Below, piece after piece: positions 1 through 64,000 of a DNA stretch of 64,000 bases. Under the pieces are notes generated by a model, which worked only from the letters and a program-made list of their open reading frames with translations, was not told where the DNA came from and made no database searches. This stretch comes from Nannocystis bainbridge (GTDB lineage Bacteria > Myxococcota_A > Polyangia > Nannocystales > Nannocystaceae). Positions within the stretch are counted from its first letter, which is position 1. Every line of letters begins with the position of its first letter. Both the position numbers and the translations under genes were made by a program. The DNA is taken from contig NZ_JAQNDL010000002.1 in the NCBI RefSeq assembly GCF_028368995.1, forward strand, positions 1,920,001 through 1,984,000, given 5' to 3'.

Positions 1-438
1 TCCGTACAGACATCCTCACTACGGAGCGGGTCCGCGACTCCTTCGGCCCTGCTCTCGACTGTCGGGAGCAGCGAAGTGCCGGCGCAGCAAAGATTCGGCG
101 CAGCGAACAGCCATCGCCGATCGAGCTGCCCCGGCTCGAAGCGACCTCACGGACCTCGCCTGTCCGACTCGTCCGCTCGCGCCCGCCCTCACATGTCCTC
201 AAAGACAGCCGACGAGCGTCGGCGCCCCTCACTCCGGCCGAGCGGCCCGTCGACGCTCCTTCACTCGCCTGAGCCCGCCGTGCGGCCACACGTCCTCGAC
301 CGCTCCACTCACTCGGCGTCCCCGCTCCCCATCGTCGTCGGGCCGTCGGCTGTCGCTAGCCCATCATGTTCGCCCCGACGCGAACCGCCGCTCCTCCCCC
401 GCCTTGCGACCCGGTCCGCGGCCGCCTACGCTCCCGGC

Positions 439-1230
439 ATGCGCTCGCTTAGCTTCGCCTCCGTCCTCGCCGCGCTGCTCGCCTGCACCCCGACCGAGCC
501 CGGCACCACGGACACCGGCACCGCCTCGGGCACCGCCACGAGCACGACCACCGGCACCACGGCCGGCACCACCGCTCCGACCGGCGACCTCACCACCAGC
601 ACCACCGGCGGCACCGCGACCGGCGGCATGACCACCGCGCCGACGACCTCGACCTCCACCACGTCGACGACCTCGACCGCCACCACCGAGCCCGCGACTT
701 CGACGTCGACCACCTCGACCACGAGCCCCGGCACCGCGACCACCGACGACACCGGCGCCGTCGACCCGCAGTGCGCCCCGGCCACCGGTGACTACGGCGA
801 CTGCGAAGCCGTGCTCGGCTTCGCCTTCGACGGCACCGAGTGCACCCTGCGCTCCGGCTGCGGCTGCGGCCCCGACTGCGACAAGTTCTTCCCCAGCGCC
901 TCCGCCTGCGCCCTCGCCTGCGCCGCCGCCGACCACTGCAACCCGGACGAGTTCGACGGCGCCGGCCTCGTCAAACCGCCGATCCAGCCGGGCACCCACT
1001 GCGACGGCGTCTACGTGTGCCCCGGCGCCGACGCCGAGCTCAAGCAGGCCTACGTGGACATCTTCGGCCTGCTGACCTGCGAGCCGGGCGATTTCCCCTG
1101 CAGCGAGAACGGCGAGGTCTGCACCGGCCTGCTCGCGGGCACGCTCGGCCCCGAGGAGTGGGCCAAGCTGTGCGCCGCCAGCCTGCTGCCGAACTCCGGC
1201 CCCTTCATCTGCACCGTCTTCGGCCCCTGA
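439..1230 (+). CDS. Lipoprotein with Thr-rich linker and Cys-rich C-terminus containing a Kunitz/BPTI-like module
   Basis: In-frame ATG at 439 of ORF 76..1230 gives MRSLSFASVLAALLAC (lipobox), then a Thr-rich stalk, then C..GDC...FAFDGTEC...GCGC...FF.S...C...C. Confidence 0.75.
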   Translation: MRSLSFASVLAALLACTPTEPGTTDTGTASGTATSTTTGTTAGTTAPTGDLTTSTTGGTATGGMTTAPTTSTSTTSTTSTATTEPATSTSTTSTTSPGTATTDDTGAVDPQCAPATGDYGDCEAVLGFAFDGTECTLRSGCGCGPDCDKFFPSASACALACAAADHCNPDEFDGAGLVKPPIQPGTHCDGVYVCPGADAELKQAYVDIFGLLTCEPGDFPCSENGEVCTGLLAGTLGPEEWAKLCAASLLPNSGPFICTVFGP

Positions 1231-1241
1231 GCCCGCGAGGG

Positions 1242-1440
1242 CGACCTGTCCCTACGAACAGGTAGACGCTCCGCCGGCGACCTGTCCCTACGAACAGGTA
1301 GCGGGCTCCGCTCCGACCCGTCCCCACGAACAGGTGCCGGATCCGCCCGACGGCCTGTCCTTGCGAACAGGTAGCGGGCTCCGCTCCGACCTGTCCCCAC
1401 GAACCAGCTCCGCCCCGCGACCTGTCCCCACGGACAGGCA
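1242..1440. repeat. Six spaced copies of palindromic CCTGTCC-N4-GAACAGG motif (about 36-bp period)
   Basis: Copies start at 1245, 1281, 1317, 1354, 1390, 1421, with CAGG (once CCAG) 14 bp later; lies between convergent genes. Confidence 0.9.
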
Positions 1441-1471
1441 CCATCCGGCGGCGGGTTCCTGCCCCGCCCCC

Positions 1472-1576
1472 TCACGGCCGGGGCGGCGTGCGCAGCACCT
1501 TGGCGACGAGATAGATCGTCATCCCTCCGACCAGCAGCCACGTGCAGCTCAGCATGATCCACGCGCTCGTGCTCAC
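1472..1576 (-). CDS. Small single-TM protein, putative small subunit of the NSS transporter (MetS-like)
   Basis: GTG at 1576 overlaps the transporter stop (GTGA); MSTSAWIMLSCTWLLVGGMTIYLVAKVLRTPPRP, 34 aa, one hydrophobic helix. Confidence 0.65.
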   Translation of the reverse strand: MSTSAWIMLSCTWLLVGGMTIYLVAKVLRTPPRP

Positions 1577-3258
1577 GAGGCACCTCCTTCGGTCTTCGGC
1601 GGGTGTTGCGTGCTCGCCTCGATGTTGCGGCCGCGGAACGCTCGCCACACCAGCGCCGCGATCAGCGTGAACACCGTCAGCAGGACCACCCGCGTCAGGT
1701 CCTTGACGAACATCGGCGTGATCTTGCCCGCATCGTCGAAGTAGCCGCCCGTCTCGCCGACGTGGAGCAGCTTGCCGAGCACGCTGTCGGCCGCGAACGG
1801 CCAGCTGCCGGTGCTCAGCAGCTGCGACATCGCCTCGCCCCACGCCACGCTCGGCTTCACCATCGCGCCGAACAGCACCACCAGGATGAACAGCGGCGTC
1901 ACGTACTTGATGACGTACTTGTAGATGCCCGGCAGGCGCAGGTCGGCGCCCCGGTTGAGCTCCGCCCAGCCGCGCTCGATGCCGAAGATCCAGCCGAAGA
2001 TCAGCACCTCGGCCAGCGCGAACACGATCAGCGAGAACGTCCCGGTCCAGAAGTCGAACTCGTCGAAGGTCCCGCCCGGATACAGGATGACCACCATCGA
2101 GCCGAGCAGCAGCGTCGCCAGACCGCAGAGGAGCGCCGCCTTCTCGCGGCTGACCTTGAACTCGTCCTGCAGGAACGCCAGCACCGGCTGGCCCATCGCC
2201 AGCGACGAAGTGATGCCGGCGAAGAACAGCAGCCCGAACCACATCGCCCCCGCGATCGGCCCGAACCAACCCCATTGGTTGAACAGCGTCGGCAGCGTCA
2301 AGAACCCGAGGCCGAAGCCCGAGCCGCCGGCCGTCGCCGCCTGCACCGCCGCCAGCCCCAGGTACGCCGTGGCGATCGGGATCAAGATCGATCCGCCGAG
2401 GATGACCTCGACGAACTCGTTGACCGTCCCGGCCGTGGTCGCGTTGAGGGCGATGTCGTCGCGCTCGCGCAGGTAGGCCGCGTAGCAGTGGATCGAGCCC
2501 ATCCCGACCGACAGCGTGAAGAAGATCTGGCCGGCCGCCGCCAGCCACGTGCTCGGATTGAAAAGGCCCGAGCCCTGCGGCTCCCACACGAAGTTGAGGC
2601 CGACCAGCGGGCTCTCGACCACCCCCGGGTCACCTGGCCCGAGCATCAGGCCCTTGATCGCCAGCACCGCGCCGAAGCCGAGCAGCAGCGGCATCCCGAT
2701 CTTCGCCGCCAGCTCGACCCCGCGGACCAGCCCGCGCGACAGCAGCCACACGTTGAGCGCCAGCGTGGCGAGGAAGAACCCGGCCGCCTCGTACGGGATC
2801 GCGGCGATGTCGTCGGACGTCGTGCCGAGGTACTCCGGGAAGAACGTCGTCGGTGGGGTCGCCTCGAACGTCCCGCGCAGCGAGTGCCACACGTACGCCA
2901 GCGTCCACGACTCGATGTAACAGTAGTAGGCCGCCACCGTCAGGTTGGTGAACAGCCCGAACACGCCGACGTACTTGAGCCAGCGCGCGCGGCCGAGGCG
3001 GGCGAACATCCCCGGCGCGCTGTGGTGGCCGTACTGCCCGCCGTGGCGGCCGATCGCCCACTCGACCCACAAGAGCGGCAGGCCCATCAGCACGAACGAG
3101 ATCAGGTACGGCACCAGGAACGCGCCGCCGCCGTTCTGCGCCGCCTGGGCCGGAAAGCGGAGGAAGTTGCCGAGGCCGACGGCGTTGCCGGCGACCGCCA
3201 GCACCAGCCCCACGCGGGTGCCCCACTGCTCCTTCTTCGCCCCTGGACCTGACGCCAT
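1573..3258 (-). CDS. Sodium-dependent transporter, NSS/SNF family
   Basis: W...G..LAVAGNAVGLGNFLRFP...NGGGAFLVPY and AAAGQIFFTLSVG signatures; many TM segments. Confidence 0.93.
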   Translation of the reverse strand: MASGPGAKKEQWGTRVGLVLAVAGNAVGLGNFLRFPAQAAQNGGGAFLVPYLISFVLMGLPLLWVEWAIGRHGGQYGHHSAPGMFARLGRARWLKYVGVFGLFTNLTVAAYYCYIESWTLAYVWHSLRGTFEATPPTTFFPEYLGTTSDDIAAIPYEAAGFFLATLALNVWLLSRGLVRGVELAAKIGMPLLLGFGAVLAIKGLMLGPGDPGVVESPLVGLNFVWEPQGSGLFNPSTWLAAAGQIFFTLSVGMGSIHCYAAYLRERDDIALNATTAGTVNEFVEVILGGSILIPIATAYLGLAAVQAATAGGSGFGLGFLTLPTLFNQWGWFGPIAGAMWFGLLFFAGITSSLAMGQPVLAFLQDEFKVSREKAALLCGLATLLLGSMVVILYPGGTFDEFDFWTGTFSLIVFALAEVLIFGWIFGIERGWAELNRGADLRLPGIYKYVIKYVTPLFILVVLFGAMVKPSVAWGEAMSQLLSTGSWPFAADSVLGKLLHVGETGGYFDDAGKITPMFVKDLTRVVLLTVFTLIAALVWRAFRGRNIEASTQHPPKTEGGAS

Positions 3259-3324
3259 CGCCGCGAAGGTACCCCGGGGAGCCCGGCTTCTTCAACCGCC
3301 GGCGCCGGTCCGGCGCGGCCCCGA

Positions 3325-3342
3325 CCTGTCTTCCAGGACAGG
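3325..3342. repeat. Single copy of the 14-bp-spaced palindrome
   Basis: CCTGTCT-TCCA-GGACAGG in the spacer 3' of the ALDH gene. Confidence 0.7.
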
Positions 3343-3361
3343 CGGCCGGCCCGCGCGCCTG

Positions 3362-4963
3362 TCACTTCGGCCGCGTCATCTTCTTGCGGAGGCCGAGGAA
3401 GCCCTTCACCAGGCTACCCAGGCTGCTGCCTGCGATCCCCTTGAGCAGCTCGAACCCGTGCGAGACCTTGCCCGCGTACGGGAACCACAGTGGTTCCTGA
3501 TTCAGCCAGCCGCGGTCGACCATGATCCCGCGGGTGTTCATGAACGCCAGGATGCCCTCGTCGCCGTGGTAGCGGCCGATCCCCGACGAGCGCACCCCGC
3601 CGAACGGCAGCGCCGGGTGGCCGACCGACTGGATCACGTCGTTGATCGACACTTGCCCGCTCTCGAGGCGCGAGGCCAGGCGCAGCCCCTTGTCGATGTC
3701 TCGCGTCCACACGCTGCCGGCCAGCCCGTACTCGCTGGCGTTGGCCAGGCGCACCGCCTCGTCCTCGTCGCGCACGCGGATCACCGGCAGCACCGGCCCG
3801 AACGTCTCCTCGCGGAAGATCTCCATCTCCGGCGTCACCCCGGTGAGCAGCGTCGGCGCGAAGAACTGGCCCTCGCGCTGCAACCTCTCGCCCCCGAACA
3901 CCAGCTTGGCCCCCGCCGCCACCGCCGAGTTCACGTGGCGCTCGACGATCCCCAGCTGCGCGGCCGACGTCAGCGGCCCCATGTCGGCCTGCTCTTCGGG
4001 CCCGCCGACGGTCACCTTCGCCACCCTCTCGCGCACCATCTCGACGAAGCGGTCGTGGATCGCGTCGACCACGAAGATGCGCTCGACCGACACACACGCC
4101 TGGCCGCAGTTGACGAGCGAGCCCCACACCGCCGCCTCGGCCGCGCGCTCGAGGTTGGCGTCGGCGCACACGATCATCGCGTCCTTGCCCCCCAGCTCGA
4201 GCTCGACCGGGATCGGGCGCTGGGCCGCCGCCGCCATCACCTTGCGGCCGGTCGCCACCGACCCGGTGAAGAACAGCATGTCGACCTCGGCCCGCGTCAG
4301 CGCCGCCCCCGTCGAGCCGTCGCCGTGAACGATCTCGACCACCCCGGCCGGTAGCCCGATCCGGCTGAAAAGGTCCGCGACCACGCCCGCCACGATCGGG
4401 GTGATCTCCGACTGCTTGAGCACCACCGTGTTACCGCCGATCAGCGCCGACAGCACCGGCGCCACCGCCAGCTGGAACGGGAAGTTCCACGGCGAGATGA
4501 TGCCGACGACCCCCCGCGGGAAGTGCTCGATGAACCCCGCCTTGCCCGGCAGCACGATCGGCGTCGGCACCTTGCGGCGGCGCAGCAGCACCGGCGCCCG
4601 GCGCAGCATGTAGTCCAGCAGCAGCGGCACCGCGCCGATCTCGGTCACCGTCGCCTCGAAGGTCGGCTTGCCGGTGTCCTCGCTGATCTTGCGGGCGTAG
4701 TGCTCGCCGTGCTCGGCCAGCACTTGCTTGACCCGGCCCAGCAGCTCCACGCGGGTCGCCAGCGGCGTGTCGCGCCAGCCGGGGAAGGCCGCCCGGGCCC
4801 GGGCCACCGCCGCGGCCACCTCGGCTTCGTCGGCGACCGGAAAATCGCCCAGCTTGGCGCCGCTGACGGGGCTCAGCTTCTCGATCAGCCGGCGCGGCGA
4901 AACGGCCTTGTCGGGCCCGGCAGGGGTGGATGACGCGGGGGCGGGAGTCTTGGAGGCGCTCAT
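3362..4963 (-). CDS. Aldehyde dehydrogenase family protein
   Basis: ISPWNFP, FFTGSVATG, ELGGKD, GQAC (catalytic Cys), EETFGP motifs. Confidence 0.95.
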   Translation of the reverse strand: MSASKTPAPASSTPAGPDKAVSPRRLIEKLSPVSGAKLGDFPVADEAEVAAAVARARAAFPGWRDTPLATRVELLGRVKQVLAEHGEHYARKISEDTGKPTFEATVTEIGAVPLLLDYMLRRAPVLLRRRKVPTPIVLPGKAGFIEHFPRGVVGIISPWNFPFQLAVAPVLSALIGGNTVVLKQSEITPIVAGVVADLFSRIGLPAGVVEIVHGDGSTGAALTRAEVDMLFFTGSVATGRKVMAAAAQRPIPVELELGGKDAMIVCADANLERAAEAAVWGSLVNCGQACVSVERIFVVDAIHDRFVEMVRERVAKVTVGGPEEQADMGPLTSAAQLGIVERHVNSAVAAGAKLVFGGERLQREGQFFAPTLLTGVTPEMEIFREETFGPVLPVIRVRDEDEAVRLANASEYGLAGSVWTRDIDKGLRLASRLESGQVSINDVIQSVGHPALPFGGVRSSGIGRYHGDEGILAFMNTRGIMVDRGWLNQEPLWFPYAGKVSHGFELLKGIAGSSLGSLVKGFLGLRKKMTRPK

Positions 4964-5077
4964 GTGCAAAGCCTTCGATCACGGGCGAGGGCCCGCGCGG
5001 GGGTGAGTTTAGCAAACGGGCCCCCCGATGCGACCGCGCGCGGGCCCGCGGATACTGCTACCATGCCCAGTGCCGCC

Positions 5078-5902
5078 ATGACGACCAGCCGCCGTGACGA
5101 CCTGTTCCGCCGCTACCTCGGGATCCTCGGGTGGGTCGGAGACCCTGGGCTCCACGAGCTCGTCAGCAGCCACCTGATCAAGGTCCCGTTCGAGAACGTG
5201 TCCAAGCTGCTGCGCCCGGCCGACGCGCCGAAGAACGCGGTGCAGCCGATCGACGAGTTCCTGCGCGGCATCGGCGAGCAAGACCTGGGCGGCACCTGCT
5301 ACGCCCTCAACGCCCACTTCGCCGAGCTGCTGCAGTTCCTCGACTACGACGTCGAGCTGCTGGCCGCCGACGCCGGCGGCGTCCCGCGGGCCCACGCCGT
5401 CTGCCGCGTCACCTTCGAGGATCAGCAGCACCTGGTCGACGTCGGCTACGGCGCCCCGTTCTACCACCCGATCCCGCTCGACTCGCTGCCGCTGCAGATC
5501 CCGCACGGCGCCGTCAGCTACGCCCTCGATCGCCACGCCTCGCACCGCGAGGCGGTCGAGGTAGCGATGGTCCACCAGGGCGCCCGGATCCACAACTACG
5601 TCGCCAAGCCGCCGGCCATCGGCTCCGACGTGTTCGCCGCCGCGATCGAGCGCTCCAACGCGCCCGACGCCCACTTCATGCGGCGGCTCAAGATCATCCG
5701 CTTCTTCGCCAGCCGCGTGCTCGAGATCGACAACAACCGGCTCGTCACCACCCACCACAACATCACCACCGTCACCCCGATCCGCGACATCGACGAGCTC
5801 GAGGCGGTCGTGCACGAGGCGCTGCAGCTGCCGCGCATGCCGGTGCGCGAGGCCGTCGAGGCCCTCGCGGCCCGCGGGATCGACGTCTTCGCTACTGCTT
5901 GA
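5078..5902 (+). CDS. Arylamine N-acetyltransferase family protein
   Basis: VPFEN, GGTCYALN (Cys), H, LVDVGYG (Asp) catalytic triad motifs; start at 5063 or 5078. Confidence 0.9.
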   Translation: MTTSRRDDLFRRYLGILGWVGDPGLHELVSSHLIKVPFENVSKLLRPADAPKNAVQPIDEFLRGIGEQDLGGTCYALNAHFAELLQFLDYDVELLAADAGGVPRAHAVCRVTFEDQQHLVDVGYGAPFYHPIPLDSLPLQIPHGAVSYALDRHASHREAVEVAMVHQGARIHNYVAKPPAIGSDVFAAAIERSNAPDAHFMRRLKIIRFFASRVLEIDNNRLVTTHHNITTVTPIRDIDELEAVVHEALQLPRMPVREAVEALAARGIDVFATA

Positions 5903-6752
5903 TCCCGCACAGGCCGACGTCCTCGAGCCCCGGCGGGGCCATGCCCGCGTCGTAGAACGGCAGGCACTCCTGCTCCGGCGCCCCCGAGCACATCGCCGGC
6001 ATCGACTCGGCCAGCGCGAGATCGCAGAACTCGGTGCAGCAGCCCGGCGTCCCGCAGCCCGGCACGTTCGGCCCGGCCGAGCACAACAAGCCCGGGTCGC
6101 ACACGTTGAGGAACTCGCACGGGTCGCCATAGAAGCCGGCGTCGCCGCTGACGTCGCCGTCGCACACGAACCCGCCCGCCGCGCTCGGGATGCAGATCTG
6201 TCCGCTAGGACAGGTCGGCGTCAGCGGGTTGCAGCTCGTCAAGCACAGCGCGAGCAGGCCACCCGTCGACACGTCGCACACCAGCCCGCCCGCGCACGTC
6301 GGCGCGGCCGGCGCCCCCTCGCACATCGGCGTGCAGGTCCCGAGGCCGTCGGCGTCGAGCAGCCAGCACAGCAGACCGGCGTCGCAGTCGTCGAGGCCGA
6401 CGATGCCGCCCTCGGCCTGGCACGGGTCACCCGCCTTGCCCGCGGGATCGGCGATCTCGACGCAGCGCGTGTCGTCGACCACGCCGGTCCCGGTCGAGTC
6501 GAACGGCACGCACTTCGCGCCCGCCGGACAATCTTGCATCCACACGTCGCACTCGCCGGCGATCGGCCCGCCGCTGGTGGTCGGCGCCGACGACGAGGTC
6601 TGCGTGTCGTCCGTCGTCGCCGCGGTCGTCGTCGTCTCGGGACCTGCGGGAGGACCGCCCCCGGCCTCGCTGTCGGTCCCACCTTGCTCGAACTTCACGC
6701 ACCCCGCGAGTGTGAGAAGCACGACGAACCGCGACGCTCCGGGCCTGATCAC
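5892..6752 (-). CDS. Cys-rich myxobacterial lipoprotein
   Basis: LTLAGC lipobox, Thr-rich linker, repeated GDPC/CDAGLLC/CTPMC modules. Confidence 0.8.
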   Translation of the reverse strand: MIRPGASRFVVLLTLAGCVKFEQGGTDSEAGGGPPAGPETTTTAATTDDTQTSSSAPTTSGGPIAGECDVWMQDCPAGAKCVPFDSTGTGVVDDTRCVEIADPAGKAGDPCQAEGGIVGLDDCDAGLLCWLLDADGLGTCTPMCEGAPAAPTCAGGLVCDVSTGGLLALCLTSCNPLTPTCPSGQICIPSAAGGFVCDGDVSGDAGFYGDPCEFLNVCDPGLLCSAGPNVPGCGTPGCCTEFCDLALAESMPAMCSGAPEQECLPFYDAGMAPPGLEDVGLCGIKQ

Positions 6753-6958
6753 CGCACCAGCCTATCACGCGCGCAGGGCCGCGCAGCGCCTCTGAGGCGG
6801 CTTCCGGGGCCTCGTTGTCCGGCTCGCGCGTTCTCCGCTGCGGGCGAGCCCGGCGGCGCTCGTCGCGGACAAAGCTTGCTACACTGTGCGGACCCTATGG
6901 GTGACCCCCCCAGTAAGGCCCACGGCCGCTTGGACGGGCCGAGGAGCAGCGAACGTCG

Positions 6959-8287
6959 ATGAGCGACCTCCTGCGACTCGTCTCTCTGTTCTTCCTCGTC
7001 CTGATCAACGGCTTCTTCGTCGCGGCCGAGTTCGCGCTCGTCAGCGTGCGACGCACGCGGATCGAGCAGCTCGCCAACGAAGGCAACACGCTCGCGCGCC
7101 TCACCCACAAGGTGCTGCAGGACCTCGACCTCTACATCGCCGCCACCCAGCTCGGCATCACGATGGCGAGCCTGCTGATCGGCTTCATTGCCGAGCCCGC
7201 GATCGAGCACCTCGTCGCGCCGAGCCTGCTCGAGTGGGGCTACCAGCCCGAGAACGTCAAGACCATCTCGTTCGCGCTCGCCTTCGGCATGTCGACCGCC
7301 CTGCACATCGTGTTCGGCGAGCTGGCGCCCAAGTCGCTGGCGCTGCAGCGGGCCGAGCAGGTCTCCCTGGCGATCTCGGTGCCGATGATCGCCTTCACGA
7401 CGCTGTTCCGCCCGGTCATCTGGGTCCTCAACGTCACCGGCAACGGCGTCGTCCGCATGTTCGGCCTCCGCCCCGTGCCCGGCCATCACTCGGCCCACTC
7501 CGAAGAGGAGATCCGCATGATCGTGTCGGCGTCGCGGCAGGAGGGCGTGCTCGAGGAGCAGGAGAAGGAGTTCCTCAACAACGTGTTCGACCTGTCGGAC
7601 ACGCCGGTGCGCGCCATCATGACCCCGCGCGTCGACATGATCGCGCTCGACGAGACCGTCTCGCTGCGCCGCTTCATGTCGCTCAACGAGGAGCACCAGT
7701 ACTCGCGCGTCCCGATCTACCGCGACACCAACGACAAGGTCATCGGCATCGCCTACGTCGGCGACGTGCTCAAGCACCTCGACCACCTCGACGAGGTCAC
7801 CGTCGGCAGCGTCGCCCGTCCGGCTGTGTTCGCCCCCGAGAACATGAAGGTCATCGACCTGTTCTCGCTGTTCCAGAAGAAGAAGACCCACATGGCGATC
7901 GTCGTCGACGAGTTCGGCGGCACCGCCGGCGTCGTCACCCTCGAGGACGCGCTCGAGGAGGTCGTCGGCGAGATCTACGACGAGAACGACGAGCCCGACG
8001 ACGAGAAGCAGGTCCGTGACATCGGCGACGGCACCTTCCTTTTCGACGCGATGATCAACGTCTCCGAGGTCGAGAAGACCCTCGCCGTCGACCTCGACGA
8101 CGAGATCCAGGGCAACTACGAGACGCTCTCGGGCTTCCTGTTCCACAAGTTCGAGTACATCCCGCAGGTCGGCGAGGAGGTCGAAGCCGAGGGCTGGACC
8201 TTCCACGTCGCCGAGGCCGACGAGCGCCGCGTCATCAAGATCCGCGCCTTCCGCAAGCAGCCCCCGCCGGCCGAAGCCCCGACCTGA
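6959..8287 (+). CDS. HlyC/CorC family (CNNM + CBS pair + CorC) transporter
   Basis: [52 protein letters not shown]. Confidence 0.95.
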
Positions 8288-8307
8288 GCCGGCTCCGGTC
8301 GGACCGA

Positions 8308-8339
8308 CCTGGCCTTCGTGACATGTCCCGAAGGCCACC
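8308..8339. repeat. Short 14-bp-phased array / near-perfect palindrome
   Basis: CCTG 8308, CATG 8322, CACC 8336; GGCCTTCGTGACATGTCCCGAAGGCC is almost a perfect palindrome; between convergent genes. Confidence 0.75.
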
Positions 8340-8351
8340 CGCTCGCCCGCG

Positions 8352-8870
8352 CTACCGATCGAGCGCCGCCAGCGCCCGCCGCAGCGCCAGCTCGGCCAGC
8401 GCGTGCGCGACCCGCCCCTCGGCCAGCATCGCCTCGACCTCCGCGCGCCCCATCACCACCGGCGCCACGACCTCGTCCGCGTCCGCGTCCGGCGCTCCCA
8501 CCCGCACCGCGCCGCGGACCAGGAAGAAGTGGCAGCGGTTGTCCTGCAGCACCGGATTGGGGTGCGTCGAGCCCAGCGGCTCGGCCGTGGTCCCCGCGTA
8601 ACCAGTCTCTTCGCGCAGCTCTCGCAGCGCCGCGCTCGCCGGCGCCTCCCCGGCGTCGACCAGCCCCCCGGCGGGCTCGATCGTCTCCGCCGCGATGCCG
8701 AAGCGGTGCTGGCGGACCAGCACGAACTGCCCCGCCGCGTCGACCGCCACCGCCATCACCCAGTCGGGCATTCTCAGCAGCGTCACCGGCGACCCGCGCC
8801 CCGCGAGCTCGACCGTCTCGACGCGAAAGAACCCGGCGTCGAACACCTCGCGGCGACGTACCTCGCGCAT
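8352..8870 (-). CDS. NUDIX hydrolase (ADP-ribose pyrophosphatase-like)
   Basis: Nudix box GGLVDAGEAPASAALRELREETGY. Confidence 0.92.
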   Translation of the reverse strand: MREVRRREVFDAGFFRVETVELAGRGSPVTLLRMPDWVMAVAVDAAGQFVLVRQHRFGIAAETIEPAGGLVDAGEAPASAALRELREETGYAGTTAEPLGSTHPNPVLQDNRCHFFLVRGAVRVGAPDADADEVVAPVVMGRAEVEAMLAEGRVAHALAELALRRALAALDR

Positions 8871-8911
8871 CGCCCGGTGATACCACGGCCTCCGCCGCGG
8901 CCGTCACCTCA

Positions 8912-8943
8912 CGTGCCCGAAAGGACATGCCCGAAGGGACATC
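8912..8943. repeat. Short 14-bp-phased array
   Basis: CGTG 8912, CATG 8926, CATC 8940 (cgtgcccgaaagga/catgcccgaaggga). Confidence 0.7.
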
Positions 8944-9041
8944 CTGCGCCCCGGGCGCAGCCCGTCGCCGCGGTCCGAAAATAATTTCGAAGACTCGCCG
9001 GGCCCACGCGTAGAGCCCCATCGACCCTCCCGGAGCCCGAC

Positions 9042-9848
9042 ATGCCGCGCCCTCACCCCCTCCTCCTCCTCGCCTTCCCCCTCGCGCTCGCCTGCCAGGC
9101 CCCCGCGGCCGCCCCCGCCCCCACGGTCCCGGCAGCTCAGGCGCCTGCCGCCGCGCCCGAAGTCAGCGACGAGCCGCAGCTCCGCACCTACGCCGTCCCG
9201 CCCGGGCAAGCGCGCTCGATCGAGAACGCCCTCTCGAGCGCCCTCTCGACCGGCAAGGGCCTGCCGCCGCTCGGCACCGTCGAGCGCTTGCCCGACGGCC
9301 GCCTCGTCGTCGTCGCCCCGCCGCAGATCCAGGACGGCATCGCCGACCTGATCGCCGGCCTCGATCCCGCCAACGCCCCGCCCGTGCGCACCGCCGAGCT
9401 CGACTACTGGATCGTCATCGGCGAGCCCGCCGTGGCCGCCGAGGGCGTCGACGCCGTCCCTGCCATCGCCCCCGCGCTGCAGGCCATCGTCGGCAGTCAG
9501 GGCCCGATGCGCTTCCGCCTCCACGAGGCCATGCACCTGTCCTCGCTCATCGACGACGGCGCCGAGGCCGACGGCGCGCGCATGCGTGCGCGCCAGCTCG
9601 TCTCCGAAGTCGGCGGGCGGCTCGTCGCCGACCTCGACATCGCCGTCGCCCAGACCGCCAAAAATCGCGGTCACCTCGTCGTCTGCGCCGACGGCTGCCT
9701 GCAGTTCAAGTCGCGCGTCCACGTCGAGCCCGGCCAGCTCCTGGTCGTCGGTCAGGCCAGCTTCGACGCGACCGACGCCAAGGCTCCCTCTGCCCCGCAG
9801 ACCCTGTTCTACATCATCCGCGGGCAGATCCGGTCCGGAGGCGCGTGA
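9042..9848 (+). CDS. Lipoprotein with secretin-N (NolW)-like segment
   Basis: LALAC lipobox; DGRLVVVAPPQIQDGIADLIAGLD resembles the secretin N domain; stop overlaps the sigma factor start. Confidence 0.6.
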   Translation: MPRPHPLLLLAFPLALACQAPAAAPAPTVPAAQAPAAAPEVSDEPQLRTYAVPPGQARSIENALSSALSTGKGLPPLGTVERLPDGRLVVVAPPQIQDGIADLIAGLDPANAPPVRTAELDYWIVIGEPAVAAEGVDAVPAIAPALQAIVGSQGPMRFRLHEAMHLSSLIDDGAEADGARMRARQLVSEVGGRLVADLDIAVAQTAKNRGHLVVCADGCLQFKSRVHVEPGQLLVVGQASFDATDAKAPSAPQTLFYIIRGQIRSGGA

Positions 9849-10390
9849 CCGATCCGGCGCCACCTCCCGGCCTGACGGCCGGCGACGTCGAGCAGCTGTT
9901 CCTGCAGATGGAGCGCCCGCTCTTCAACGTCGTCTACCGCTGGTTGTGGGACCGCGACGAGTCCGCCGAGCTGGTCCAGGAGACCTTCGCCCGGCTCTGG
10001 CAGGCTCGCGCTCGCGTGCGACCCGACACCGCCGGCGCCTTCGTCTACCGGATCGCCGTCAACCTCGCGGCCAGCCGCCGCCGCTGGCGAGCGCTGCGGC
10101 GCTTCGTCGCCCTCGACGACAGCTCGCCCGACCTCGGCGTCCAGCCCGACCTCGCCATCCTCGGCGCCGAGCGGGCCGCCGCCGTGCGGGCCGCCGTCGA
10201 CGCCTTGCCCGAGAAGCTGCGGCGCGTGCTCGTCCTCTGCGAGCTGTCCGACCTCACCTACGCCGACGTCGCCGCCGCCCTCGAGATCCCCGTCGGCACT
10301 GTCGGCTCGCGCCGCCACGCCGCCGCCGAACAAGTCCGCCGCCACCTCCAGGCCCAGGAGCACCGCCGTGAAGCCACCGTCCGAAGATGA
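9845..10390 (+). CDS. ECF RNA polymerase sigma-70 factor
   Basis: Region 2 ELVQETFARLW...VYRIAVN; region 4 LPEKLRRVLVL...TYADVAAALEIPVGTVGSR. Confidence 0.92.
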   Translation: MTDPAPPPGLTAGDVEQLFLQMERPLFNVVYRWLWDRDESAELVQETFARLWQARARVRPDTAGAFVYRIAVNLAASRRRWRALRRFVALDDSSPDLGVQPDLAILGAERAAAVRAAVDALPEKLRRVLVLCELSDLTYADVAAALEIPVGTVGSRRHAAAEQVRRHLQAQEHRREATVRR

Positions 10391-10775
10391 CCTGAAGGAC
10401 ATGTTCGTCGTCCTCGACCCGCCGCCCGGCGGCCTCGCGCGCCTGCGAGCCCGCCGCGACGCGCCTGTCCGCGCCCGCTGGCCGTGGCTGCTCGCCGGCG
10501 CCGGCCTCGCCACGGCCGCGGCCGTGCTCGCCCTGTCGCTCCGCCCCGTCGAAGTCCCGGCGCCGCTCCCCGCGCCCGTGGCTGCACCGGTCGACCTCAT
10601 CGCCGGCCGCACCGACCTCCACCCCGCGTGGATCGGCCTCGGCCGCGTCGCCCCGCCCACCGAGCCGCTGCAGCTCGCCCCCGAGCTCGGCGGCGCCCTC
10701 GCCTCCCGCCGCGTCGCCCTGCCGCGCCAGGACGTCGTCCTCTACATGCTCGACCCCAAGGGACATGCCCCATGA
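10368..10775 (+). CDS. Putative membrane anti-sigma factor
   Basis: Overlaps the ECF gene 3' end; single TM WPWLLAGAGLATAAAVLALSL. Confidence 0.6.
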   Translation: MKPPSEDDLKDMFVVLDPPPGGLARLRARRDAPVRARWPWLLAGAGLATAAAVLALSLRPVEVPAPLPAPVAAPVDLIAGRTDLHPAWIGLGRVAPPTEPLQLAPELGGALASRRVALPRQDVVLYMLDPKGHAP

Positions 10776-10823
10776 ACCATGTCCGAAACGACATGTCGCA
10801 TTCGACATGTCCCCATGTTCACG
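10764..10823. repeat. 14-bp-phased CATG array
   Basis: CATG at 10764, 10778, 10792, 10806, then CACG 10820; spans the junction of convergent genes. Confidence 0.9.
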
Positions 10824-11670
10824 CGCCCCGCTCGCCTGCGTCCCCGCGCCGGCCGAAGAACAGCAGCAGGTGCAGCAGCATCAGCGCGTGGAACAGCAGC
10901 GACACCCGCATCGATCCGGCGATCCCCGCGTGCAGCAGCACCAGCCCCGCCGCCGCCGCCGGGCGCGTGCGGGCGAACCACAGCCCGAACCCGATCGCCA
11001 GCTCGAGCGCGATCGTCGACCACGCCAGCAACAGCGCCAGCCCGGGCGTCAGCGGCAGCCACGCCGACAGCAGGTGCTGGCCCTGGTGCGCCGAGCGGAA
11101 CACCAGCACCACCGCCTCGCCGGTCCACCAGGATGTCCCTCCGGCCAGCTTCGACAGCGCCGCGAACACGTACACCGCCGACAGCTGCAGCATCATCAAG
11201 CGCGCCGCCCAGCGCGGCCCGCGGGGGCCAGTCGGCGCCGCTGCCACGAACCCCCACTGCAGCGCCGCCAGCTCCGCGTAGGCCCGCGGCGCGCTCGCCT
11301 CGAGCCCCACCAGCAGCGCGAACACGGCCGCCGTCGCCACCCGCGCCGCCCGGCCTCCGCGCCCGGCCGCCACCGTCGCCGCCGCCGCCAGCAGCACCAC
11401 CAGCAGCCCGGTGACAAGCTCCGGCGGCGGCACCCAGCCGCCGAGCACCGCGTCGAGTCGGCCGTCGCGCAGCACCGGCCGGCTGTAAAGCTCCACCCGG
11501 TGCGGCCACTGCGTCAGCGCGTACGCACCTGTCCACAAGGCCAGGCCGCGAGCGAACCGCTGCGTCCGCCCCGTCGCCTCCTCGGCGAAGAAGAACCGCA
11601 ACAGCCGCCCCGGCTCGCGCCGCGGCCGCTCGGGCCCCGCGAACACCGGCAGCTCCGCCGCCTCAGCCAC
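10819..11670 (-). CDS. HTTM domain membrane protein
   Basis: RLMMLQLSAVYVFAALSKL...WWTGEAV...LELAIG...LLHAGI pattern; multiple TMs. Confidence 0.8.
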   Translation of the reverse strand: MAEAAELPVFAGPERPRREPGRLLRFFFAEEATGRTQRFARGLALWTGAYALTQWPHRVELYSRPVLRDGRLDAVLGGWVPPPELVTGLLVVLLAAAATVAAGRGGRAARVATAAVFALLVGLEASAPRAYAELAALQWGFVAAAPTGPRGPRWAARLMMLQLSAVYVFAALSKLAGGTSWWTGEAVVLVFRSAHQGQHLLSAWLPLTPGLALLLAWSTIALELAIGFGLWFARTRPAAAAGLVLLHAGIAGSMRVSLLFHALMLLHLLLFFGRRGDAGERGA

Positions 11671-12112
11671 CGTCCACCTTGTACTGCCCGATCGTCGCCG
11701 CCCCGGTCGACTCGTCCCGCAGGTCGCGCCAGCGCCGGACCAGCCGCACCTTGTCGATCGGCTGCCCGTCGGCGGCCATGCGCGCCGCCAGCCACGTTGC
11801 GAACGTCTGCCGCCCGGCCAGGCGCCCCGGTTCGAACACCGTCGCGCTGTACTCGTACGCCCGCTCGCCCGTCGCCCCGCGCGTGTGCTCGAAGTACTGC
11901 TCGAGCGGGATCGGCACCCACGTCCCGTCGGCCGTGCGCCCCTCCGCCGTCAGCGTGCGCTCGACCGGCGACGGATCGCTGAACATCCGCCACGGCAACG
12001 GCGCCCCCAGCGGCGGCGGCAGCGGCAGCAGCCCGCGCACCAGCGCGAGCGCCTGCACCGCCAGCCACACCGCGACGACCACGACCGCCAGCCTGTGTGG
12101 TTGTTCGGACAT
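11663..12112 (-). CDS. Membrane-anchored partner of the HTTM protein
   Basis: N-terminal TM then PWRMFS motif; overlaps the HTTM gene start by 8 bp. Confidence 0.65.
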   Translation of the reverse strand: MSEQPHRLAVVVVAVWLAVQALALVRGLLPLPPPLGAPLPWRMFSDPSPVERTLTAEGRTADGTWVPIPLEQYFEHTRGATGERAYEYSATVFEPGRLAGRQTFATWLAARMAADGQPIDKVRLVRRWRDLRDESTGAATIGQYKVDGG

Positions 12113-12141
12113 GTCCCGAAATTCATGCCCCTACGGGCAGG
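12110..12141. repeat. Short 14-bp-phased array overlapping a start codon
   Basis: CATG 12110 (start codon of 11663..12112), CATG 12124, CAGG 12138. Confidence 0.75.
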
Positions 12142-12150
12142 TCAGGCCGC

Positions 12151-13086
12151 TCAGCCCTGCTTGACGCCGATGGTCTCGCTCTCGGGCGCCGCCTCGTACC
12201 ACGGCAGCCCGGCCTCTTCGCTGTGCTGCAGCTCCGAGATGATCTGCGCCCCGAGCAGGATGATGAGCGTGCCGATCTCGAGCGTCAACAGGGCGATGAT
12301 CACCGTGGCCAGCGAGCCGTAGACCACGTTCACCAGCGAGATCTTGGAGAAGTAGACCATCAGCGCCCGGCGCAGCACGTCCCACAGCAGCGCCGCCGCC
12401 ACCCCGCCGGTCAGCGCCCGCCGCCACGACACCTCGGTGATCGGCATGACGCGGTAGGCCGCGGTGAACATGAAGATCAGCGTGACGATGCCGCTCAGCT
12501 TGAGCACGAACGCCGGACCTGACCCGAGAGCCAGCTGATAGCCGAACAGCATCAACTCGGCATCCGCCAGCCGCTCGAGCAGCGCCACCAGGATCGTCAA
12601 GATCAGCAGGCCGCCGGCGATCGCTACGATGAAGATGTAAGGCAACAGCGCCGACATCCAGAAGCTGCGCTTCCGGCGGGCCCGGCTGCGGGCGAAGATC
12701 ACCGCCAGCGCGCCCTCGAGCATCTTGAACGCCCACGTGCTGAAGAACAGCATCACCCCGAGCCCGATCCCGCCGACCAGGTCGCGGTTGTCGAGCAGGC
12801 TGACGACCTCGCCGATGATCACGTCGGCCTGGTTGGGGATCAGGAGGTTGAGCTCGTGGCTGACGATCTCGGTCAGCTGCTCGACGTCCCACACGTGGGT
12901 CAGCGCCACCAGCACCACCGCCATCATCGGCACGATCGAGAGCAGCGCGTTGTAGGCGACCCCGCCGGCCAGCAGCAGCGCCTTGTTCTTGCCGAGGTGA
13001 CGCAGCACCCGCAGCAGAAAATGGCCGAGCCGCCGGGACAGCAGCGAGGCGGCTGCGAGCGCAGCGGAATAGCGGCCTTCAGGCAT
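12151..13086 (-). CDS. YihY/virulence factor BrkB family membrane protein
   Basis: AGGVAYNALLSIVP, YRVMP, NVVYGSLATVII motifs. Confidence 0.9.
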   Translation of the reverse strand: MPEGRYSAALAAASLLSRRLGHFLLRVLRHLGKNKALLLAGGVAYNALLSIVPMMAVVLVALTHVWDVEQLTEIVSHELNLLIPNQADVIIGEVVSLLDNRDLVGGIGLGVMLFFSTWAFKMLEGALAVIFARSRARRKRSFWMSALLPYIFIVAIAGGLLILTILVALLERLADAELMLFGYQLALGSGPAFVLKLSGIVTLIFMFTAAYRVMPITEVSWRRALTGGVAAALLWDVLRRALMVYFSKISLVNVVYGSLATVIIALLTLEIGTLIILLGAQIISELQHSEEAGLPWYEAAPESETIGVKQG

Positions 13087-13202
13087 CGGGCGCGGCTACC
13101 ATACGCCGTTTTACGCGGTTCGGGCACCGCGCCGGGTCACGCCGTGACCGGGCGGGCGGGCTTTTCTCCGCCCGCGCGGCCTGCTATGCCGCGCCCCGGC
13201 GC

Positions 13203-14075
13203 ATGAACTACCGTCATGAATTTCACGCGGGCAACGCCGCGGACGTGTTCAAGCACGTGGTCTTGCTGCAGCTCGTGCGCCGCCTCCAGCACAAACCCGC
13301 CCCGCTCTGCTACGTCGACACCCACGCCGGGCGCGGCCGCTACGTGCTGGATCAGGGGGGCGCCGCGCGTTCGCGCGAATTTCAGCGCGGCATCGCCCGG
13401 CTGTGGGCCTCGCGCGGCGCGGCGGACCTGCCGCCCGAAATTGCCGATTACCTCGCGCGCGTCGCCGAACTCAACACCAGCGGCGCACTCGCCACCTATC
13501 CTGGCTCGCCGCGGCTGGTCCGGTCGATCTTGCGACCTGACGATCGCATGATCCTGTGCGAGCTCCAGCCCGCGGAGGCCGCCGCTTTGCGCGACGAGTT
13601 CAGCGTGCGCGGCGACCACCGCCCGCGGCGCGATCCGCAGGTGGCGGTCCACGAGCGCGACGGCTACGAGGCCCTCGCCGCCTTGTTGCCGCCGACCCCG
13701 CGCCGCGGCCTCGTCCTCATCGATCCGCCGTACGAGCGCCCCGACGAATTCGCCGCCGCCCTCGCCGCCCTGGAGCTCGCGCGCCGGCGCTGGCCGCAGG
13801 CCTGCGCCGCCTTGTGGTACCCGATCAAGGGTCCGCTCGCCGCCACCTTGCTGCACGCCGCCGTGCTGCGCGCCGGCCTGCGCGACGTCCTGAGCGTCGA
13901 GCTGCGGACGAGGCCTGACGACCCCGCCGTGCTCAGCGGTTCCGGGCTGATCCTCGCCGGCGCCCCCTGGCAGACCGACACCGTGCTCGGCGCGCTCTTG
14001 CCCCGGCTCGCCGCGCTCCTGGCCGAGGACGAGTTCCCCGGCGACGCCCGCGTCGACTGGCTGGTCCCGCCCTGA
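13203..14075 (+). CDS. rlmJ: 23S rRNA (adenine2030-N6)-methyltransferase
   Basis: MNYRHEFHAGNAADVFKH, DTHAGRG, YPGSP, LIDPPYE, WYPIK. Confidence 0.95.
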   Translation: MNYRHEFHAGNAADVFKHVVLLQLVRRLQHKPAPLCYVDTHAGRGRYVLDQGGAARSREFQRGIARLWASRGAADLPPEIADYLARVAELNTSGALATYPGSPRLVRSILRPDDRMILCELQPAEAAALRDEFSVRGDHRPRRDPQVAVHERDGYEALAALLPPTPRRGLVLIDPPYERPDEFAAALAALELARRRWPQACAALWYPIKGPLAATLLHAAVLRAGLRDVLSVELRTRPDDPAVLSGSGLILAGAPWQTDTVLGALLPRLAALLAEDEFPGDARVDWLVPP

Positions 14076-14087
14076 TACGGTGCAGGC

Positions 14088-14678
14088 ATGGACGTCGCCC
14101 CCTGTGCGTTCTGCGAACTCCCGCACACAAGTGACAACCTCCGCCGCGACTACGAGCTCGACTTCTGCGAACGCTGCGCCGAAGGCCACGCCGAGGTCGC
14201 GCTGCGCGAGCGAGGCCACACCATCGTGTCGCGCGAGTGGCAGACGCGCGAGCGCGTCGGCAGCGACTTCTACACCTTCTATCACTACTCGATCACCGCA
14301 CGCCCGCGCGTCAGCCTGTCGTTCCGCGCCAGCTTCGCCCGCGAGAGCACCCTCGATCGCATGATCAAGGTGTTCCGCCGCGACCTCACCGTGGGCGACC
14401 CGCTGTTCGACGACTTCATCTACATCAGCACGCGCGACCGGGCCCAGGTCACCCTGATGCTCGACAGCACCGGCACCCAGGCGACCTTGATGGACCTCGT
14501 CAGCCGCTTCAGCAGCGTGTTCTTCGACGGCGGCGCCTTCGAGGTCCGCGAGCGCGGCACCGAGTCGATCAGCCCCGACCTCCCCGCCATGCTGTCGGTA
14601 GCCGCCATGCTCGTCCACCTCGAGCGCGCCGCCGAGGCCGCCGCCGCCCCGCCGACCGCGACGCCCGCTGAGACCTGA
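14088..14678 (+). CDS. Hypothetical protein with N-terminal CxxC...CxxC
   Basis: CAFC...CERC; GC3-rich frame directly after rlmJ. Confidence 0.7.
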   Translation: MDVAPCAFCELPHTSDNLRRDYELDFCERCAEGHAEVALRERGHTIVSREWQTRERVGSDFYTFYHYSITARPRVSLSFRASFARESTLDRMIKVFRRDLTVGDPLFDDFIYISTRDRAQVTLMLDSTGTQATLMDLVSRFSSVFFDGGAFEVRERGTESISPDLPAMLSVAAMLVHLERAAEAAAAPPTATPAET

Positions 14679-14831
14679 GCCTGCCGGCATGTCGCCCGGG
14701 ACATGTCCTCGGGCCCATGTACGAACGCGCATGTCCGCAAGGACATGCCCGAACGCGCATGTTCTCCAGGACATGCACGAACGAGCATGTCCGCGAGGAC
14801 ATGCTCGTTCCGTCAGGCCCCTCGAGGCAGG
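14674..14831. repeat. Longest 14-bp-phased CATG array (12 nodes)
   Basis: CCTG 14674; CATG 14688, 14702, 14716, 14730, 14744, 14758, 14772, 14786, 14800; CAGG 14814, 14828; fills the gap between convergent genes. Confidence 0.95.
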
Positions 14832-14832
14832 C

Positions 14833-15630
14833 TCAGACCCGCCGGGTCCCGCCGCGCAGCGCCGCCACCAGCTCGCCCAGGGCCGCCGGGCCGCGCTGTC
14901 CGGCCTCGACCAGCGCCGAGCCGACCACCACGCCGTCGGCGTGCCGGGCCAGCGCGCGCACGTCCTCGGCCTTGCGCACGCCGAAGCCGACCACGATCGG
15001 CAGCGAGCTCGCGCCGCGCAGCGTCGCCAGCCCCGCGTGCAGGCCGGCGTCGCTCGCGTCGAGCGGCGCCCCCGTCACGCCGGTGAGGCTCACCGCGTAG
15101 ACGAACCCGCTGCTGGCCGCCAGCACGCGCGCGCGGCGGGCCGGCGTGGTCGTCGGCGCGACCAGCCCGATCCATCCGAGCCCGCGGGCGCTCGCCGGTC
15201 CGCGCAGCACCTCCGCGTGCTCCGGCGGCATGTCGACCACCAGCAGCGCGTCGACCCCCGCCTCGGCTGTCTCTCGGGCCAGGCGCTCCGGCCCGAAGCT
15301 GACCAGCGGGTTCGCGTACGAGAACAGCACGATCGGCAGCTCGAAGCGCTGACGGATCTCCGCCGCCAGCGCCAACGAGCCCGCCATGGACGCCCCGCTG
15401 GCCAGCGCGCGGGTCATCGCCGCCTGGATCGTCGGGCCGTCGGCCGCCGGATCGGAGAACGGTACCCCGAGCTCGAGCACGTCGAGCCCGGCCTCGCAGG
15501 CGGCGAAGATCCGCTCGCGCGAGCCGGCGCGATCCGGATCGAACCCGGTCAGGTAACCGACCAGGGCCGCGCGGTCCTCCGCGCGCGCCCGGGCGAACGC
15601 AGCCGTGACGCGATCCACTCCGGCGCTCAT
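14833..15630 (-). CDS. trpA: Tryptophan synthase alpha subunit
   Basis: [38 protein letters not shown]. Confidence 0.97.
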
Positions 15631-16943
15631 GTCCCCTCCTTGCGCTCGCCGCTCGCCGCGGCCGCTTGATGGGCCGCGCGGGCCGCCTTGCGCCCCTGCT
15701 CCGCCTCCTCGATGAGCGACAGCGTCGCCGGATCGAGGTGCGTCATCACCGTGTGCATGTCCTTGTCACCGCGGCCCGAGACGTTGACGAGCACCACCGC
15801 CTCCGGCCCGAGCTCGCGGATCACCGCCGGCAGGGCAGCGATCGCGTGGGCGGTCTCGAGCGCCGGGATGATGCCCTCGGTGCGGGCCAGCAGCTCGGTG
15901 GCCGCCAGCGCCTCGCGGTCGGAGATCCCCAGGTAGCGCGCGCGCCCGGTCGCGTGCAGGTGCGCGTGCTCGGGGCCGATTCCCGGGTAGTCGAGCCCGG
16001 CCGAGATCGAGTGGGCCTCGAGCAGCTGGCCGTCGTCGGTCTGCAGGACCAGGCTGCGCATCCCGTGGAACACGCCGATCCGGCCCTTCGCCATCGTCGC
16101 CGCGTGCCGGCCCTGCAGCCCCTCGCCGGTCGCCTCGACCCCGAACAGCTGAACCGCCTTGTCGGGCACGAACGCCGCGAACAGCCCCATCGCGTTCGAG
16201 CCGCCGCCGACGCACGCCACCGCCGCGTCGGGCAGGCGGCCGATCCGGTCGAGGATCTGCGCCCGCGCCTCGTCGCCGATCACCCGCTGCAGCTCGCGCA
16301 CCATCAGCGGGTACGGGTCGGGGCCCATCACGCTGCCGATCACGTAGTGCGTGTCGGCCACGCTGGCGACCCAGTCGCGCAGCGCCGCGTTGATCGCGTC
16401 CTTCAAGGTCGCCGACCCGCTCGTCACCGGCCGGACCTCGGCTCCGAGCAGGCGCATCCGCACCACGTTCAGCGCCTGGCGGGACACGTCCTCGGCGCCC
16501 ATGTACACCGTGCACGGCATCCCGAAGTACGCGCAGGCCGTCGCCGTCGCCACCCCGTGCTGCCCCGCCCCTGTCTCGGCGATGATGCGGGTCTTGCCGA
16601 GCCGACGGGCCAGCAGCACCTGGCCGATGCAGTTGTTGATCTTGTGCGCCCCGGTGTGGTTCAGGTCCTCGCGCTTGAGGAAGATCCGCCCGCCGCCGAC
16701 CGCCGCCGGCAGCCGGCGCGCCTCCGTCAGCGGCGTCGGTCGACCCACGTAGTCGCGGAGGATCGCCCGGTACTCGTCGACGAACGCCGGATCGGTCCAG
16801 GCCTGCGGCCACGCGCGGGCCAGCTCCTCGACCGCCGGCATCAGCGTCTCGGCCACATAGCGCCCGCCGAACTCACCGAATTCACCCAGCAGCTCGGGCG
16901 GGCCGCGGAGCAGGTTGTCATCCTCGGGGTGTACCGCGGTCAT
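15627..16943 (-). CDS. trpB: Tryptophan synthase beta subunit
   Basis: [47 protein letters not shown]; start taken at ATG 16943. Confidence 0.97.
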
Positions 16944-17202
16944 GCGCCGGGGGATGGTAACACCGATCGTGAAGCCCCCTGCGCGGGCGCTATCGCCACC
17001 GCCGCGCTGGCCCGCGCACTCACCTGTCCCAAAGTTCAGCTCGTACCCGTGACCACCGCCAGCGGTCCAGGCGCCAGCTCTGCATTCGGGGTCTATCAAC
17101 CTCGCAAAGAGGCCGATAAACCCCAGGGCGAATCGCGGCTGGACCTCGGGGTCTTGCCGGCGTCGCCTCTTCTACCCGCGTGAATGGGATATCGTAGGAC
17201 CG

Positions 17203-18648
<1,446 letters not shown>

Positions 18649-18750
18649 GCCCCGGCGCAGCCCAGCCCAGGCCCGCGCCCTGAGCCCGACACTCGCGGTC
18701 GGGGCCATCCAAGCACGAGCGTGCCGCGCCCTCCGGCCCACCTCGTGCCG

Positions 18751-19167
18751 CACCACCTGTCTCTCGGACCAGAAGGTCCACGCACCAAGAATCTGTCCCT
18801 CGGGCCAGGTCCCATCGGAGCGGGTCTCTCGGTTGGATACCGACTGACCTGCCCCGCGAGTCAGAACGTCCCACGCCGACGACCTGGCCCTCGGGACAGC
18901 CCCGGGCGTACCGCCCACTGTCCGGCCCGCAACCTATCCCTCTGGCCAGGCTCGCCCGAACTCACCTGTCCCGCGGGCCAGCCTCACCCGCGAGCTCGCC
19001 CTCCTCTGTCCCTCTATCCCTCGGGCCAGACTCACCCGCGAGCTCTACCTCACCTGTCCCTCGGGCCAGCCTCGCCCGAAATCACCTGTCCCTCGGGCCA
19101 GCCTCGCCCGCGAGCTCGACCTCCCCAGTCCCCTCGGGCCAGCCTCGCCCGTGAGCTCGACCTCCCC
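18751..19167. repeat. About ten spaced copies of CCTGTCCCTCGGGCCAG
   Basis: Motif halves 14 bp apart starting at 18756, 18792, 18848, 18883, 18933, 18965, 19013, 19053, 19085, 19126, several followed by CCTCGCCCG(C)GAGCTC. Confidence 0.85.
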
Positions 19168-19312
19168 GTCTCGCGCACCGGCGCCCGGACGCCTCGCGCC
19201 CCTCTCCAGGATCGCCTCACGCGCATTCGCAGACCCAGACCGCTTCGCTGAAACTCGCTTGGCGCGCCGGGCATCATAGTGATATCATCACGACATCAAT
19301 CCGGAGCCCCGC

Positions 19313-20185
19313 ATGACCTCGATCCAGCAGAAGCGCGCTTTTTCGCTCAATGGTTTCATCGCTCTCTTCGTCTGGCTGGCCCTCGCCGCGTACGGCGCCA
19401 GCATGGTCGTCGATATCGCTCAGACCCAGGATGCCGACCGCGTGTGGCAGCCGATCGTCCTCGGCCTGGCCCTCCTGCTCGCGCTCGGCGGCTTCTTCGT
19501 CAACCAGCCCAACGAGGCGCGGGTCCTGGTCTTCTTCGGCCGCTACGTCGGCACCGTCGCCAGCGCTGGTTATCACTTCGCCAACCCGTTCGCCGCCAAG
19601 CACCCGGTCAGCTTGCGCGTCCACAACTTCAACAGCGAGAAGCTCAAGGTCAACGACGCCCGCGGCAACCCGATCGAGATCGCCGCCGTCATCGTCTGGC
19701 GCGTCACTGACAGCGCCAAGGCCTTGCTCGAGGTCGAGAACTACCGCGGCTTCGTCGCCATCCAGAGCGAGACCGCCATCCGCGCCGTCGCCACGCGCTT
19801 CCCCTACGACTCGCACGACGGCGAGGTCGCCCTGCGCAGCCACCAGGACGAGCTCAACGCCGGTCTGCAGCAGGAGGTCCAGGCCCGCCTCGACGTCGCC
19901 GGCCTCGAGGTCGTCGACTGCCGCCTCTCGCACCTCGCCTACGCCCCCGAGATCGCCCAGGCCATGCTGCGCCGCCAGCAGGCCGAGGCCGTCGTCGCCG
20001 CCCGCCGGCAGATCGTCGAGGGCGCCATCAGCATGGTCGAGATGAGCCTCCGCCGCCTCGACGAGCACGGCATCGTCCGCCTCGACGAGGAGCGCAAGGC
20101 CTCGATGGTCAACAACCTCCTGGTCGCCCTCGTCGCCGACCGCGAGGCCCAGCCGGTGATCAACACCGGCAGCCTCTACTCGTGA
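19313..20185 (+). CDS. SPFH (band 7) domain protein
   Basis: [51 protein letters not shown]. Confidence 0.92.
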
Positions 20186-20385
20186 GCCTCCCCATGGTCG
20201 AGAAGAAGCGCTTCCTGCTGCGGATCGACCCGGAGCTCCACGCCGCCCTCGAGCGCTGGGCGGCCGACGACCTGCGCAGCATCAACGGCCAGATCGAGTT
20301 CGTCCTCAAGGAGGCGCTGCGCGCCGGCGGCCGCTTCAAGGACCGCCCGGCCGACCCCTACCGCGCCAGCGTGGACGACGACTGA
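20182..20385 (+). CDS. Ribbon-helix-helix (Arc-like) DNA-binding protein
   Basis: KKRFLLRIDPELHAALERWAADDLRSINGQIEFVL; coupled to the SPFH gene; start at 20182 or 20194. Confidence 0.85.
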   Translation: MSLPMVEKKRFLLRIDPELHAALERWAADDLRSINGQIEFVLKEALRAGGRFKDRPADPYRASVDDD

Positions 20386-20410
20386 CGCACCGCCGGACCG
20401 CCGCGCGTGG

Positions 20411-20471
20411 CATGTCCCGAAAGACATGTCACTGCGCGCGCGGTCTGGTCTGACCTGTCCTTTCGCGCATG
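20411..20471. repeat. Two 14-bp-spaced motif pairs
   Basis: CATG 20411/20425 and CCTG 20454/CATG 20468; between convergent genes. Confidence 0.8.
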
Positions 20472-20520
20472 TCTCCTCGCGCTCCTGCGAGCGCGACGCG
20501 CGGGGGCTGAGCGGCGCGCT

Positions 20521-21441
20521 CTACTTTCGCCCTTTGACCCCGGGATCGTCCCCCAGCGGCCCCGAGCGGACCTCGACCGGCCCGATCCCCGCGCCTTCCA
20601 GCACCGTCCCCGGCGCCGCCGCGCTGCGGTGCACGATCGCCAGCCCGCTCGCCCCCCCGCTCGGGTCGGGCGCCCAGGTGTCCGCGCGCCCGGCCTGCGG
20701 GCGCTCGGGCGCCGCCAGCTCCACCGGTCCTTCCGGACATGTCCCGGCGTGCACCCGCACCAGCACCCGGTTGACCTGCCCGCGCGCGTGGATGCGCGCC
20801 AGCGGCTCCTGACCCATGAAGCAGCCCTTGTCGTAGCTCACCGCCGCGACGAAGCCGACTTCGGGCGGGAACGTCCCCGCCGTGATCTCCCGGCCCCACG
20901 CCGGCGCCGCCGCCTCGATGCGCCGCGCGTCCCACGTGGTCGAGTTCGCCTCGGTCGCGTTCGCCAGCGCCGCCGCGACCGCCGCCGGCGCGCCGAACAC
21001 CAGCCAGCCCGGGCCCGGGTAGAGCGTCTCCAGACACTCGATGCCGGCGCCCGCGATCGGCTCCGGCCAGATCATTGCGAACTCGACATCATCGGCGCGC
21101 TCGAGCGCGACGTCGTCCATGATGATGTGGCGATCCAGCAGCGCGATCGCCTCGTCGGCGGCCTCCGCCGGCAGCGCCAGGTGCAGCGCACCATCGGCGC
21201 ACGCCAGCACGATCGCCTCGGTGACCAGCTTGCCCTTCACCGTCAAGATCGCGGCCGGCAGCGCGTAACCCGGGCGAGCCGCCTCGACGTCGGCCGACAG
21301 GATCCCCTGGAGGAAGCGGCGCACATCGGATCCCGACAGGCGTAGCAAAATGCGACGCCCGTGCGGCAGCGCGGCGAGGCGGACATATGTCAGGCCCTGC
21401 GGGCCCGCGGACGACTGGAGCGGAGTCACGGCGGAAACCAT
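20521..21441 (-). CDS. ygfZ: YgfZ/GcvT-like folate-binding protein
   Basis: Signature KGCFMGQE; RRFLQGILSAD; KGKLV. Confidence 0.85.
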   Translation of the reverse strand: MVSAVTPLQSSAGPQGLTYVRLAALPHGRRILLRLSGSDVRRFLQGILSADVEAARPGYALPAAILTVKGKLVTEAIVLACADGALHLALPAEAADEAIALLDRHIIMDDVALERADDVEFAMIWPEPIAGAGIECLETLYPGPGWLVFGAPAAVAAALANATEANSTTWDARRIEAAAPAWGREITAGTFPPEVGFVAAVSYDKGCFMGQEPLARIHARGQVNRVLVRVHAGTCPEGPVELAAPERPQAGRADTWAPDPSGGASGLAIVHRSAAAPGTVLEGAGIGPVEVRSGPLGDDPGVKGRK

Positions 21442-21548
21442 GGCAATTCACCCCCGTCCCGCGCAAGCGCGAGCACACCGCGGCGAACGCACCCCGCGTT
21501 CGCGCCGTGCCCCTTGATCGCCCCGTGGCCCCCCTTTAAAAGAGTCCC

Positions 21549-23315
21549 GTGCCGCGGCCGAGCGCAGCAGGGTTTTTACGCACGCTTGTGAGCGTCCTCG
21601 TCGCGCTGGCGGTCGCGCAGCCCGTCGCCGCCGCTCCTCCCCCTGCTGCGCGCACGCCCGCTGCCCTGGCGCCCGCGCCTGTCCCTTCGACCACGTCCCA
21701 ACAGACAGGTGCGAAGGGCCAGCCAGAGTCGGAGCCTGCCTCTTCGGCCATGTCCCCAAGGACAGAGCCGAAGAGCCCGCCGCCGCCCTCGCCCGAGCAG
21801 CCGTTCAACCTCCCGGTCGCCGTGCGCACCGACGCCTACGGCCCGCGCCCGTCCGGCCTGCCCGAGCTGACGCGCGAGCAGATCGTCGCCTACGGCCTGC
21901 AGAACCCGCTGGTGAAGGCCGCCGACGCGCAGATCGAGCAGATGGAGGCCACGCTCCAGCGGGCCAAGTTCTCGTGGGTCCCGGTCATCAGGACCACCAC
22001 CGCGCTCGCGCCCGGCGTCTACACCCGCTGCGAAGACGTCCAGCTACAGACGACCGGCGGCGCCGACCCGGTTGACTTCCAGTACTGCCGCCCGGCCGGC
22101 CGAAACGGCGCCTCCGACATCGTCGACGTCGACACCATCAGCGGCTACTTCCGCCAGCTCAAGGAAGCGGGCATCGCTGTCCGCTTCGGCGCCGACTTCA
22201 TCATCCCGGTGTTCACCTCCGGCAAGATCAAGCACGGCAAGGAGATGGCGGCCGCCGGCGTCGCCCTGGCCCGGCTCGCCAAGGAGCGCGCGCGTCAAGA
22301 GACGGTCCTCCGCGTGTATCAGGCCCACACCGCGCTGCTGCTCGCGCGCGAGAGCCTCGCCATCCTCGACGAGGCGTGGAAGGTCGTGCAGGAGGCCAAG
22401 GGGCAGATCCTCGTCGACCTCGGCGAGGACGAGGACGCCGATCCCGACGAGAGCAACCCCGACCGCGACCCCGCCGACCTGCCGCGCGTCGAGCTCGGCG
22501 AGCTGACCCTGATGGAGCGCGCGCTCGAGGCCCGCAAGATCGAGTCGGTCGCGCTCGCCACGCTGTGGACGATCGCCGGCGAGGCCGCGCCGGTCGGCTT
22601 CGACATCGCCGAGCGCTCGCTCGTCACCGACGGCGTCGACGGCGGCCTGCGCGAGCTGCCGCATTACCGCGATCTCGGCGCGCAGCAGCGGCCCGAGGCG
22701 AAGATGGCCGCCGGCCTGGTCGAGCTGCGCAAGGCCGGCGAAAAGTTCGCGCGCTCGCAGTTCTTGCCGGACTTCGGCGTCGCGGTGTCGGTTCAGATCT
22801 CGTACATGAACCAGGCCGACCGCGACATGAAGGCGCTCTACTACTTCGACCGGTACAACTACAACCGCGTCATCTTCGCCTTCGCGATGAACTGGAACCT
22901 CGACTTCCACAACAGCTACTTCGGCCTCAAGAAGGCGCGCGCCGAGCGACGTGAGGCAGAGCACCAGCGGGAGGCCGCGCGCTACCTGCTCGCGCTCGAG
23001 GTCGAGAAGGCCTACCGCGACCTGCAGCACGCCGGTCGATCGGTCAAACTGACCGAGCAAGCCACCCGCAAGGCCAAGCAACTGGTCGTCGACCAGCAGG
23101 TCAAGCAGACCGTCGGCGGCGGCAACTTCGTCGAGCTCGAGCGGGCCTTGACCCGCTGGGCCGAGTGGCGCTTCAAGCAATTCGAGGCCATTCACGCCCA
23201 CAACGTCGCCCTCGCGGCCCTCTCGCGCGCGGTCGGCTCCTCCCTGGGGGTCGCCCCCAAGGCTACGGCGGCCGCCGCGCCCCCGAACGCCATTTCCGTG
23301 ACCTCAAGCCCTTGA
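21549..23315 (+). CDS. TolC family outer membrane protein
   Basis: Signal peptide, Pro-rich linker, two OEP-like repeats (QNPLVKAA..., RPEAKMA...FLPD). Confidence 0.8.
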   Translation: MPRPSAAGFLRTLVSVLVALAVAQPVAAAPPPAARTPAALAPAPVPSTTSQQTGAKGQPESEPASSAMSPRTEPKSPPPPSPEQPFNLPVAVRTDAYGPRPSGLPELTREQIVAYGLQNPLVKAADAQIEQMEATLQRAKFSWVPVIRTTTALAPGVYTRCEDVQLQTTGGADPVDFQYCRPAGRNGASDIVDVDTISGYFRQLKEAGIAVRFGADFIIPVFTSGKIKHGKEMAAAGVALARLAKERARQETVLRVYQAHTALLLARESLAILDEAWKVVQEAKGQILVDLGEDEDADPDESNPDRDPADLPRVELGELTLMERALEARKIESVALATLWTIAGEAAPVGFDIAERSLVTDGVDGGLRELPHYRDLGAQQRPEAKMAAGLVELRKAGEKFARSQFLPDFGVAVSVQISYMNQADRDMKALYYFDRYNYNRVIFAFAMNWNLDFHNSYFGLKKARAERREAEHQREAARYLLALEVEKAYRDLQHAGRSVKLTEQATRKAKQLVVDQQVKQTVGGGNFVELERALTRWAEWRFKQFEAIHAHNVALAALSRAVGSSLGVAPKATAAAAPPNAISVTSSP

Positions 23316-23384
23316 AACTGGCTCGTAACCGGCTGAATGTCGCACTCCGGGTCGCCGTCCGAGCGCCCACCTCCGAGGCCGAAA

Positions 23385-24020
23385 ATGCCCAATTCCGCTC
23401 GTAGTCTCATCGCCGGGTTCGCGCTCTCCTTCGTCTCCGCCGTCGCCTTCCTCGGGCACGCGCCCGCCGCTGCCGCGGCGACCCCCACGGTCACCCCGTC
23501 CGCCGTGTTCAAGGAGCGCCACAGCAAGGTCCTCGAGCTGGTGAAGAAGCGCGCCGACCCCGAGACCCTCGCCAAGGAAGTCGACCAACTGCTCGACTAC
23601 AAGGCCCTCGCGGAGGCCTCGCTCGGCGGCCCGGCGCGCTACGCCAACAAGTGCGCCCCGCGCTGCGCCGAGTTCGAGGCGCTGCTGACCAAGCTGATCC
23701 GCGAGAACTACCTCAAGCGGCTGCGCAGCGACAAGAAGTACGAGCTGACGATCGTCGGCGAAGAGGCCAAGGTCGGCGGTGACATGCGGGTCATCACCAA
23801 CATCGCCCTGACCCGCGACGGCAAGGCCGAGGTCGTCGAGGTCGTCTACGTGATGCACGCCGTGGGCGACACCTGGAAGGTCGAAGACATCATCACCGAC
23901 GGTGTCAGCCTGGCCAAGAACTACAAGTTCGAGTTCAACAAGATCATCCGCGACAAGGGCGTCGACGAGCTGATCTTGCGCCTCGACAACAAGCTGGTCG
24001 AGCTGGCCAAGAAGAACTGA
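23385..24020 (+). CDS. MlaC/Ttg2D (HpnM-like) lipid-binding protein
   Basis: Signal peptide, LLDYKALAEASLG, WKVEDIITDGVSLAKNYKFEFNKII. Confidence 0.85.
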   Translation: MPNSARSLIAGFALSFVSAVAFLGHAPAAAAATPTVTPSAVFKERHSKVLELVKKRADPETLAKEVDQLLDYKALAEASLGGPARYANKCAPRCAEFEALLTKLIRENYLKRLRSDKKYELTIVGEEAKVGGDMRVITNIALTRDGKAEVVEVVYVMHAVGDTWKVEDIITDGVSLAKNYKFEFNKIIRDKGVDELILRLDNKLVELAKKN

Positions 24021-24082
24021 GCCGCACGCCGGTCGCCCGCTGTCCGCGGGCGCCCGGGTCCGTCTGTGTTAGCCTGGAAGTC

Positions 24083-25969
24083 GTGCCCCGCGCCGCCTTC
24101 ACGTCCGGACCGAGGCGCCCCAGCCTGACGCTGGCGGCGCCTCTCCTCGTCGCGGCGCTGACCGCCTGTCCGCAGGACGAGATCGTCATCGTCGGCGAGT
24201 TCGGTCGCCCGCTCGCGCTCGGCAGCGGCGACGCGTCTCCGCTGCCGCGCCTCGTCTACCGCCCCGATGGTTGCCCCGGCGAGGCCGCGGCCGGCGGCTG
24301 CAGCTCGGTCTGCACCACCGCGCCCGAGAGCTGCCCGCCCGACGCCTGCTTCCCGCTCGTCATCGACAGCGGCAGCCCGATCACCACCCTCGTCGGCGAG
24401 GGCGAACCGGTCGCGGTGCGCAGCTGCTTCGAGGTCCGCACCGGCGAGGACGCGCTCGCCGAGGCCCCGATCGAAGGCGCGGCCGACGACGCGATCGCCC
24501 GCTTCCGCTTCGACTCGACCCCTTTCATCCGCCTGCCGTGGGCCACAGACGACGTCTCGTGGGGCTGGCAGGTCGGCGACGCCAGCGCCGCGCCGTTCGT
24601 CGGCGGCGTGCTCGGCGGCAACGTCCTGCGCCAGATGGCCGTGCGCTTCACCGACGCGCGCGGCAGCGACGGCCCGCAGATCACCTTCTACCGCGAGTTC
24701 CCCGGCGTCGAGAGCGTGCTCGCCGATCAGGGCATCGCCGCCCTCCCGCTGCAGTTCCCCGGCCTCCTGCTCGGCAAGCTGATCGACGACGTGTGCCAGC
24801 AACCCGACGGCGAGGACTGCGACCTCACCAGCTTCGGCGTGTTCGATCGCAACCGCCCCGAGAGCGCCCTGCAGTCGACCCGCATGGTCCTCGACGCCTG
24901 CCTCGGCACCCCGCCGGCCGCCGTCGTCTACAACGCCGGCAGCAACAGCTGTGAGCTGGCCTCGGGGCCAGGTAAGCCCGGCAGCTATCGCTCGCCCACC
25001 GGCGTCGCGCGGGCCGACCTCCGCTCCGGCTGCGACCTGCAGGACGTCGCGGCGAGCTCCGGCGACATCGATCACGGCCACGACGCCTCGGTCCTGATCG
25101 CCACCGGCCTGCCTGGCCTGGTGCTGTTCGAGGACAGCGCCCAGCGCATGTTCGGCGGCCTCGATCTGCCGCCGTGCGTCGGCGACGGCGGCCTCTCGAG
25201 CGGCAGCAAGCGCGACACGCCCGCCTGTATCATGGGTCGGACGGGCCTCCTGCGCGCCCCGGGCTGGCCGCCCGCAGGCACCGCCGAGCAGCCGTTGCTC
25301 GAGCTGCGCGTTCGCAGCCTCGCCCTCGTCCCTGGTCTGACGCAGACCACCGGCCAGACCGCCTGCCAGCGGCTCGAAGTGCGCCTCCGGGCCCTGCGCT
25401 CGCAGTGCAACATCGCCGCCCGCGAGAAGGTCCCGCGCAGCGCGGCCAACGGCTGTCGCGCCGCCACCGATCGCCTGACCCCGAGCTCGGCCGGCTTCAC
25501 CTCCGCCGCCGTGGTCGGCCAGGCCTTCGTCGCCAGCGACAGCCGCGTCGATCCCAGCCGGTGGATCCCGACCGTCATCGTCCCCGCCGATCACCCGCTC
25601 GTCAGCGCCGTCCGCCGCGACACCAGCCCCGAGGCGCTCCAGCTCGACGGCCTGGTCGGCACCGCCCTCCTGAGCGGCACCGACGTCGTGCTCGACTACA
25701 CGGACCCGACCCCGAGCGTGCGCGTCGCCTGCAACGACCCCGACGACGGCAGCTGTCTGGCCTTGCCCGCCTGCGTCCCGCGCGAGGATCCGCGGGCGGT
25801 CGTGCCCGCCTGCTGCTACGGCCTGCCGGAGGATCTGCTGGTCAGCCTGATCCGCGACCACAGCGCCTACGGCTGCTGCGAGGCGCTCTCGCCGGCCACC
25901 ATCGACGAGCTGAACAACGCCGAGGCGATCGCCGGGCGCGAGCTTCCCTGCCCCGTGCGCGGCCGCTAG
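24083..25969 (+). CDS. Cys-rich lipoprotein with aspartic-protease-like motifs
   Basis: LTAC lipobox; LVIDSGSPIT and GGVLGGNVL, then VLIATGLP and DGLVGTALL. Confidence 0.65.
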   Translation: MPRAAFTSGPRRPSLTLAAPLLVAALTACPQDEIVIVGEFGRPLALGSGDASPLPRLVYRPDGCPGEAAAGGCSSVCTTAPESCPPDACFPLVIDSGSPITTLVGEGEPVAVRSCFEVRTGEDALAEAPIEGAADDAIARFRFDSTPFIRLPWATDDVSWGWQVGDASAAPFVGGVLGGNVLRQMAVRFTDARGSDGPQITFYREFPGVESVLADQGIAALPLQFPGLLLGKLIDDVCQQPDGEDCDLTSFGVFDRNRPESALQSTRMVLDACLGTPPAAVVYNAGSNSCELASGPGKPGSYRSPTGVARADLRSGCDLQDVAASSGDIDHGHDASVLIATGLPGLVLFEDSAQRMFGGLDLPPCVGDGGLSSGSKRDTPACIMGRTGLLRAPGWPPAGTAEQPLLELRVRSLALVPGLTQTTGQTACQRLEVRLRALRSQCNIAAREKVPRSAANGCRAATDRLTPSSAGFTSAAVVGQAFVASDSRVDPSRWIPTVIVPADHPLVSAVRRDTSPEALQLDGLVGTALLSGTDVVLDYTDPTPSVRVACNDPDDGSCLALPACVPREDPRAVVPACCYGLPEDLLVSLIRDHSAYGCCEALSPATIDELNNAEAIAGRELPCPVRGR

Positions 25970-26090
25970 GAGAGGCTCGGCGCCGTTCCACAACGCGCGT
26001 TGGCGCGTGACCGCACGCTCGCCGCGGCGCGCGCCCGAGCGCGGCACGCGGCGTCGCGCTGCGTCACGTCGTATGGTTCAGGTCGCCACC

Positions 26091-27371
26091 ATGTCTCCGA
26101 CCGACGCGTTCGACGCTGCCACCCTCAGCACCTACGCCTGGGCATTCGGCCAGGGCGTCCTCGTCGACCTCACGCCCTGCGTCTATCCGCTGATCCCGAT
26201 CACAGTCGCCGTGTTCGGGGCCAAGGGCGTGTCACGCGGACGGGCGCTGTTCCTCGCCGCTTCCTACGTGCTCGGCATGGCCGCGCTCTACACCACGCTC
26301 GGCGTGGTCGTCGCGCTGTCCGGCGGCCAGTTCGGCGCCTGGCTCGGCGAGCCGGTGGTGGTGCTGCCGATCGTCGGCGTGCTGCTGGCGCTCGCGGCCA
26401 GCATGTTCGGCGCCTTCGACCTGCAGCTGCCGGCCGCGGTGCAGACCCGCCTCAACGCCGTCGGCGGCACCGGCCCGGTCGGCGCCTTCCTCATGGGCCT
26501 CGTCAGCGGCTTCATCTCCGCGCCGTGCACCGGCCCGGTGCTGCTGTCGCTGCTCGCCGTCATCGCCAAGGGCGCCGCCGAGGGCGACAGCCTGGCCTAC
26601 GGCGCCTCGCTGCTGTTCACCTACGCGCTCGGCATGGGCACCCTGTTCTTCGCCGTGGCCCTCGGCGCCAGCCTGTTCCGCCCCGGCCGGTGGATGGAGT
26701 ACGTCAAGAGCGTCTTCGGCGTGGCCCTGCTGGTGATGTCGCTGTGGTTCCTCGCCCCGCTCAGCCCCGAGCTGCGCCGCTTCCTCGCCGACCCGGTCTG
26801 GGGCGTGTGGCTCGGCCTGGGCATGGCCCTGCTCGGCCTGGCCGCCGGCGCCATCCACCTCAGCTTCTACGGCGAGCTCGGCGAGAAGCTGCGCAAGGCC
26901 GCCGCCGTCGCCGTCGCCGTCGTCGGCATCCAGGTGCTGATCAACAACACGGTCTACGTCCCGTCCGGCTCGTGGAAAGAGGTCCACACGATCGCCGAGC
27001 TCGAGGAGGCGCTCACGCGCGCCCAGGACCGCAACCTCCCGGTCGTCATCGACTTCGGCGCCACCTGGTGCGCGCCCTGCCTCGAGATGGAGAAGCTCAC
27101 CTTCCATCACGAGGAGATCGAGCCGGTGCTCGAGCGCCGCTTCGAGCTGATCAAGATCGACGTCACGCAGGAGACGCCGGAGAAGCAGACCATCAAGCGC
27201 GCGTTCGCCAGCGAGACCCTGCCGAGCGTGCTGGTGTTCCCGTCGACGGTCCGCTTCAGCGAGCACTTCGGCGCCCTGCGCAGCGGCGACGCCATGCCCG
27301 AGCCGACCCACCACCTCCACAAGTACACCCCGGCCGACCAGTTCGCCCCGCTGATCGCCGACGTGCAGTGA
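26091..27371 (+). CDS. DsbD/CcdA-type thiol:disulfide interchange protein with thioredoxin domain
   Basis: LTPCVYPLIP, SAPCTGP, DFGATWCAPC. Confidence 0.92.
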   Translation: MSPTDAFDAATLSTYAWAFGQGVLVDLTPCVYPLIPITVAVFGAKGVSRGRALFLAASYVLGMAALYTTLGVVVALSGGQFGAWLGEPVVVLPIVGVLLALAASMFGAFDLQLPAAVQTRLNAVGGTGPVGAFLMGLVSGFISAPCTGPVLLSLLAVIAKGAAEGDSLAYGASLLFTYALGMGTLFFAVALGASLFRPGRWMEYVKSVFGVALLVMSLWFLAPLSPELRRFLADPVWGVWLGLGMALLGLAAGAIHLSFYGELGEKLRKAAAVAVAVVGIQVLINNTVYVPSGSWKEVHTIAELEEALTRAQDRNLPVVIDFGATWCAPCLEMEKLTFHHEEIEPVLERRFELIKIDVTQETPEKQTIKRAFASETLPSVLVFPSTVRFSEHFGALRSGDAMPEPTHHLHKYTPADQFAPLIADVQ

Positions 27372-27567
27372 GCTGACTGCAGGGACATGTCCCGCGGGCC
27401 ATGTCTCCTGCGCCACGGCTCATCCCCGGCTCGCAGCGCCGCCCTCGACGCGGGCAGCCGGGGTAGCGCTACGCTGACGCCTGCCCACCAGGACATGCCA
27501 CAAAGGACATGTCCATGACGACATGTCCTCGAGCGCATGCCCACAAGCGCATGCCGCAAAGGACATG
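27372..27567. repeat. 14-bp-phased CATG arrays (two blocks)
   Basis: Block 1: GCTG 27372, CATG 27386, 27400, CACG 27414. Block 2: CCTG 27480, CATG 27494, 27508, 27522, 27536, 27550, 27564. Between convergent genes. Confidence 0.93.
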
Positions 27568-27677
27568 TCCTCATCTTTGCCAGCGCCCGCCCCCGCGCAG
27601 CACGCCCCCGCGTGCCCCGCGTCAGTGTTCGGCCTGGTCGCGCTGACCCGGCTGCCGCTGGCGCCCCGTGCCCCGCG

Positions 27678-29240
27678 TCAGCGCCGACGCCGACGCCGGA
27701 TGCCCACGAGCACCAGCACGCTCGCCAGCCAGCCCTCGCGCCCGCCCGCGCTCGAGCGGCACGCGCAGCCGTCCTCGCCGTCTTGCCCGTAGCCCTCGGG
27801 CAGGGCCGCCCCGCTCAGCACCGGCGGGCCGGCCTCGTCCCCGCCGGCCTCGGCCTCGCCGCCGTCGTCCCCGGTGGTCGGCTCGCCGCCCTCCGAGCCG
27901 GTCGTCGGCGCTCCGGACGGATCGGGCAGCCCCGTCTCGCCGACCTCACCGCCGACCTCGCCGCCCGTCTCACCCGCGCCGGTCTCCCCGGCCCCGCCCG
28001 TCTCGCCGTTGCCGCCCGTCTCTCCGCCGCCGGTCGGGTCGGGCGGATCGGGCGGATCGACCGCCACCGGGTCGACGGCGATCGCCACGCGCACCCCCGG
28101 ATACACCGCCAGGTCGACGATCTCCGCCGCCGGCTCGTAGAGCCCCGGCCCGGCCACGTCGACCGCGTGCGCGCCGGCGCCGACCGGCGGCAGGGCCACG
28201 AGACCGTTGGCGTCGACCGCCTGCCCCGGCCCGCCGTCGAGGCTGACCGTCGCGCCCACCGCCGCCATCGCCGCCGGCGCGCACATGGCCGTGAAGTGAT
28301 TGGGATCGACGAACGCGACCGCGTCGAGCCCGTTGACGCCCGCGCACGGCCCCTGCCCGGCCTCCATCAGCAGTCGCCGGCGCGCCCCGATCGGCGCCGA
28401 CGCGTGAAGGTAGGTCACCTTCGCCCCGGCGGCGATCGGGCACAGCTCGGGCGCGGTCAGCAGGTCGATCGACTCGGCGGTGCGCTGCAGGTACGTGTTC
28501 GTCGTCGCGGTGATCGTACACAGCTTGCTGCGATCGACCACGGCCACGTGGATCTGGCCCTGCGGCACCACGTCGTGCACCAGCCCCATGTACATGTCCC
28601 AGTTCCAGCCGCCGCCCGGGTCGGTGTGGCTCTGGTTGGGCAGCTCGACGTGGCCGACGATGTGATCGCGGTCGACCGGGATGTCGTGGCGCGTCGTCAG
28701 CCAGCGCGTCAACCTGGCCGAAGAGACATACGTCTCCCACGTGTACCACTTGGCCGGATCGTCGACGTAGCCCTCGTGCTCGATGCCGATCGACGTCGCG
28801 TTCGACGAGCCGACGTGCCACGCCTTGTCCTTGTCGAGGACCATCTGCGTGACCTCGCCGTCGACCGAGCGCATGATGTAGTGGCACGACACCTGCGCCT
28901 GCGGGTTCTTGAACCACGACTTGGTGCCGGCGTAGCTGCCCTGCATCGTGTGCACGACGACGTGCTGGTACGAGGTGATGCCGCCCGCCGAGTGGTTGCA
29001 CGCGCAGGCCGGGTCGAACGCGGCCGCCAGCGGATACTCCGGATCGGCGCCCAGCGGCGGCGGCGGCTCGATCGCCCATGACTCGAGCTCGGCCGGGCGC
29101 CAGTGGTCGTCCTCGCGCTCCGGCTCCGGCGGGGCGTCCGCCAGCGGATGCGCCGCGGCTGTCCCTGCGGACAGGCCGAGCACCGATGCGCCGATCCACA
29201 GCGCCGCGCGGCGCTTCCAGTCCGTGGAGACACCCGTCAT
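27678..29240 (-). CDS. N-acetylmuramoyl-L-alanine amidase (Amidase_2) with MYXO-CTERM-like tail
   Basis: VVVHT, SCHY, AWHVG, SIGIEHEG, IVGH...HTDPG; C-terminal GCAC + TM + RRRRR. Confidence 0.9.
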   Translation of the reverse strand: MTGVSTDWKRRAALWIGASVLGLSAGTAAAHPLADAPPEPEREDDHWRPAELESWAIEPPPPLGADPEYPLAAAFDPACACNHSAGGITSYQHVVVHTMQGSYAGTKSWFKNPQAQVSCHYIMRSVDGEVTQMVLDKDKAWHVGSSNATSIGIEHEGYVDDPAKWYTWETYVSSARLTRWLTTRHDIPVDRDHIVGHVELPNQSHTDPGGGWNWDMYMGLVHDVVPQGQIHVAVVDRSKLCTITATTNTYLQRTAESIDLLTAPELCPIAAGAKVTYLHASAPIGARRRLLMEAGQGPCAGVNGLDAVAFVDPNHFTAMCAPAAMAAVGATVSLDGGPGQAVDANGLVALPPVGAGAHAVDVAGPGLYEPAAEIVDLAVYPGVRVAIAVDPVAVDPPDPPDPTGGGETGGNGETGGAGETGAGETGGEVGGEVGETGLPDPSGAPTTGSEGGEPTTGDDGGEAEAGGDEAGPPVLSGAALPEGYGQDGEDGCACRSSAGGREGWLASVLVLVGIRRRRRR

Positions 29241-29379
29241 GAGACGACGCTAGCCCCGGCGCCGTCCCCACGCAACCGGCTGTTTCGCGCCTGTGCGCCC
29301 CGCTACGGCGACCGCACGACCGGCGAGGCCCGCTGCGCCGACGCAGGACGCGCGCCCGGGAACGCGGGCTCTCGCGACC

Positions 29380-30066
29380 TCAGAGCAGCTGCTCGAGCCG
29401 CGCGCGGTTGAACCCGACCATCAACTCGCCGCGCACGTCGATCACCGGCACGCTCCCGGTCTGCACGCCCTTCTCCTTGGCCTTGGCTCGCAGCTCGCCC
29501 GCGGCGGTCTGGTCCTTCTCGATGTCCTTGGCGACGTACTTGACGCCCTTCTTGTCGAGGTACGACTGCACCTGCTTGCAGACCCCGCACCACTCGGTCT
29601 TGTAGACGATGACATCGGCCTCGCGCGGGGCCACCACCGGCGCCTCGAGCCCGGGCGGCAGCTCGACCGCGCTGCTGCGGCCGAGGCCCAGCGCCAGCTC
29701 CTCGAACTGGGCCCGCGGCACCGTCGAGAGCTTCCACGACCCGTCGGCCTCGGGCGTCTTCAAGTTCGCCGCCCACACCGTCCCGTCGGGCGGCTGCGGG
29801 CCCTGCAGCAGCGTCACCCGCACCAGCCCGCGCGCCTCCTCGGGCACGTCGGCCGGCTTGCCCGTGTCCTTGAACTGCCCGCGATCGCCCGCGAACGTCA
29901 GGACGGCGTCCTTCGCGTCGGCCGGCAGCACCGCCGCGCCGGTCTCGCCGGCCTCCGCGGTCGCCGGCGCCGCCTGCGGCCTCGTCGGCGCGGGCGGCTT
30001 CTCCGGCTCGCAGCCGCCTGAGCACAAGATCCACAGTCCGAGCAAGCTCGCGCACCTTCGCTTCAT
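29380..30066 (-). CDS. Lipoprotein with glutaredoxin/NrdH-like domain
   Basis: ATG 30066 MKRRC...SGGC; IVYKTEWCGVC...SVPVIDV...GFN. Confidence 0.85.
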   Translation of the reverse strand: MKRRCASLLGLWILCSGGCEPEKPPAPTRPQAAPATAEAGETGAAVLPADAKDAVLTFAGDRGQFKDTGKPADVPEEARGLVRVTLLQGPQPPDGTVWAANLKTPEADGSWKLSTVPRAQFEELALGLGRSSAVELPPGLEAPVVAPREADVIVYKTEWCGVCKQVQSYLDKKGVKYVAKDIEKDQTAAGELRAKAKEKGVQTGSVPVIDVRGELMVGFNRARLEQLL

Positions 30067-30124
30067 GACGGCGCGAGTATAAGCCGCCACCGCGCCCCGG
30101 GCCTGGTAGGCTCGCGCCCGCGCC

Positions 30125-31825
30125 ATGGTGAGACTCGCATCCGGAGGGCCGCCCGAGGGCCGCAGCGTGCTCGCGCTGCTGCGGGCCGTGATCGCCCTCG
30201 TCGTCACCCTCACGATCCTCACCTTCGCGCTCTACTCCGGCTATCTCTCGTACACCGACCTCTCGCCGGAGGAGGTCCGCGTCCCGACCGCCGAGCTCAC
30301 GGTCGACCGCGCCGGCCGCCGCGTCACCTACGGCCGCTCGTCGCTCACCCGCGAGAGTCGGCTGTGGTTCCTCCACCTCGAGGGTCCGCCGGAGGAGATC
30401 GGCGACGCCCACGGCCGCCTCGCCGCCCGCCTGTGGGGCGAGCTCGACCGCGACGTCGCGCGCCTGCTGCGCAACCGCTACCCCGAGGGCCTCGAGCGCT
30501 GGACCGCCGACATGGTCATGCGCTGGGACTTCCGCGAGTCCGACCACAGCCTCTCCCCCGGCGTGCGCCGCGAGCTGGCCGCCCTGGCCGCCGCCATGCC
30601 CGAGGCCGGCGGCGAGCGGCTCTCGAGCTACCACCGCCTCTTCCTCGACCAGAGCTTCGTCGAGCTGACGCGCCGCCTCGACGACGTCCTGCTCGAGGGC
30701 ACCATGTTCGCCGCCGCCGCGCGGCCCAAAGGCGGCGGAGAGCGCGGCAACCTCGTCATCGGCCGCAGCTTCTTCGCCGACCTCGGCCTCGACGTCGAGC
30801 CCGACCGCCTCGTCACCATCGTCCACCCCGACGGCAAGTACCCGTTCGCCTCGGTCGGCTGGGCCGGCCTCATGGGCGTCGTCACCGGCATCAACGCCCG
30901 CGGGATCTTCGTCGCCCTCGACCCCACGCGCACCGACGACGCGCTCGAGGAGGGCGTGCCGCTGCCGCTGATCCTGCGCCAGATCCTCGAGGACGCCGAC
31001 ACCCTCGAGCAGGCGCTCGAGATCCTGCAGACCGCCCCGGCGCGCACCTCGGGCGCCGTGCTGGTCGGCGACGGCCGCCAGCGCCGCGCCGCCGTCGTCG
31101 AGCTCGCGCGCGACCGCGACGATCGCAAGCCGCGCGGCGAAGACCAGGCGCTGGTGTGGGCCACCAATCACATGCTGCGCGAGTCGTTCGAGCGTGACGC
31201 CCAGAACGACCGCATCCGCCGCTTCACCTCGAGCGGCTACCGCTACGATCGCCTCGGCGAGCTGCTGGCCGAGGCGCCCGTCGACCCGGCGCGCGCGGTC
31301 GCCATCCTGCGCGACCGCAAGGGCCTCGGCGGCGAGGAGCTCGGGCTCGGCAACCGCAACGCGGTCGACAACCTCCACCTCACCCACGCGGTCGTCGTCG
31401 ACGCCACCGCCATGGTCATGTGGGTCGGCGAGGGCCCGTCGTCGCTCGGCCGCTTCCGCGCGATCGACCTCCGCCACGCCCTCGGCCGCCGCCAGGAGCG
31501 CCCGGCCCCGCTCGACGACTTCCCCGCCGACCGCCTGCTCCACGGCGAGGAGTACAGCGACTACAAGGAGGCCCTCGAGGCCCTCGACCACGCCCGCGGC
31601 CTGCTGGCCCGCGGCCTGCCCGAGCAGGCCCTGGCGTCCGCCAGCGTCGCCCTGGCCCTCGCCCCCGACGTCGGCGAGCTGCACCGCCTGCTCGGCGACA
31701 TCGAGCGCGAGCTCGGCGACCTGCCCGCCGCCCGCCGCCACTACGAGCGCTACCTCGAGCTGGTCCCCGGCCGCCTGCGCGACCAGGAGCGCGTCCGCGG
31801 CCTGCTCGAAGAGCTGCGCGAGTAA
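30125..31825 (+). CDS. Peptidase C45/Ntn-hydrolase-like membrane protein with C-terminal TPR
   Basis: LEGPPEEIGDAHG, SVGWAGLMGVVTGIN, ATNH, SGYRYDRL, ILRDRKG; TPR-like C-terminus. Confidence 0.8.
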   Translation: MVRLASGGPPEGRSVLALLRAVIALVVTLTILTFALYSGYLSYTDLSPEEVRVPTAELTVDRAGRRVTYGRSSLTRESRLWFLHLEGPPEEIGDAHGRLAARLWGELDRDVARLLRNRYPEGLERWTADMVMRWDFRESDHSLSPGVRRELAALAAAMPEAGGERLSSYHRLFLDQSFVELTRRLDDVLLEGTMFAAAARPKGGGERGNLVIGRSFFADLGLDVEPDRLVTIVHPDGKYPFASVGWAGLMGVVTGINARGIFVALDPTRTDDALEEGVPLPLILRQILEDADTLEQALEILQTAPARTSGAVLVGDGRQRRAAVVELARDRDDRKPRGEDQALVWATNHMLRESFERDAQNDRIRRFTSSGYRYDRLGELLAEAPVDPARAVAILRDRKGLGGEELGLGNRNAVDNLHLTHAVVVDATAMVMWVGEGPSSLGRFRAIDLRHALGRRQERPAPLDDFPADRLLHGEEYSDYKEALEALDHARGLLARGLPEQALASASVALALAPDVGELHRLLGDIERELGDLPAARRHYERYLELVPGRLRDQERVRGLLEELRE

Positions 31826-31836
31826 ACACGCCGGGA

Positions 31837-31910
31837 CATGTCCTTACGGGCATGTCCGACAGGGCATGCCCCTGAGGACATGCCCGTTCGAGCATGTCCT
31901 CCAGGACACC
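31837..31910. repeat. 14-bp-phased CATG array
   Basis: CATG 31837, 31851, 31865, 31879, 31893, CACC 31907; starts 12 bp after the stop; convergent genes. Confidence 0.93.
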
Positions 31911-32066
31911 ATGCACACGGCCGCCGGCGAGCTGCCCGTGCTCGCCGCTGCCGCGCGACGCGTGCCCGCGATGACCGTCCGAAGGGACATGTCGACTCGA
32001 CCACGCCCTTCCAGCGAGTCCCGAAGGCCGCTCCCGACGCGCGGTCCGTGCCCGCGCGCCCCGTCG

Positions 32067-33323
<1,257 letters not shown>

Positions 33324-33364
33324 GGTAGGTGGTCCTTCGCGCCGCTTCGGCGGCTCCTTTCCCT

Positions 33365-33385
33365 TTATGGCATCGAGTGCCAAAA
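33365..33385. promoter_or_regulatory. Candidate TetR operator
   Basis: Inverted repeat TGGCA-N5-TGCCA (33368-33382) in the divergent P450/tetR spacer, abutting the tetR start. Confidence 0.55.
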
Positions 33386-33975
33386 TGCAAACCGTGACGA
33401 AGCGAGGGCGCCCGCCGGAGACCGATGCGCGCCAGATCGCGCGCGTCGCGTTGGGCCTGTTCGCGCGCCATGGGTTCGACCGCGTGACCATGGACGACAT
33501 CGCCGAGGCCGCGTCGGTGAGCCGCCGGACCCTCTTCCGCCTGTTCCCCGCGAAATCGGACCTCGTGTGGGACGGCCTCGACGACGTGCGGGACTTCGTG
33601 CGCCGGCGCGCCGCCGAGCTGGGGCCCGCCGGGCTGCGGGCCGGCGGGGTGCTGCGCGAGTTCGCCGAGCCGTTCCTGCGCGCGCTCGAAGACCCCGAGG
33701 CCGCCGCGCTCGCGCGTCAGCGCCTGCGACTGCTGGCGGCCGCGCCCGCGCTGCTCGCCCACCCGACCCTGCGCGAGATCGAGGCCGTGATCGTCACGAC
33801 GCTGGCCCCGAGCGAGCCGGGCCAGGCCCCCCCGCCGCTGGTCGTGCGCACGCTGATCGCCGGCACGTTCGCCGCGCTGATGTGGTGGGCCGAGCACGGC
33901 GACGGCATGAGCGCGCTGGAGGCCACCCGCGCGGCGCTGCGGGCCCTCGCCGACGACCGCGACCCCTGCGCCTGA
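33385..33975 (+). CDS. TetR family transcriptional regulator
   Basis: RGRPP...LFARHGFDRVTMDDIAEAASVSRRTLFRLFPAKSDL HTH. Confidence 0.93.
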   Translation: MQTVTKRGRPPETDARQIARVALGLFARHGFDRVTMDDIAEAASVSRRTLFRLFPAKSDLVWDGLDDVRDFVRRRAAELGPAGLRAGGVLREFAEPFLRALEDPEAAALARQRLRLLAAAPALLAHPTLREIEAVIVTTLAPSEPGQAPPPLVVRTLIAGTFAALMWWAEHGDGMSALEATRAALRALADDRDPCA

Positions 33976-33988
33976 GCCCGCGCACGTC

Positions 33989-34062
33989 CATGGTCTTCGG
34001 ACCATGCCCTTTGAGACATGTTTATAAAAACATGCGCAACAGGACATGCTCGTTCAGACATG
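33989..34062. repeat. 14-bp-phased CATG array
   Basis: CATG 33989, 34003, 34017, 34031, 34045, 34059; convergent genes; contains AT-rich unit catgtttataaaaa. Confidence 0.93.
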
Positions 34063-34170
34063 TCCTCCGGAGCTCCTCTCCCGCAGGGGATCATCACGCC
34101 GAAGCCAGGCACCAGTCCGTTTCGCCGTGTCCACGTCGACGCTTCGGCGCGGCGCCCCGCACAGGACCTT

Positions 34171-34785
34171 TCAGACAGGCCCGAGTACCGCCCGCTCGGC
34201 CGCCGTCAGCACCTGCGGCGTCACACGCGGCGACTTCGCGCCCCGCGCGAAGAACGGCGACGGCTGGGCGCGCCTCCCGATCAGCCCGCGGGCGAGCAGC
34301 CGCAGGACCCGGCCCATGGCCGCCACCGGCACTTTCTCGTGGGTGCCGGGCGGCGTCGGCCCGGTCGCGTCGCGGCCGAACGTCCGCAGCGCCACTGGCC
34401 CGAGCGCGCGCTCGTGGGTCGCCGGCTCGGTCGCGGGATCGACGAACGCCGCCGACAGCCCCGCGAACGGCATGCGCGCCGAGGTCAGCGTATTGGCGAC
34501 CGGCGTGCGGCAGCAATCGACATACCAGCGCAACATCCCCTTGTCCGACAGGCGCATGCAGCGGAGCTGCTCCTGCCCTGACCCGAGCACCAGCTGCGCC
34601 GGCGTCAGCTGCAGGATCTCCGCGCCGCCCGCCCCGTCGAGCAGCCCCTCGCCGCCGAGGAACCGCGCGAACGCCTGGCAATCGCGGCAGTAGCAGACCA
34701 GGTGGATCACCGTCGCCGGCGACATGTCCTTCGCCACGCCTCGCACCGCGCCGCAGCGACACTTCAGTCCGAGCGTCTCGCTCAT
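34171..34785 (-). CDS. GFA-like Zn-binding protein (DUF6151-like)
   Basis: CRCGAVRG, CYCRDCQAF, LRWYVDCCRTPVAN. Confidence 0.8.
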   Translation of the reverse strand: MSETLGLKCRCGAVRGVAKDMSPATVIHLVCYCRDCQAFARFLGGEGLLDGAGGAEILQLTPAQLVLGSGQEQLRCMRLSDKGMLRWYVDCCRTPVANTLTSARMPFAGLSAAFVDPATEPATHERALGPVALRTFGRDATGPTPPGTHEKVPVAAMGRVLRLLARGLIGRRAQPSPFFARGAKSPRVTPQVLTAAERAVLGPV

Positions 34786-34872
34786 GTCGCCGCGACAGTA
34801 CCACGGCCGCGGAGGCCGCCTCGCTGCCGCGCGCTCCTGCTTTCGTTCGCCCGCAGCCCGCCTCGCGGCCGG

Positions 34873-35493
34873 CTACTTGTTGCCCGCCGGCGGCTTCGGC
34901 TTCACCGCCAGCGGGCGGTCCACCAGGTCGAGCGGCGCCTCGCAGCCCGAGTTTCGCAGCTTGCACGCCTTGCACATGCGGCCGCTCCAGATCGCCTCGT
35001 ACATCGCCTGCACCTGGTCGATCACGTCCTCGTCCTCGGTCAGCATCCCGACCTCGAAGTTGCGGCGGCCCTCGCCCTTCGCGCCCAGCCCTGCCCCGGT
35101 CCAGTTGGCGCTGCCGAGGTAGCACAGGCGGCCGTCGACGATCACCGTCTTGAGGTGCACGCGCGGGCACTGGCGCAGCTCGAGCCCGCCCTCGTAGAGC
35201 CGCGCCCGGCGGTCGAAGCTGCGGCGGAACGGCCCGGACGGCGGCGCCGCGTGCAAGATCCGCAGCTCCACCTTCTGCTGCGCCAGCGCGCTGAACACCT
35301 CGAGCACCGAGTGGAAGCGGTCGCGCGAGCGGGCCGTCGCGCGTGGGTCCTCCACCAGCAGCTCCTTCAGGTTCGCCGTTGCGATCCACACGCTCGTGCG
35401 CGCCGCCCGGACCGCCGGGATCACCGCCTCGTAGTGCCCGCGCCCCGCCACCAGGCGCATGCGGATCGGTCGCTCCGGCAGGACGAAATCCAC
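34873..35493 (-). CDS. Single-HKD phospholipase D/Nuc-like protein
   Basis: HLKTVIVD + GSANWT + NFEVG; C-terminal CKAC...C; start taken at GTG 35493. Confidence 0.85.
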   Translation of the reverse strand: MDFVLPERPIRMRLVAGRGHYEAVIPAVRAARTSVWIATANLKELLVEDPRATARSRDRFHSVLEVFSALAQQKVELRILHAAPPSGPFRRSFDRRARLYEGGLELRQCPRVHLKTVIVDGRLCYLGSANWTGAGLGAKGEGRRNFEVGMLTEDEDVIDQVQAMYEAIWSGRMCKACKLRNSGCEAPLDLVDRPLAVKPKPPAGNK

Positions 35494-35678
35494 GGCCTCA
35501 CTCCGTCGCCGCGCGCACGCGGGGTCTGTCGGGCTCGTCGGGTCGCTGCATCGCGGTCGGCGGATTGTACTCGCCGGGCCTGCGGCTGTCGCCGCGGCGC
35601 TCCCGCAGCCGCGTGCAGCCACGGGCTGGCGCCTGTTGCGCCGGATCATCCGAGCCGCGCCCGTGCGCCGTCCCGAGA

Positions 35679-35738
35679 CATGTCCCCGCAGACATGCCCT
35701 TACGGACATGCCCCCGAGGACATGCCCCCGAGGACCTG
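35679..35738. repeat. 14-bp-phased CATG array
   Basis: CATG 35679, 35693, 35707, 35721, CCTG 35735; two identical units catgcccccgagga; just 3' of the vWA gene. Confidence 0.92.
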
Positions 35739-35757
35739 TCCTTTCAGCCCAATCGCA

Positions 35758-36951
35758 TCACATCGGCGGCACGAACTCGTCGCACGTCTGCGCGATCAGG
35801 CCGACCGCCTCGGAGAAGAACGAGTCGTAGCTGGGCGCGCACACGCTGCCGGAGATGCCCTGATCGCCGAAAGAGTTGACGAACTCGCGGATGCGCGGGC
35901 TCGGCTCGGCGCCGGAGCTGTCGACCAGCGGCCCGCAGATGCTGTTGGGCTGGTCGTTGTCGCCGTACAGGCCGAGGACCACCAGCGCCTTCTCGTCGCC
36001 CTTCTTGGCGGCCACCAGCGACGCCTTCCAGCCGGCCGGGTTGCCGGCCGAGCCGTCGCCGAAGTTGTCGTCCTCGTCGGTGACGATGGTGACGACCAGG
36101 ATCGCGTCCTGGCGCAGGAACCCGTTGTTGCACTGGAACGCCGGGCCGCTCGGCGCGACCGCCTGGACCATCGCCTCCATCGGCCGCTCCGGGTCGGAAG
36201 TCGAGCCGGTGCCGACCTGGGCCGCGCAGGCGAACGTCGAAGTCAGGTCGGGCTCGCTCACGTCCATGTAGCGGAAGCCGGTCGAGAAGTTGCAGTCCTT
36301 CGAGCTCGACTGCAGGCCGCGCGGATGGGTCACGCCGGCCCCCAGCACGTCCTCGCATTCGAGCGGCGGCGTGCCGCAGGTGTAATCGAGGCCGGCCACC
36401 GGGCAGGTGTTGCCGAACAGCGGGCAGATCAGGTTGCAGCCGCCGAACACCCACGGGTCGGTGTCGATCACCATGATGTGATAGTCCTGGGCCTCGTCGA
36501 GCTGATCCTGGATCGACGAGATGAAGCCGGGGAAGCTGTCGATCAGCGACTGTTGCTCGTCGCTCATCGACCCCGAATTGTCGATGATGAACAGGAAATC
36601 GACCTTGCGACAGCCCATCTCGTCGCCGTCGGTCGTCACCCCGTCGGTGGTCTCCTCGACCCCGACATCGAGCTTGGGGGACCCGCCCGTGCTGGTCGGA
36701 TCGCTCGTCCCGGTGGTCGTCGGGGCCGACGTCTCGCTGTCGCTGTTGCTCTCGCTGCCGCTGGCCTCCGACGTGGCCTCGGTGCCCGACTGCGACGAAC
36801 CGGTGGTGCTCGTCGTGTTCGTACTATTGGTGGTCGGCGCCGTCGTCACGCCGGTGGTCGCGTTGCTGTTCGATGTCTCGACGTCGTCACCGCATGCGGA
36901 GAGGATCGAGAGCGTGGCGAGAAGGGTGCAGGTACGACGAAATCGGGTCAT
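35758..36951 (-). CDS. vWA-like lipoprotein
   Basis: LSAC lipobox, Thr/Ser linker, VDFLFIIDNSGSM (MIDAS), FLRQDAILVVTIVTDEDD. Confidence 0.85.
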   Translation of the reverse strand: MTRFRRTCTLLATLSILSACGDDVETSNSNATTGVTTAPTTNSTNTTSTTGSSQSGTEATSEASGSESNSDSETSAPTTTGTSDPTSTGGSPKLDVGVEETTDGVTTDGDEMGCRKVDFLFIIDNSGSMSDEQQSLIDSFPGFISSIQDQLDEAQDYHIMVIDTDPWVFGGCNLICPLFGNTCPVAGLDYTCGTPPLECEDVLGAGVTHPRGLQSSSKDCNFSTGFRYMDVSEPDLTSTFACAAQVGTGSTSDPERPMEAMVQAVAPSGPAFQCNNGFLRQDAILVVTIVTDEDDNFGDGSAGNPAGWKASLVAAKKGDEKALVVLGLYGDNDQPNSICGPLVDSSGAEPSPRIREFVNSFGDQGISGSVCAPSYDSFFSEAVGLIAQTCDEFVPPM

Positions 36952-37145
36952 GGCAGCATCGTCCTTATATACGAGGCCAGTCCCCCACCGCTGCCCGGGC
37001 GCCGCGCGCTGCCGTCAGTTGTCGCACGCCAACACGCCCGGCGGCTGGCCACCTTCCGGACACACGTCCTTCGGAGGCCCGAACGCCATGACGGTCCCCC
37101 CGCAGCGGGTGTTACGCTCGCGGCGACGACACCGTCCCCACGCCC

Positions 37146-39455
37146 GTGCTGCTCTTCGCCCTCACCATCTTTCTCAGCGCATTCCTCCTGTTCCAGGTCC
37201 AGCCTCTGATCGGCAAGATCATCCTGCCCTGGTTCGGCGGCACGCCTGCGGTGTGGACCACGTGCATGCTGTTCTTTCAGGTGCTGCTGCTGGCCGGTTA
37301 TGCGTACGCGCACGCCGTGATCGCCCTGCCTGCGCGGCGCCAGGGCCTCGTGCACCTGGCCGTGCTGGTCGCGGCGGTCCTTGCCGGCGCGCCGACCATC
37401 TTCCCGCCCGAAGGTTACAAGCCCGAAGGAGACGGCGTCCCGCTGCTGCAGATCTTGCTCGTGCTGACGGTGAGCGTCGGTCTGCCGTACTTCGCCCTGT
37501 CGACCACCGGCTCGCTGGTCCAGGCGTGGTTCTCGCGGCTGCACCCGTCGCGCTCGCCCTACCCGCTCTACGCCCTGTCGAACATCGGCTCGCTGCTCGG
37601 CCTCCTGACCTTCCCGTTCCTCGTCGAGCCGCGGCTCGGCTCGGTCACCCAGGCCTCGCTGTGGTTCTTCGGCTTCGTCGGCTTCTGCGTGCTGTGCGGC
37701 GTGATCGCGGTCCAGACCACCCGCGCCGGCGCGGCCGAGCCCGCGGCCGCGCGCGAGGCCGATGTCGCCGTGCCCGCGCCGACCTGGGGTCTGCGGGCCG
37801 TGTGGGTCGCGCTCGGGGCCTGCGCCTCGATCATGCTGCTGGCGATGACCAACCAGATGGCGATCGACGTCGCCAGCGTCCCGTTCCTGTGGGTCATCCC
37901 GCTCGCGCTCTACCTGCTGAGCTTCATCCTCTGCTTCTCGTCCGAGCGCTGGTACCCGCGGGTGCTGTTCTACCCGCTGTTCGTCGGGGCCACCGCGGGT
38001 GTCGTCGGCCTCATGCTGGCCGGGGCCGACGCCGGCATCGAACAGCAGGCCCTGGTCTACTGCGCCGCGATCTTCATCTACGCCATGGTCTGCCACGGCG
38101 AGCTGTACCGTCTGCGCCCGCACCCGCGTCACCTCACCGCCTTTTACCTGGCGCTCTCGGTCGGCGGCGCGCTCGGCGGGGTGTTCGTCGGCGCGATCGC
38201 CCCGCTGGTGTTCTCCGCCTATTACGAGCTGCACATCGGCCTCGTCGCCACCTCGCTGCTGGTCCTGCACGCGTTCCGCCGCGACCAGCGGCTGGGGCTG
38301 CGCGGCCGCCCGGTCGCCGCCATCGTGCTCGTCGGCGCCGCCGCCGTCGCCTACGCCCTGTGGCGGGTCCGGACCGACAGCCCCGACTCGTTCCGCTACA
38401 TCGGCCCGCTCGCCGGCGCCCTGCTGTGCATGCTGCTGTTCGGGTTCCTGTGGAGCCTGCGCGTTCGCACAGGTCTTTCCGACCCTGTCCCTCAGGACAG
38501 CCCGGCCGGCCCGCGCTGGATCGACGACGGCGCCCGCATCAACCACGGCCGGGCCCGCCTGGCCTGGCTGCTGCCGCTCGCCGCCATCGTCCTGCTCGCC
38601 GTCAACCTCGGCATCGAGGCCCGCTACCGCACCAGCGAGGCGTTGACGATCGAGCGCGGCTTCTTCGGCGTGCTGCGGGTCGCCGATCGCTACACCCACG
38701 ATCCGCTGCTGGCCCGGCGGATCCTGTTCCACGGCGCCATCAACCACGGCTTCCAGTTCCGCGACCGCGAGCGCCAGATGTGGCACAACTCGTACTTCGC
38801 CGAGGAGAGCGGGATCGGCACCGCGCTGACGCGCCACCCCAAGCGCAAGCGCGGCGAGCCGCTCAAGATCGGCCTCCTCGGCCTCGGCTCCGGCACCCTG
38901 CTGACCTACGGCCGCCCGGGCGACACCATCCGGATCTACGAGATCGATCCCGAGGTCGAGCCGCTCAGCCGCGAGTACTTCACCTACTTCGAGCGCACCG
39001 AGGCAAAAGCCGAGGTCGTGCTCGGCGACGGCCGCCTCTCGCTCGAGCGCGAGCCCGATCAGGCCTACGACGTCCTGATCCTCGACGCCTTCAGCAGCGA
39101 CGCCATCCCGATGCACCTGCTGACCCGTGAGGCGTTCGTGACGTACTTCCGCCACCTCGCGCCCGACGGCGTCCTCGCCGCCAACATGAGCAACCGCCAC
39201 GTCGACATCCGCCCGGTGCTCAAGCAGCTGGCCCAGCATTTCGCGTGGGAGTTCGTGTGGATCGAGAACCACAGCGACGAACCCCGCGGCGTCTATGCGG
39301 CCGACTGGGGCCTGCTCACCCGCGACCAGGCGTTCCTCGCCGACCCGCTGGTCGAGATGCGCAAGGGCGACACCAGCGGCGTCTCGACCGACCTCCGCAT
39401 GTGGACCGACGATTACAGCAACCTGTTCGCGGTCCTCAAGTGGTTCCACGGTTAG
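37146..39455 (+). CDS. Fused membrane domain/spermidine-synthase-like methyltransferase
   Basis: FLSAFLLFQVQP...PWFGG, YALSNIGSL, CHGEL, LGLGSGT, YEIDP, DAFSSDAIPMHL, WTDDYSN. Confidence 0.9.
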   Translation: MLLFALTIFLSAFLLFQVQPLIGKIILPWFGGTPAVWTTCMLFFQVLLLAGYAYAHAVIALPARRQGLVHLAVLVAAVLAGAPTIFPPEGYKPEGDGVPLLQILLVLTVSVGLPYFALSTTGSLVQAWFSRLHPSRSPYPLYALSNIGSLLGLLTFPFLVEPRLGSVTQASLWFFGFVGFCVLCGVIAVQTTRAGAAEPAAAREADVAVPAPTWGLRAVWVALGACASIMLLAMTNQMAIDVASVPFLWVIPLALYLLSFILCFSSERWYPRVLFYPLFVGATAGVVGLMLAGADAGIEQQALVYCAAIFIYAMVCHGELYRLRPHPRHLTAFYLALSVGGALGGVFVGAIAPLVFSAYYELHIGLVATSLLVLHAFRRDQRLGLRGRPVAAIVLVGAAAVAYALWRVRTDSPDSFRYIGPLAGALLCMLLFGFLWSLRVRTGLSDPVPQDSPAGPRWIDDGARINHGRARLAWLLPLAAIVLLAVNLGIEARYRTSEALTIERGFFGVLRVADRYTHDPLLARRILFHGAINHGFQFRDRERQMWHNSYFAEESGIGTALTRHPKRKRGEPLKIGLLGLGSGTLLTYGRPGDTIRIYEIDPEVEPLSREYFTYFERTEAKAEVVLGDGRLSLEREPDQAYDVLILDAFSSDAIPMHLLTREAFVTYFRHLAPDGVLAANMSNRHVDIRPVLKQLAQHFAWEFVWIENHSDEPRGVYAADWGLLTRDQAFLADPLVEMRKGDTSGVSTDLRMWTDDYSNLFAVLKWFHG

Positions 39456-39488
39456 CGGCGCGACGCCGTGAAGACGGGTGGCCCATGG

Positions 39489-39648
39489 TGCGGTGATTCG
39501 CGCCGCACGTGTTCGCTACTCCCGGAGCCGCGCACGCGGGCGAACCGTGTGCGGTGATTCACGCCACCCGGCCCGGACGCGCATCGAGCCGCAGCGAACA
39601 CGGGCGACCCGGGTGCGGTGATTCGTGTCGCACCCGCTGCGGTGATTC
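39489..39648. repeat. Four direct copies of TGCGGTGATTC
   Basis: Copies at 39489, 39550, 39614, 39638 in a convergent intergenic region. Confidence 0.75.
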
Positions 39649-39718
39649 GCGTCATGACCCCGAGCCCGTTCTTGTCCGCCGGAAGCGCGAGCCGGGGCTC
39701 CGCGCCGCCGTGAGGCCG

Positions 39719-40000
39719 CTACGCGCAGCGACCGCCGCAGAACTCGTCCGCCTGGCCGACGCACGTCGCGTCCCACCGCGAATCGCAGCAATACGCGTCG
39801 CGCTCGCACACGCACGCCACCACCTCCGCGTCGTCGCACGCCGGCTGCTGCGACACCTCGCAGCACGGCTGATCGCCGACCGGCAGCTCGTCCGCCTCGT
39901 CCGGATCGACCGTCGGTCCCATACCGGGATCACAGTCTTGCACGAACGGGATCGCTAACGCGAGGGTCCCGACGAGGCTCCCCAACTGATTCCATGGCAT
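39719..40000 (-). CDS. Small secreted Cys-rich protein
   Basis: ATG 40000: MPWNQLGSLVGTLALAIPF...CCEVSQQPACDDAEVVACVCERDAYCCDSRWDATCV...CGGRCA. Confidence 0.7.
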   Translation of the reverse strand: MPWNQLGSLVGTLALAIPFVQDCDPGMGPTVDPDEADELPVGDQPCCEVSQQPACDDAEVVACVCERDAYCCDSRWDATCVGQADEFCGGRCA

Positions 40001-40213
40001 CGCATTCCTCGTTTCCGGCCGCGCGCACGGCTCGCGCGGCGCACCGTCGGCGGAATTGTGGGCCCGGCGAACAGCGAAGCAATCGCGGCGCTTGCGGCGG
40101 GCCACAGCGCCCGCGGTCGCCCGCGCACCAGCCGGCGCGCGTGAGCCCGGGGCGCCCGTGCGGCCCACGACGGCGCGCCCCGCCAGGCCCCGCGCGGCGT
40201 TACACTGCCGCGC

Positions 40214-40846
40214 ATGATCGCCCCCCTCGTCGCCCGCGGCCTGACCAAGCGCTACGGCACGACCTGTCTGTTCGAGCACCTCGACCTCGACCTCGAGGCT
40301 GGCGAGGTCCTCGTGCTCGTCGGCCCCAACGGGGCAGGCAAGTCGACCCTCATCGGCTGTCTCACCGGCGGCGTCGTGCCCGACGCCGGCAGCGTCGTGC
40401 TCGGCGGCCACGACCTGCGCAGCGCCCCGCTGGCGGCCCGCGCCGCCCTGCGCTTCCTGCCGCAGGAGGTCGAGGTCCCGCAGGGCCTCACCGGCCGCGA
40501 GCTCGTCGAGTTCTACGCCGGGGTGTTCGGCGAACCGCTCGGCCGCGAGCGCGCCATCGCCCTCGCCGACCTCGGCCCCGCGATCGACCACCTCGCCACC
40601 ACCTACAGCCTCGGCATGCGCAAGCGCCTCGTCGCCGCCGCGCTCACCCTCGGCGAGGGCGTCCTGTACGTCCTCGACGAGCCGTTCGCCGGCCTCGACC
40701 GCCAGGCCCGCGCCGCCCTGATCGCCGCCCTCGTGGCCGCCCGCGCCGCCGGCGTCGCCCTCGTGCTGTCCGCCCACGACCCCGAGGACATCGCCGCCCT
40801 CGGCGGCGCCCGCGTGCTCGAGCTCGGCCGCCCGATCGCGGCATGA
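40214..40846 (+). CDS. ABC transporter ATP-binding protein
   Basis: GPNGAGKST, YSLGMRKR, VLDEPFAGLD, SAH. Confidence 0.92.
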   Translation: MIAPLVARGLTKRYGTTCLFEHLDLDLEAGEVLVLVGPNGAGKSTLIGCLTGGVVPDAGSVVLGGHDLRSAPLAARAALRFLPQEVEVPQGLTGRELVEFYAGVFGEPLGRERAIALADLGPAIDHLATTYSLGMRKRLVAAALTLGEGVLYVLDEPFAGLDRQARAALIAALVAARAAGVALVLSAHDPEDIAALGGARVLELGRPIAA

Positions 40847-40852
40847 GTCGAT

Positions 40853-40953
40853 CCTGTCCATTCGGGCATGCCCGCGCGGACATGCCCTTTCGGACATGGT
40901 CTTGAAAACCTGTCCCTTCGAGCATCCTTCGACCATCTGTCCCTTCGGCCATC
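40853..40953. repeat. 14-bp-phased CATG/CCTG array
   Basis: CCTG 40853, CATG 40867, 40881, 40895, CCTG 40909, CATC 40923, then TCTG 40936/CATC 40950. Confidence 0.88.
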
Positions 40954-41049
40954 CTTCGAGCGCCCTCGAGCCGGCCTCCGCTCCGCCGCCCGCCCCGGCT
41001 CTCGCCTGGCCATCCGCGCCTCCCACCTCACTCCCCGGTTTAAACCCTC

Positions 41050-41850
41050 GTGCCGCACCTCCACGCCGACCGCGCCGTCACCTTCTACCGCCACGCCGGC
41101 AGCGGCCCTGCGCTGCTCCTCTTGCACGCCGGCGCCAGCAGCGGCGTCCAGTGGGAGCGGGTCCTCGCCGCCCTCGCGCCGCGCTGGGAGGTCGTCGCCC
41201 CCGACCTCTACGGCCACGGCCACACACCTTGCCCCGAGGACATGTCCCCCGGGACCTTGCTCGAGCGCCAGGTCGCCGTCCTGCTCGCCTTGCTCGACAC
41301 CCTCGGCGGTCCCGCCCGCGCCGTCGGCCACTCCTACGGCGCCGTCCTGGCCCTGAGCCTGGCCGCGGCTGCGCCCGCGCGCGTGCGTGACCTCGTGCTC
41401 GTCGAGCCGGTCGCGTTCGGCCTGCTGCCTGACGACGACCCCGCGCTCGCGCCCGTGCACGCGGTCGAGGCCGCGTGCCGCGAGCGCGTCCTCGCCGGCG
41501 ACCCGGCCGGCGCCACCCGCCATTTCCTCGATTTCTGGAGCGACCCCGAGCTGTGGGACTTCCTGCCCGACGCCGACCGCCAGGCCATCGTCGCCGGCGC
41601 CCGCGAGCGCCACTTCATCGGCGGCCCGGCAGTGTTCGGCGCCCCCTTCGCCGCCGCCGACCTCGCGCGGATCTCGTGCCCGATCCGCCTCGTCACCGGC
41701 GACGACGGGCCCGAGGCCCCGCGCGCCGTCGCCGGGCGGCTCGCCACCCTCCTCCCGCAGGCCGAGCCGATCACCGTCGCCGGCGCCGGCCACATGCTGC
41801 CGCTCACGCACCACCGCGCGTTCCTCCGCCTGGTCGAGTCGATGCCCTGA
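41050..41850 (+). CDS. Alpha/beta fold hydrolase
   Basis: LLLHAG, PDLYGHG, nucleophile elbow GHSYG, GAGHM. Confidence 0.92.
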   Translation: MPHLHADRAVTFYRHAGSGPALLLLHAGASSGVQWERVLAALAPRWEVVAPDLYGHGHTPCPEDMSPGTLLERQVAVLLALLDTLGGPARAVGHSYGAVLALSLAAAAPARVRDLVLVEPVAFGLLPDDDPALAPVHAVEAACRERVLAGDPAGATRHFLDFWSDPELWDFLPDADRQAIVAGARERHFIGGPAVFGAPFAAADLARISCPIRLVTGDDGPEAPRAVAGRLATLLPQAEPITVAGAGHMLPLTHHRAFLRLVESMP

Positions 41851-41923
41851 CGTCTCCGCCTGTGGGTCGAGCGGTCGCCGACGCCGACCCGACGCTGCCG
41901 CTCACGCACCACGGCGCGTTCCT
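41796..41923 (+). repeat. 30-bp direct repeat of the hydrolase 3' end
   Basis: GCTGCCGCTCACGCACCAC(C/G)GCGCGTTCCT at 41796-41825 and 41894-41923, one mismatch. Confidence 0.8.
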
Positions 41924-42076
41924 TCGAGCTCCGCGCGCGCTCGTTCCGGACATCGCCGTCGCGCTCCCGTCGCGCGCCTGCGCGCCGGCAATCCACGCAC
42001 ACCCCTTCGCCTCACTCGCGGGCCTCCACCGGCCTCGACAGCCGCGGTTACCATGCCGGGCTTCGGAGGGTTTGAC

Positions 42077-43594
42077 ATGAATTTCGCTACCTCGCGGCCG
42101 CCCATCGCGGCCGCGTTCCTCGTGCTCGCGGCTTGCGGTGACGACGGCCGCGCCACCGCCACCGACGTCACGACCGCCAACGCGACCGCGACCACCACCA
42201 TGACCACCGGCGCCACCCCGACCAGCACGGGCGAGCCCGACACCGGCACCGACAGCGCGAGCGACACCGCCGCGCCGACCGGCACCACCACCGTCGATCC
42301 CCCCACGAGCACCACCGGCACTACCGAGCCGGCGCAGACCACCAGCACCACCGCGGCCGGCTGCGGCGCCTGCGCTCAGCCCAACCAGCTGTGCGTCGAC
42401 GACGTGTGCGTGACCTCGTGCCAGGGCCAGGGACCGGACGCCTGTCCCGAAGGCCAGGTGTGCGACATCATCAGCGGCGAGTGCCACGCAGAGAGCGACC
42501 CGTGCACCCTCGCCGGCCTCGAGACCACCTGCGCCGACCTGTCCTGTGGGCCAGGTAGCACCTGCGACGGCGTCGGCGCCTGCGTCCCGGTGGCCCCCTG
42601 CGCCGACGTCGCCTGCACCGACGACGGCCACTGCTGGGGCACCCTGTGCGGCTGCGAGCGCGTGGTCGAGTGTCAGGAGCCGACCGCCGAGCAGCTCAAC
42701 GGCCCGTTCTCGACCGAGATCGGCGGCATCGACTTCGCCGACGACTGCAACGCCTGGATGGTCACCCTGCGCAGCGGCCCCGACTACGTGCGCCGCCTCA
42801 AGCCCGACGGCGAGCTGACCCAATGGACAGGTGTGGCCAACCTCAACATGGGCGAGGTCAAGGTGCTGCGCCGCCTCACCGTCCCGCAGCTGACCCACGT
42901 GCCGCCGCTGGCCGCCGGTCCCAACCGCCCGACCCCGGTCGAGGGCCTCGGCGAGGTCGCCATCACCTACACCTGCTGCGCCCAGTGCGGCTGTCAGGCC
43001 GACCCGCCGCAGGGCGTGGCCCGGCTCGACGAGGCCAACATGAACTCGCCGCTGCCGATCGTCATCGTCGCCCAGGTGACCCAGGGCGACGGCCCGTTCG
43101 GCAGCACCGCCGCCGACGCCGGCCCGCACGGCCTCGCGTGGGGCGAGGACCGCGTGCTCTACGTCGGCAACAGCACGATGAACGGCGAGTACAACGACGC
43201 CGACCTCGACGCCGCCACCCAGGACGTGGTGTTCACGTTCGACGCCCGCGTCACCGCCAGCGCCCCCGTCAGCCCGGTCCACCTGCTGGTCGCCCTCGAC
43301 GGCGGCACCGTCTACCGCTTCAACGCCCAGACCAAGCAGGCCGAGTTCGTCGTCGACCTGATGGCCGACGTCACCAGCCTCGCCCACGACGCCTTCACCG
43401 GCCACGTCTACGCCGGCCTCGGCGACCTCGAGGTGGTCCGGATCGCCCCGTTCACCGGTGAAGTCGAGCCGTTCCAGACCATGCCCGGCGTCGGCCGCGT
43501 CGCGGTCAGCCCGAGCGGCAAGCTGTGGTACACGCCGGTGAAGTCCCTCGCCGACCTGCCGCTGCAATCGTGGGACCTGCCGATGGCGTTCTGA
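42077..43594 (+). CDS. Lipoprotein with Cys-rich repeats and probable beta-propeller
   Basis: GGAGGG RBS, LAAC lipobox, Thr linker, Cys repeats, then GIDF/GPHGLAW/RVAVSPSGKLW blades. Confidence 0.8.
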   Translation: MNFATSRPPIAAAFLVLAACGDDGRATATDVTTANATATTTMTTGATPTSTGEPDTGTDSASDTAAPTGTTTVDPPTSTTGTTEPAQTTSTTAAGCGACAQPNQLCVDDVCVTSCQGQGPDACPEGQVCDIISGECHAESDPCTLAGLETTCADLSCGPGSTCDGVGACVPVAPCADVACTDDGHCWGTLCGCERVVECQEPTAEQLNGPFSTEIGGIDFADDCNAWMVTLRSGPDYVRRLKPDGELTQWTGVANLNMGEVKVLRRLTVPQLTHVPPLAAGPNRPTPVEGLGEVAITYTCCAQCGCQADPPQGVARLDEANMNSPLPIVIVAQVTQGDGPFGSTAADAGPHGLAWGEDRVLYVGNSTMNGEYNDADLDAATQDVVFTFDARVTASAPVSPVHLLVALDGGTVYRFNAQTKQAEFVVDLMADVTSLAHDAFTGHVYAGLGDLEVVRIAPFTGEVEPFQTMPGVGRVAVSPSGKLWYTPVKSLADLPLQSWDLPMAF

Positions 43595-43669
43595 GGCCCC
43601 GGCGATGCCGCGCGCGTCCGCGATCTGCCGCTCGCTCGCCGATCGGCGCGAGGCCGCCGAGGTGCGCCG

Positions 43670-46729
<3,060 letters not shown>

Positions 46730-46823
46730 CTGTTGGATCGCCGTGGGATGGCAGCGCCGCGGCGCCGACTATCCTGCCTCGACTCGACGCATCCGCGCTC
46801 GAGCTCACGAAAGCAGGTAGAGG

Positions 46824-47036
46824 ATGTCCAAGAAGTTGATCGATCTGCAAAGCGAAGGGGCCGACGTGCCCTTCTTCGCCCATCTCCTCAGCAGCCAGGC
46901 CGACCCGGCCACGCCCGCGGCCGGCGGCGGCGGCGGCACCAAGCCGGCGCCCACCTATCATTGCCTCGACTCCGAATGCACCAAGAAGTATCCGAGCGAC
47001 GGTGACGAGCCGACCAGCACGCTCTGGGACAAGTGA
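46824..47036 (+). CDS. Microviridin-type graspetide precursor peptide
   Basis: Leader motif PFFAHLL (cf. PFFARFL) and core TKKYPSDGDE (cf. TxKYPSD); directly upstream of two ATP-grasp genes. Confidence 0.92.
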   Translation: MSKKLIDLQSEGADVPFFAHLLSSQADPATPAAGGGGGTKPAPTYHCLDSECTKKYPSDGDEPTSTLWDK

Positions 47037-47065
47037 TCGCCGACCCGCGGACGGCCAGGTGAAGC

Positions 47066-48043
47066 ATGAAGGGCGAGCGTTGCGTGCTGTTACTGTCACA
47101 CAGCGCCGAACCGCTGTGCACCGACGCCGTCGCGGGTGCCCTCGCGCGCCGCGGCGCGCGGGCCGTGCGGCTCGACACCGATGATTTCCCGGCCGCGCTG
47201 GCGCTGCGCGGCGAGCTCGGGTTCCCCGGCGCGCGCGGGCTCGTGCTCGACGATCGGCCGCTCGTCGCCGACTCGGTGTGGCTGTGGCGGGTCTGGCCGG
47301 CCCGGCTCGATCCGCGCCTGCCCGCCGAACACCACGAGGCCGCCCAGCGCGAGAGCTTCGCCGCCCTGCGCGGCCTGCTGGACCTCTTGCCCGGCGTCCC
47401 CTGGATCGATGCGCTCGACGCCGGTCGCGCGGCCGACGACAAGGCCCGCCAACTCCGCCTCGCCTGCGACCTCGGCCTCACGATCCCTCCGACTCTGATC
47501 ACCGCCGAACCCGCGGCCGTGCGCGAGTTCTTCGCCGCGCACGCCGGCCAGGTCGTCGCCAAGCTGCAGACGCCGCTGCGCCAGACGATGCGCGGCGGCG
47601 GCCTGCCGACCCGCCTGCTGCGGCGCGACGACCTCGAGGCGCTCGCCGGCCTCCGTCACTGTCCGATGATCTTCCAACGATATGTCCCGAAGGCCATGGA
47701 GCTGCGGATCGCCTGGGTCGACGGCCGGGCCCTCTGCGGCGCGCTCGACGGCGCCCGCTGCGGCGTCGACTGGCGCTACGAGTGCAGCGCGGACTGGCAG
47801 TCCCACGCCTTGCCCGAGCCGGTCCACCTGCGCCTGGCCGCGCTCATGGCCCGGCTCGGCCTGCGCCAGGGGGCCATCGACATGATCGTCACCCCGGCCG
47901 GCGACTACGTGTTCCTCGAGGTCAACCCCACCGGCGAATGGATGATGCTGGAGAAAGAGCTCGGCCTGCCGATCAGCGAGGCGCTGGCCCAGGCTCTGCT
48001 CCGGCTGGCGAATGATTCACAGCGAGAGGCATGCAAGCCATGA
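47066..48043 (+). CDS. mvdC: ATP-grasp peptide maturase, MvdC/MdnB-like (macrolactam-forming)
   Basis: VLLLSHS, RLDTDDFP, SVWLWRVW, CPMIFQ...ELR, FLEVNPTGEWMMLE..L.LPIS. Confidence 0.88.
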   Translation: MKGERCVLLLSHSAEPLCTDAVAGALARRGARAVRLDTDDFPAALALRGELGFPGARGLVLDDRPLVADSVWLWRVWPARLDPRLPAEHHEAAQRESFAALRGLLDLLPGVPWIDALDAGRAADDKARQLRLACDLGLTIPPTLITAEPAAVREFFAAHAGQVVAKLQTPLRQTMRGGGLPTRLLRRDDLEALAGLRHCPMIFQRYVPKAMELRIAWVDGRALCGALDGARCGVDWRYECSADWQSHALPEPVHLRLAALMARLGLRQGAIDMIVTPAGDYVFLEVNPTGEWMMLEKELGLPISEALAQALLRLANDSQREACKP

Positions 48044-49044
48044 AGGTCGTGATGATCACGTTCTCCGGCGATCAGACCGGCAAGCTCGACGAATTGCGGC
48101 AGCACCTCGAGGCGCGCGGCGCCGAGGTCCTGCGCTTCGACACCGACCGCTTCCCCTGCGAGGCCCAGGCGTGGTTCCGCCAGGACGGCGAGCGCGAGGA
48201 GCTCCGCCTGCGCTGCGACGGCCAGGAGGTTCGGCTCGAGCCCGGCGACGCGATCTGGTACCGGCGCGCGCGCTGGGCCGAGAAGCTGCCGCCGTCGCTG
48301 TCGCGCCCGCTCCGCCACGGCTGCGTGCTCGAGTCCGAAGCGCTGCTGCGCGGCATGCTGGCCGCCGCGCCCTGCTTCGTCATGGACCCGCCCGACCGCG
48401 TGCGCGAGCGCGGCCACAAGCCCGCCCAGCAGCGGCTGGCCCGCGAGCTCGGCCTCGCTACCCCGCGCACCTTGATGACCAACGACCCGGCCGAGGCGCG
48501 CGAGTTCATCACCTCCTGCCCGCACGGCGCGATCGCCAAGATGCTGTCCGCCTTCGCCGTGCACGACCTCGACGGCGACGAGCAGGTCGTCTTCACCACC
48601 GCCCTGCGCGACGACCACCTCGCCCGGCTCGACGACCTGCGCCTGGCGCCGATGGTGTTTCAGGAGCAGGTCCGCAAGCGGCTCGAGCTGCGCATCACCG
48701 TGGTCGGCAGCCGCATGTTCGCCGCCGCCGTCGACTCGCAGCGGGTCGCCGGCGCCGAGGTCGACTGGCGCGAGCGCGGCGTCACCCTGCTGCCGTCGTG
48801 GCTCCCGTACGAGCTCCCGCCCGCGGTCGAGCGGGCGCTGGAGCGCTACATGGAGCGCATCGGCATGCAGTACAGCGCGATCGACATGCTCGTCGATCCC
48901 GCCGGGCGCCACGTATTCCTCGAGGCCAACCCCGCGGGCGAGTGCTTCTGGCTCGAGTACTATCCGCCGCACTTCCCGCTGACCGCGACGATCGCCGACG
49001 TGCTCGTCGGCGCCCCCGGAGCGCGGCGGACGACCCGTTCGTGA
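48040..49044 (+). CDS. mvdD: ATP-grasp peptide maturase, MvdD/MdnC-like (macrolactone-forming)
   Basis: ATGA overlap at 48040; ITFS, RFDTDRFP, WYRR, KMLSAFAV, VVFTT, FWLEYYPPHFP. Confidence 0.9.
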   Translation: MKVVMITFSGDQTGKLDELRQHLEARGAEVLRFDTDRFPCEAQAWFRQDGEREELRLRCDGQEVRLEPGDAIWYRRARWAEKLPPSLSRPLRHGCVLESEALLRGMLAAAPCFVMDPPDRVRERGHKPAQQRLARELGLATPRTLMTNDPAEAREFITSCPHGAIAKMLSAFAVHDLDGDEQVVFTTALRDDHLARLDDLRLAPMVFQEQVRKRLELRITVVGSRMFAAAVDSQRVAGAEVDWRERGVTLLPSWLPYELPPAVERALERYMERIGMQYSAIDMLVDPAGRHVFLEANPAGECFWLEYYPPHFPLTATIADVLVGAPGARRTTRS

Positions 49045-49051
49045 CGCCGCG

Positions 49052-50860
49052 ATGACGACCGCGGGCGAACCCTCGACCGACGGCCTGCGGGTCCGCCTCG
49101 CCCGCGGCGCCCGGGCCGTGCGGATGGCCTGGCGCAGCGCCCCGACGATCGCCGCGCTGTGGATCGCCGCGCTCACGATCGCCGCGCTCGTGCCGATCGC
49201 CGTCGCCTGGATCGGCAAGGCCCTCGTCGACGCGATCGTCGCCGGCGCGACCGACCGGGCCCTCGCGTGGCTGGTCGGCGAGATGCTGCTGATCGTCGGC
49301 CTCGGCCTGGTCCAGCGGGCCGCCGGCACCTTGCGCGGCCTCCTCGGCGCCCGCCTCGGGCTCGCGGTCAACCTCGAGATCCTTCACAAGACCCAGCACC
49401 TCGAGCTGCGCCACTTCCAGGACCCCGACTTCTACGATCAGCTCACGCGGGCCCGCCGCGAGGCCAGCCACCGGCCCCTCGCCGTCGCCGCCGAGCTGCT
49501 CGGCCTGGCCGGCGCGCTCGTCACCTTGCTGGGCTTCGTCGCCCTCCTCCTCAGCTACAGCGTCATCGCCGTCGGCATGCTGCTCGTCGCCGCGGTCCCG
49601 GCCGCCCTCGCCGAGCTGCGGTTCTCTCGCGCGACCTTCGAGCTGCGCAACCGGCGGGCCAGCGACGCGCGCATGCTCGGCTACCTCGAGCACGTGCTCG
49701 CCAGCGACGAGCACGCCAAGGAGGTGATGACCCTCGACCTCGGCCCGCTGCTGCTCGAGCGCTGGCGCCGGCTCGGCGAGGGGCTGTGGCACGAAGAGCG
49801 CGGCCTCGCCATCGCCCGCCTGCGCTCGGTCGCCCTGCTGTCGCAGCTCGGCACCCTCTCGTTCTACGGCTGCTACGGCGCCGTCGTCGTCCAGGCCGCC
49901 CGCGGCCAGCTCGGCCTCGGCGAGCTGACGATGTACGCCTTCGTCTTTCGCCAGGGTCAGGCCGCGTTTCAGACCATCCTGCTCGGGCTCGGCGCCCTCT
50001 ACGAGCACGACCTCTACATGTCGAACCTGCTGCGCTTCCTCGCCATCCCCGTGGCGCCGACGCAGCCTCCGCGGCTCCCCGCCGCGCCCGCGCGAGGCGA
50101 GCGCGGGATCCGCTTCGAGGGCGTCGGCTTCCGTTACCCCGATCAAGACGGCTTCGCGCTGCGCAACATCGACCTGTCCATCGGGCCAGGCGAGACCGTC
50201 GCCCTCGTCGGCCCCAACGGCGCCGGCAAGTCGACGTTCATCAAGCTGCTCGCGGGCCTCTACGAGCCGACCGAGGGCCGGATCCTGCTCGACGGCCGCG
50301 ACCTCCGCGACATCCCGCGCCCCGAGCTGCGCCGCCGGCTCGCCGTCGTCTTCCAGGACTACAATCAATACCAATTGTCCGCGCGCGAGAACGTCGGCTT
50401 CGGCGACCCCGCCCACGTCGGCGACGACGCGCGGATCACCGCCGCGCTCGCGGCCGGCGGCGCCGCCGACGTCGTCGCCGCCCTGCCGGTCGGCCTCGAC
50501 GCCCAGCTCGGCCGCTGGTTCGCCGGCGGCGTCGAGCTCTCGGGCGGACAGTGGCAGCGCATCGCCCTCGCCCGGGCCTTCATGCGGCGTGACGCCGACG
50601 TCATGATCCTCGACGAGCCGACCGCCGCCCTCGACGTCGACGCCGAAGCCGAGGTCTTCACGCGCGTCCGCGAGCTCGCCGCCGGCCGCATCGTCTGCCT
50701 GATCTCGCACCGCTTCGCCAACGTGCGCGTGGCCGACCGGATCGTCGTGCTGGCCGCCAGCGGCGTCGTCGAGCAGGGCGACCACAGCCGGCTGCTCGCC
50801 GCTGACGGCGTCTACGCGGCCATGTTCCGCAAGCAGGCCCGCGGCTACGCGTGCGACTGA
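49052..50860 (+). CDS. ABC transporter, fused TMD + ATPase (MdnE-like)
   Basis: TM domain, GPNGAGKST, LSGGQWQRIALARAF, ILDEPT, ISHR. Confidence 0.92.
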   Translation: MTTAGEPSTDGLRVRLARGARAVRMAWRSAPTIAALWIAALTIAALVPIAVAWIGKALVDAIVAGATDRALAWLVGEMLLIVGLGLVQRAAGTLRGLLGARLGLAVNLEILHKTQHLELRHFQDPDFYDQLTRARREASHRPLAVAAELLGLAGALVTLLGFVALLLSYSVIAVGMLLVAAVPAALAELRFSRATFELRNRRASDARMLGYLEHVLASDEHAKEVMTLDLGPLLLERWRRLGEGLWHEERGLAIARLRSVALLSQLGTLSFYGCYGAVVVQAARGQLGLGELTMYAFVFRQGQAAFQTILLGLGALYEHDLYMSNLLRFLAIPVAPTQPPRLPAAPARGERGIRFEGVGFRYPDQDGFALRNIDLSIGPGETVALVGPNGAGKSTFIKLLAGLYEPTEGRILLDGRDLRDIPRPELRRRLAVVFQDYNQYQLSARENVGFGDPAHVGDDARITAALAAGGAADVVAALPVGLDAQLGRWFAGGVELSGGQWQRIALARAFMRRDADVMILDEPTAALDVDAEAEVFTRVRELAAGRIVCLISHRFANVRVADRIVVLAASGVVEQGDHSRLLAADGVYAAMFRKQARGYACD

Positions 50861-50934
50861 ACTGCCCGCCGCGCGCGCCTGCAAGCGCCCGCATCGGCGA
50901 CCTCCGCGGGCGCGTCGATGTTATGCCTCGAGCC

Positions 50935-51834
50935 ATGTACCGCGCCCTCGCGACCTTCCGCCTGCCTGACGGCACGGCGCGCTCGCTCGGCCCCGGCGAC
51001 ATCATCGGCCGGCTGTGGAGCGCCGCCCTGCAGCTCGACGATCCGCGGATCTCCGAGGGCCACGCGATGCTCAGCCTGCGCAGCGGCGACCTGTGGCTGC
51101 TCGCCCTGCGCCGCCGGCTCGGCGTCGAGGGTCGCAGCGTCGGCGAAGTGCGGCTCGTGCCCGGACTCCGGATCGCGCTGGCGCACGGCCTCGAGGTCGG
51201 GGTCGAGCGCGTCGACCTGCCCGCCAGCGCTCTGGCGATCGAAGCGCCCGGGCTCCCGACCACCGTGCTGCCCGGCCTGTGCTCGTTGCGCGCCCGCCCG
51301 CAGATCGAGCTGTCGTCCCGCCATCAGCCCGACGCGCCGTGCATCCTGTGGGACACCTGCGACGGCTGGCGGCGCTCGCAGGGCGGCCTGACCGTCCCGC
51401 TGGAGGTCGGCGACGCCTGGGACGTCGACGGCGTCCCGTTCCGCGCGGTGGCGATGCCGGTCGGCGCCGCCGGCCTGTCGCCCACGCGCGTGACCGGCGG
51501 CATCGATCCGCCGCTGCGCATCGTGACGGCGTGGGAGACCGCGCAAGTCCAGGCCGGCGACGCGCCGCCCGTGGTCTTCTCCGGCGTGCACGCGCGGATC
51601 CTGTCCGAGCTCGCCGCGCTCCGCGGACCCGCGTCCTGGGAGGTCGTCGCGCGCGAGGTGTGGCCCGACGAAGACGACGCATGGGTCCTGCGCAAGCGCT
51701 GGGACGTGAACCTCGGCCGCCTGCGCGCTCGCCTGCGCGAGGGCGGCGTGCGTACCGATCTGGTGCGAGCCGCCGGCACCGGCCAGGTCGAGCTCGTGCT
51801 GCGCCGACACGACGAGCTCGACGATCGCGGCTGA
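50935..51834 (+). CDS. FHA-domain protein with C-terminal winged-helix-like region
   Basis: IIGR...DDPRISEGHA (FHA); C-terminal ILSELA...VAREVWP...VNLGRLRARL. Confidence 0.7.
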   Translation: MYRALATFRLPDGTARSLGPGDIIGRLWSAALQLDDPRISEGHAMLSLRSGDLWLLALRRRLGVEGRSVGEVRLVPGLRIALAHGLEVGVERVDLPASALAIEAPGLPTTVLPGLCSLRARPQIELSSRHQPDAPCILWDTCDGWRRSQGGLTVPLEVGDAWDVDGVPFRAVAMPVGAAGLSPTRVTGGIDPPLRIVTAWETAQVQAGDAPPVVFSGVHARILSELAALRGPASWEVVAREVWPDEDDAWVLRKRWDVNLGRLRARLREGGVRTDLVRAAGTGQVELVLRRHDELDDRG

Positions 51835-51924
51835 ATCATCACAGTCGCGACGATGCCCCGCGCAGGTCCGCGCTGTTGGATCGGCGTGGGTTTGCAGCGA
51901 CCGCCGCGCCGCTATCCTGGCGGC

Positions 51925-52620
51925 ATGTCCATCACGAATCGCGTACTCACGACCGTAATCACCGTAGTCGCCGGCGCCGCCACGCTCACGCCTGCGTCCG
52001 CCGCCGCGAACCCCTGCCAATCCGAATGGGTCAAGTTCAAGAATTTCTTCGACCAGAACGGCGCCAAGATCGCCCGCGGGATCTGCCAGCTCGTCAACAA
52101 GAGCGACGCCGTCGCCGCCAAGAAGTGCGTCGACGACTTCGACGCCGCCAAGCAGAAGATCGACGCCAAGCTGGCCGAGTACAACGCCAAGGCCGACGAT
52201 TCGCAGTGGAAGATCGGCCCGCGCGGCCTCGGTGAGGCCACCTGGGCCACCGGCACCTTGCTCGGCGAGCGCACCTTCGCCGGCGCGCCGGTCCTTTCCG
52301 ACAACTGGCGCCTCGAGCTGCAGCGCACCGGCGGCAAGGCCACCAAGCCGATGCGCGGCACCGTCTGCTTCCTCGACGCCGACGGCAACCTGGCCCTCCC
52401 GGCCGCCACCTTCGCCATCGACGCCGGCCGCCCGAACTACGACAACACCTTCACCGGCGTCGCCGGCCTCAGCCCCGTGATCCTGCTCGAGAAGCCGCTC
52501 GGCCTCAACGGCCACCAGTACCAGATCCGCGGCACCCGGGGCGTCGAGCCGACGGTCGTCCGCGAGGCCCGCCAGGTCGACACGACGGCCGCCAAGGCCG
52601 CCAAGATGCGCGGTCAGTGA
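51925..52620 (+). CDS. Secreted hypothetical protein
   Basis: Signal peptide ending ASAAA; Lys-rich helical N-terminus with three Cys; GC3-rich frame. Confidence 0.75.
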   Translation: MSITNRVLTTVITVVAGAATLTPASAAANPCQSEWVKFKNFFDQNGAKIARGICQLVNKSDAVAAKKCVDDFDAAKQKIDAKLAEYNAKADDSQWKIGPRGLGEATWATGTLLGERTFAGAPVLSDNWRLELQRTGGKATKPMRGTVCFLDADGNLALPAATFAIDAGRPNYDNTFTGVAGLSPVILLEKPLGLNGHQYQIRGTRGVEPTVVREARQVDTTAAKAAKMRGQ

Positions 52621-52655
52621 ACCCGCGCGCGACCTCAATTCGCGCCCGCGCCTCA

Positions 52656-52758
52656 CATGTCCGGAGAGACATATCATCACAGTACGCCGCCTCGTCCGCC
52701 CCCGGGCGAGCGCGGCCTGTCCTCGGCCGTGCCGCGCCGACCTGTCCCCGAGGACATG
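52656..52758. repeat. Two 14-bp-spaced motif pairs
   Basis: CATG 52656/CATA 52670 and CCTG 52741/CATG 52755. Confidence 0.7.
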
Positions 52759-52991
52759 CCCATGCCCCGCGGCCGGTCGCGCTCCCTCGCGCGGATCGTC
52801 GCGCCCCGGTCCTCCGCACCGGAAGGCCGCGGCCAGGGCTCATCCCGCGGAAGTGTCCGTACGCCCCCGATCCGGGCCCGCCCCGACCCATATCACCCGA
52901 CCAGCGGAGGCCGGCATGTCCGCCCCGGCCCCCAACATCCCACGCATGGTTCCACGCTTTCGCCGGAGCGCGCCGCGGGTACACTCGGCCG

Positions 52992-55088
52992 ATGCGGCTT
53001 ATCCACGCGCCTGCGCTTGCGACCCTCCTCTTGAATGCGGCGTGTCCGGCCGGCGGCGGCGACACCGATGCCACCGCCACCGATGGCCCCGCCACCGACG
53101 CCACCGATGGCACCGACGCCACCAGCAACGGCAGCGCGCCGACCGAGGCCGGCAGCGAGGCCACCTCGCAGCCGACCACGATGAGCGACCCGACTGACAC
53201 CGGCGTCGGCCCCACCACCGAGGGCGGTGACGGCAACCTCGAGGTCACCATCGTCGGCGACGGCAGCGTCACCGCCGATCCGCCCGGCCAGACCTGCAGC
53301 GAGGCCGCCTGCGCCTTCGAAGTGCCCGCGGGCCCCGTCGCGTTGACCGCCGCCGCGGACGCCGGCAGCCGCTTCGCCGGCTGGTCGGGCGACTGCAGCG
53401 GCACCGACCTCATGACCGAGGTCGTGCTCGAGACCACCGCCAGCTGCACCGCCACCTTCGAGTCGCTGCCCGAGGGCGCGCTGCCGGCCAGCATCGCCGC
53501 CAGCCGCGAGATCGTGCGCGTCCCGGCCGACGACGCCCCCGCGAGCGACAGCGAGACGACGCTGACGATCACCACCGCGGCCCTGCTGACCGGCGTGCAC
53601 TGGACCGTGCTCGCGGCCGACGACGGCAGCGAGATCGCCAGCGCCGACGGCCTCGAGTACGTCTTCACCTGCCCCGACGGCCGCCGCGACTACGACGTCC
53701 GCGCCACCCTCACCGACGGCCAGGTCCAGAGCACCCTGTTCGAGCGCCGGCTCGTCACCTGCGTCCCGCCGCGCAGCGACGCCGGCCGCACCGTCCACAC
53801 CGCCGACATCGGCACGGCCTCGTACTTCCAGAACGGTGAGATCGGCGGCGTCAAGGTCCAGCCGGGCGACCTCGTGCGGATCTCCGGCCAGGCGAACAGC
53901 GACTTCGCCTTCTTCAACTTCCAGGGCACCGCCGACGCGCCGATCCACATCATCAACGACGGCGCCGTCCGCAACGACGACACCAGCTGGCTGATGCACC
54001 TCATCAACTGTCAGCACGTCATCATCGACGGCAAGGGCAGCGACGACGTCGAATACGGCTTCACCCTCACCAACACCGGCGCCGGCGGCCAGGCCGTGTT
54101 CGTCCGCAATTACACGCAGGGCAGCAACACCAGCGCCGGCTCGACCGACATCGAGATCTTCGGCGTCGAGATCGCCGACGGCCCCGACAGCGGCTTTCGC
54201 ATCTGGAACGGCGGCAGCGACGAGTTCAACGCCGACAACTGGACCTTCGAGGACCTCCGGCTGCACCACAACTTCGTCCACGACGTCCTCGCCGAGGGCT
54301 TCTACGTCGGCTACTTCACCGACAGCGTCGATTTGCAGCCGCCGTCCTACCCGATCGTCGACGCCAAGGTCTACCGCAACCGGGTCGAGGACGCCGGCTG
54401 GGACGGCATGCAGTTCGGCTCGTGTCGCGGCGGCCTCGAGGTCCACGACAACCTCGTCACCGGCTCGGGCCACGCCGATGAGCCCAACCAGCGCTCCTCC
54501 TTGCAGTGGAACCCCGGCAACAGCGGCGCGCTCTACAACAACCGCTTCATCGGCGGCGTGGGCGTCGATCTCCAGGTCGGCTGCACGGGCGGCGACACCA
54601 AGATCTTCAGCAACGTGTTCGTCCACAGCGACGCTGGCTTCTACCTCCACGCCGGCCAGGCCGACGCGCCGCGCTACTGGCTGTTCGCCAACAGCGTCGC
54701 CGCGCCGAACGCCGTCGGCCTGCGCATCAACATGAACAGCGCCCCCGGCAACTGCGCCGCCGCGGCCCCGATCAGCGAGATGCACTACGCCAGCAACCTG
54801 ATCGTCGGACCCGCCGCCGAATCGTGGGAGTTCGCGGCCGGCGACGCCGACACTGCCAGCTGGACGCTGGAGCCCAACCTCGCATCCGACGATCTGGCCG
54901 GCCTCTGCCTCGACGACGAGCTGGCGCCGACCTGCGAGTCCTCGCCCGCGCTCGCCGGCGGCGGGGCCGCGCTCGCCGACCTCGGCCTCACCGCCGCCGA
55001 TCTCCCGGGCGGTCACTTCGTCGACATCGACGGCCGCGTGCTCGCCGGCCCGAGCAACTTCGGCGCTCATCAGGCCGCCGGCCAATGA
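52992..55088 (+). CDS. Lipoprotein with InlB-B-repeat-like domain and right-handed beta-helix
   Basis: NAAC lipobox; GDGSVT...SRFAGWSGDC...TATF; repeated HHNFVHD/YRNRVED/HDNLVT/YNNRF/FSNVF coils. Confidence 0.8.
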   Translation: MRLIHAPALATLLLNAACPAGGGDTDATATDGPATDATDGTDATSNGSAPTEAGSEATSQPTTMSDPTDTGVGPTTEGGDGNLEVTIVGDGSVTADPPGQTCSEAACAFEVPAGPVALTAAADAGSRFAGWSGDCSGTDLMTEVVLETTASCTATFESLPEGALPASIAASREIVRVPADDAPASDSETTLTITTAALLTGVHWTVLAADDGSEIASADGLEYVFTCPDGRRDYDVRATLTDGQVQSTLFERRLVTCVPPRSDAGRTVHTADIGTASYFQNGEIGGVKVQPGDLVRISGQANSDFAFFNFQGTADAPIHIINDGAVRNDDTSWLMHLINCQHVIIDGKGSDDVEYGFTLTNTGAGGQAVFVRNYTQGSNTSAGSTDIEIFGVEIADGPDSGFRIWNGGSDEFNADNWTFEDLRLHHNFVHDVLAEGFYVGYFTDSVDLQPPSYPIVDAKVYRNRVEDAGWDGMQFGSCRGGLEVHDNLVTGSGHADEPNQRSSLQWNPGNSGALYNNRFIGGVGVDLQVGCTGGDTKIFSNVFVHSDAGFYLHAGQADAPRYWLFANSVAAPNAVGLRINMNSAPGNCAAAAPISEMHYASNLIVGPAAESWEFAAGDADTASWTLEPNLASDDLAGLCLDDELAPTCESSPALAGGGAALADLGLTAADLPGGHFVDIDGRVLAGPSNFGAHQAAGQ

Positions 55089-55251
55089 CCATTCGCGAAT
55101 GTCGACACCGTCCGCGCTGACGGACGGGGCAAACTCGCGCCGCCGATGATTGGCCCTCCGGCGGGCCCTGGCGCGCACGATCGCGCCACCCCGCGGCGGC
55201 CTCCCCGCGGCCGGTTTACGGTCTTCCCTCGAGTGAGGCATCCTGGAGGCC

Positions 55252-56085
55252 GTGGAGCCGACGGCAGCCGAGCGCGCGATCGAGTACTACCGGCGGCGGC
55301 TCGACGAGCTCGTGGGCGCGTCGTGCGAGCGCGTGCGAGCGGCCGATCTGCCGTTTTACCGGGTGCTCCCGCTCGCGGCCATGCAGGCCTCGGTCAAGCG
55401 CGTGTTCGAGGCCGTCGGCGCCGACCTCGAGCGCGACGAGCCGCAGGACTACCCCGCGATCCTCTCGGCGCTCGGGATCCAGCGGGCCTCGATGGGCGTC
55501 TCGGTGACCGAGATTACCCTCGGCATGCACTTCGGCTTCGAGGTCGTGTCCGAGGCGTTCGCCGCCGACTTCGCCGCCGACCCCGAAGCCCTGCTGTTCT
55601 GGGAGCGCAAGCGCGGCCGGATCGCCTACGCCGGCGTGGCCGCGCTGGCCGACGCCTACCTCGTCGCCCGCGAGAAGCTGATCCGCAGCCAGGCCGACGA
55701 GATCCTGACGCTCTCCGCCCAGGTCCTGCCGCTCCACCCCGGCGTCCTCGTGTGCCCGCTGCTCGGCCGCCTCGATCGTGAGCGCGCCGAGGCGCTCACC
55801 GCCGCCGTGCTGACCGCCGTGGTCCGCCACGGCTCGCGCGTCGTCGTGCTCGACCTGTCCGGCGTCCCCGCCGTCGACGCCGAGATGGCCGGTCACCTCG
55901 TCGGCGCCGCCCGGGCCGTCGGCCTGCTCGGCGCGCGCCCGCTGCTGGTCGGTCTCGCCCCCGGCGTGGCCCAGGCCATCGTCGCCGGCGGCCTCGATTT
56001 CGCCGGCATCCCCACCCTGGGCGACCTCGCAAGCGGCCTGACTCATGCCCTGGCGCTGCTCGGCAAGCGCATCGTCGACGCCTGA
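55252..56085 (+). CDS. RsbR-like STAS domain protein
   Basis: LSAQVLPLHPGVLVCPLLGRLD, VVLDLSGVPAVD, LLGARPLLVGL. Confidence 0.9.
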   Translation: MEPTAAERAIEYYRRRLDELVGASCERVRAADLPFYRVLPLAAMQASVKRVFEAVGADLERDEPQDYPAILSALGIQRASMGVSVTEITLGMHFGFEVVSEAFAADFAADPEALLFWERKRGRIAYAGVAALADAYLVAREKLIRSQADEILTLSAQVLPLHPGVLVCPLLGRLDRERAEALTAAVLTAVVRHGSRVVVLDLSGVPAVDAEMAGHLVGAARAVGLLGARPLLVGLAPGVAQAIVAGGLDFAGIPTLGDLASGLTHALALLGKRIVDA

Positions 56086-56090
56086 TATCG

Positions 56091-56136
56091 GCTGTCCCTC
56101 GGGACATGTGATTCGCGACATGTCCCTCTAGACATG
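56091..56136. repeat. 14-bp-phased CATG array
   Basis: GCTG 56091, CATG 56105, 56119, 56133; starts 6 bp after the stop. Confidence 0.88.
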
Positions 56137-56306
56137 TCTGATCCGTCGCGTTCACCTCGCGGCCGCGAAAGACGACCGCGATCGAAGCGCGGCAGAGCCA
56201 ATCGAGGCGCCCTCGCTGCGACAGGCGATTTCATGGGTCTCGATGGGAATCGTCGGCGGCACAGCCCTCTTGTCGCGCCGGTGACCGCGACGTAAAAGCA
56301 GGTCGC

Positions 56307-57857
56307 ATGCTCGCGCCGCGCCTCCCCCTCGCGTCTCTGCTCACGCTCCTGGCCGCATGCGGGCGCGACCCGGAGCCTCCGCCCCGGGCGGCCGACGCGA
56401 CCGCGCCCGCGCCGAGCGACCCCCGGCGCGAGCGCTGCACCGCCGTCGCCGAGGAGTCGGCCCGCCTCGGCAAGATCACCGGCGCCGTGCTCACGGTGGC
56501 GCTCGCGGATCGCCCGGCCGAACGCGACCTCGCGGGCGAGGGAAAAAAGCTCGCGGCCGCCGGCGACGCGATCGGTCGGGAGATGTTCGCCGAGTGCATG
56601 CAGTGGCCCGACGCCGTGATCGCCTGTCTCGGCCCGTTGGACCGCCTCAAGCCCGGCTGCGCCGCCACGCTCGACGCCGCCTTCGGGACCGCCGATGCCG
56701 TGCTGCCGGCGGACATCCCGGCCGGGCCGCCCCCGGCGTGGTCGCTGAAGCTGCCGGCGAAGCCCGAGGCCCTCGCCGTCGCGCCGGACGGCGCCGTGCT
56801 GGCGATCGTCGAGCGCGCGCTGGTCGGCGTCCGCGACGGCGCGATCGCCTGGCAGAAGCTCGACGGGCTGCGACCCTGGGTGCTCGTCACCGCCGGCGTC
56901 GGCGTGGTCGCGCAGCGCGACCGGGTGCTGGCGATCGACCCGTCCAACGGCCGCGAGCTGTGGTCGGTCGCGCTGCCGTCGATCCCCGACGCCGACGAAT
57001 TCGACGATCCTCCCTCCGCCGTGATCGCCGCCGATGCGAGCGACGGCCTGTGGCTCGGCGACAACGCGGCCCGGTTCTTTCGCCTGCACCCGCCCCGTTG
57101 CACCCGCAGCACGGCCAAGCGCGCCGCGCCTGGCTGCCTGGTGGCCGCGGGCGCGCTCGTCGAAGAGACCCTCGACGAGGACGCCCTGCTCAGCGTCACC
57201 GCCGACGGCCGACGCATCCTGCGCGAGTCCGGCGTCGTGCGCATGTTCGACGGCGACGGGGCCAACCTGCTCGACGCCCGCGCCCACGAGCACGGCGCCG
57301 CCTTCACGCTCGGCCCGGCCGGCCTGGCCCTCGTCATCGACAACGACGTCGTCTTGCTCGACCCGGACCGCTGCGGCGGCGACGCCTTCGCGCCCTCGGG
57401 TTGGCCGCAGCCGGGTCAGCTCTTCGCCCGCGAGCTCGACGAGTGCCCCGACTGCCCCGCGCCGCCGCCGGGCTGCCGGCGCTGGCGCCGTTTCGTCGAC
57501 TCCATGGGGAGCGACGCGCCGGCGCTCGGGGACGACGGCACCGCGCTCGTCCACACCCACGACGGGTTCACGCGCGCGCTGCGGCTGGGCGACGAGGCGT
57601 GGAAGACCGCCACCGGCGGCGAGGGCCCGCTGTTGAGCCTCGGCGACCGGGCCCTCGGCGCCAGCACCGGCCTCGCGGAGGGCGACCCGCTGGCGCTCTT
57701 CGAGCTTGCGATCGCCGACGGCAAATACCTGTGGCGCACGCCGCTGCCGGACGCCGGCACGAACGACGTCGACGACGTCGTGCTGCTCGCCGGCCACGGC
57801 TGGCTGATCGCCGGCTTCGACGAGACCCTCGTCGCCCTGCAGCGGCCCTCACCGTGA
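56307..57857 (+). CDS. Lipoprotein with PQQ-like beta-propeller repeats
   Basis: LAAC lipobox; AIDPSNGRELW, DGAIAW, ADGKYLW blade motifs. Confidence 0.78.
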   Translation: MLAPRLPLASLLTLLAACGRDPEPPPRAADATAPAPSDPRRERCTAVAEESARLGKITGAVLTVALADRPAERDLAGEGKKLAAAGDAIGREMFAECMQWPDAVIACLGPLDRLKPGCAATLDAAFGTADAVLPADIPAGPPPAWSLKLPAKPEALAVAPDGAVLAIVERALVGVRDGAIAWQKLDGLRPWVLVTAGVGVVAQRDRVLAIDPSNGRELWSVALPSIPDADEFDDPPSAVIAADASDGLWLGDNAARFFRLHPPRCTRSTAKRAAPGCLVAAGALVEETLDEDALLSVTADGRRILRESGVVRMFDGDGANLLDARAHEHGAAFTLGPAGLALVIDNDVVLLDPDRCGGDAFAPSGWPQPGQLFARELDECPDCPAPPPGCRRWRRFVDSMGSDAPALGDDGTALVHTHDGFTRALRLGDEAWKTATGGEGPLLSLGDRALGASTGLAEGDPLALFELAIADGKYLWRTPLPDAGTNDVDDVVLLAGHGWLIAGFDETLVALQRPSP

Positions 57858-57873
57858 TTCGCGGAGCGATTCA

Positions 57874-57970
57874 CATGTCTAATGGGACATGCTCTGAGAG
57901 ACATATTTCATTCGACATGTCCATCAGACCATTCGTGACATCGAACCGACGGCATGTCCCTCGAGACAGA
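57874..57970. repeat. 14-bp-phased CATG array
   Basis: CATG 57874, 57888, CATA 57902, CATG 57916, CATT 57930; CATG 57953/CAGA 57967; convergent genes. Confidence 0.88.
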
Positions 57971-58079
57971 CGGCCGTCGCCCTCGTGTGCGCAGCGTCCC
58001 GAGTGAGAGCCGCCGCGATCCGCTCGCGTCTCAGAGCAGCATCGGCCCGAGCGGCCGGGCGTGCCCCTGCGACCTCCGC

Positions 58080-59177
58080 TCACGCCCGCCGGCGCCGGCG
58101 CAGCCCCAGCAGCCCGAACAGCGCCAGCCATCCCGCTCCGCCCGTGCCGTCGCTGGCGCACGCGCAGCCCTTCTCGGGCCCGTCTTCACCGCCGGTCGCG
58201 CTGTCCGTCGCATCCGACCCGCCCGTCTCGCTCCCGGCCTCGCCCGTCATCGGCGCCTCGCCGGTCGTCGGCGCCTCGCCGGTCTCGCTCTCTTCGCCCG
58301 TCGTCTCGACCGCCGCCGCGCAGGCGCTGCCCGGGACCGCGTCCGCGTCGCTCCACACCGGCTCGTCCGGCGGCCCCGAACCATCGGGCTGCGGCGCCTC
58401 GTCGGTGCGCACGAAACACGGCGGGCACAGCTCGAACGGCGCCGCCGCGTTGCCGGCCGCGTCGATGGCCACGACCTCGAGGCACACATCGGTGCGCACG
58501 TCGGCCCCGCCGAGTCGGTCGACCGCCAGCGTGATCGGCACGACCGTCGTCGACGAAGGCCCCCGCGCGGTGCGGTGCAGCCCGTGCCCCTCGAACTCGC
58601 CGCCTGGGTCCCACTCCATCACGAACAGGGGCAGCGCCTCGCCGGCCGTCGGCGCCGGTTGCTCGAGGTGCACGTAAAGCGTCTGCTCGATCTCGAATTG
58701 GTCGCAGCCCGACGTCATCGTGTACTGCGCGTGCTCGAACACCGCAAAGAACGACTTCTCGACGTCCGGCGACGGCGCCGTCACGTCACGCGCGCCCGCG
58801 ATGAAGCTGATCGACGCCGGGCAGTTCTCGCCCTCGCCACAGAACTCGCCCGCCACCACCACCGTCTGGCCCGGCTGCGGCTCGGGCTCGACCTTCGCCG
58901 CCAGCGGGGCCAGGCCCGCCGCGAGCGGGGCGTCGACCAGCGCCGCCGGCTCGCCGTCGACCGTCACCGTCACCTTGTCGAGCGTGATGCCGTCGCCCCA
59001 GAACAGCAGCGCCGCGTTGGCCGGATACGTGTCGCCGTCGGCCGGCACGCTCTCGTGGAGCTCCGGCAGCGTCGCCCCGCACGCGTCGGCCAGGCGGGGC
59101 AGCGCAAACAAAAGGGCGCACGTGCTGGCCAGCACGGCGCCCCCCGCGAGTCGGGACCAGGCGTAAGTCGTTCGCAT
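58080..59177 (-). CDS. Surface protein with Ig-like N-terminus and MYXO-CTERM-like tail
   Basis: Signal ...RLADAC; ESVPADGDTYPANA; acidic linker; KGCAC + TM + RRRRA. Confidence 0.8.
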   Translation of the reverse strand: MRTTYAWSRLAGGAVLASTCALLFALPRLADACGATLPELHESVPADGDTYPANAALLFWGDGITLDKVTVTVDGEPAALVDAPLAAGLAPLAAKVEPEPQPGQTVVVAGEFCGEGENCPASISFIAGARDVTAPSPDVEKSFFAVFEHAQYTMTSGCDQFEIEQTLYVHLEQPAPTAGEALPLFVMEWDPGGEFEGHGLHRTARGPSSTTVVPITLAVDRLGGADVRTDVCLEVVAIDAAGNAAAPFELCPPCFVRTDEAPQPDGSGPPDEPVWSDADAVPGSACAAAVETTGEESETGEAPTTGEAPMTGEAGSETGGSDATDSATGGEDGPEKGCACASDGTGGAGWLALFGLLGLRRRRRA

Positions 59178-59362
59178 GGCTGCCCCGCATCCACCATCCG
59201 TGCCGCGCGAACTCGCCTGCGATCTCGAAGACTTCCCATCGTCCGCGGCGCTGGATCCATGGCGTCGCTGTCGGGCCCCGACTTCCGCGCCGCGCGCTGG
59301 TGCCGCGATCCTCGTCCCTTCGCGTCGTCGCCACGATCCAGATCGCCGAGCCTCGCCGATGA

Positions 59363-59519
59363 CCTGTCCTCTCGGACATCTCGATTCATTGTCCCAAAGA
59401 ACATGTCCCTCGAGACATCCATGACCCGGGCTCGGCGCCGCGGCGCCTCGACGACCCATGGACTTCCAAAGCCTCACCCCACCCCGCCGAGATCCGCGGC
59501 ACCTGTCCTCGAGGACATC
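59363..59519. repeat. 14-bp-spaced motif copies
   Basis: CCTG 59363/CATC 59377; ATTG 59388/CATG 59402/CATC 59416; CCTG 59502/CATC 59516. Confidence 0.8.
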
Positions 59520-59623
59520 CCGCCCAGCGCCGCGACCGCCGCGCCGCGCTCCGTGAATTGACGCCCACTTGACTGGTCGACTGCGAGCGGCCCTGCATCT
59601 TCCATACGTAGGGAGACGTACGA

Positions 59624-59875
59624 ATGCAGCGCGAAGGATGGTCGACGTGGATCCTGGCGAGCGCGACGCTCGCAGGTGGTTGTTGTCCTGGCGACCCTCC
59701 GTCGGACGACGGACGGATCCGCCACTGGCTCGCGGCCGGCGAGCAACCGGACGAATCGGACGGCGTCCCGTGCAGCGGCGACGACGAGCGCCGCGCCGGC
59801 TGGCGTGACGACGGCGACGACGAGCCCGAGGTCGTCGACGACCCGTCCTGCGACGGCTTCGAGCGCGCCGAATGA
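59624..59875 (+). CDS. Possible small acidic lipoprotein
   Basis: GGGAGA upstream; WILASATLAGGC lipobox-like; short, no recognisable domain. Confidence 0.4.
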   Translation: MQREGWSTWILASATLAGGCCPGDPPSDDGRIRHWLAAGEQPDESDGVPCSGDDERRAGWRDDGDDEPEVVDDPSCDGFERAE

Positions 59876-59999
59876 CGGGCGCACCGCGCGATCGCGGCGC
59901 GCCCGCGATCGTCCGGACGCGCTGGATCGCCGCCGCTCGCCCTCTGCCTCGCCGATCACGCCGCGAGTGCGACGCGCCGGCCTCGCAAGCCGCACCGCC

Positions 60000-60854
<855 letters not shown>

Positions 60855-60947
60855 GGCGTTCTCCTGCGACGAATCTGGACGCTCGCGGCGCCGCCGAGAA
60901 GCCGGGCAAATTGCCGCTCGTCATGAAGTTCTGCTAAAAAATCGACC

Positions 60948-61862
60948 ATGCCCGACGACCTGTCTGGCCTCACCGCCTTGCTCGTCGTGGCCGAGCGGCG
61001 CAGCTTCACCGCCGCCGCCGCCGAGCTGGGCGTCACGCCCTCCGCGGTCAGCCAGAGTGTGCGCGCCCTGGAGGAGCGCGTCGGCGTACGGCTGCTGCAG
61101 CGCACCACCCGGAGCGTCGGCCTCACCGAGGCCGGCACGCGCTTCCTGGACCGCCTGCGCCCCGCGATGGAGGGCGTGCGCGCGGCCTTCGAGTCGCTCG
61201 ACGAGGTCCGCGGGCGCCCGGCCGGGACCCTGCGGCTCAACATCCCGCGCCTGGCCAGCGAGTGGGTGATCGAGCCGATCCTCGCCTCGTTCCTGGCGGC
61301 CCACCCCGAGATCAAGCTCGACATCACGCTCGATGACGGCATCACCGACATCGTCGCCGGGGGCTTCGACGCCGGCATCCGCGTCGGCGAGATGCTCGAC
61401 CGCGACGTGATCGCGGTCCGCCTCACGGACGACATGCGCATGGCCGTCGTCGGCTCGCCGGCCTACTTCGCCGCCCGCGGCAAGCCCAGGCACCCGCGCG
61501 AGCTCCACGCCCACGACTGCATCAACTACCGCCAGATCCGCAGCGGCGCGCTGTACCGGTGGGAGTTCACCGACGAGGGCCGCGACATCACGCTCGCCGT
61601 CGACGGCCGCCTCACCACCAACGACCAGGACATCATGGCCCGCGCCGCGCGCGACGGCCTCGGCCTCGCCTACCTGTTCGAGCACACCGTCGCCGACGAC
61701 CTGGCCCACAAGCGCCTCGTCCGCATCCTCACCCCGTACTGCCCGCGCTTCCCTGGCCTGTTCCTCTACTACCCGAGCCGCACCCAGACCCCGCCCAAGC
61801 TGCGCGCCCTGGTCGAATTCCTGCGCGCCCGCCGTCGCAAGCGCCCGTCGCCGTCCGCCTGA
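60948..61862 (+). CDS. LysR family transcriptional regulator (CrgA-like)
   Basis: SFTAAAAELGVTPSAVSQSVRALEERVGVRLLQRTTR; GFDAGIR; divergent from the SDR gene. Confidence 0.95.
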   Translation: MPDDLSGLTALLVVAERRSFTAAAAELGVTPSAVSQSVRALEERVGVRLLQRTTRSVGLTEAGTRFLDRLRPAMEGVRAAFESLDEVRGRPAGTLRLNIPRLASEWVIEPILASFLAAHPEIKLDITLDDGITDIVAGGFDAGIRVGEMLDRDVIAVRLTDDMRMAVVGSPAYFAARGKPRHPRELHAHDCINYRQIRSGALYRWEFTDEGRDITLAVDGRLTTNDQDIMARAARDGLGLAYLFEHTVADDLAHKRLVRILTPYCPRFPGLFLYYPSRTQTPPKLRALVEFLRARRRKRPSPSA

Positions 61863-61864
61863 TC

Positions 61865-61948
61865 GCCCGCCACGCAGCGACGCTCATGGACTTCGCCGAG
61901 CATCCGGCCCGCCACGCAGCGACGCTCATGGACTTCGCCGAGCACCCG
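61865..61948. repeat. 42-bp tandem duplication
   Basis: GCCCGCCACGCAGCGACGCTCATGGACTTCGCCGAGCA(T/C)CCG at 61865 and 61907. Confidence 0.9.
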
Positions 61949-62081
61949 GCGCCGTCCTCCTGATCGCTCGCTCCGCGGTGCTCACTGCTTCCGCCGAGCA
62001 CCCGCTTGCTCGCCCGCTGCGCTGCGACGCTCACGGGCTCCGCGTCGAGCGCTCGACTCGCTCGCCCGCGCTGCGTGAAGC

Positions 62082-62411
62082 TCACTGGCTCTGCGGCGGG
62101 CAGCCGTCGCCGTCGGCCCGCCCGTCGCGGACCTCGGGCACGTCGGGGCACTTGTCGAAGCGGTCGGAGATCCCGTCGCCGTCGCGGTCGACCACCGGGC
62201 AGCCGTCGCGCGGCCCGCCGGCCTGATCAGGGCAGGCATCGACCGCGTCGGGCACACGATCGCCGTCCCGATCGCTCGGCGTCGTGACCGGCTTCGGGCG
62301 CGACACCGGCCCGCTCGTAGCATCGAGCGACACCGGCGGCGCCTGCGTGGCGCCGGACTGGGCGCATCCGAACAGCAGGACGGGCAACAGGAGACTGGCA
62401 GCGCGAGCCAT
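62082..62411 (-). CDS. Small lipoprotein with thrombospondin type-3-like Ca-binding repeats
   Basis: LLFGC lipobox; DRDGDRVPDAVDACP, DRDGDGISDRFDKCP, DGCP. Confidence 0.75.
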   Translation of the reverse strand: MARAASLLLPVLLFGCAQSGATQAPPVSLDATSGPVSRPKPVTTPSDRDGDRVPDAVDACPDQAGGPRDGCPVVDRDGDGISDRFDKCPDVPEVRDGRADGDGCPPQSQ

Positions 62412-62517
62412 GCAGTGCCCAGGGTACCACTCCGCCCGCGAGCACGCGAGCACGGCCGCCCAGCGGCCCCGAGGCGCGAACGACGGCCCGCGATGCCCGG
62501 AACAGCCCCACGGGATC

Positions 62518-62880
62518 GCAAGCGAGGCCATCCGTCCCGAAATGCCCGCATCGACTCGCAGCGCACATGCCCGCGCGCGAGGGCCGGCCCGAGGTGCCAG
62601 CAACAGTCGCGTCGAAGCCCAGCTCGCACAGGTCGCAAGCACGGCCATCCGTCCAGAGACCCCCGCATCGACCCGCGGCGCACGCATGCCCGCGCGCGAG
62701 GGTCGGCCGATGGGCCAGCAACGGCCGCATCGCTCGCACTGCTCGCCCAGGACCGCAAGCACGGCCATCCGTCCAGAGCTGCCCGCACGACCCACGGCGT
62801 ACGCATGCACAGGCGGGTCGGCCCGACGTGTCGACAACGGCCGGCCTCGAGTGCGAGCAACGGCGACGCAAGCATCCCCC
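62518..62880. repeat. Degenerate approx. 115-120-bp tandem repeat (3 copies)
   Basis: GCAAGC(A/G)(C/A)GGCCATCCGTCC starts at 62518, 62635, 62755; shared CATGCCCGCGCGCGAGGG and CAAC segments. Confidence 0.8.
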
Positions 62881-63050
62881 GCGAGCGAGGGTCACCTCGC
62901 CCGCGATCGCTCGCTGCGACTCCCGACCTTTATCCCGGACCCCTGGTCTCTCGGCGCCCGCCGCGGCCCCGCACATGCGACGGCAGCAACATCGCCACAG
63001 GACCGGGCCTCTCGAAGGCCGACAGCGGAGTTCCGCTCTTCCCGAAAGAA

Positions 63051-63124
63051 CATGTCCTTTTAACCATGTCCTTTTCGACATGCTCATTTCACCATGCCCT
63101 CGACGACATGCTCTTCACGACATG
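63051..63124. repeat. 14-bp-phased CATG array
   Basis: CATG 63051, 63065, 63079, 63093, 63107, 63121; just 3' of the ankyrin gene. Confidence 0.93.
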
Positions 63125-63158
63125 TCTCAAAGTTTCTACGGTGGCACCCGACGCTGCC

Positions 63159-63989
63159 TCAAGAAGCCAGCCGCAGCCGGCGCGCCAGATCCGGATGCCC
63201 CCCGTGCTCGGCCCAGTCTGCGGCCGTCCCGCCCCAGCGGCCGTCTCGCACGCCCGGGTCGGCCCCGTGGGCCAGCAGCCGCCCGACCACCCCCGCGTGG
63301 CCGCGCCAGGCCGCCTCGTGCAGCGGCGTCCGCGGCGGCTGCCCGCCCGGCCGCACCAGGCGGTCCCCCTCCGCCCCGCAGCCCAGCAGCAGCGCCACCG
63401 AGGAGTGCTGCTCGCGGATGCACGCGTAGGCCAGCGCCTCCGCCAGCACCTCGTGGCCGAGCTCCGGGCTGAGCAGATCGGTCAGCGTATCGATGCGACC
63501 GAGCGCGGCCGCGTGCCGGACATCGACCCTCGCACCGCGCTGGACCAGCTCCTCCGCCGTGTCCGGCGCGAGGTTCAGCAGCGGCTTCGACAACAGATCG
63601 GGATCGGCGAGATCGAGCCGGGCCCCGCCCGCGATCAGCCGATCGATCAGCGCCGGCGCGACCCCGGCCTCGGACGCGCGCCGGCTCGTCAACACCAGCT
63701 CGAGCGTCGCCTGGGCCGCCCACGCCGCGCTGCCGCGGTCGAGCAGCAGCTGCGCGATCTCGACGACCTCGGCCGCCAGCGGCCCTCGGTCCGGGTTGCC
63801 AGCCACGTGGTGCAGCAGCGTCGCCCCGGCGAAATAGCCCGCCTCGTAACCAGCGCCGACGCGGCACCGCATCGCCACCAGCAGGGGGTCGCCGTCGAGC
63901 AGCGACCGCAGTCGATCGATCTCGCCGCCGTCGATCGCCGCCACCGCCGCGCGGAACTTCTCGAGCTGGTTGCTGTTCGCTTCGTGCAT
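63159..63989 (-). CDS. Ankyrin repeat protein
   Basis: ATLLHHVA, TPLHEAAWRGHAGVVGRLLAHGADP, GTAADWAEHGGH. Confidence 0.88.
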   Translation of the reverse strand: MHEANSNQLEKFRAAVAAIDGGEIDRLRSLLDGDPLLVAMRCRVGAGYEAGYFAGATLLHHVAGNPDRGPLAAEVVEIAQLLLDRGSAAWAAQATLELVLTSRRASEAGVAPALIDRLIAGGARLDLADPDLLSKPLLNLAPDTAEELVQRGARVDVRHAAALGRIDTLTDLLSPELGHEVLAEALAYACIREQHSSVALLLGCGAEGDRLVRPGGQPPRTPLHEAAWRGHAGVVGRLLAHGADPGVRDGRWGGTAADWAEHGGHPDLARRLRLAS

Positions 63990-64000
63990 CGGCGAGCTCC

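Follow-up and report, generated by a model that had tools for sequence, protein, structure and literature searches.

Arrays of a 14-bp inverted repeat past stop codons in Nannocystis, a candidate family of miniature hairpin repeats

Described repeat systems and the Nannocystis arrays

REP-type repeats have been a puzzle for many years. They gather in large numbers at gene ends, and a known transposase can be linked to only a part of them. BIMEs are made of palindromic units that alternate in orientation and are separated by defined linker motifs. The REP/REPIN elements and BIMEs of Proteobacteria, including REPIN-RAYT systems, are the closest known systems to the repeats analysed here (PMC3116915, PMC3337134, PMC5581495, bioRxiv 10.1101/2022.05.22.493013). 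Neisserial dRS3 is a 20-bp unit with 6-bp terminal inverted repeats (ATTCCC-N8-GGGAAT) that flanks RS elements of 50-150 bp, and it is the integration site of a filamentous phage recombinase (PMC1797815).

We analysed a window of 64,000 nt (the whole stretch of DNA presented above) and the 11-Mb genome to which it belongs. The building block of the arrays found there is a 14-bp palindromic unit, TGYCC-N4-GGRCA, in which inverted arms of 5 bp each enclose 4 nt of free sequence; the genome contains 2828 copies of it. Like REP, REPIN and BIME elements, these repeats are short imperfect palindromes with hundreds to thousands of copies; they are extragenic and clustered past gene 3' ends and between convergent genes, are grouped in arrays, are inherited vertically within the lineage, and could form stem-loops on either strand. 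In contrast to REPIN-RAYT systems, six genomes with these repeats yielded no RAYT. With a free centre and only 10 of the 14 positions fixed, the unit has no family consensus of 20-35 bp as in REP, and a 'master' consensus through stem and loop was not found, only the arms and core being specified. In contrast to BIMEs, the units abut or overlap at CA/TG in an invariant 14-bp phase with no linker motifs, and in contrast to REP, several hundred copies lie in open reading frames. The likeness to dRS3 and NIMEs consists of conserved short inverted arms around a free centre, hundreds of copies, intergenic arrays whose repeat number varies between strains, and a regular G+C wave along the arrays, whereas the Nannocystis units abut directly without RS elements, the sequences are unrelated, and the units have neither a match in viral contigs nor a known recombinase partner.

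Other systems resemble the arrays in single respects. An intrinsic terminator is a G+C-rich hairpin followed by a U-rich tract, with bidirectional forms serving both strands; the arrays likewise have a G+C-rich predicted hairpin a few to a few tens of nucleotides past the stop, and this hairpin, being symmetrical, could be shared by two convergent genes, but the arrays have no T/U tract, share one sequence family and form multi-unit arrays. Rickettsia palindromic elements, of about 100-150 bp and conserved sequence, are found translated in frame within genes, as is the Nannocystis repeat in one worked example, although its unit is only 14 bp with a free centre. MITEs have terminal inverted repeats and a target-site duplication and depend on a DDE transposase, whereas isolated Nannocystis units lack target-site duplication; iteron or centromere-like arrays occur once or a few times per replicon adjoining the gene for their binding protein, whereas 954 Nannocystis arrays are spread across all contigs. 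Rfam at gathering thresholds gave no match in the whole window. The literature searched on REP elements, palindromes, RAYT or intergenic repeats in myxobacteria or Nannocystis, to which subscription journals did not belong, held no such repeat, in keeping with an earlier note, which did not recognise this as a described element. Among the matches listed for the string GGACATGTCC, only p53 or unrelated eukaryotic work appeared.

Units, arrays and their position relative to genes

The earlier note described an 18-bp palindrome whose CATG nodes recur every 14 bp. The repeats and their phase are real: the window contains 41 occurrences of CATG-N10-CATG, whereas 100 dinucleotide-preserving shuffles gave 0.58 +/- 0.78 and never more than 3, and CATG-CATG distances of 14, 28, 42 and 56 bp were counted 41, 29, 21 and 13 times, against 1 and 2 for 13 and 15 bp. 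The sharp peaks predicted at 14, 28 and 42 bp were seen in the genome-wide histogram (3736, 2073 and 1586, with 751 at 56 bp) above a background of about 70-130 that rises to about 250-320 where the distance is a multiple of 3; off-phase distances of 13, 15 and 16 bp gave 72, 262 and 79. The part of the description that did not hold is the node as conserved entity, which is instead the inverted repeat. All the multi-node arrays listed in that note were found in place with node numbers as given or nearly so (Table 1), whereas its shorter copies, although present, are single or decayed units at 192, 3325, 8308, 8914/8928, 52656 and 59365, and pairs at 12110 and 20411. A further 2-node pair lies at 27386.

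Table 1. Repeat elements and a unit-like match in the window (nodes are CATG joints between units; first-node positions in brackets).
Coordinates	Strand	Element	Remarks
192..208		Single decayed unit, CATGTCC-N4-AGACAG	
3325..3342		Isolated hairpin of CCTG...CAGG type, CCTGTCT-N4-GGACAGG	Kept in 6/6 species, with loop changes
6199..6212	-	Unit-like match inside ORF 5892-6752	Encodes Cys-Pro-x-Gly-Gln
8308..8339		Decayed array of 2-3 units	In convergent gap
8914..8941		Two adjoining units	
10761..10812		Array, 4 CATG nodes (10764)	Fills gap of convergent genes 10368-10775 (+) and 10819-11670 (-)
12107..12143		2 nodes and terminal GGGCAGG arm (12110)	
14685..14806		Largest array of the window, 9 nodes (14688)	Partly a 28-bp tandem duplication
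20408..20431		2-node element (20411)	23 nt past stop at 20385
27383..27406		2-node element (27386)	12 nt past stop at 27371
27491..27570		Array, 6 nodes (27494)	Convergent gap also holding 27383..27406
31834..31908		Array, 5 nodes and terminal GGACA arm (31837)	9 nt past stop at 31825
33986..34065		Array, 6 nodes, AT-rich spacers (33989)	
35676..35741		Array, 4 CATG nodes, then GGACCTGTCC variant node (35679)	Unit number varies among species
38465..38501	+	2.5-node array	Translated in frame inside ORF 37146-39455
40853..40901		Array, CCTGTCC terminal arm first, 3 nodes (40867)	7 nt past stop at 40846
52656		Single or decayed unit	
56091..56139		Array, degenerate left terminal arm, 3 nodes (56105)	Directly past stop at 56085
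57871..57922		Array, 3 CATG nodes (57874) and one decayed node (CATA)	
59365..59378		Single unit near called 5' end of ORF 58080-59477 (-)	Second unit 59504-59517
63048..63127		Array, 6 nodes (63051)	Ends about 30 nt before stop of gene 63159-63989 (-)

The 4-nt length of the centre sets the unit apart: with other loop lengths the TGYCC and GGRCA arms matched 91 (N2), 93 (N3), 54 (N5), 28 (N6) and 23 (N7) times genome-wide, and swapped or direct arrangements of the arms gave 38-138 matches. In the arrays, units follow one another head to tail, so that CA at the end of one adjoins TG at the start of the next; these joints give rise to the 14-bp series of CATG and to what look like 10-bp palindromic GGACATGTCC nodes. 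The genome contains 954 arrays with at least 3 nodes (19-70 per full 500-kb bin) and about 1750 isolated single units, the latter in the context (C)C-unit-G(G), which gives a 7-10-bp stem with a 4-nt loop. At the 1908 array ends examined, TG is retained on the left (CCTG 164, GCTG 82, GATG 43) and CA on the right (CAGG 104, CAGC 97, CATC 81), so that left ends keep ..TG(Y)CC and right ends GG(R)CA.., the inward-facing arm only. Correspondingly, CCTGYCC at 14 bp from a CATG node precedes it 331 times and follows it 142 times, while GGRCAGG follows it 290 times and precedes it 108 times. Because the ends keep only the inward arm, the unit is the hairpin-capable inverted repeat and the nodes are mere joints. 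The central 4 positions are nearly free, the commonest spacer accounting for 86 of 2733, and spacer GC per position is about 0.41-0.57 against 0.71-0.72 for intergenic DNA, which bears out the freely varying, AT-richer spacers noted earlier. Among 286 skipped, decayed nodes the transitions CGTG (3) and CACG (5) are rare and CCTG (53) and CAGG (43) frequent, a spectrum that differs from a plain mutational one.

Pairing in the units was examined by counting. In CxTG...CAyG units (n=1257) the outermost stem pair was C..G 133 times against 62 expected, while A..G and C..T occurred 125 and 139 times against 202 and 214 expected; this covariation could come partly from array geometry or from two subfamilies. 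In isolated units the counts for C..G, A..G, C..T and the remaining outer pairs were 116, 96, 93 and 360. The flanks of the 1750 isolated units are complementary beyond the arms, with Watson-Crick excess at pair 1 (959 vs 784), pair 5 (630 vs 555) and pair 6 (579 vs 475), and odds ratios for pairing, computed from pair counts, are 1.3-1.8 at the three inner stem positions. Apart from the outermost pair, stem covariation is weak (mutual information about 0.01), with C.A and T.G combinations common. Reverse complementarity between spacers two units apart was seen 33 times (9.1 expected), and all eight array RNAs tested had predicted folds of -22 to -84 kcal/mol with z scores between -3.1 and -7.1. 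In one species, six CCTGTCC/CCTATCC units at 14 bp are direct repeats, for which mutual pairing is impossible.

The arrays sit right after stop codons, mainly between convergent genes, as the earlier note had observed in the window, and hardly ever between divergent genes. They start 0-20 nt past stop codons, the first decayed unit often containing the stop codon itself, and a flank could be called for 862 arrays, of which 804 face the 3' end of a gene; arrays in tandem gaps lie a median of 20 nt from the stop and 205 nt from the next start. A divergent arrangement was found for 2 of the 954 arrays against 239 of 3875 control gaps. By gene calls, which are crude, 430 arrays were convergent, 279 tandem, 37 divergent and 208 'genic', with 1490 convergent, 3810 tandem and 1284 divergent gaps available, and the density per kb was 1.71, 0.75 and 0.27 in convergent, tandem and divergent gaps and about 0.12 in gene cores. 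In the window, the 14685..14806 array lies between convergent genes, with a stop at 14678 and a gene at 14833-15630 on the minus strand.

Copies within reading frames rest on one worked example (38465..38501) and on crude ORF statistics, by which 489 units are in an open, in-phase coding context and 944 fall within a core-gene mask, against 17-64 for control loop lengths. The array of the worked example belongs to a 24-residue stretch that is missing from the orthologue of a more distant clade. A codon-phase artefact was rejected as the source of these units, as the 7-nt loop, which leaves the arms in equal codon phase, has only the 23 matches given above.

Conservation, turnover and searches for partners

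In 4 gaps compared in up to 5 species, identity to the window sequence was 0.74 in the arms, 0.82 in the core flanks, 0.44 in the spacers and 0.37 in other intergenic DNA. Exact units were retained in place between species in 4 of 31 cells, a rarity which means that any selection would act at the level of the array and not of the single unit. The element at 12107..12143 is kept in 5/5 other species compared with changed loops, its second node being lost in one; both nodes of 27383..27406 are orthologous in 6/6 species, and its deviant node GG(C/T)CATG is common to 5/6, with C in four and T in one; the orthologous nodes of 40853..40901 alternate between CATG and CCTG among species. Orthologous gaps differ in unit number between species, neighbouring spacers have the same sequence in 75 of 1670 cases (18.3 expected), and across 26555-27508 a contig from a near-identical strain is shorter by exactly 14 bases. 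Arrays thus gain, lose and duplicate whole 14- or 28-bp units.

The arrays are present in the core clade of a genus whose named relatives are Nannocystis, with 38-48 CATG pairs at 14 bp per 100 kb in each of five other core species. A 200-kb sample of a distant clade contained 21 units and only 1 such pair, so this clade has the single hairpin without arrays, and a sample of another genus contained 0 units and 0 pairs. No such arrays were found in 30 genomes from other genera of the family and class or in 400 other Myxococcota genomes.

Marks of known mobility and termination systems were also sought. Y1_Tnp (PF01797) gave no RAYT match in the genome of the window or in five other array-bearing genomes, while control genomes scored, which extends to whole genomes the earlier remark that the window has no RAYT. 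There was no excess of 2-6-nt direct repeats at eight candidate boundaries of the 1750 isolated units, and viral contigs had 0 matches to a three-node pattern. Past the last node of 279 oriented arrays the T fraction at positions 25-49 was 0.09-0.16, giving no T/U tract, and canonical hairpin-plus-T terminators were not enriched (2 vs 4.0 expected in 20 kb). A search for RNA runs covering 26000-35999 of the window yielded none, the matching sequences being metagenome DNA contigs.

Explanations of the arrays

Our leading reading, to which we give a probability of roughly 0.5, is that the arrays are a previously undescribed, lineage-specific family of REP/BIME-like miniature palindromic hairpin repeats at transcript 3' ends. 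The unit would act as a single-stranded stem-loop, in the 3' end of a transcript from either strand or in single-stranded DNA; by analogy with REP and BIME elements it may serve as a bidirectional 3'-end hairpin in termination or exonuclease protection, and it would have spread by a copy mechanism without RAYT and without target duplication. The constant loop length of 4 nt points to recognition of the hairpin by some protein or enzyme. Several findings speak against this reading: a terminator would make no sense for the several hundred units in reading frames, no T-run follows the arrays, stem covariation is weak apart from the outermost pair, the direct-repeat units of one species could not pair with each other, exact units are rarely retained in place, and hairpin energetics alone can hardly account for the lack of any excess at 13- and 15-bp spacing. 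It is a speculative and rather improbable extension that a non-RAYT enzyme recognises the 5-bp-stem/4-nt-loop hairpin in single-stranded DNA, cuts exactly at CA/TG and adds units beside existing ones, and/or that the fixed 14-bp register at gene ends is read by a protein confined to the clade; if true, this self-targeting, self-concatenating micro-element would be a new mode of repeat propagation. As a hairpin repeat, the Nannocystis family is an unusually clean case, with a minimal 10-base unit, an invariant register and no RAYT, and its history is readable from living genomes, with single hairpins in the distant clade and concatenated arrays in the core clade. These features make it a tractable system for how such repeats arise and whether they end or protect transcripts in bacteria of very high G+C content without canonical terminators. 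The arrays are also relevant to the annotation and assembly of Nannocystis genomes and to the engineering of Nannocystis natural-product gene clusters, in which they may mark the ends of transcription units.

The same absolute register, with no excess at 13 or 15 bp, fits a duplex-DNA platform on which one protein dimer would bind per 14 bp in a filament turning about 120 degrees per site; at gene ends such a filament might block transcription as a roadblock or organise the nucleoid. The near independence of positions, as in a weight matrix, the depletion of the doubly weakened node GCATGC (217 vs about 279 expected), the conserved arms with free, AT-richer spacers, and the direct-repeat array that one species keeps despite its lack of hairpin potential fit this proposal. 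We nevertheless consider it unlikely, and with it the earlier suggestion that a protein reads nodes like GGACATGTCC in double-stranded DNA, since array ends retain inward arms only and the node is not the unit. Complementary flanks and the outer stem pair are not required by a duplex reading, the isolated and in-ORF copies are unsuited to a cooperative filament, anti-correlation within nodes is explained by replication-strand bias, and no candidate protein came up, though not by a systematic search. The in-ORF copies, including the one in the stretch missing from the distant orthologue, fit a selfish element, mobile or self-amplifying but non-autonomous and without a host function, which inserts or duplicates beside existing copies and survives where harm is small, past stop codons and within protein linkers that tolerate it. 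Its restriction to the clade, at a similar density in each of the five other core species, fits an expansion in a common ancestor, the fall in density from convergent through tandem and divergent gaps to gene cores is the expectation under purifying selection, and unit duplication and the 14-bp indel polymorphism are in line with it. This account is doubtful because no Y1/RAYT was found in six genomes, no target-site duplication at any boundary tried and no match in viral contigs; furthermore, orthologous nodes predate the species and are conserved better than the DNA around them, and as the spacers are almost all different, the copies are not recent replicas of a master.

The CATG core is a classic methylase and restriction site, and the earlier note had raised a methylation-linked iterated palindrome. 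In a palindrome of the HIP1 type, a CATG methylase and short-patch repair bias would pull near-matches to the consensus. The spectrum of decayed nodes, which differs from a plain mutational one, speaks for such a drive, which we regard as very improbable. Within the class searched, D12, the sole methylase is found in 22/24 genomes of the family, including genera without arrays, and this distribution independent of the arrays removed the only candidate; Vsr is absent. Unlike a HIP1-type palindrome, the arrays are not tracked by a D12 methylase or Vsr, and repair drive leaves the 14-bp phase, the 3'-end placement and the inverted-repeat unit unexplained.

Two further candidates were set aside. 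A test for G.U pairs on the sense strand as RNA evidence gave more T.G than C.A in tandem arrays, yet the counts were 596:1035 in negative-skew and 383:195 in positive-skew regions (background ratios 0.87/1.21). In all classes of array this bias goes with the replication strand, and the T.G excess was therefore not used as evidence for RNA. At 6199..6212, the encoded motif is present in 3/4 paralogues from other genomes, and this unit-like match is therefore probably a coincidence of a shared protein motif rather than a copy of the repeat.

The repeat unit and its 14-bp phase

The window spans G000:C3:1920001–1984000. CATG-N10-CATG occurred 41 times in the window, against 0.58 ± 0.78 expected and a maximum of 3 in 100 dinucleotide-preserving shuffles. 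Distances between CATG sites in the window peaked at 14 bp (41), 28 bp (29), 42 bp (21) and 56 bp (13), with 1 and 2 pairs at the off-phase distances of 13 and 15 bp. The earlier note had described phased CATG palindromes and predicted genome-wide peaks at 14, 28 and 42 bp. All the loci that it listed were present, the 14-bp excess over matched shuffles held, and the peaks were seen across the whole assembly (G000; 11.05 Mb, 71–72% G+C, five contigs, C1–C5), where counts were 3736 (14 bp), 2073 (28 bp), 1586 (42 bp) and 751 (56 bp), compared with a background of ~70–130 (~250–320 at multiples of three) and off-phase counts of 72 (13 bp), 262 (15 bp) and 79 (16 bp). Chaining of CATG-centred nodes gave 2074 chains, 954 of which had at least three nodes at 14-bp steps and are called arrays. 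Chains of 2, 3, 4, 5, 6 and 7 nodes numbered 1120, 347, 276, 210, 91 and 24, and the longest had 8, 9, 10, 12 and 16 nodes, with one or two of each. Arrays were found on every contig, at 19–70 per full 500-kb bin.

The logo of 3973 nodes read G(.71) G(.70) A/G(.59/.30) CATG T/C(.55/.34) C(.76) C(.75). Four near-free positions followed the node arms, with a G+C content of ~0.41–0.57 versus 0.71–0.72 elsewhere in intergenic DNA, as had been claimed for free, AT-richer spacers. At 1908 array ends, the core was read one 14-bp step outside the array: left ends retained TG (CCTG 164, GCTG 82, GATG 43, GGTG 33) and right ends retained CA (CAGG 104, CAGC 97, CATC 81, CACC 48). CCTGYCC stood 14 bp before a CATG node 331 times and after one 142 times; GGRCAGG stood after a node 290 times and before one 108 times. 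Since array ends retain the inward-facing arm only, the unit boundary falls between CA and TG, and the node is a joint; the building block is the 14-bp unit TGYCC-N4-GGRCA. When units are joined head to tail, CATG arises at each palindromic joint and recurs every 14 bp.

The unit had 2828 copies in the genome, compared with 91, 93, 54, 28 and 23 copies of identical arms around loops of 2, 3, 5, 6 and 7 nt, and with 38–138 copies when the arms were direct or swapped. No adjacent arm was present in 1750 of the 2828. Isolated units lay in the context R-C-(A/C) ... (T/G)-G-Y, which lengthens the stem, and perfect CCTGYCC-N4-GGRCAGG was found in 133 copies.

Coordinates of individual features (window positions unless a contig is named)
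Position	Strand	Feature	Remark
5892–6752	−	Cys-rich, secreted-looking protein, no Pfam match	Many invariant cysteines; very large paralogous family, five related genomes having 11–61 matches each
6199		Unit-like match encoding Cys-Pro-x-Gly-Gln	Motif also in 3/4 aligned paralogues from other genomes; probably a coincidence
14688–14806		Nine CATG at 14-bp steps	Sequence inspected
26555–27508		Span of a metagenome contig ~99% identical to the window	Exactly 14 bases missing
27349–27703		Span of a second metagenome contig	15 gap letters
33501–33975	+	Uncalled by the crude gene caller; resembles the 3' part of a + gene	TGA just before the 33986 array; if a + gene, this array also lies between convergent genes
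37146–39455	+	ORF, 769 residues, weak spermidine-synthase-like C-terminal domain	24 extra core-clade residues sit in a linker, compared with the orthologue in G009 (distant clade)
38465–38501		2.5-node array translated inside ORF 37146–39455	Same length in six species; start of the 24-residue stretch missing from the G009 orthologue
40847–41386		Gap whose orthologue in G001 (core clade) has six direct CCTGTCC/CCTATCC units	14-bp steps, 28-bp super-period; right arms and hairpin potential lost, phase retained
61863–62000		~42-nt direct duplication (...gcccgccacgcagcgacgctCATGgacttcgccgagca... twice)	Start of the long 61863–63158 gap; unrelated to the 14-bp family
C1:3591256–3592347	−	Locus L090, single D12-class N6-adenine DNA methyltransferase of G000	Open frame of 679 codons
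C3:1085839–1085947		Eight near-identical GGTCATGYCCCTGA units	Seem to derive from one unit by recent slippage
C3:1237912–1238188		16-node array	AT-rich, diverged and old, in contrast to the GGTCATGYCCCTGA expansion
C3, near 1.45 Mb (~1,450,000)		Peak of cumulative GC skew, outside the window	May be replication origin or terminus; other contigs monotonic

Placement at gene 3' ends and inside reading frames

Genes were called with a crude caller based on codon-position G+C (7641 ORFs, 82–84% of the genome). By these calls, 430 of the 954 arrays were convergent, 279 tandem, 37 divergent and 208 'genic', the totals of convergent, tandem and divergent gaps being 1490, 3810 and 1284. A second classification, independent of gene models, took the strand from G+C periodicity in the 300 nt on either side of each array and gave 298 (+,−), 195 (+,none), 169 (none,−), 92 (none,none), 74 (+,+), 68 (−,−), 28 (−,none), 28 (none,+) and 2 (−,+). 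According to these counts, a gene 3' end points into 804 of the 862 arrays having a callable flank, and the divergent arrangement was found in 2 of 954 arrays, compared with 239 of 3875 control gaps. The placement proposed earlier, past stop codons and between convergent genes, is thus borne out. In the 279 tandem gaps, arrays started a median of 20 nt past the upstream stop, the median distance from their end to the next called start was 205 nt, and no T-run followed them. The stop codon often lay within the first decayed unit (cCTGAcC) or 1–3 nt ahead of a CCTGYCC arm, and stop-to-array distances (n = 1139) peaked at 6 nt (53), 11–12 nt (88) and −8 nt (21). Strict units were present in 480 of 1383 convergent, 491 of 3190 tandem and 96 of 1221 divergent gaps. 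Canonical hairpin-plus-T terminators were not enriched in window 10000–29999 (2 versus 4.0 ± 2.0 expected).

Coding-like periodicity on both flanks, in the same strand and phase, was detected for 549 of the 2828 units, and in 489 of these the frame was open from −240 to +270 nt. A core-gene mask made by trimming the two ends of each called gene, which covered 71% of the genome, contained 944 units, versus 64, 55, 38 and 17 for control loop lengths. Codon phase was rejected as the cause, because a 7-nt loop keeps the same arm phase yet is rare genome-wide (23). The in-ORF class is real in number, with counts that rest on crude gene calls, and it is mixed in nature, since the two worked cases, at 38465 and 6199, differ.

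Clade distribution, age and whole-unit turnover

The strict three-node pattern occurred 49 times in G000 and in eight of ten other genomes of the GTDB genus (9, 0, 17, 0, 30, 1, 20, 2, 2 and 12), and in none of 30 genomes of the family and class that belong to other genera; as a control, the reversed pattern gave 0 in every genome scanned. G000 had 869 occurrences of four CATG at 14-bp steps. Of the 400 other Myxococcota genomes scanned, 15 had 1–5 and the remaining 385 had none; the listed cases were ordinary perfect tandem repeats and were rejected as the same arrays. By identity of a marker protein, the D12-class methylase, to that of G000, the genus forms two clades: a core clade (G001, G003, G005, G007 and G010; 93–96%) with many arrays, and a distant clade (G002, G006, G008 and G009; 66–70%) with 0–2 strict matches. 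Three Nannocystis species supplied the best named relatives (87–91% identity) of the protein adjoining the 14688 array. In 200-kb samples, G000 had 52 units and 66 CATG pairs at 14 bp, G009 had 21 units and 1 pair, and G019, from another genus, had 0 of both. Among 6-bp inverted repeats around 4-nt loops, CTGTCC (13 times) was the most frequent in the G009 sample. Because G009 has units nearly without 14-bp pairs, comparison of these sequences indicates that the single hairpin came first and that the core clade is where units became concatenated into arrays.

Synteny with five core-clade genomes extended across the window; arrays lay in the same gaps, and per 100 kb all five had 38–48 CATG pairs spaced by 14 bp. 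All six genomes had the first two nodes of the gap that follows 27371 in place; the second was a deviant GG(C/T)CATG in five of them (C in four, T in one), and the spacer was different in every genome. These nodes, including the shared deviant, therefore predate the species. Unit number varied between species at 14688, 27491, 35676 and 40853, and orthologous nodes alternated between CATG and CCTG. Four gaps were aligned by MAFFT with up to five other species, a small sample in which alignment favours the arms; identity to the window was 0.88 in coding ends, 0.82 in CA/TG flanks, 0.74 in arms, 0.44 in spacers and 0.37 in other intergenic DNA, and only 4 of 31 cells had a strict unit in place. 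Neighbouring spacers were identical in 75 of 1670 cases (18.3 ± 4.0 expected), with 44 of 869 at lag 2 (9.6 expected) and 19 of 396 at lag 3 (4.0 expected). Together with the 14-base deletion in a metagenome contig and the species differences in unit number, these spacer duplicates demonstrate that arrays change by whole units. No single-base changes of spacing were seen.

Proposed hairpin pairing, candidate partners and related repeats

Among CxTG...CAyG units (n = 1257), the complementary outer pair C..G was found 133 times (62 expected), and the non-complementary A..G and C..T were found 125 and 139 times (202 and 214 expected). Units without evident neighbours had A..T 360, C..G 116, A..G 96 and C..T 93 times, and flanks of isolated units were complementary above expectation at three of six positions. 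Spacers two units apart were reverse complements 33 times (9.1 expected), the three inner variable stem pairs had pairing odds ratios of 1.3–1.8 (computed from position counts), and RNA folding gave z scores of −3.1 to −7.1 for all eight array strands tested. The outer-pair and flank complementarity, reverse-complement spacers, inner-pair odds ratios and fold scores count for single-strand pairing. On the other hand, mutual information at the inner stem pairs was only ~0.01, mismatched stem combinations were common and no loop length besides 4 nt was tolerated, all of which count against a purely structural reading, as do the six direct units of G001, which cannot pair mutually. Our main reading, with a probability of about 0.5, is a REP-like hairpin element that has a role at 3' ends: it would act as a stem-loop at the 3' ends of transcripts, and something would recognise its fixed hairpin geometry. 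The idea preferred in the earlier note, that arrays are a platform for a protein binding duplex DNA, does not call for such pairing and seems unlikely; a selfish element without function is similarly doubtful.

The REP-associated tyrosine transposase RAYT (Y1_Tnp, PF01797) had 0 matches in G000 and in the other five genomes of the core clade (one a single contig), whereas control genomes scored; its reported absence from the window thus extends to six genomes. The scan of related Myxococcota recovered the array family in the core clade and no co-occurring partner among those sought. Of 24 genomes in the family, 22 had relatives of the D12-class methylase, as had nine of ten in the genus, an occurrence that does not track arrays, and Vsr was not found. 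The methylase was rejected as a partner, the suggested link to methylation failed for this candidate, and a drive by methylation or repair is very improbable. No target duplication was found at unit boundaries, no array pattern in viral contigs and no match in Rfam.

The family is like REP/BIME elements in how many copies it has, in being palindromic, in forming arrays and in lying at 3' ends, but it has no RAYT and no conserved loop or linker. With neisserial dRS3 in NIME arrays (PMC1797815), it shares a free centre between short conserved arms, strain-variable arrays and a G+C wave; unlike them, it has no RS elements. A U-tract and target duplication, defining features of compared families, are also missing, and the Nannocystis family fails the defining tests of each. 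Searches of the literature outside subscription journals found no published description of the repeat, in agreement with the earlier impression of an undescribed element. We file it as a REP-like hairpin repeat of unusual self-abutting 14-bp architecture.

At variable R/Y stem positions, T.G versus C.A was 383:195 on the G-rich strand and 596:1035 on the C-rich strand, a difference that exceeds the bias of composition in the background (0.87/1.21). Either a mutation bias tied to the replication strand or pairing on the template of the lagging strand could account for it, and it was left uncounted as evidence. The excess tracked the sign of GC skew in every array class, with contigs C1, C2 and C5 against C3 and C4.

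Follow-up and report, generated by a model that had tools for sequence, protein, structure and literature searches.

The gap downstream of trpA in Nannocystis raises the question of what a long run of CATG tetranucleotides, set at exact 14-bp steps, does between two convergent genes. In the window (the whole 64-kb stretch of DNA that was analysed), the array occupies the 154-bp gap from the stop of a 196-aa ORF to the stop of trpA. CATG nodes lie at 14688, 14702, 14716, 14730, 14744, 14758, 14772, 14786 and 14800, and are flanked in phase by CCTG at 14674 on the left and by CAGG at 14814 and 14828 on the right. These coordinates bear out the description in an earlier note of twelve in-phase nodes (CCTG, nine CATG, two CAGG) at 14-bp steps that fill the convergent gap. 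The pattern CATG-N10-CATG-N10-CATG was found 28 times in the window, as compared with 0.00 times in 100 dinucleotide-preserving shuffles.

The internal units of the trpA array had been said to alternate between two types with a 28-bp super-period. The alternation is real: Tandem Repeats Finder reported a period of 28 bp over 14702–14804 (3.7 copies, 80% matches, score 122), and every second unit of the array is degenerate. The same note took the array to have dyad symmetry as a whole. This is accurate for the outermost 10 bp, as TGAGCCTGCC at 14676–14685 is the exact reverse complement of GGCAGGCTCA at 14826–14835, the two arms including both stop codons; the left outer arm, however, lies 8 bp off the 14-bp phase, and in this respect the claim fails. 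The minimum free energy folds of both strands paired the left arm with the right arm, and the array folded with a z of −10.3 on the + strand and −7.8 on the − strand. In the RNA fold, the consensus-type units at 14730, 14758 and 14786 formed hairpins, and the degenerate units between them formed linkers. A metagenome contig of 440 nt (run X3) spans 14423–14862 with 5 differences and 0 gaps; the remaining metagenome pieces at the locus cover conserved parts of trpA only, from which array length is not readable. The features of the gap, together with the other arrays of the window, are collected in Table 1.

Table 1. Features of the trpA gap and other members of the array family, in window positions.
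Feature	Position	Strand	Basis or remark
196-aa ORF, without Pfam family	14088..14678	+	Stop TGA (14676-14678) provides TG for the outer half node
Half node CCTG at the left end, in phase, one 14-bp step ahead of the first CATG	14674..14677	.	Family-wide end rule
Left outer arm TGAGCCTGCC, contains stop codon	14676..14685	.	Sequence and folds
Nine CATG nodes, forming eight abutting units	14688..14803	.	Sole nine-node chain in the genome
28-bp super-period, CATGTCC-N4-GGACATG alternating with degenerate CATG-yaCGAACGmG	14702..14804	.	Tandem Repeats Finder
Longest perfect hairpin, 14-bp stem GAACGAGCATGTCC / GGACATGCTCGTTC, loop GCGA	14779..14810	.	Sequence and folds
Two in-phase CAGG nodes, right end	14814-14817, 14828-14831	.	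Sequence
Right outer arm GGCAGGCTCA, includes trpA stop (TCA on +, 14833-14835)	14826..14835	.	Sequence and folds
trpA, tryptophan synthase alpha chain	14833..15630	-	PF00290, E 8.8e-73; convergent with the 196-aa ORF
Family member, 4 nodes	10764..10809	.	Orthologous arrays in 4/4 relatives
Family member, 6 nodes, convergent gap	27494..27567	.	
Family member, 5 nodes, starts 11 bp past TAA stop	31837..31896	.	
Family member, 6 nodes	33989..34062	.	
Family member, 4 CATG nodes and in-phase CCTG; tandem gap, near upstream stop	35679..35724	.	
Family member, 3 CATG nodes between CCTG nodes	40867..40898	.	Orthologues mostly CCTG-node, same 14-bp period
Family member, 3 nodes, directly past TGA stop	56105..56136	.	
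Family member, 6 nodes, adjoins stop in tandem gap	63051..63124	.	

The trpA array is one of a large family. The genome (11.05 Mb, 71.5% G+C, 5 contigs) carries 801 chains of at least three CATG nodes at exact 14-bp steps, nine of which lie in the window. Chains of three nodes were the most numerous (328), followed by those of four (213), five (159), six (75), seven (22) and eight (2), with a single chain of nine and a single chain of twelve; as only the twelve-node chain is longer, the trpA array is the second longest in the genome. Successive CATG sites lay 14 bp apart 3548 times, as compared with 66 times at 13 bp and 248 times at 15 bp. The last two figures are background levels, which are about 60–75 where the distance is not divisible by 3 and about 200–300 where it is, as at 6 bp. 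At half steps, CATG sites were found 6, 7 and 8 bp apart 476, 208 and 204 times genome-wide, and half-step CATG also occurs inside units (for example, CATGcccCATGaacCATG at window position 10764).

The unit logo read CATG-Y-C-C-n-n-n-n-G-G-R, with T in 57% of cases at Y and A in 61% at R. The sequence TGYCC-N4-GGRCA, with a 4-nt spacer, was present in 2828 copies, 1840 of them clear of any gene call, while every other spacer from 0 to 10 nt gave 23–93 copies each. The polar ends noted at trpA proved to be general in the family: one 14-bp step beyond an array lies a half node, which reads nnTGYCC inward, and CCTG (179), GCTG (134) and GATG (92) were found among 1602 array ends. Since the outer node keeps its inner half only, the repeated object is the 14-bp inverted repeat TGYCC-N4-GGRCA, arranged head-to-tail, and CATG arises at the junctions between units. 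The polarity of the array ends follows from this true unit, which the earlier note missed, as it did the genus-wide 3'-end element that is described below. Variant nodes in which the central AT is replaced by CT or AG (CCTG/CAGG) share the 14-bp frame, and at inner nodes their orientation with respect to transcription showed no clear polarity (83 vs 67). The loops of the units are 56% A+T in a genome of 71.5% G+C. Around the nodes, the contexts GCATGT and ACATGC were favoured over GCATGC genome-wide, and the inner cross-node pair was complementary at a frequency of 0.316 as compared with 0.418 expected, a mild anti-palindromic bias next to CATG.

The arrays had been proposed to grow by duplication of 14- and 28-bp units and to share ancestry across loci. 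Near-identical neighbours (at least 8 of 10 variable bases in common) made up 5.4% of the pairs at lag 1 and 7.1% of those at lag 2, as compared with 1.6% of random pairs, and neighbouring units had on average 4.5 of 10 variable bases in common, as compared with 4.2 for random pairs. Judged from these comparisons, duplication by 14 and by 28 bp does occur, and most units are not recent copies. For the trpA array, growth by 28-bp duplication holds. Common ancestry across loci was not upheld: the near-identical units cited for it, in other arrays of the window, are expected by chance, because the 2471 units follow a consensus so tight that two of them taken at random match at 8 or more of 10 positions in 1.6% of cases. 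Genome-wide, the units are not the near-identical slippage copies by which an ordinary tandem repeat (minisatellite/VNTR) is recognized. CRISPR arrays consist of repeats of 23–50 bp separated by unique spacers of similar length; the present family, with a 10-bp core, 4-bp spacers and about 800 loci, does not correspond to them. Rfam covariance models at gathering score gave 0 matches in the 64-kb window.

Further repeats in the window have a bearing on the unit. Directly past a stop codon, at 1245–1404, lies a tandem repeat with a period of 36/73 bp, each copy of which consists of a hairpin, CCTGTCC-N4-GAACAGG, followed by an 18-nt G+C-rich linker. It is a CCTG-type relative of the family with non-abutting spacing, in which the hairpin has been kept and the phase has not. 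At 18969–19167, CACCTGTCCCTCGGGCCAGCCTCGCCCG forms the basis of nested tandem repeats, the periods of which range from 23 to 72 bp; the CCTGTCC core is present there, without an obvious inverted partner. The segment 10391–10818, a 428-bp 'gap' without a gene call, is conserved in four relatives right up to the 10764 array, and is apparently a coding region that gene calling missed and that stops shortly before that array. The + strand of the whole window has a strong composition skew, with 40.2% C and 32.1% G.

The positions of the arrays relative to genes were assessed with a crude codon-usage gene caller written for the analysis, which gave 8040 genes and 82% coding sequence. The arrays were fully intergenic in 702 of 801 cases. 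Another 49 lay inside gene calls and had the normal array consensus; stop-containing loops in several of the 14 listed suggest that these calls are merged ORFs. Among gaps of at least 50 bp, 411 of the 1191 convergent ones contained arrays (34.5%, 1.39 per kb); the corresponding figures were 266 of 3318 (8%, 0.27 per kb) for tandem gaps and 30 of 1443 (2%, 0.05 per kb) for divergent gaps. When one mismatch was allowed, 808 of 1249 convergent gaps (65%) contained at least one unit, as compared with 68 (5%) after shuffling. In tandem gaps, the median distance of the array was 28 bp from the stop of the upstream gene and 212 bp from the start of the following one, and 238 of 288 arrays were nearer the stop. 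Many outer half nodes take their TG from the stop codon TGA, which gives a peak at 9 nt (63 of 788 ends). The arrays are thus found at the 3' ends of genes, convergent gaps above all. They are not followed by a U-tract: at least five T in 8 within 30 nt downstream were found for 19 of 288 tandem-gap arrays, as compared with 33 upstream. Canonical hairpin-plus-T terminators were not enriched in one 20-kb sample (3 vs 4.9 ± 2.5 in shuffles). A unit within 120 nt downstream was found for only 9 of 102 tRNA genes.

The family is restricted to the genus. The two-node pattern was found in 8 of 10 other Nannocystis genomes and in 0 of 20 genomes from other genera of the family and class, and none of the 400 other genomes of the phylum that were searched, which cover 254 other genera, contained the three-node pattern. 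A scan of named genomes with a seven-node pattern gave at least 118 matches; among those listed, 112 were plain near-identical tandem repeats, and the 6 in which all units differed were all Nannocystis records. The literature searched yielded no description of these palindrome arrays, and the family is apparently undescribed so far.

For six of the nine window arrays, the gap could be anchored in each of four relatives, with ~85–95% nucleotide identity in the flanking genes (~88–90% for the 196-aa ORF), giving 24 gap comparisons, a comparative sample that comes from one 64-kb region. By eye, a 14-bp array was present at the orthologous place in all 24. Two or more in-phase CATG nodes were found in 20 of these gaps, and the other four contained CCTG-node arrays. 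The numbers of nodes differed, and the loops were unrelated between species. At the orthologous trpA gaps, the four relatives had 4–5 CATG nodes, all in a single 14-bp phase; their loops are unrelated and the 28-bp super-period is absent, indicating that the expansion seen here is lineage-specific. The earlier note had suggested that this gap be compared in close relatives for length differences in multiples of 14 bp. The 14-bp phase is indeed kept inside every array; the differences in gap length (154 bp here, and 92, 119, 379 and 92 bp in the four relatives) are not multiples of 14, because changes also affect the sequence that flanks the arrays. Nodes and phase thus persist in these gaps, and turnover affects the loops and the number of units. 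The gap at 40847–41049 has CATG nodes here and nearly pure CCTG/CCTA-node direct arrays in the four relatives, indicating that the node type switches between species within one 14-bp frame. On the sense strand, the relatives' CCTG/CCTA arrays in this gap are C/U-rich and G-poor.

We examined the units for signs of selection on the transcript as opposed to the DNA duplex. In the sense orientation, G·U-type pairs outnumbered A·C-type pairs at three stem positions (207:112, p 1e-7; 154:111, p 0.01; 104:74, p 0.03), and were unbiased at the loop-closing position (96:92). The base composition of the loops is strand-symmetric, which argues against a simple mutational skew as the source of this bias. 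Sense RNA folded 2.0 kcal/mol better than antisense (162 vs 125 arrays; Wilcoxon p 7.5e-4), as compared with −0.39 kcal/mol (p 0.14) for control segments. In convergent arrays, the G·U bias flipped between the two halves (Fisher p 7e-4), with no G·U excess in the left half (257:248). Stem covariation was not detected: Watson–Crick pairs occurred at frequencies of 0.43, 0.58 and 0.57, as compared with 0.41, 0.56 and 0.575 expected if the positions were independent, mutual information between stem pairs was 0.007–0.012 bits, and C·A mismatches were not depleted (107 observed vs ~106 expected). The sense strand showed no preference for stable tetraloops (GNRA 54 vs complement 45; overall chi-square p 0.31). 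Genome-wide, good and poor units alternated weakly (lag-1 correlation −0.074, as compared with −0.028 ± 0.016 when permuted).

Our preferred explanation, which we hold tentatively and at slightly less than even confidence, is that the arrays are sequence-specific 3'-end hairpin arrays, REP/BIME-like in role, that end or protect transcripts from both sides. In its favour are the placement past stop codons, the lack of enrichment of canonical terminators in the 20-kb sample, the sense-strand bias in pairing and in folding, the flip of the pairing bias within convergent arrays, the strong folds at trpA, the hairpin kept at 1245–1404, the arrays at orthologous gaps and the exact 14-bp phase. Against it stand the lack of covariation, of C·A depletion, of a tetraloop preference and of a U-tract, the weak alternation of units, the left half of convergent arrays with no G·U excess, and the small number of tRNA genes with a unit downstream. 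With arrays that begin at the stop codon or only a few bases away from it, transcripts arriving from either side would meet a stack of short hairpins. These predicted hairpins, CAUGYCC-N4-GGRCAUG, would have 7-bp stems if alternate units were used, and the use of alternate units would account for the 28-nt super-period at trpA. The array might thereby act as a bidirectional barrier, either ending transcription or blocking 3'-to-5' decay at the end of the mRNA. As a bare hairpin would need far less constraint on the sequence of the nodes and on the loop length of 4 nt, a putative factor may read both sequence and spacing; such a reader of sequence and geometry would also suppress covariation.

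In the main rival reading, with which the absence of covariation agrees, the arrays act as double-stranded DNA. A genus-specific dimer would then bind each TGYCC-N4-GGRCA, neighbouring dimers would touch, and the filament formed after genes would serve as a transcription roadblock, an insulator, or a topology/gyrase site between convergent genes. Independent conservation of the node positions is what such a platform predicts, as are the strict 4-nt spacer, the exact 14-bp phase and the persistence of node sequence across species while loops turn over. Arrays that end in half sites, as complete operators would, A+T-rich and strand-symmetric loops, and the lack of a U-tract also fit. We nevertheless regard this reading as rather unlikely. 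Neither the G/U bias nor the folding advantage of the sense strand is expected for a symmetric duplex site, every second unit of the trpA array is degenerate, and the array at 1245–1404 keeps its hairpin at a 36-bp spacing, at which units do not abut. A candidate protein was not found: the operator of PadR proteins fits, yet the genome has no PadR gene by PF03551, and a search for an autoregulated binding protein by way of promoter-proximal arrays gave 110 candidate genes, many of which were start-codon artefacts (the ATG of CATG) or lay in wide gaps possibly hiding missed genes. In a related proposal, most gene ends in the genus would be marked by a protein-decorated array instead of a classical terminator, with a genus-specific factor reading the palindromes at the stop, as duplex DNA or as nascent hairpins, to give a two-sided roadblock or insulator. 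This would be factor-dependent, sequence-specific termination in a bacterium, with a logic like that of the eukaryotic Reb1/TTF-I site arrays; we consider it distinctly unlikely.

The arrays might, on the other hand, have no function for the cell. A selfish or neutral repeat, spread by slippage or by a mobilising enzyme, would survive only where it is harmless, that is, past the 3' ends of genes, with convergent gaps foremost. The restriction of the motif to one genus, the variation in unit number between species, the excess of near-identical neighbours and the lineage-specific 28-bp expansion at trpA would all be accounted for, and the enrichment in convergent gaps and, within tandem gaps, on the side of the stop is likewise what a safe-haven bias would produce. 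This too seems to us unlikely. The nodes and the 4-nt loop length were maintained while loops diverged in all 24 orthologous comparisons, a pattern that needs either purifying selection or constant regeneration, and none of the 11 genomes of the genus that were searched had a match to the Y1/RAYT transposase family (PF01797). Occupancy of 65% of convergent gaps and a strand bias that follows the direction of transcription are likewise difficult to reconcile with mere tolerance.

REP/BIME elements of enterobacteria and pseudomonads are short extragenic palindromes, present in hundreds to thousands of copies, lineage-specific and often clustered. They are located at the 3' ends of genes and in convergent gaps, and have been proposed to act as barriers to 3' exonucleases, in termination and in protein binding. 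The present arrays have in common with them the large number of clustered short extragenic palindromes, the preference for 3' ends and convergent gaps, the lineage specificity and the roles proposed. They differ in that the 14-bp units abut without a linker, with a self-complementary CATG at each junction and an exact period, and in the lack of stem covariation and of a RAYT/Y1 transposase in the genus. Because the units are themselves symmetric, they have no alternating orientation, unlike BIME units. On the preferred reading, the arrays are REP/BIME-like in role; they are not a member of the REP/BIME family. Mobilization by RAYT in the manner of REP elements was rejected on the PF01797 search, for which a control gave matches in 6 of 14 known genomes.

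Like intrinsic terminators, the arrays form G+C-rich hairpins soon after the stop, are usable on both strands and are commonest in convergent gaps; unlike them, they lack a U-tract, have a conserved common sequence in place of free stems, have a fixed 4-nt loop and are tiled. Short symmetric boxes arranged head-to-tail with an exact period, with positions conserved independently and a variable number of boxes, are also known from the met boxes of MetJ and from the heptad or iteron arrays of omega and ParR. Those arrays lie at promoters or plasmid centromeres and at few loci, whereas the present ones follow stop codons at ~800 loci and no candidate binding protein was found for them.

The operator of the PadR family is ATGT-N8-ACAT (PMC4517056), and the consensus unit cATGTcc-N4-ggACATg contains this sequence. 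The array sites differ in that they lie downstream of genes and not at promoters, and about one-third of the units have C for the key T. PadR was rejected as the cognate protein, as PF03551 had 0 matches in the genome and matches in 14 of 14 known genomes used as a control. That PF03551 is wholly unmatched in an 11-Mb genome is an observation in its own right.

To our knowledge, high-G+C bacteria such as the myxobacteria largely lack textbook hairpin-plus-U terminators, and the ending of transcripts in them is poorly understood. A motif that is present in about two-thirds of convergent gaps, lies close to stops, is kept at orthologous places and is laid out with a 14-bp ruler is a candidate for the definition or protection of mRNA 3' ends in Nannocystis, and points to a possible reader protein. 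The arrays also offer a natural system in which the birth, growth and register-keeping of short-palindrome arrays can be followed, and in the engineering of myxobacteria the motif could be used as a compact part that terminates or insulates in both directions.
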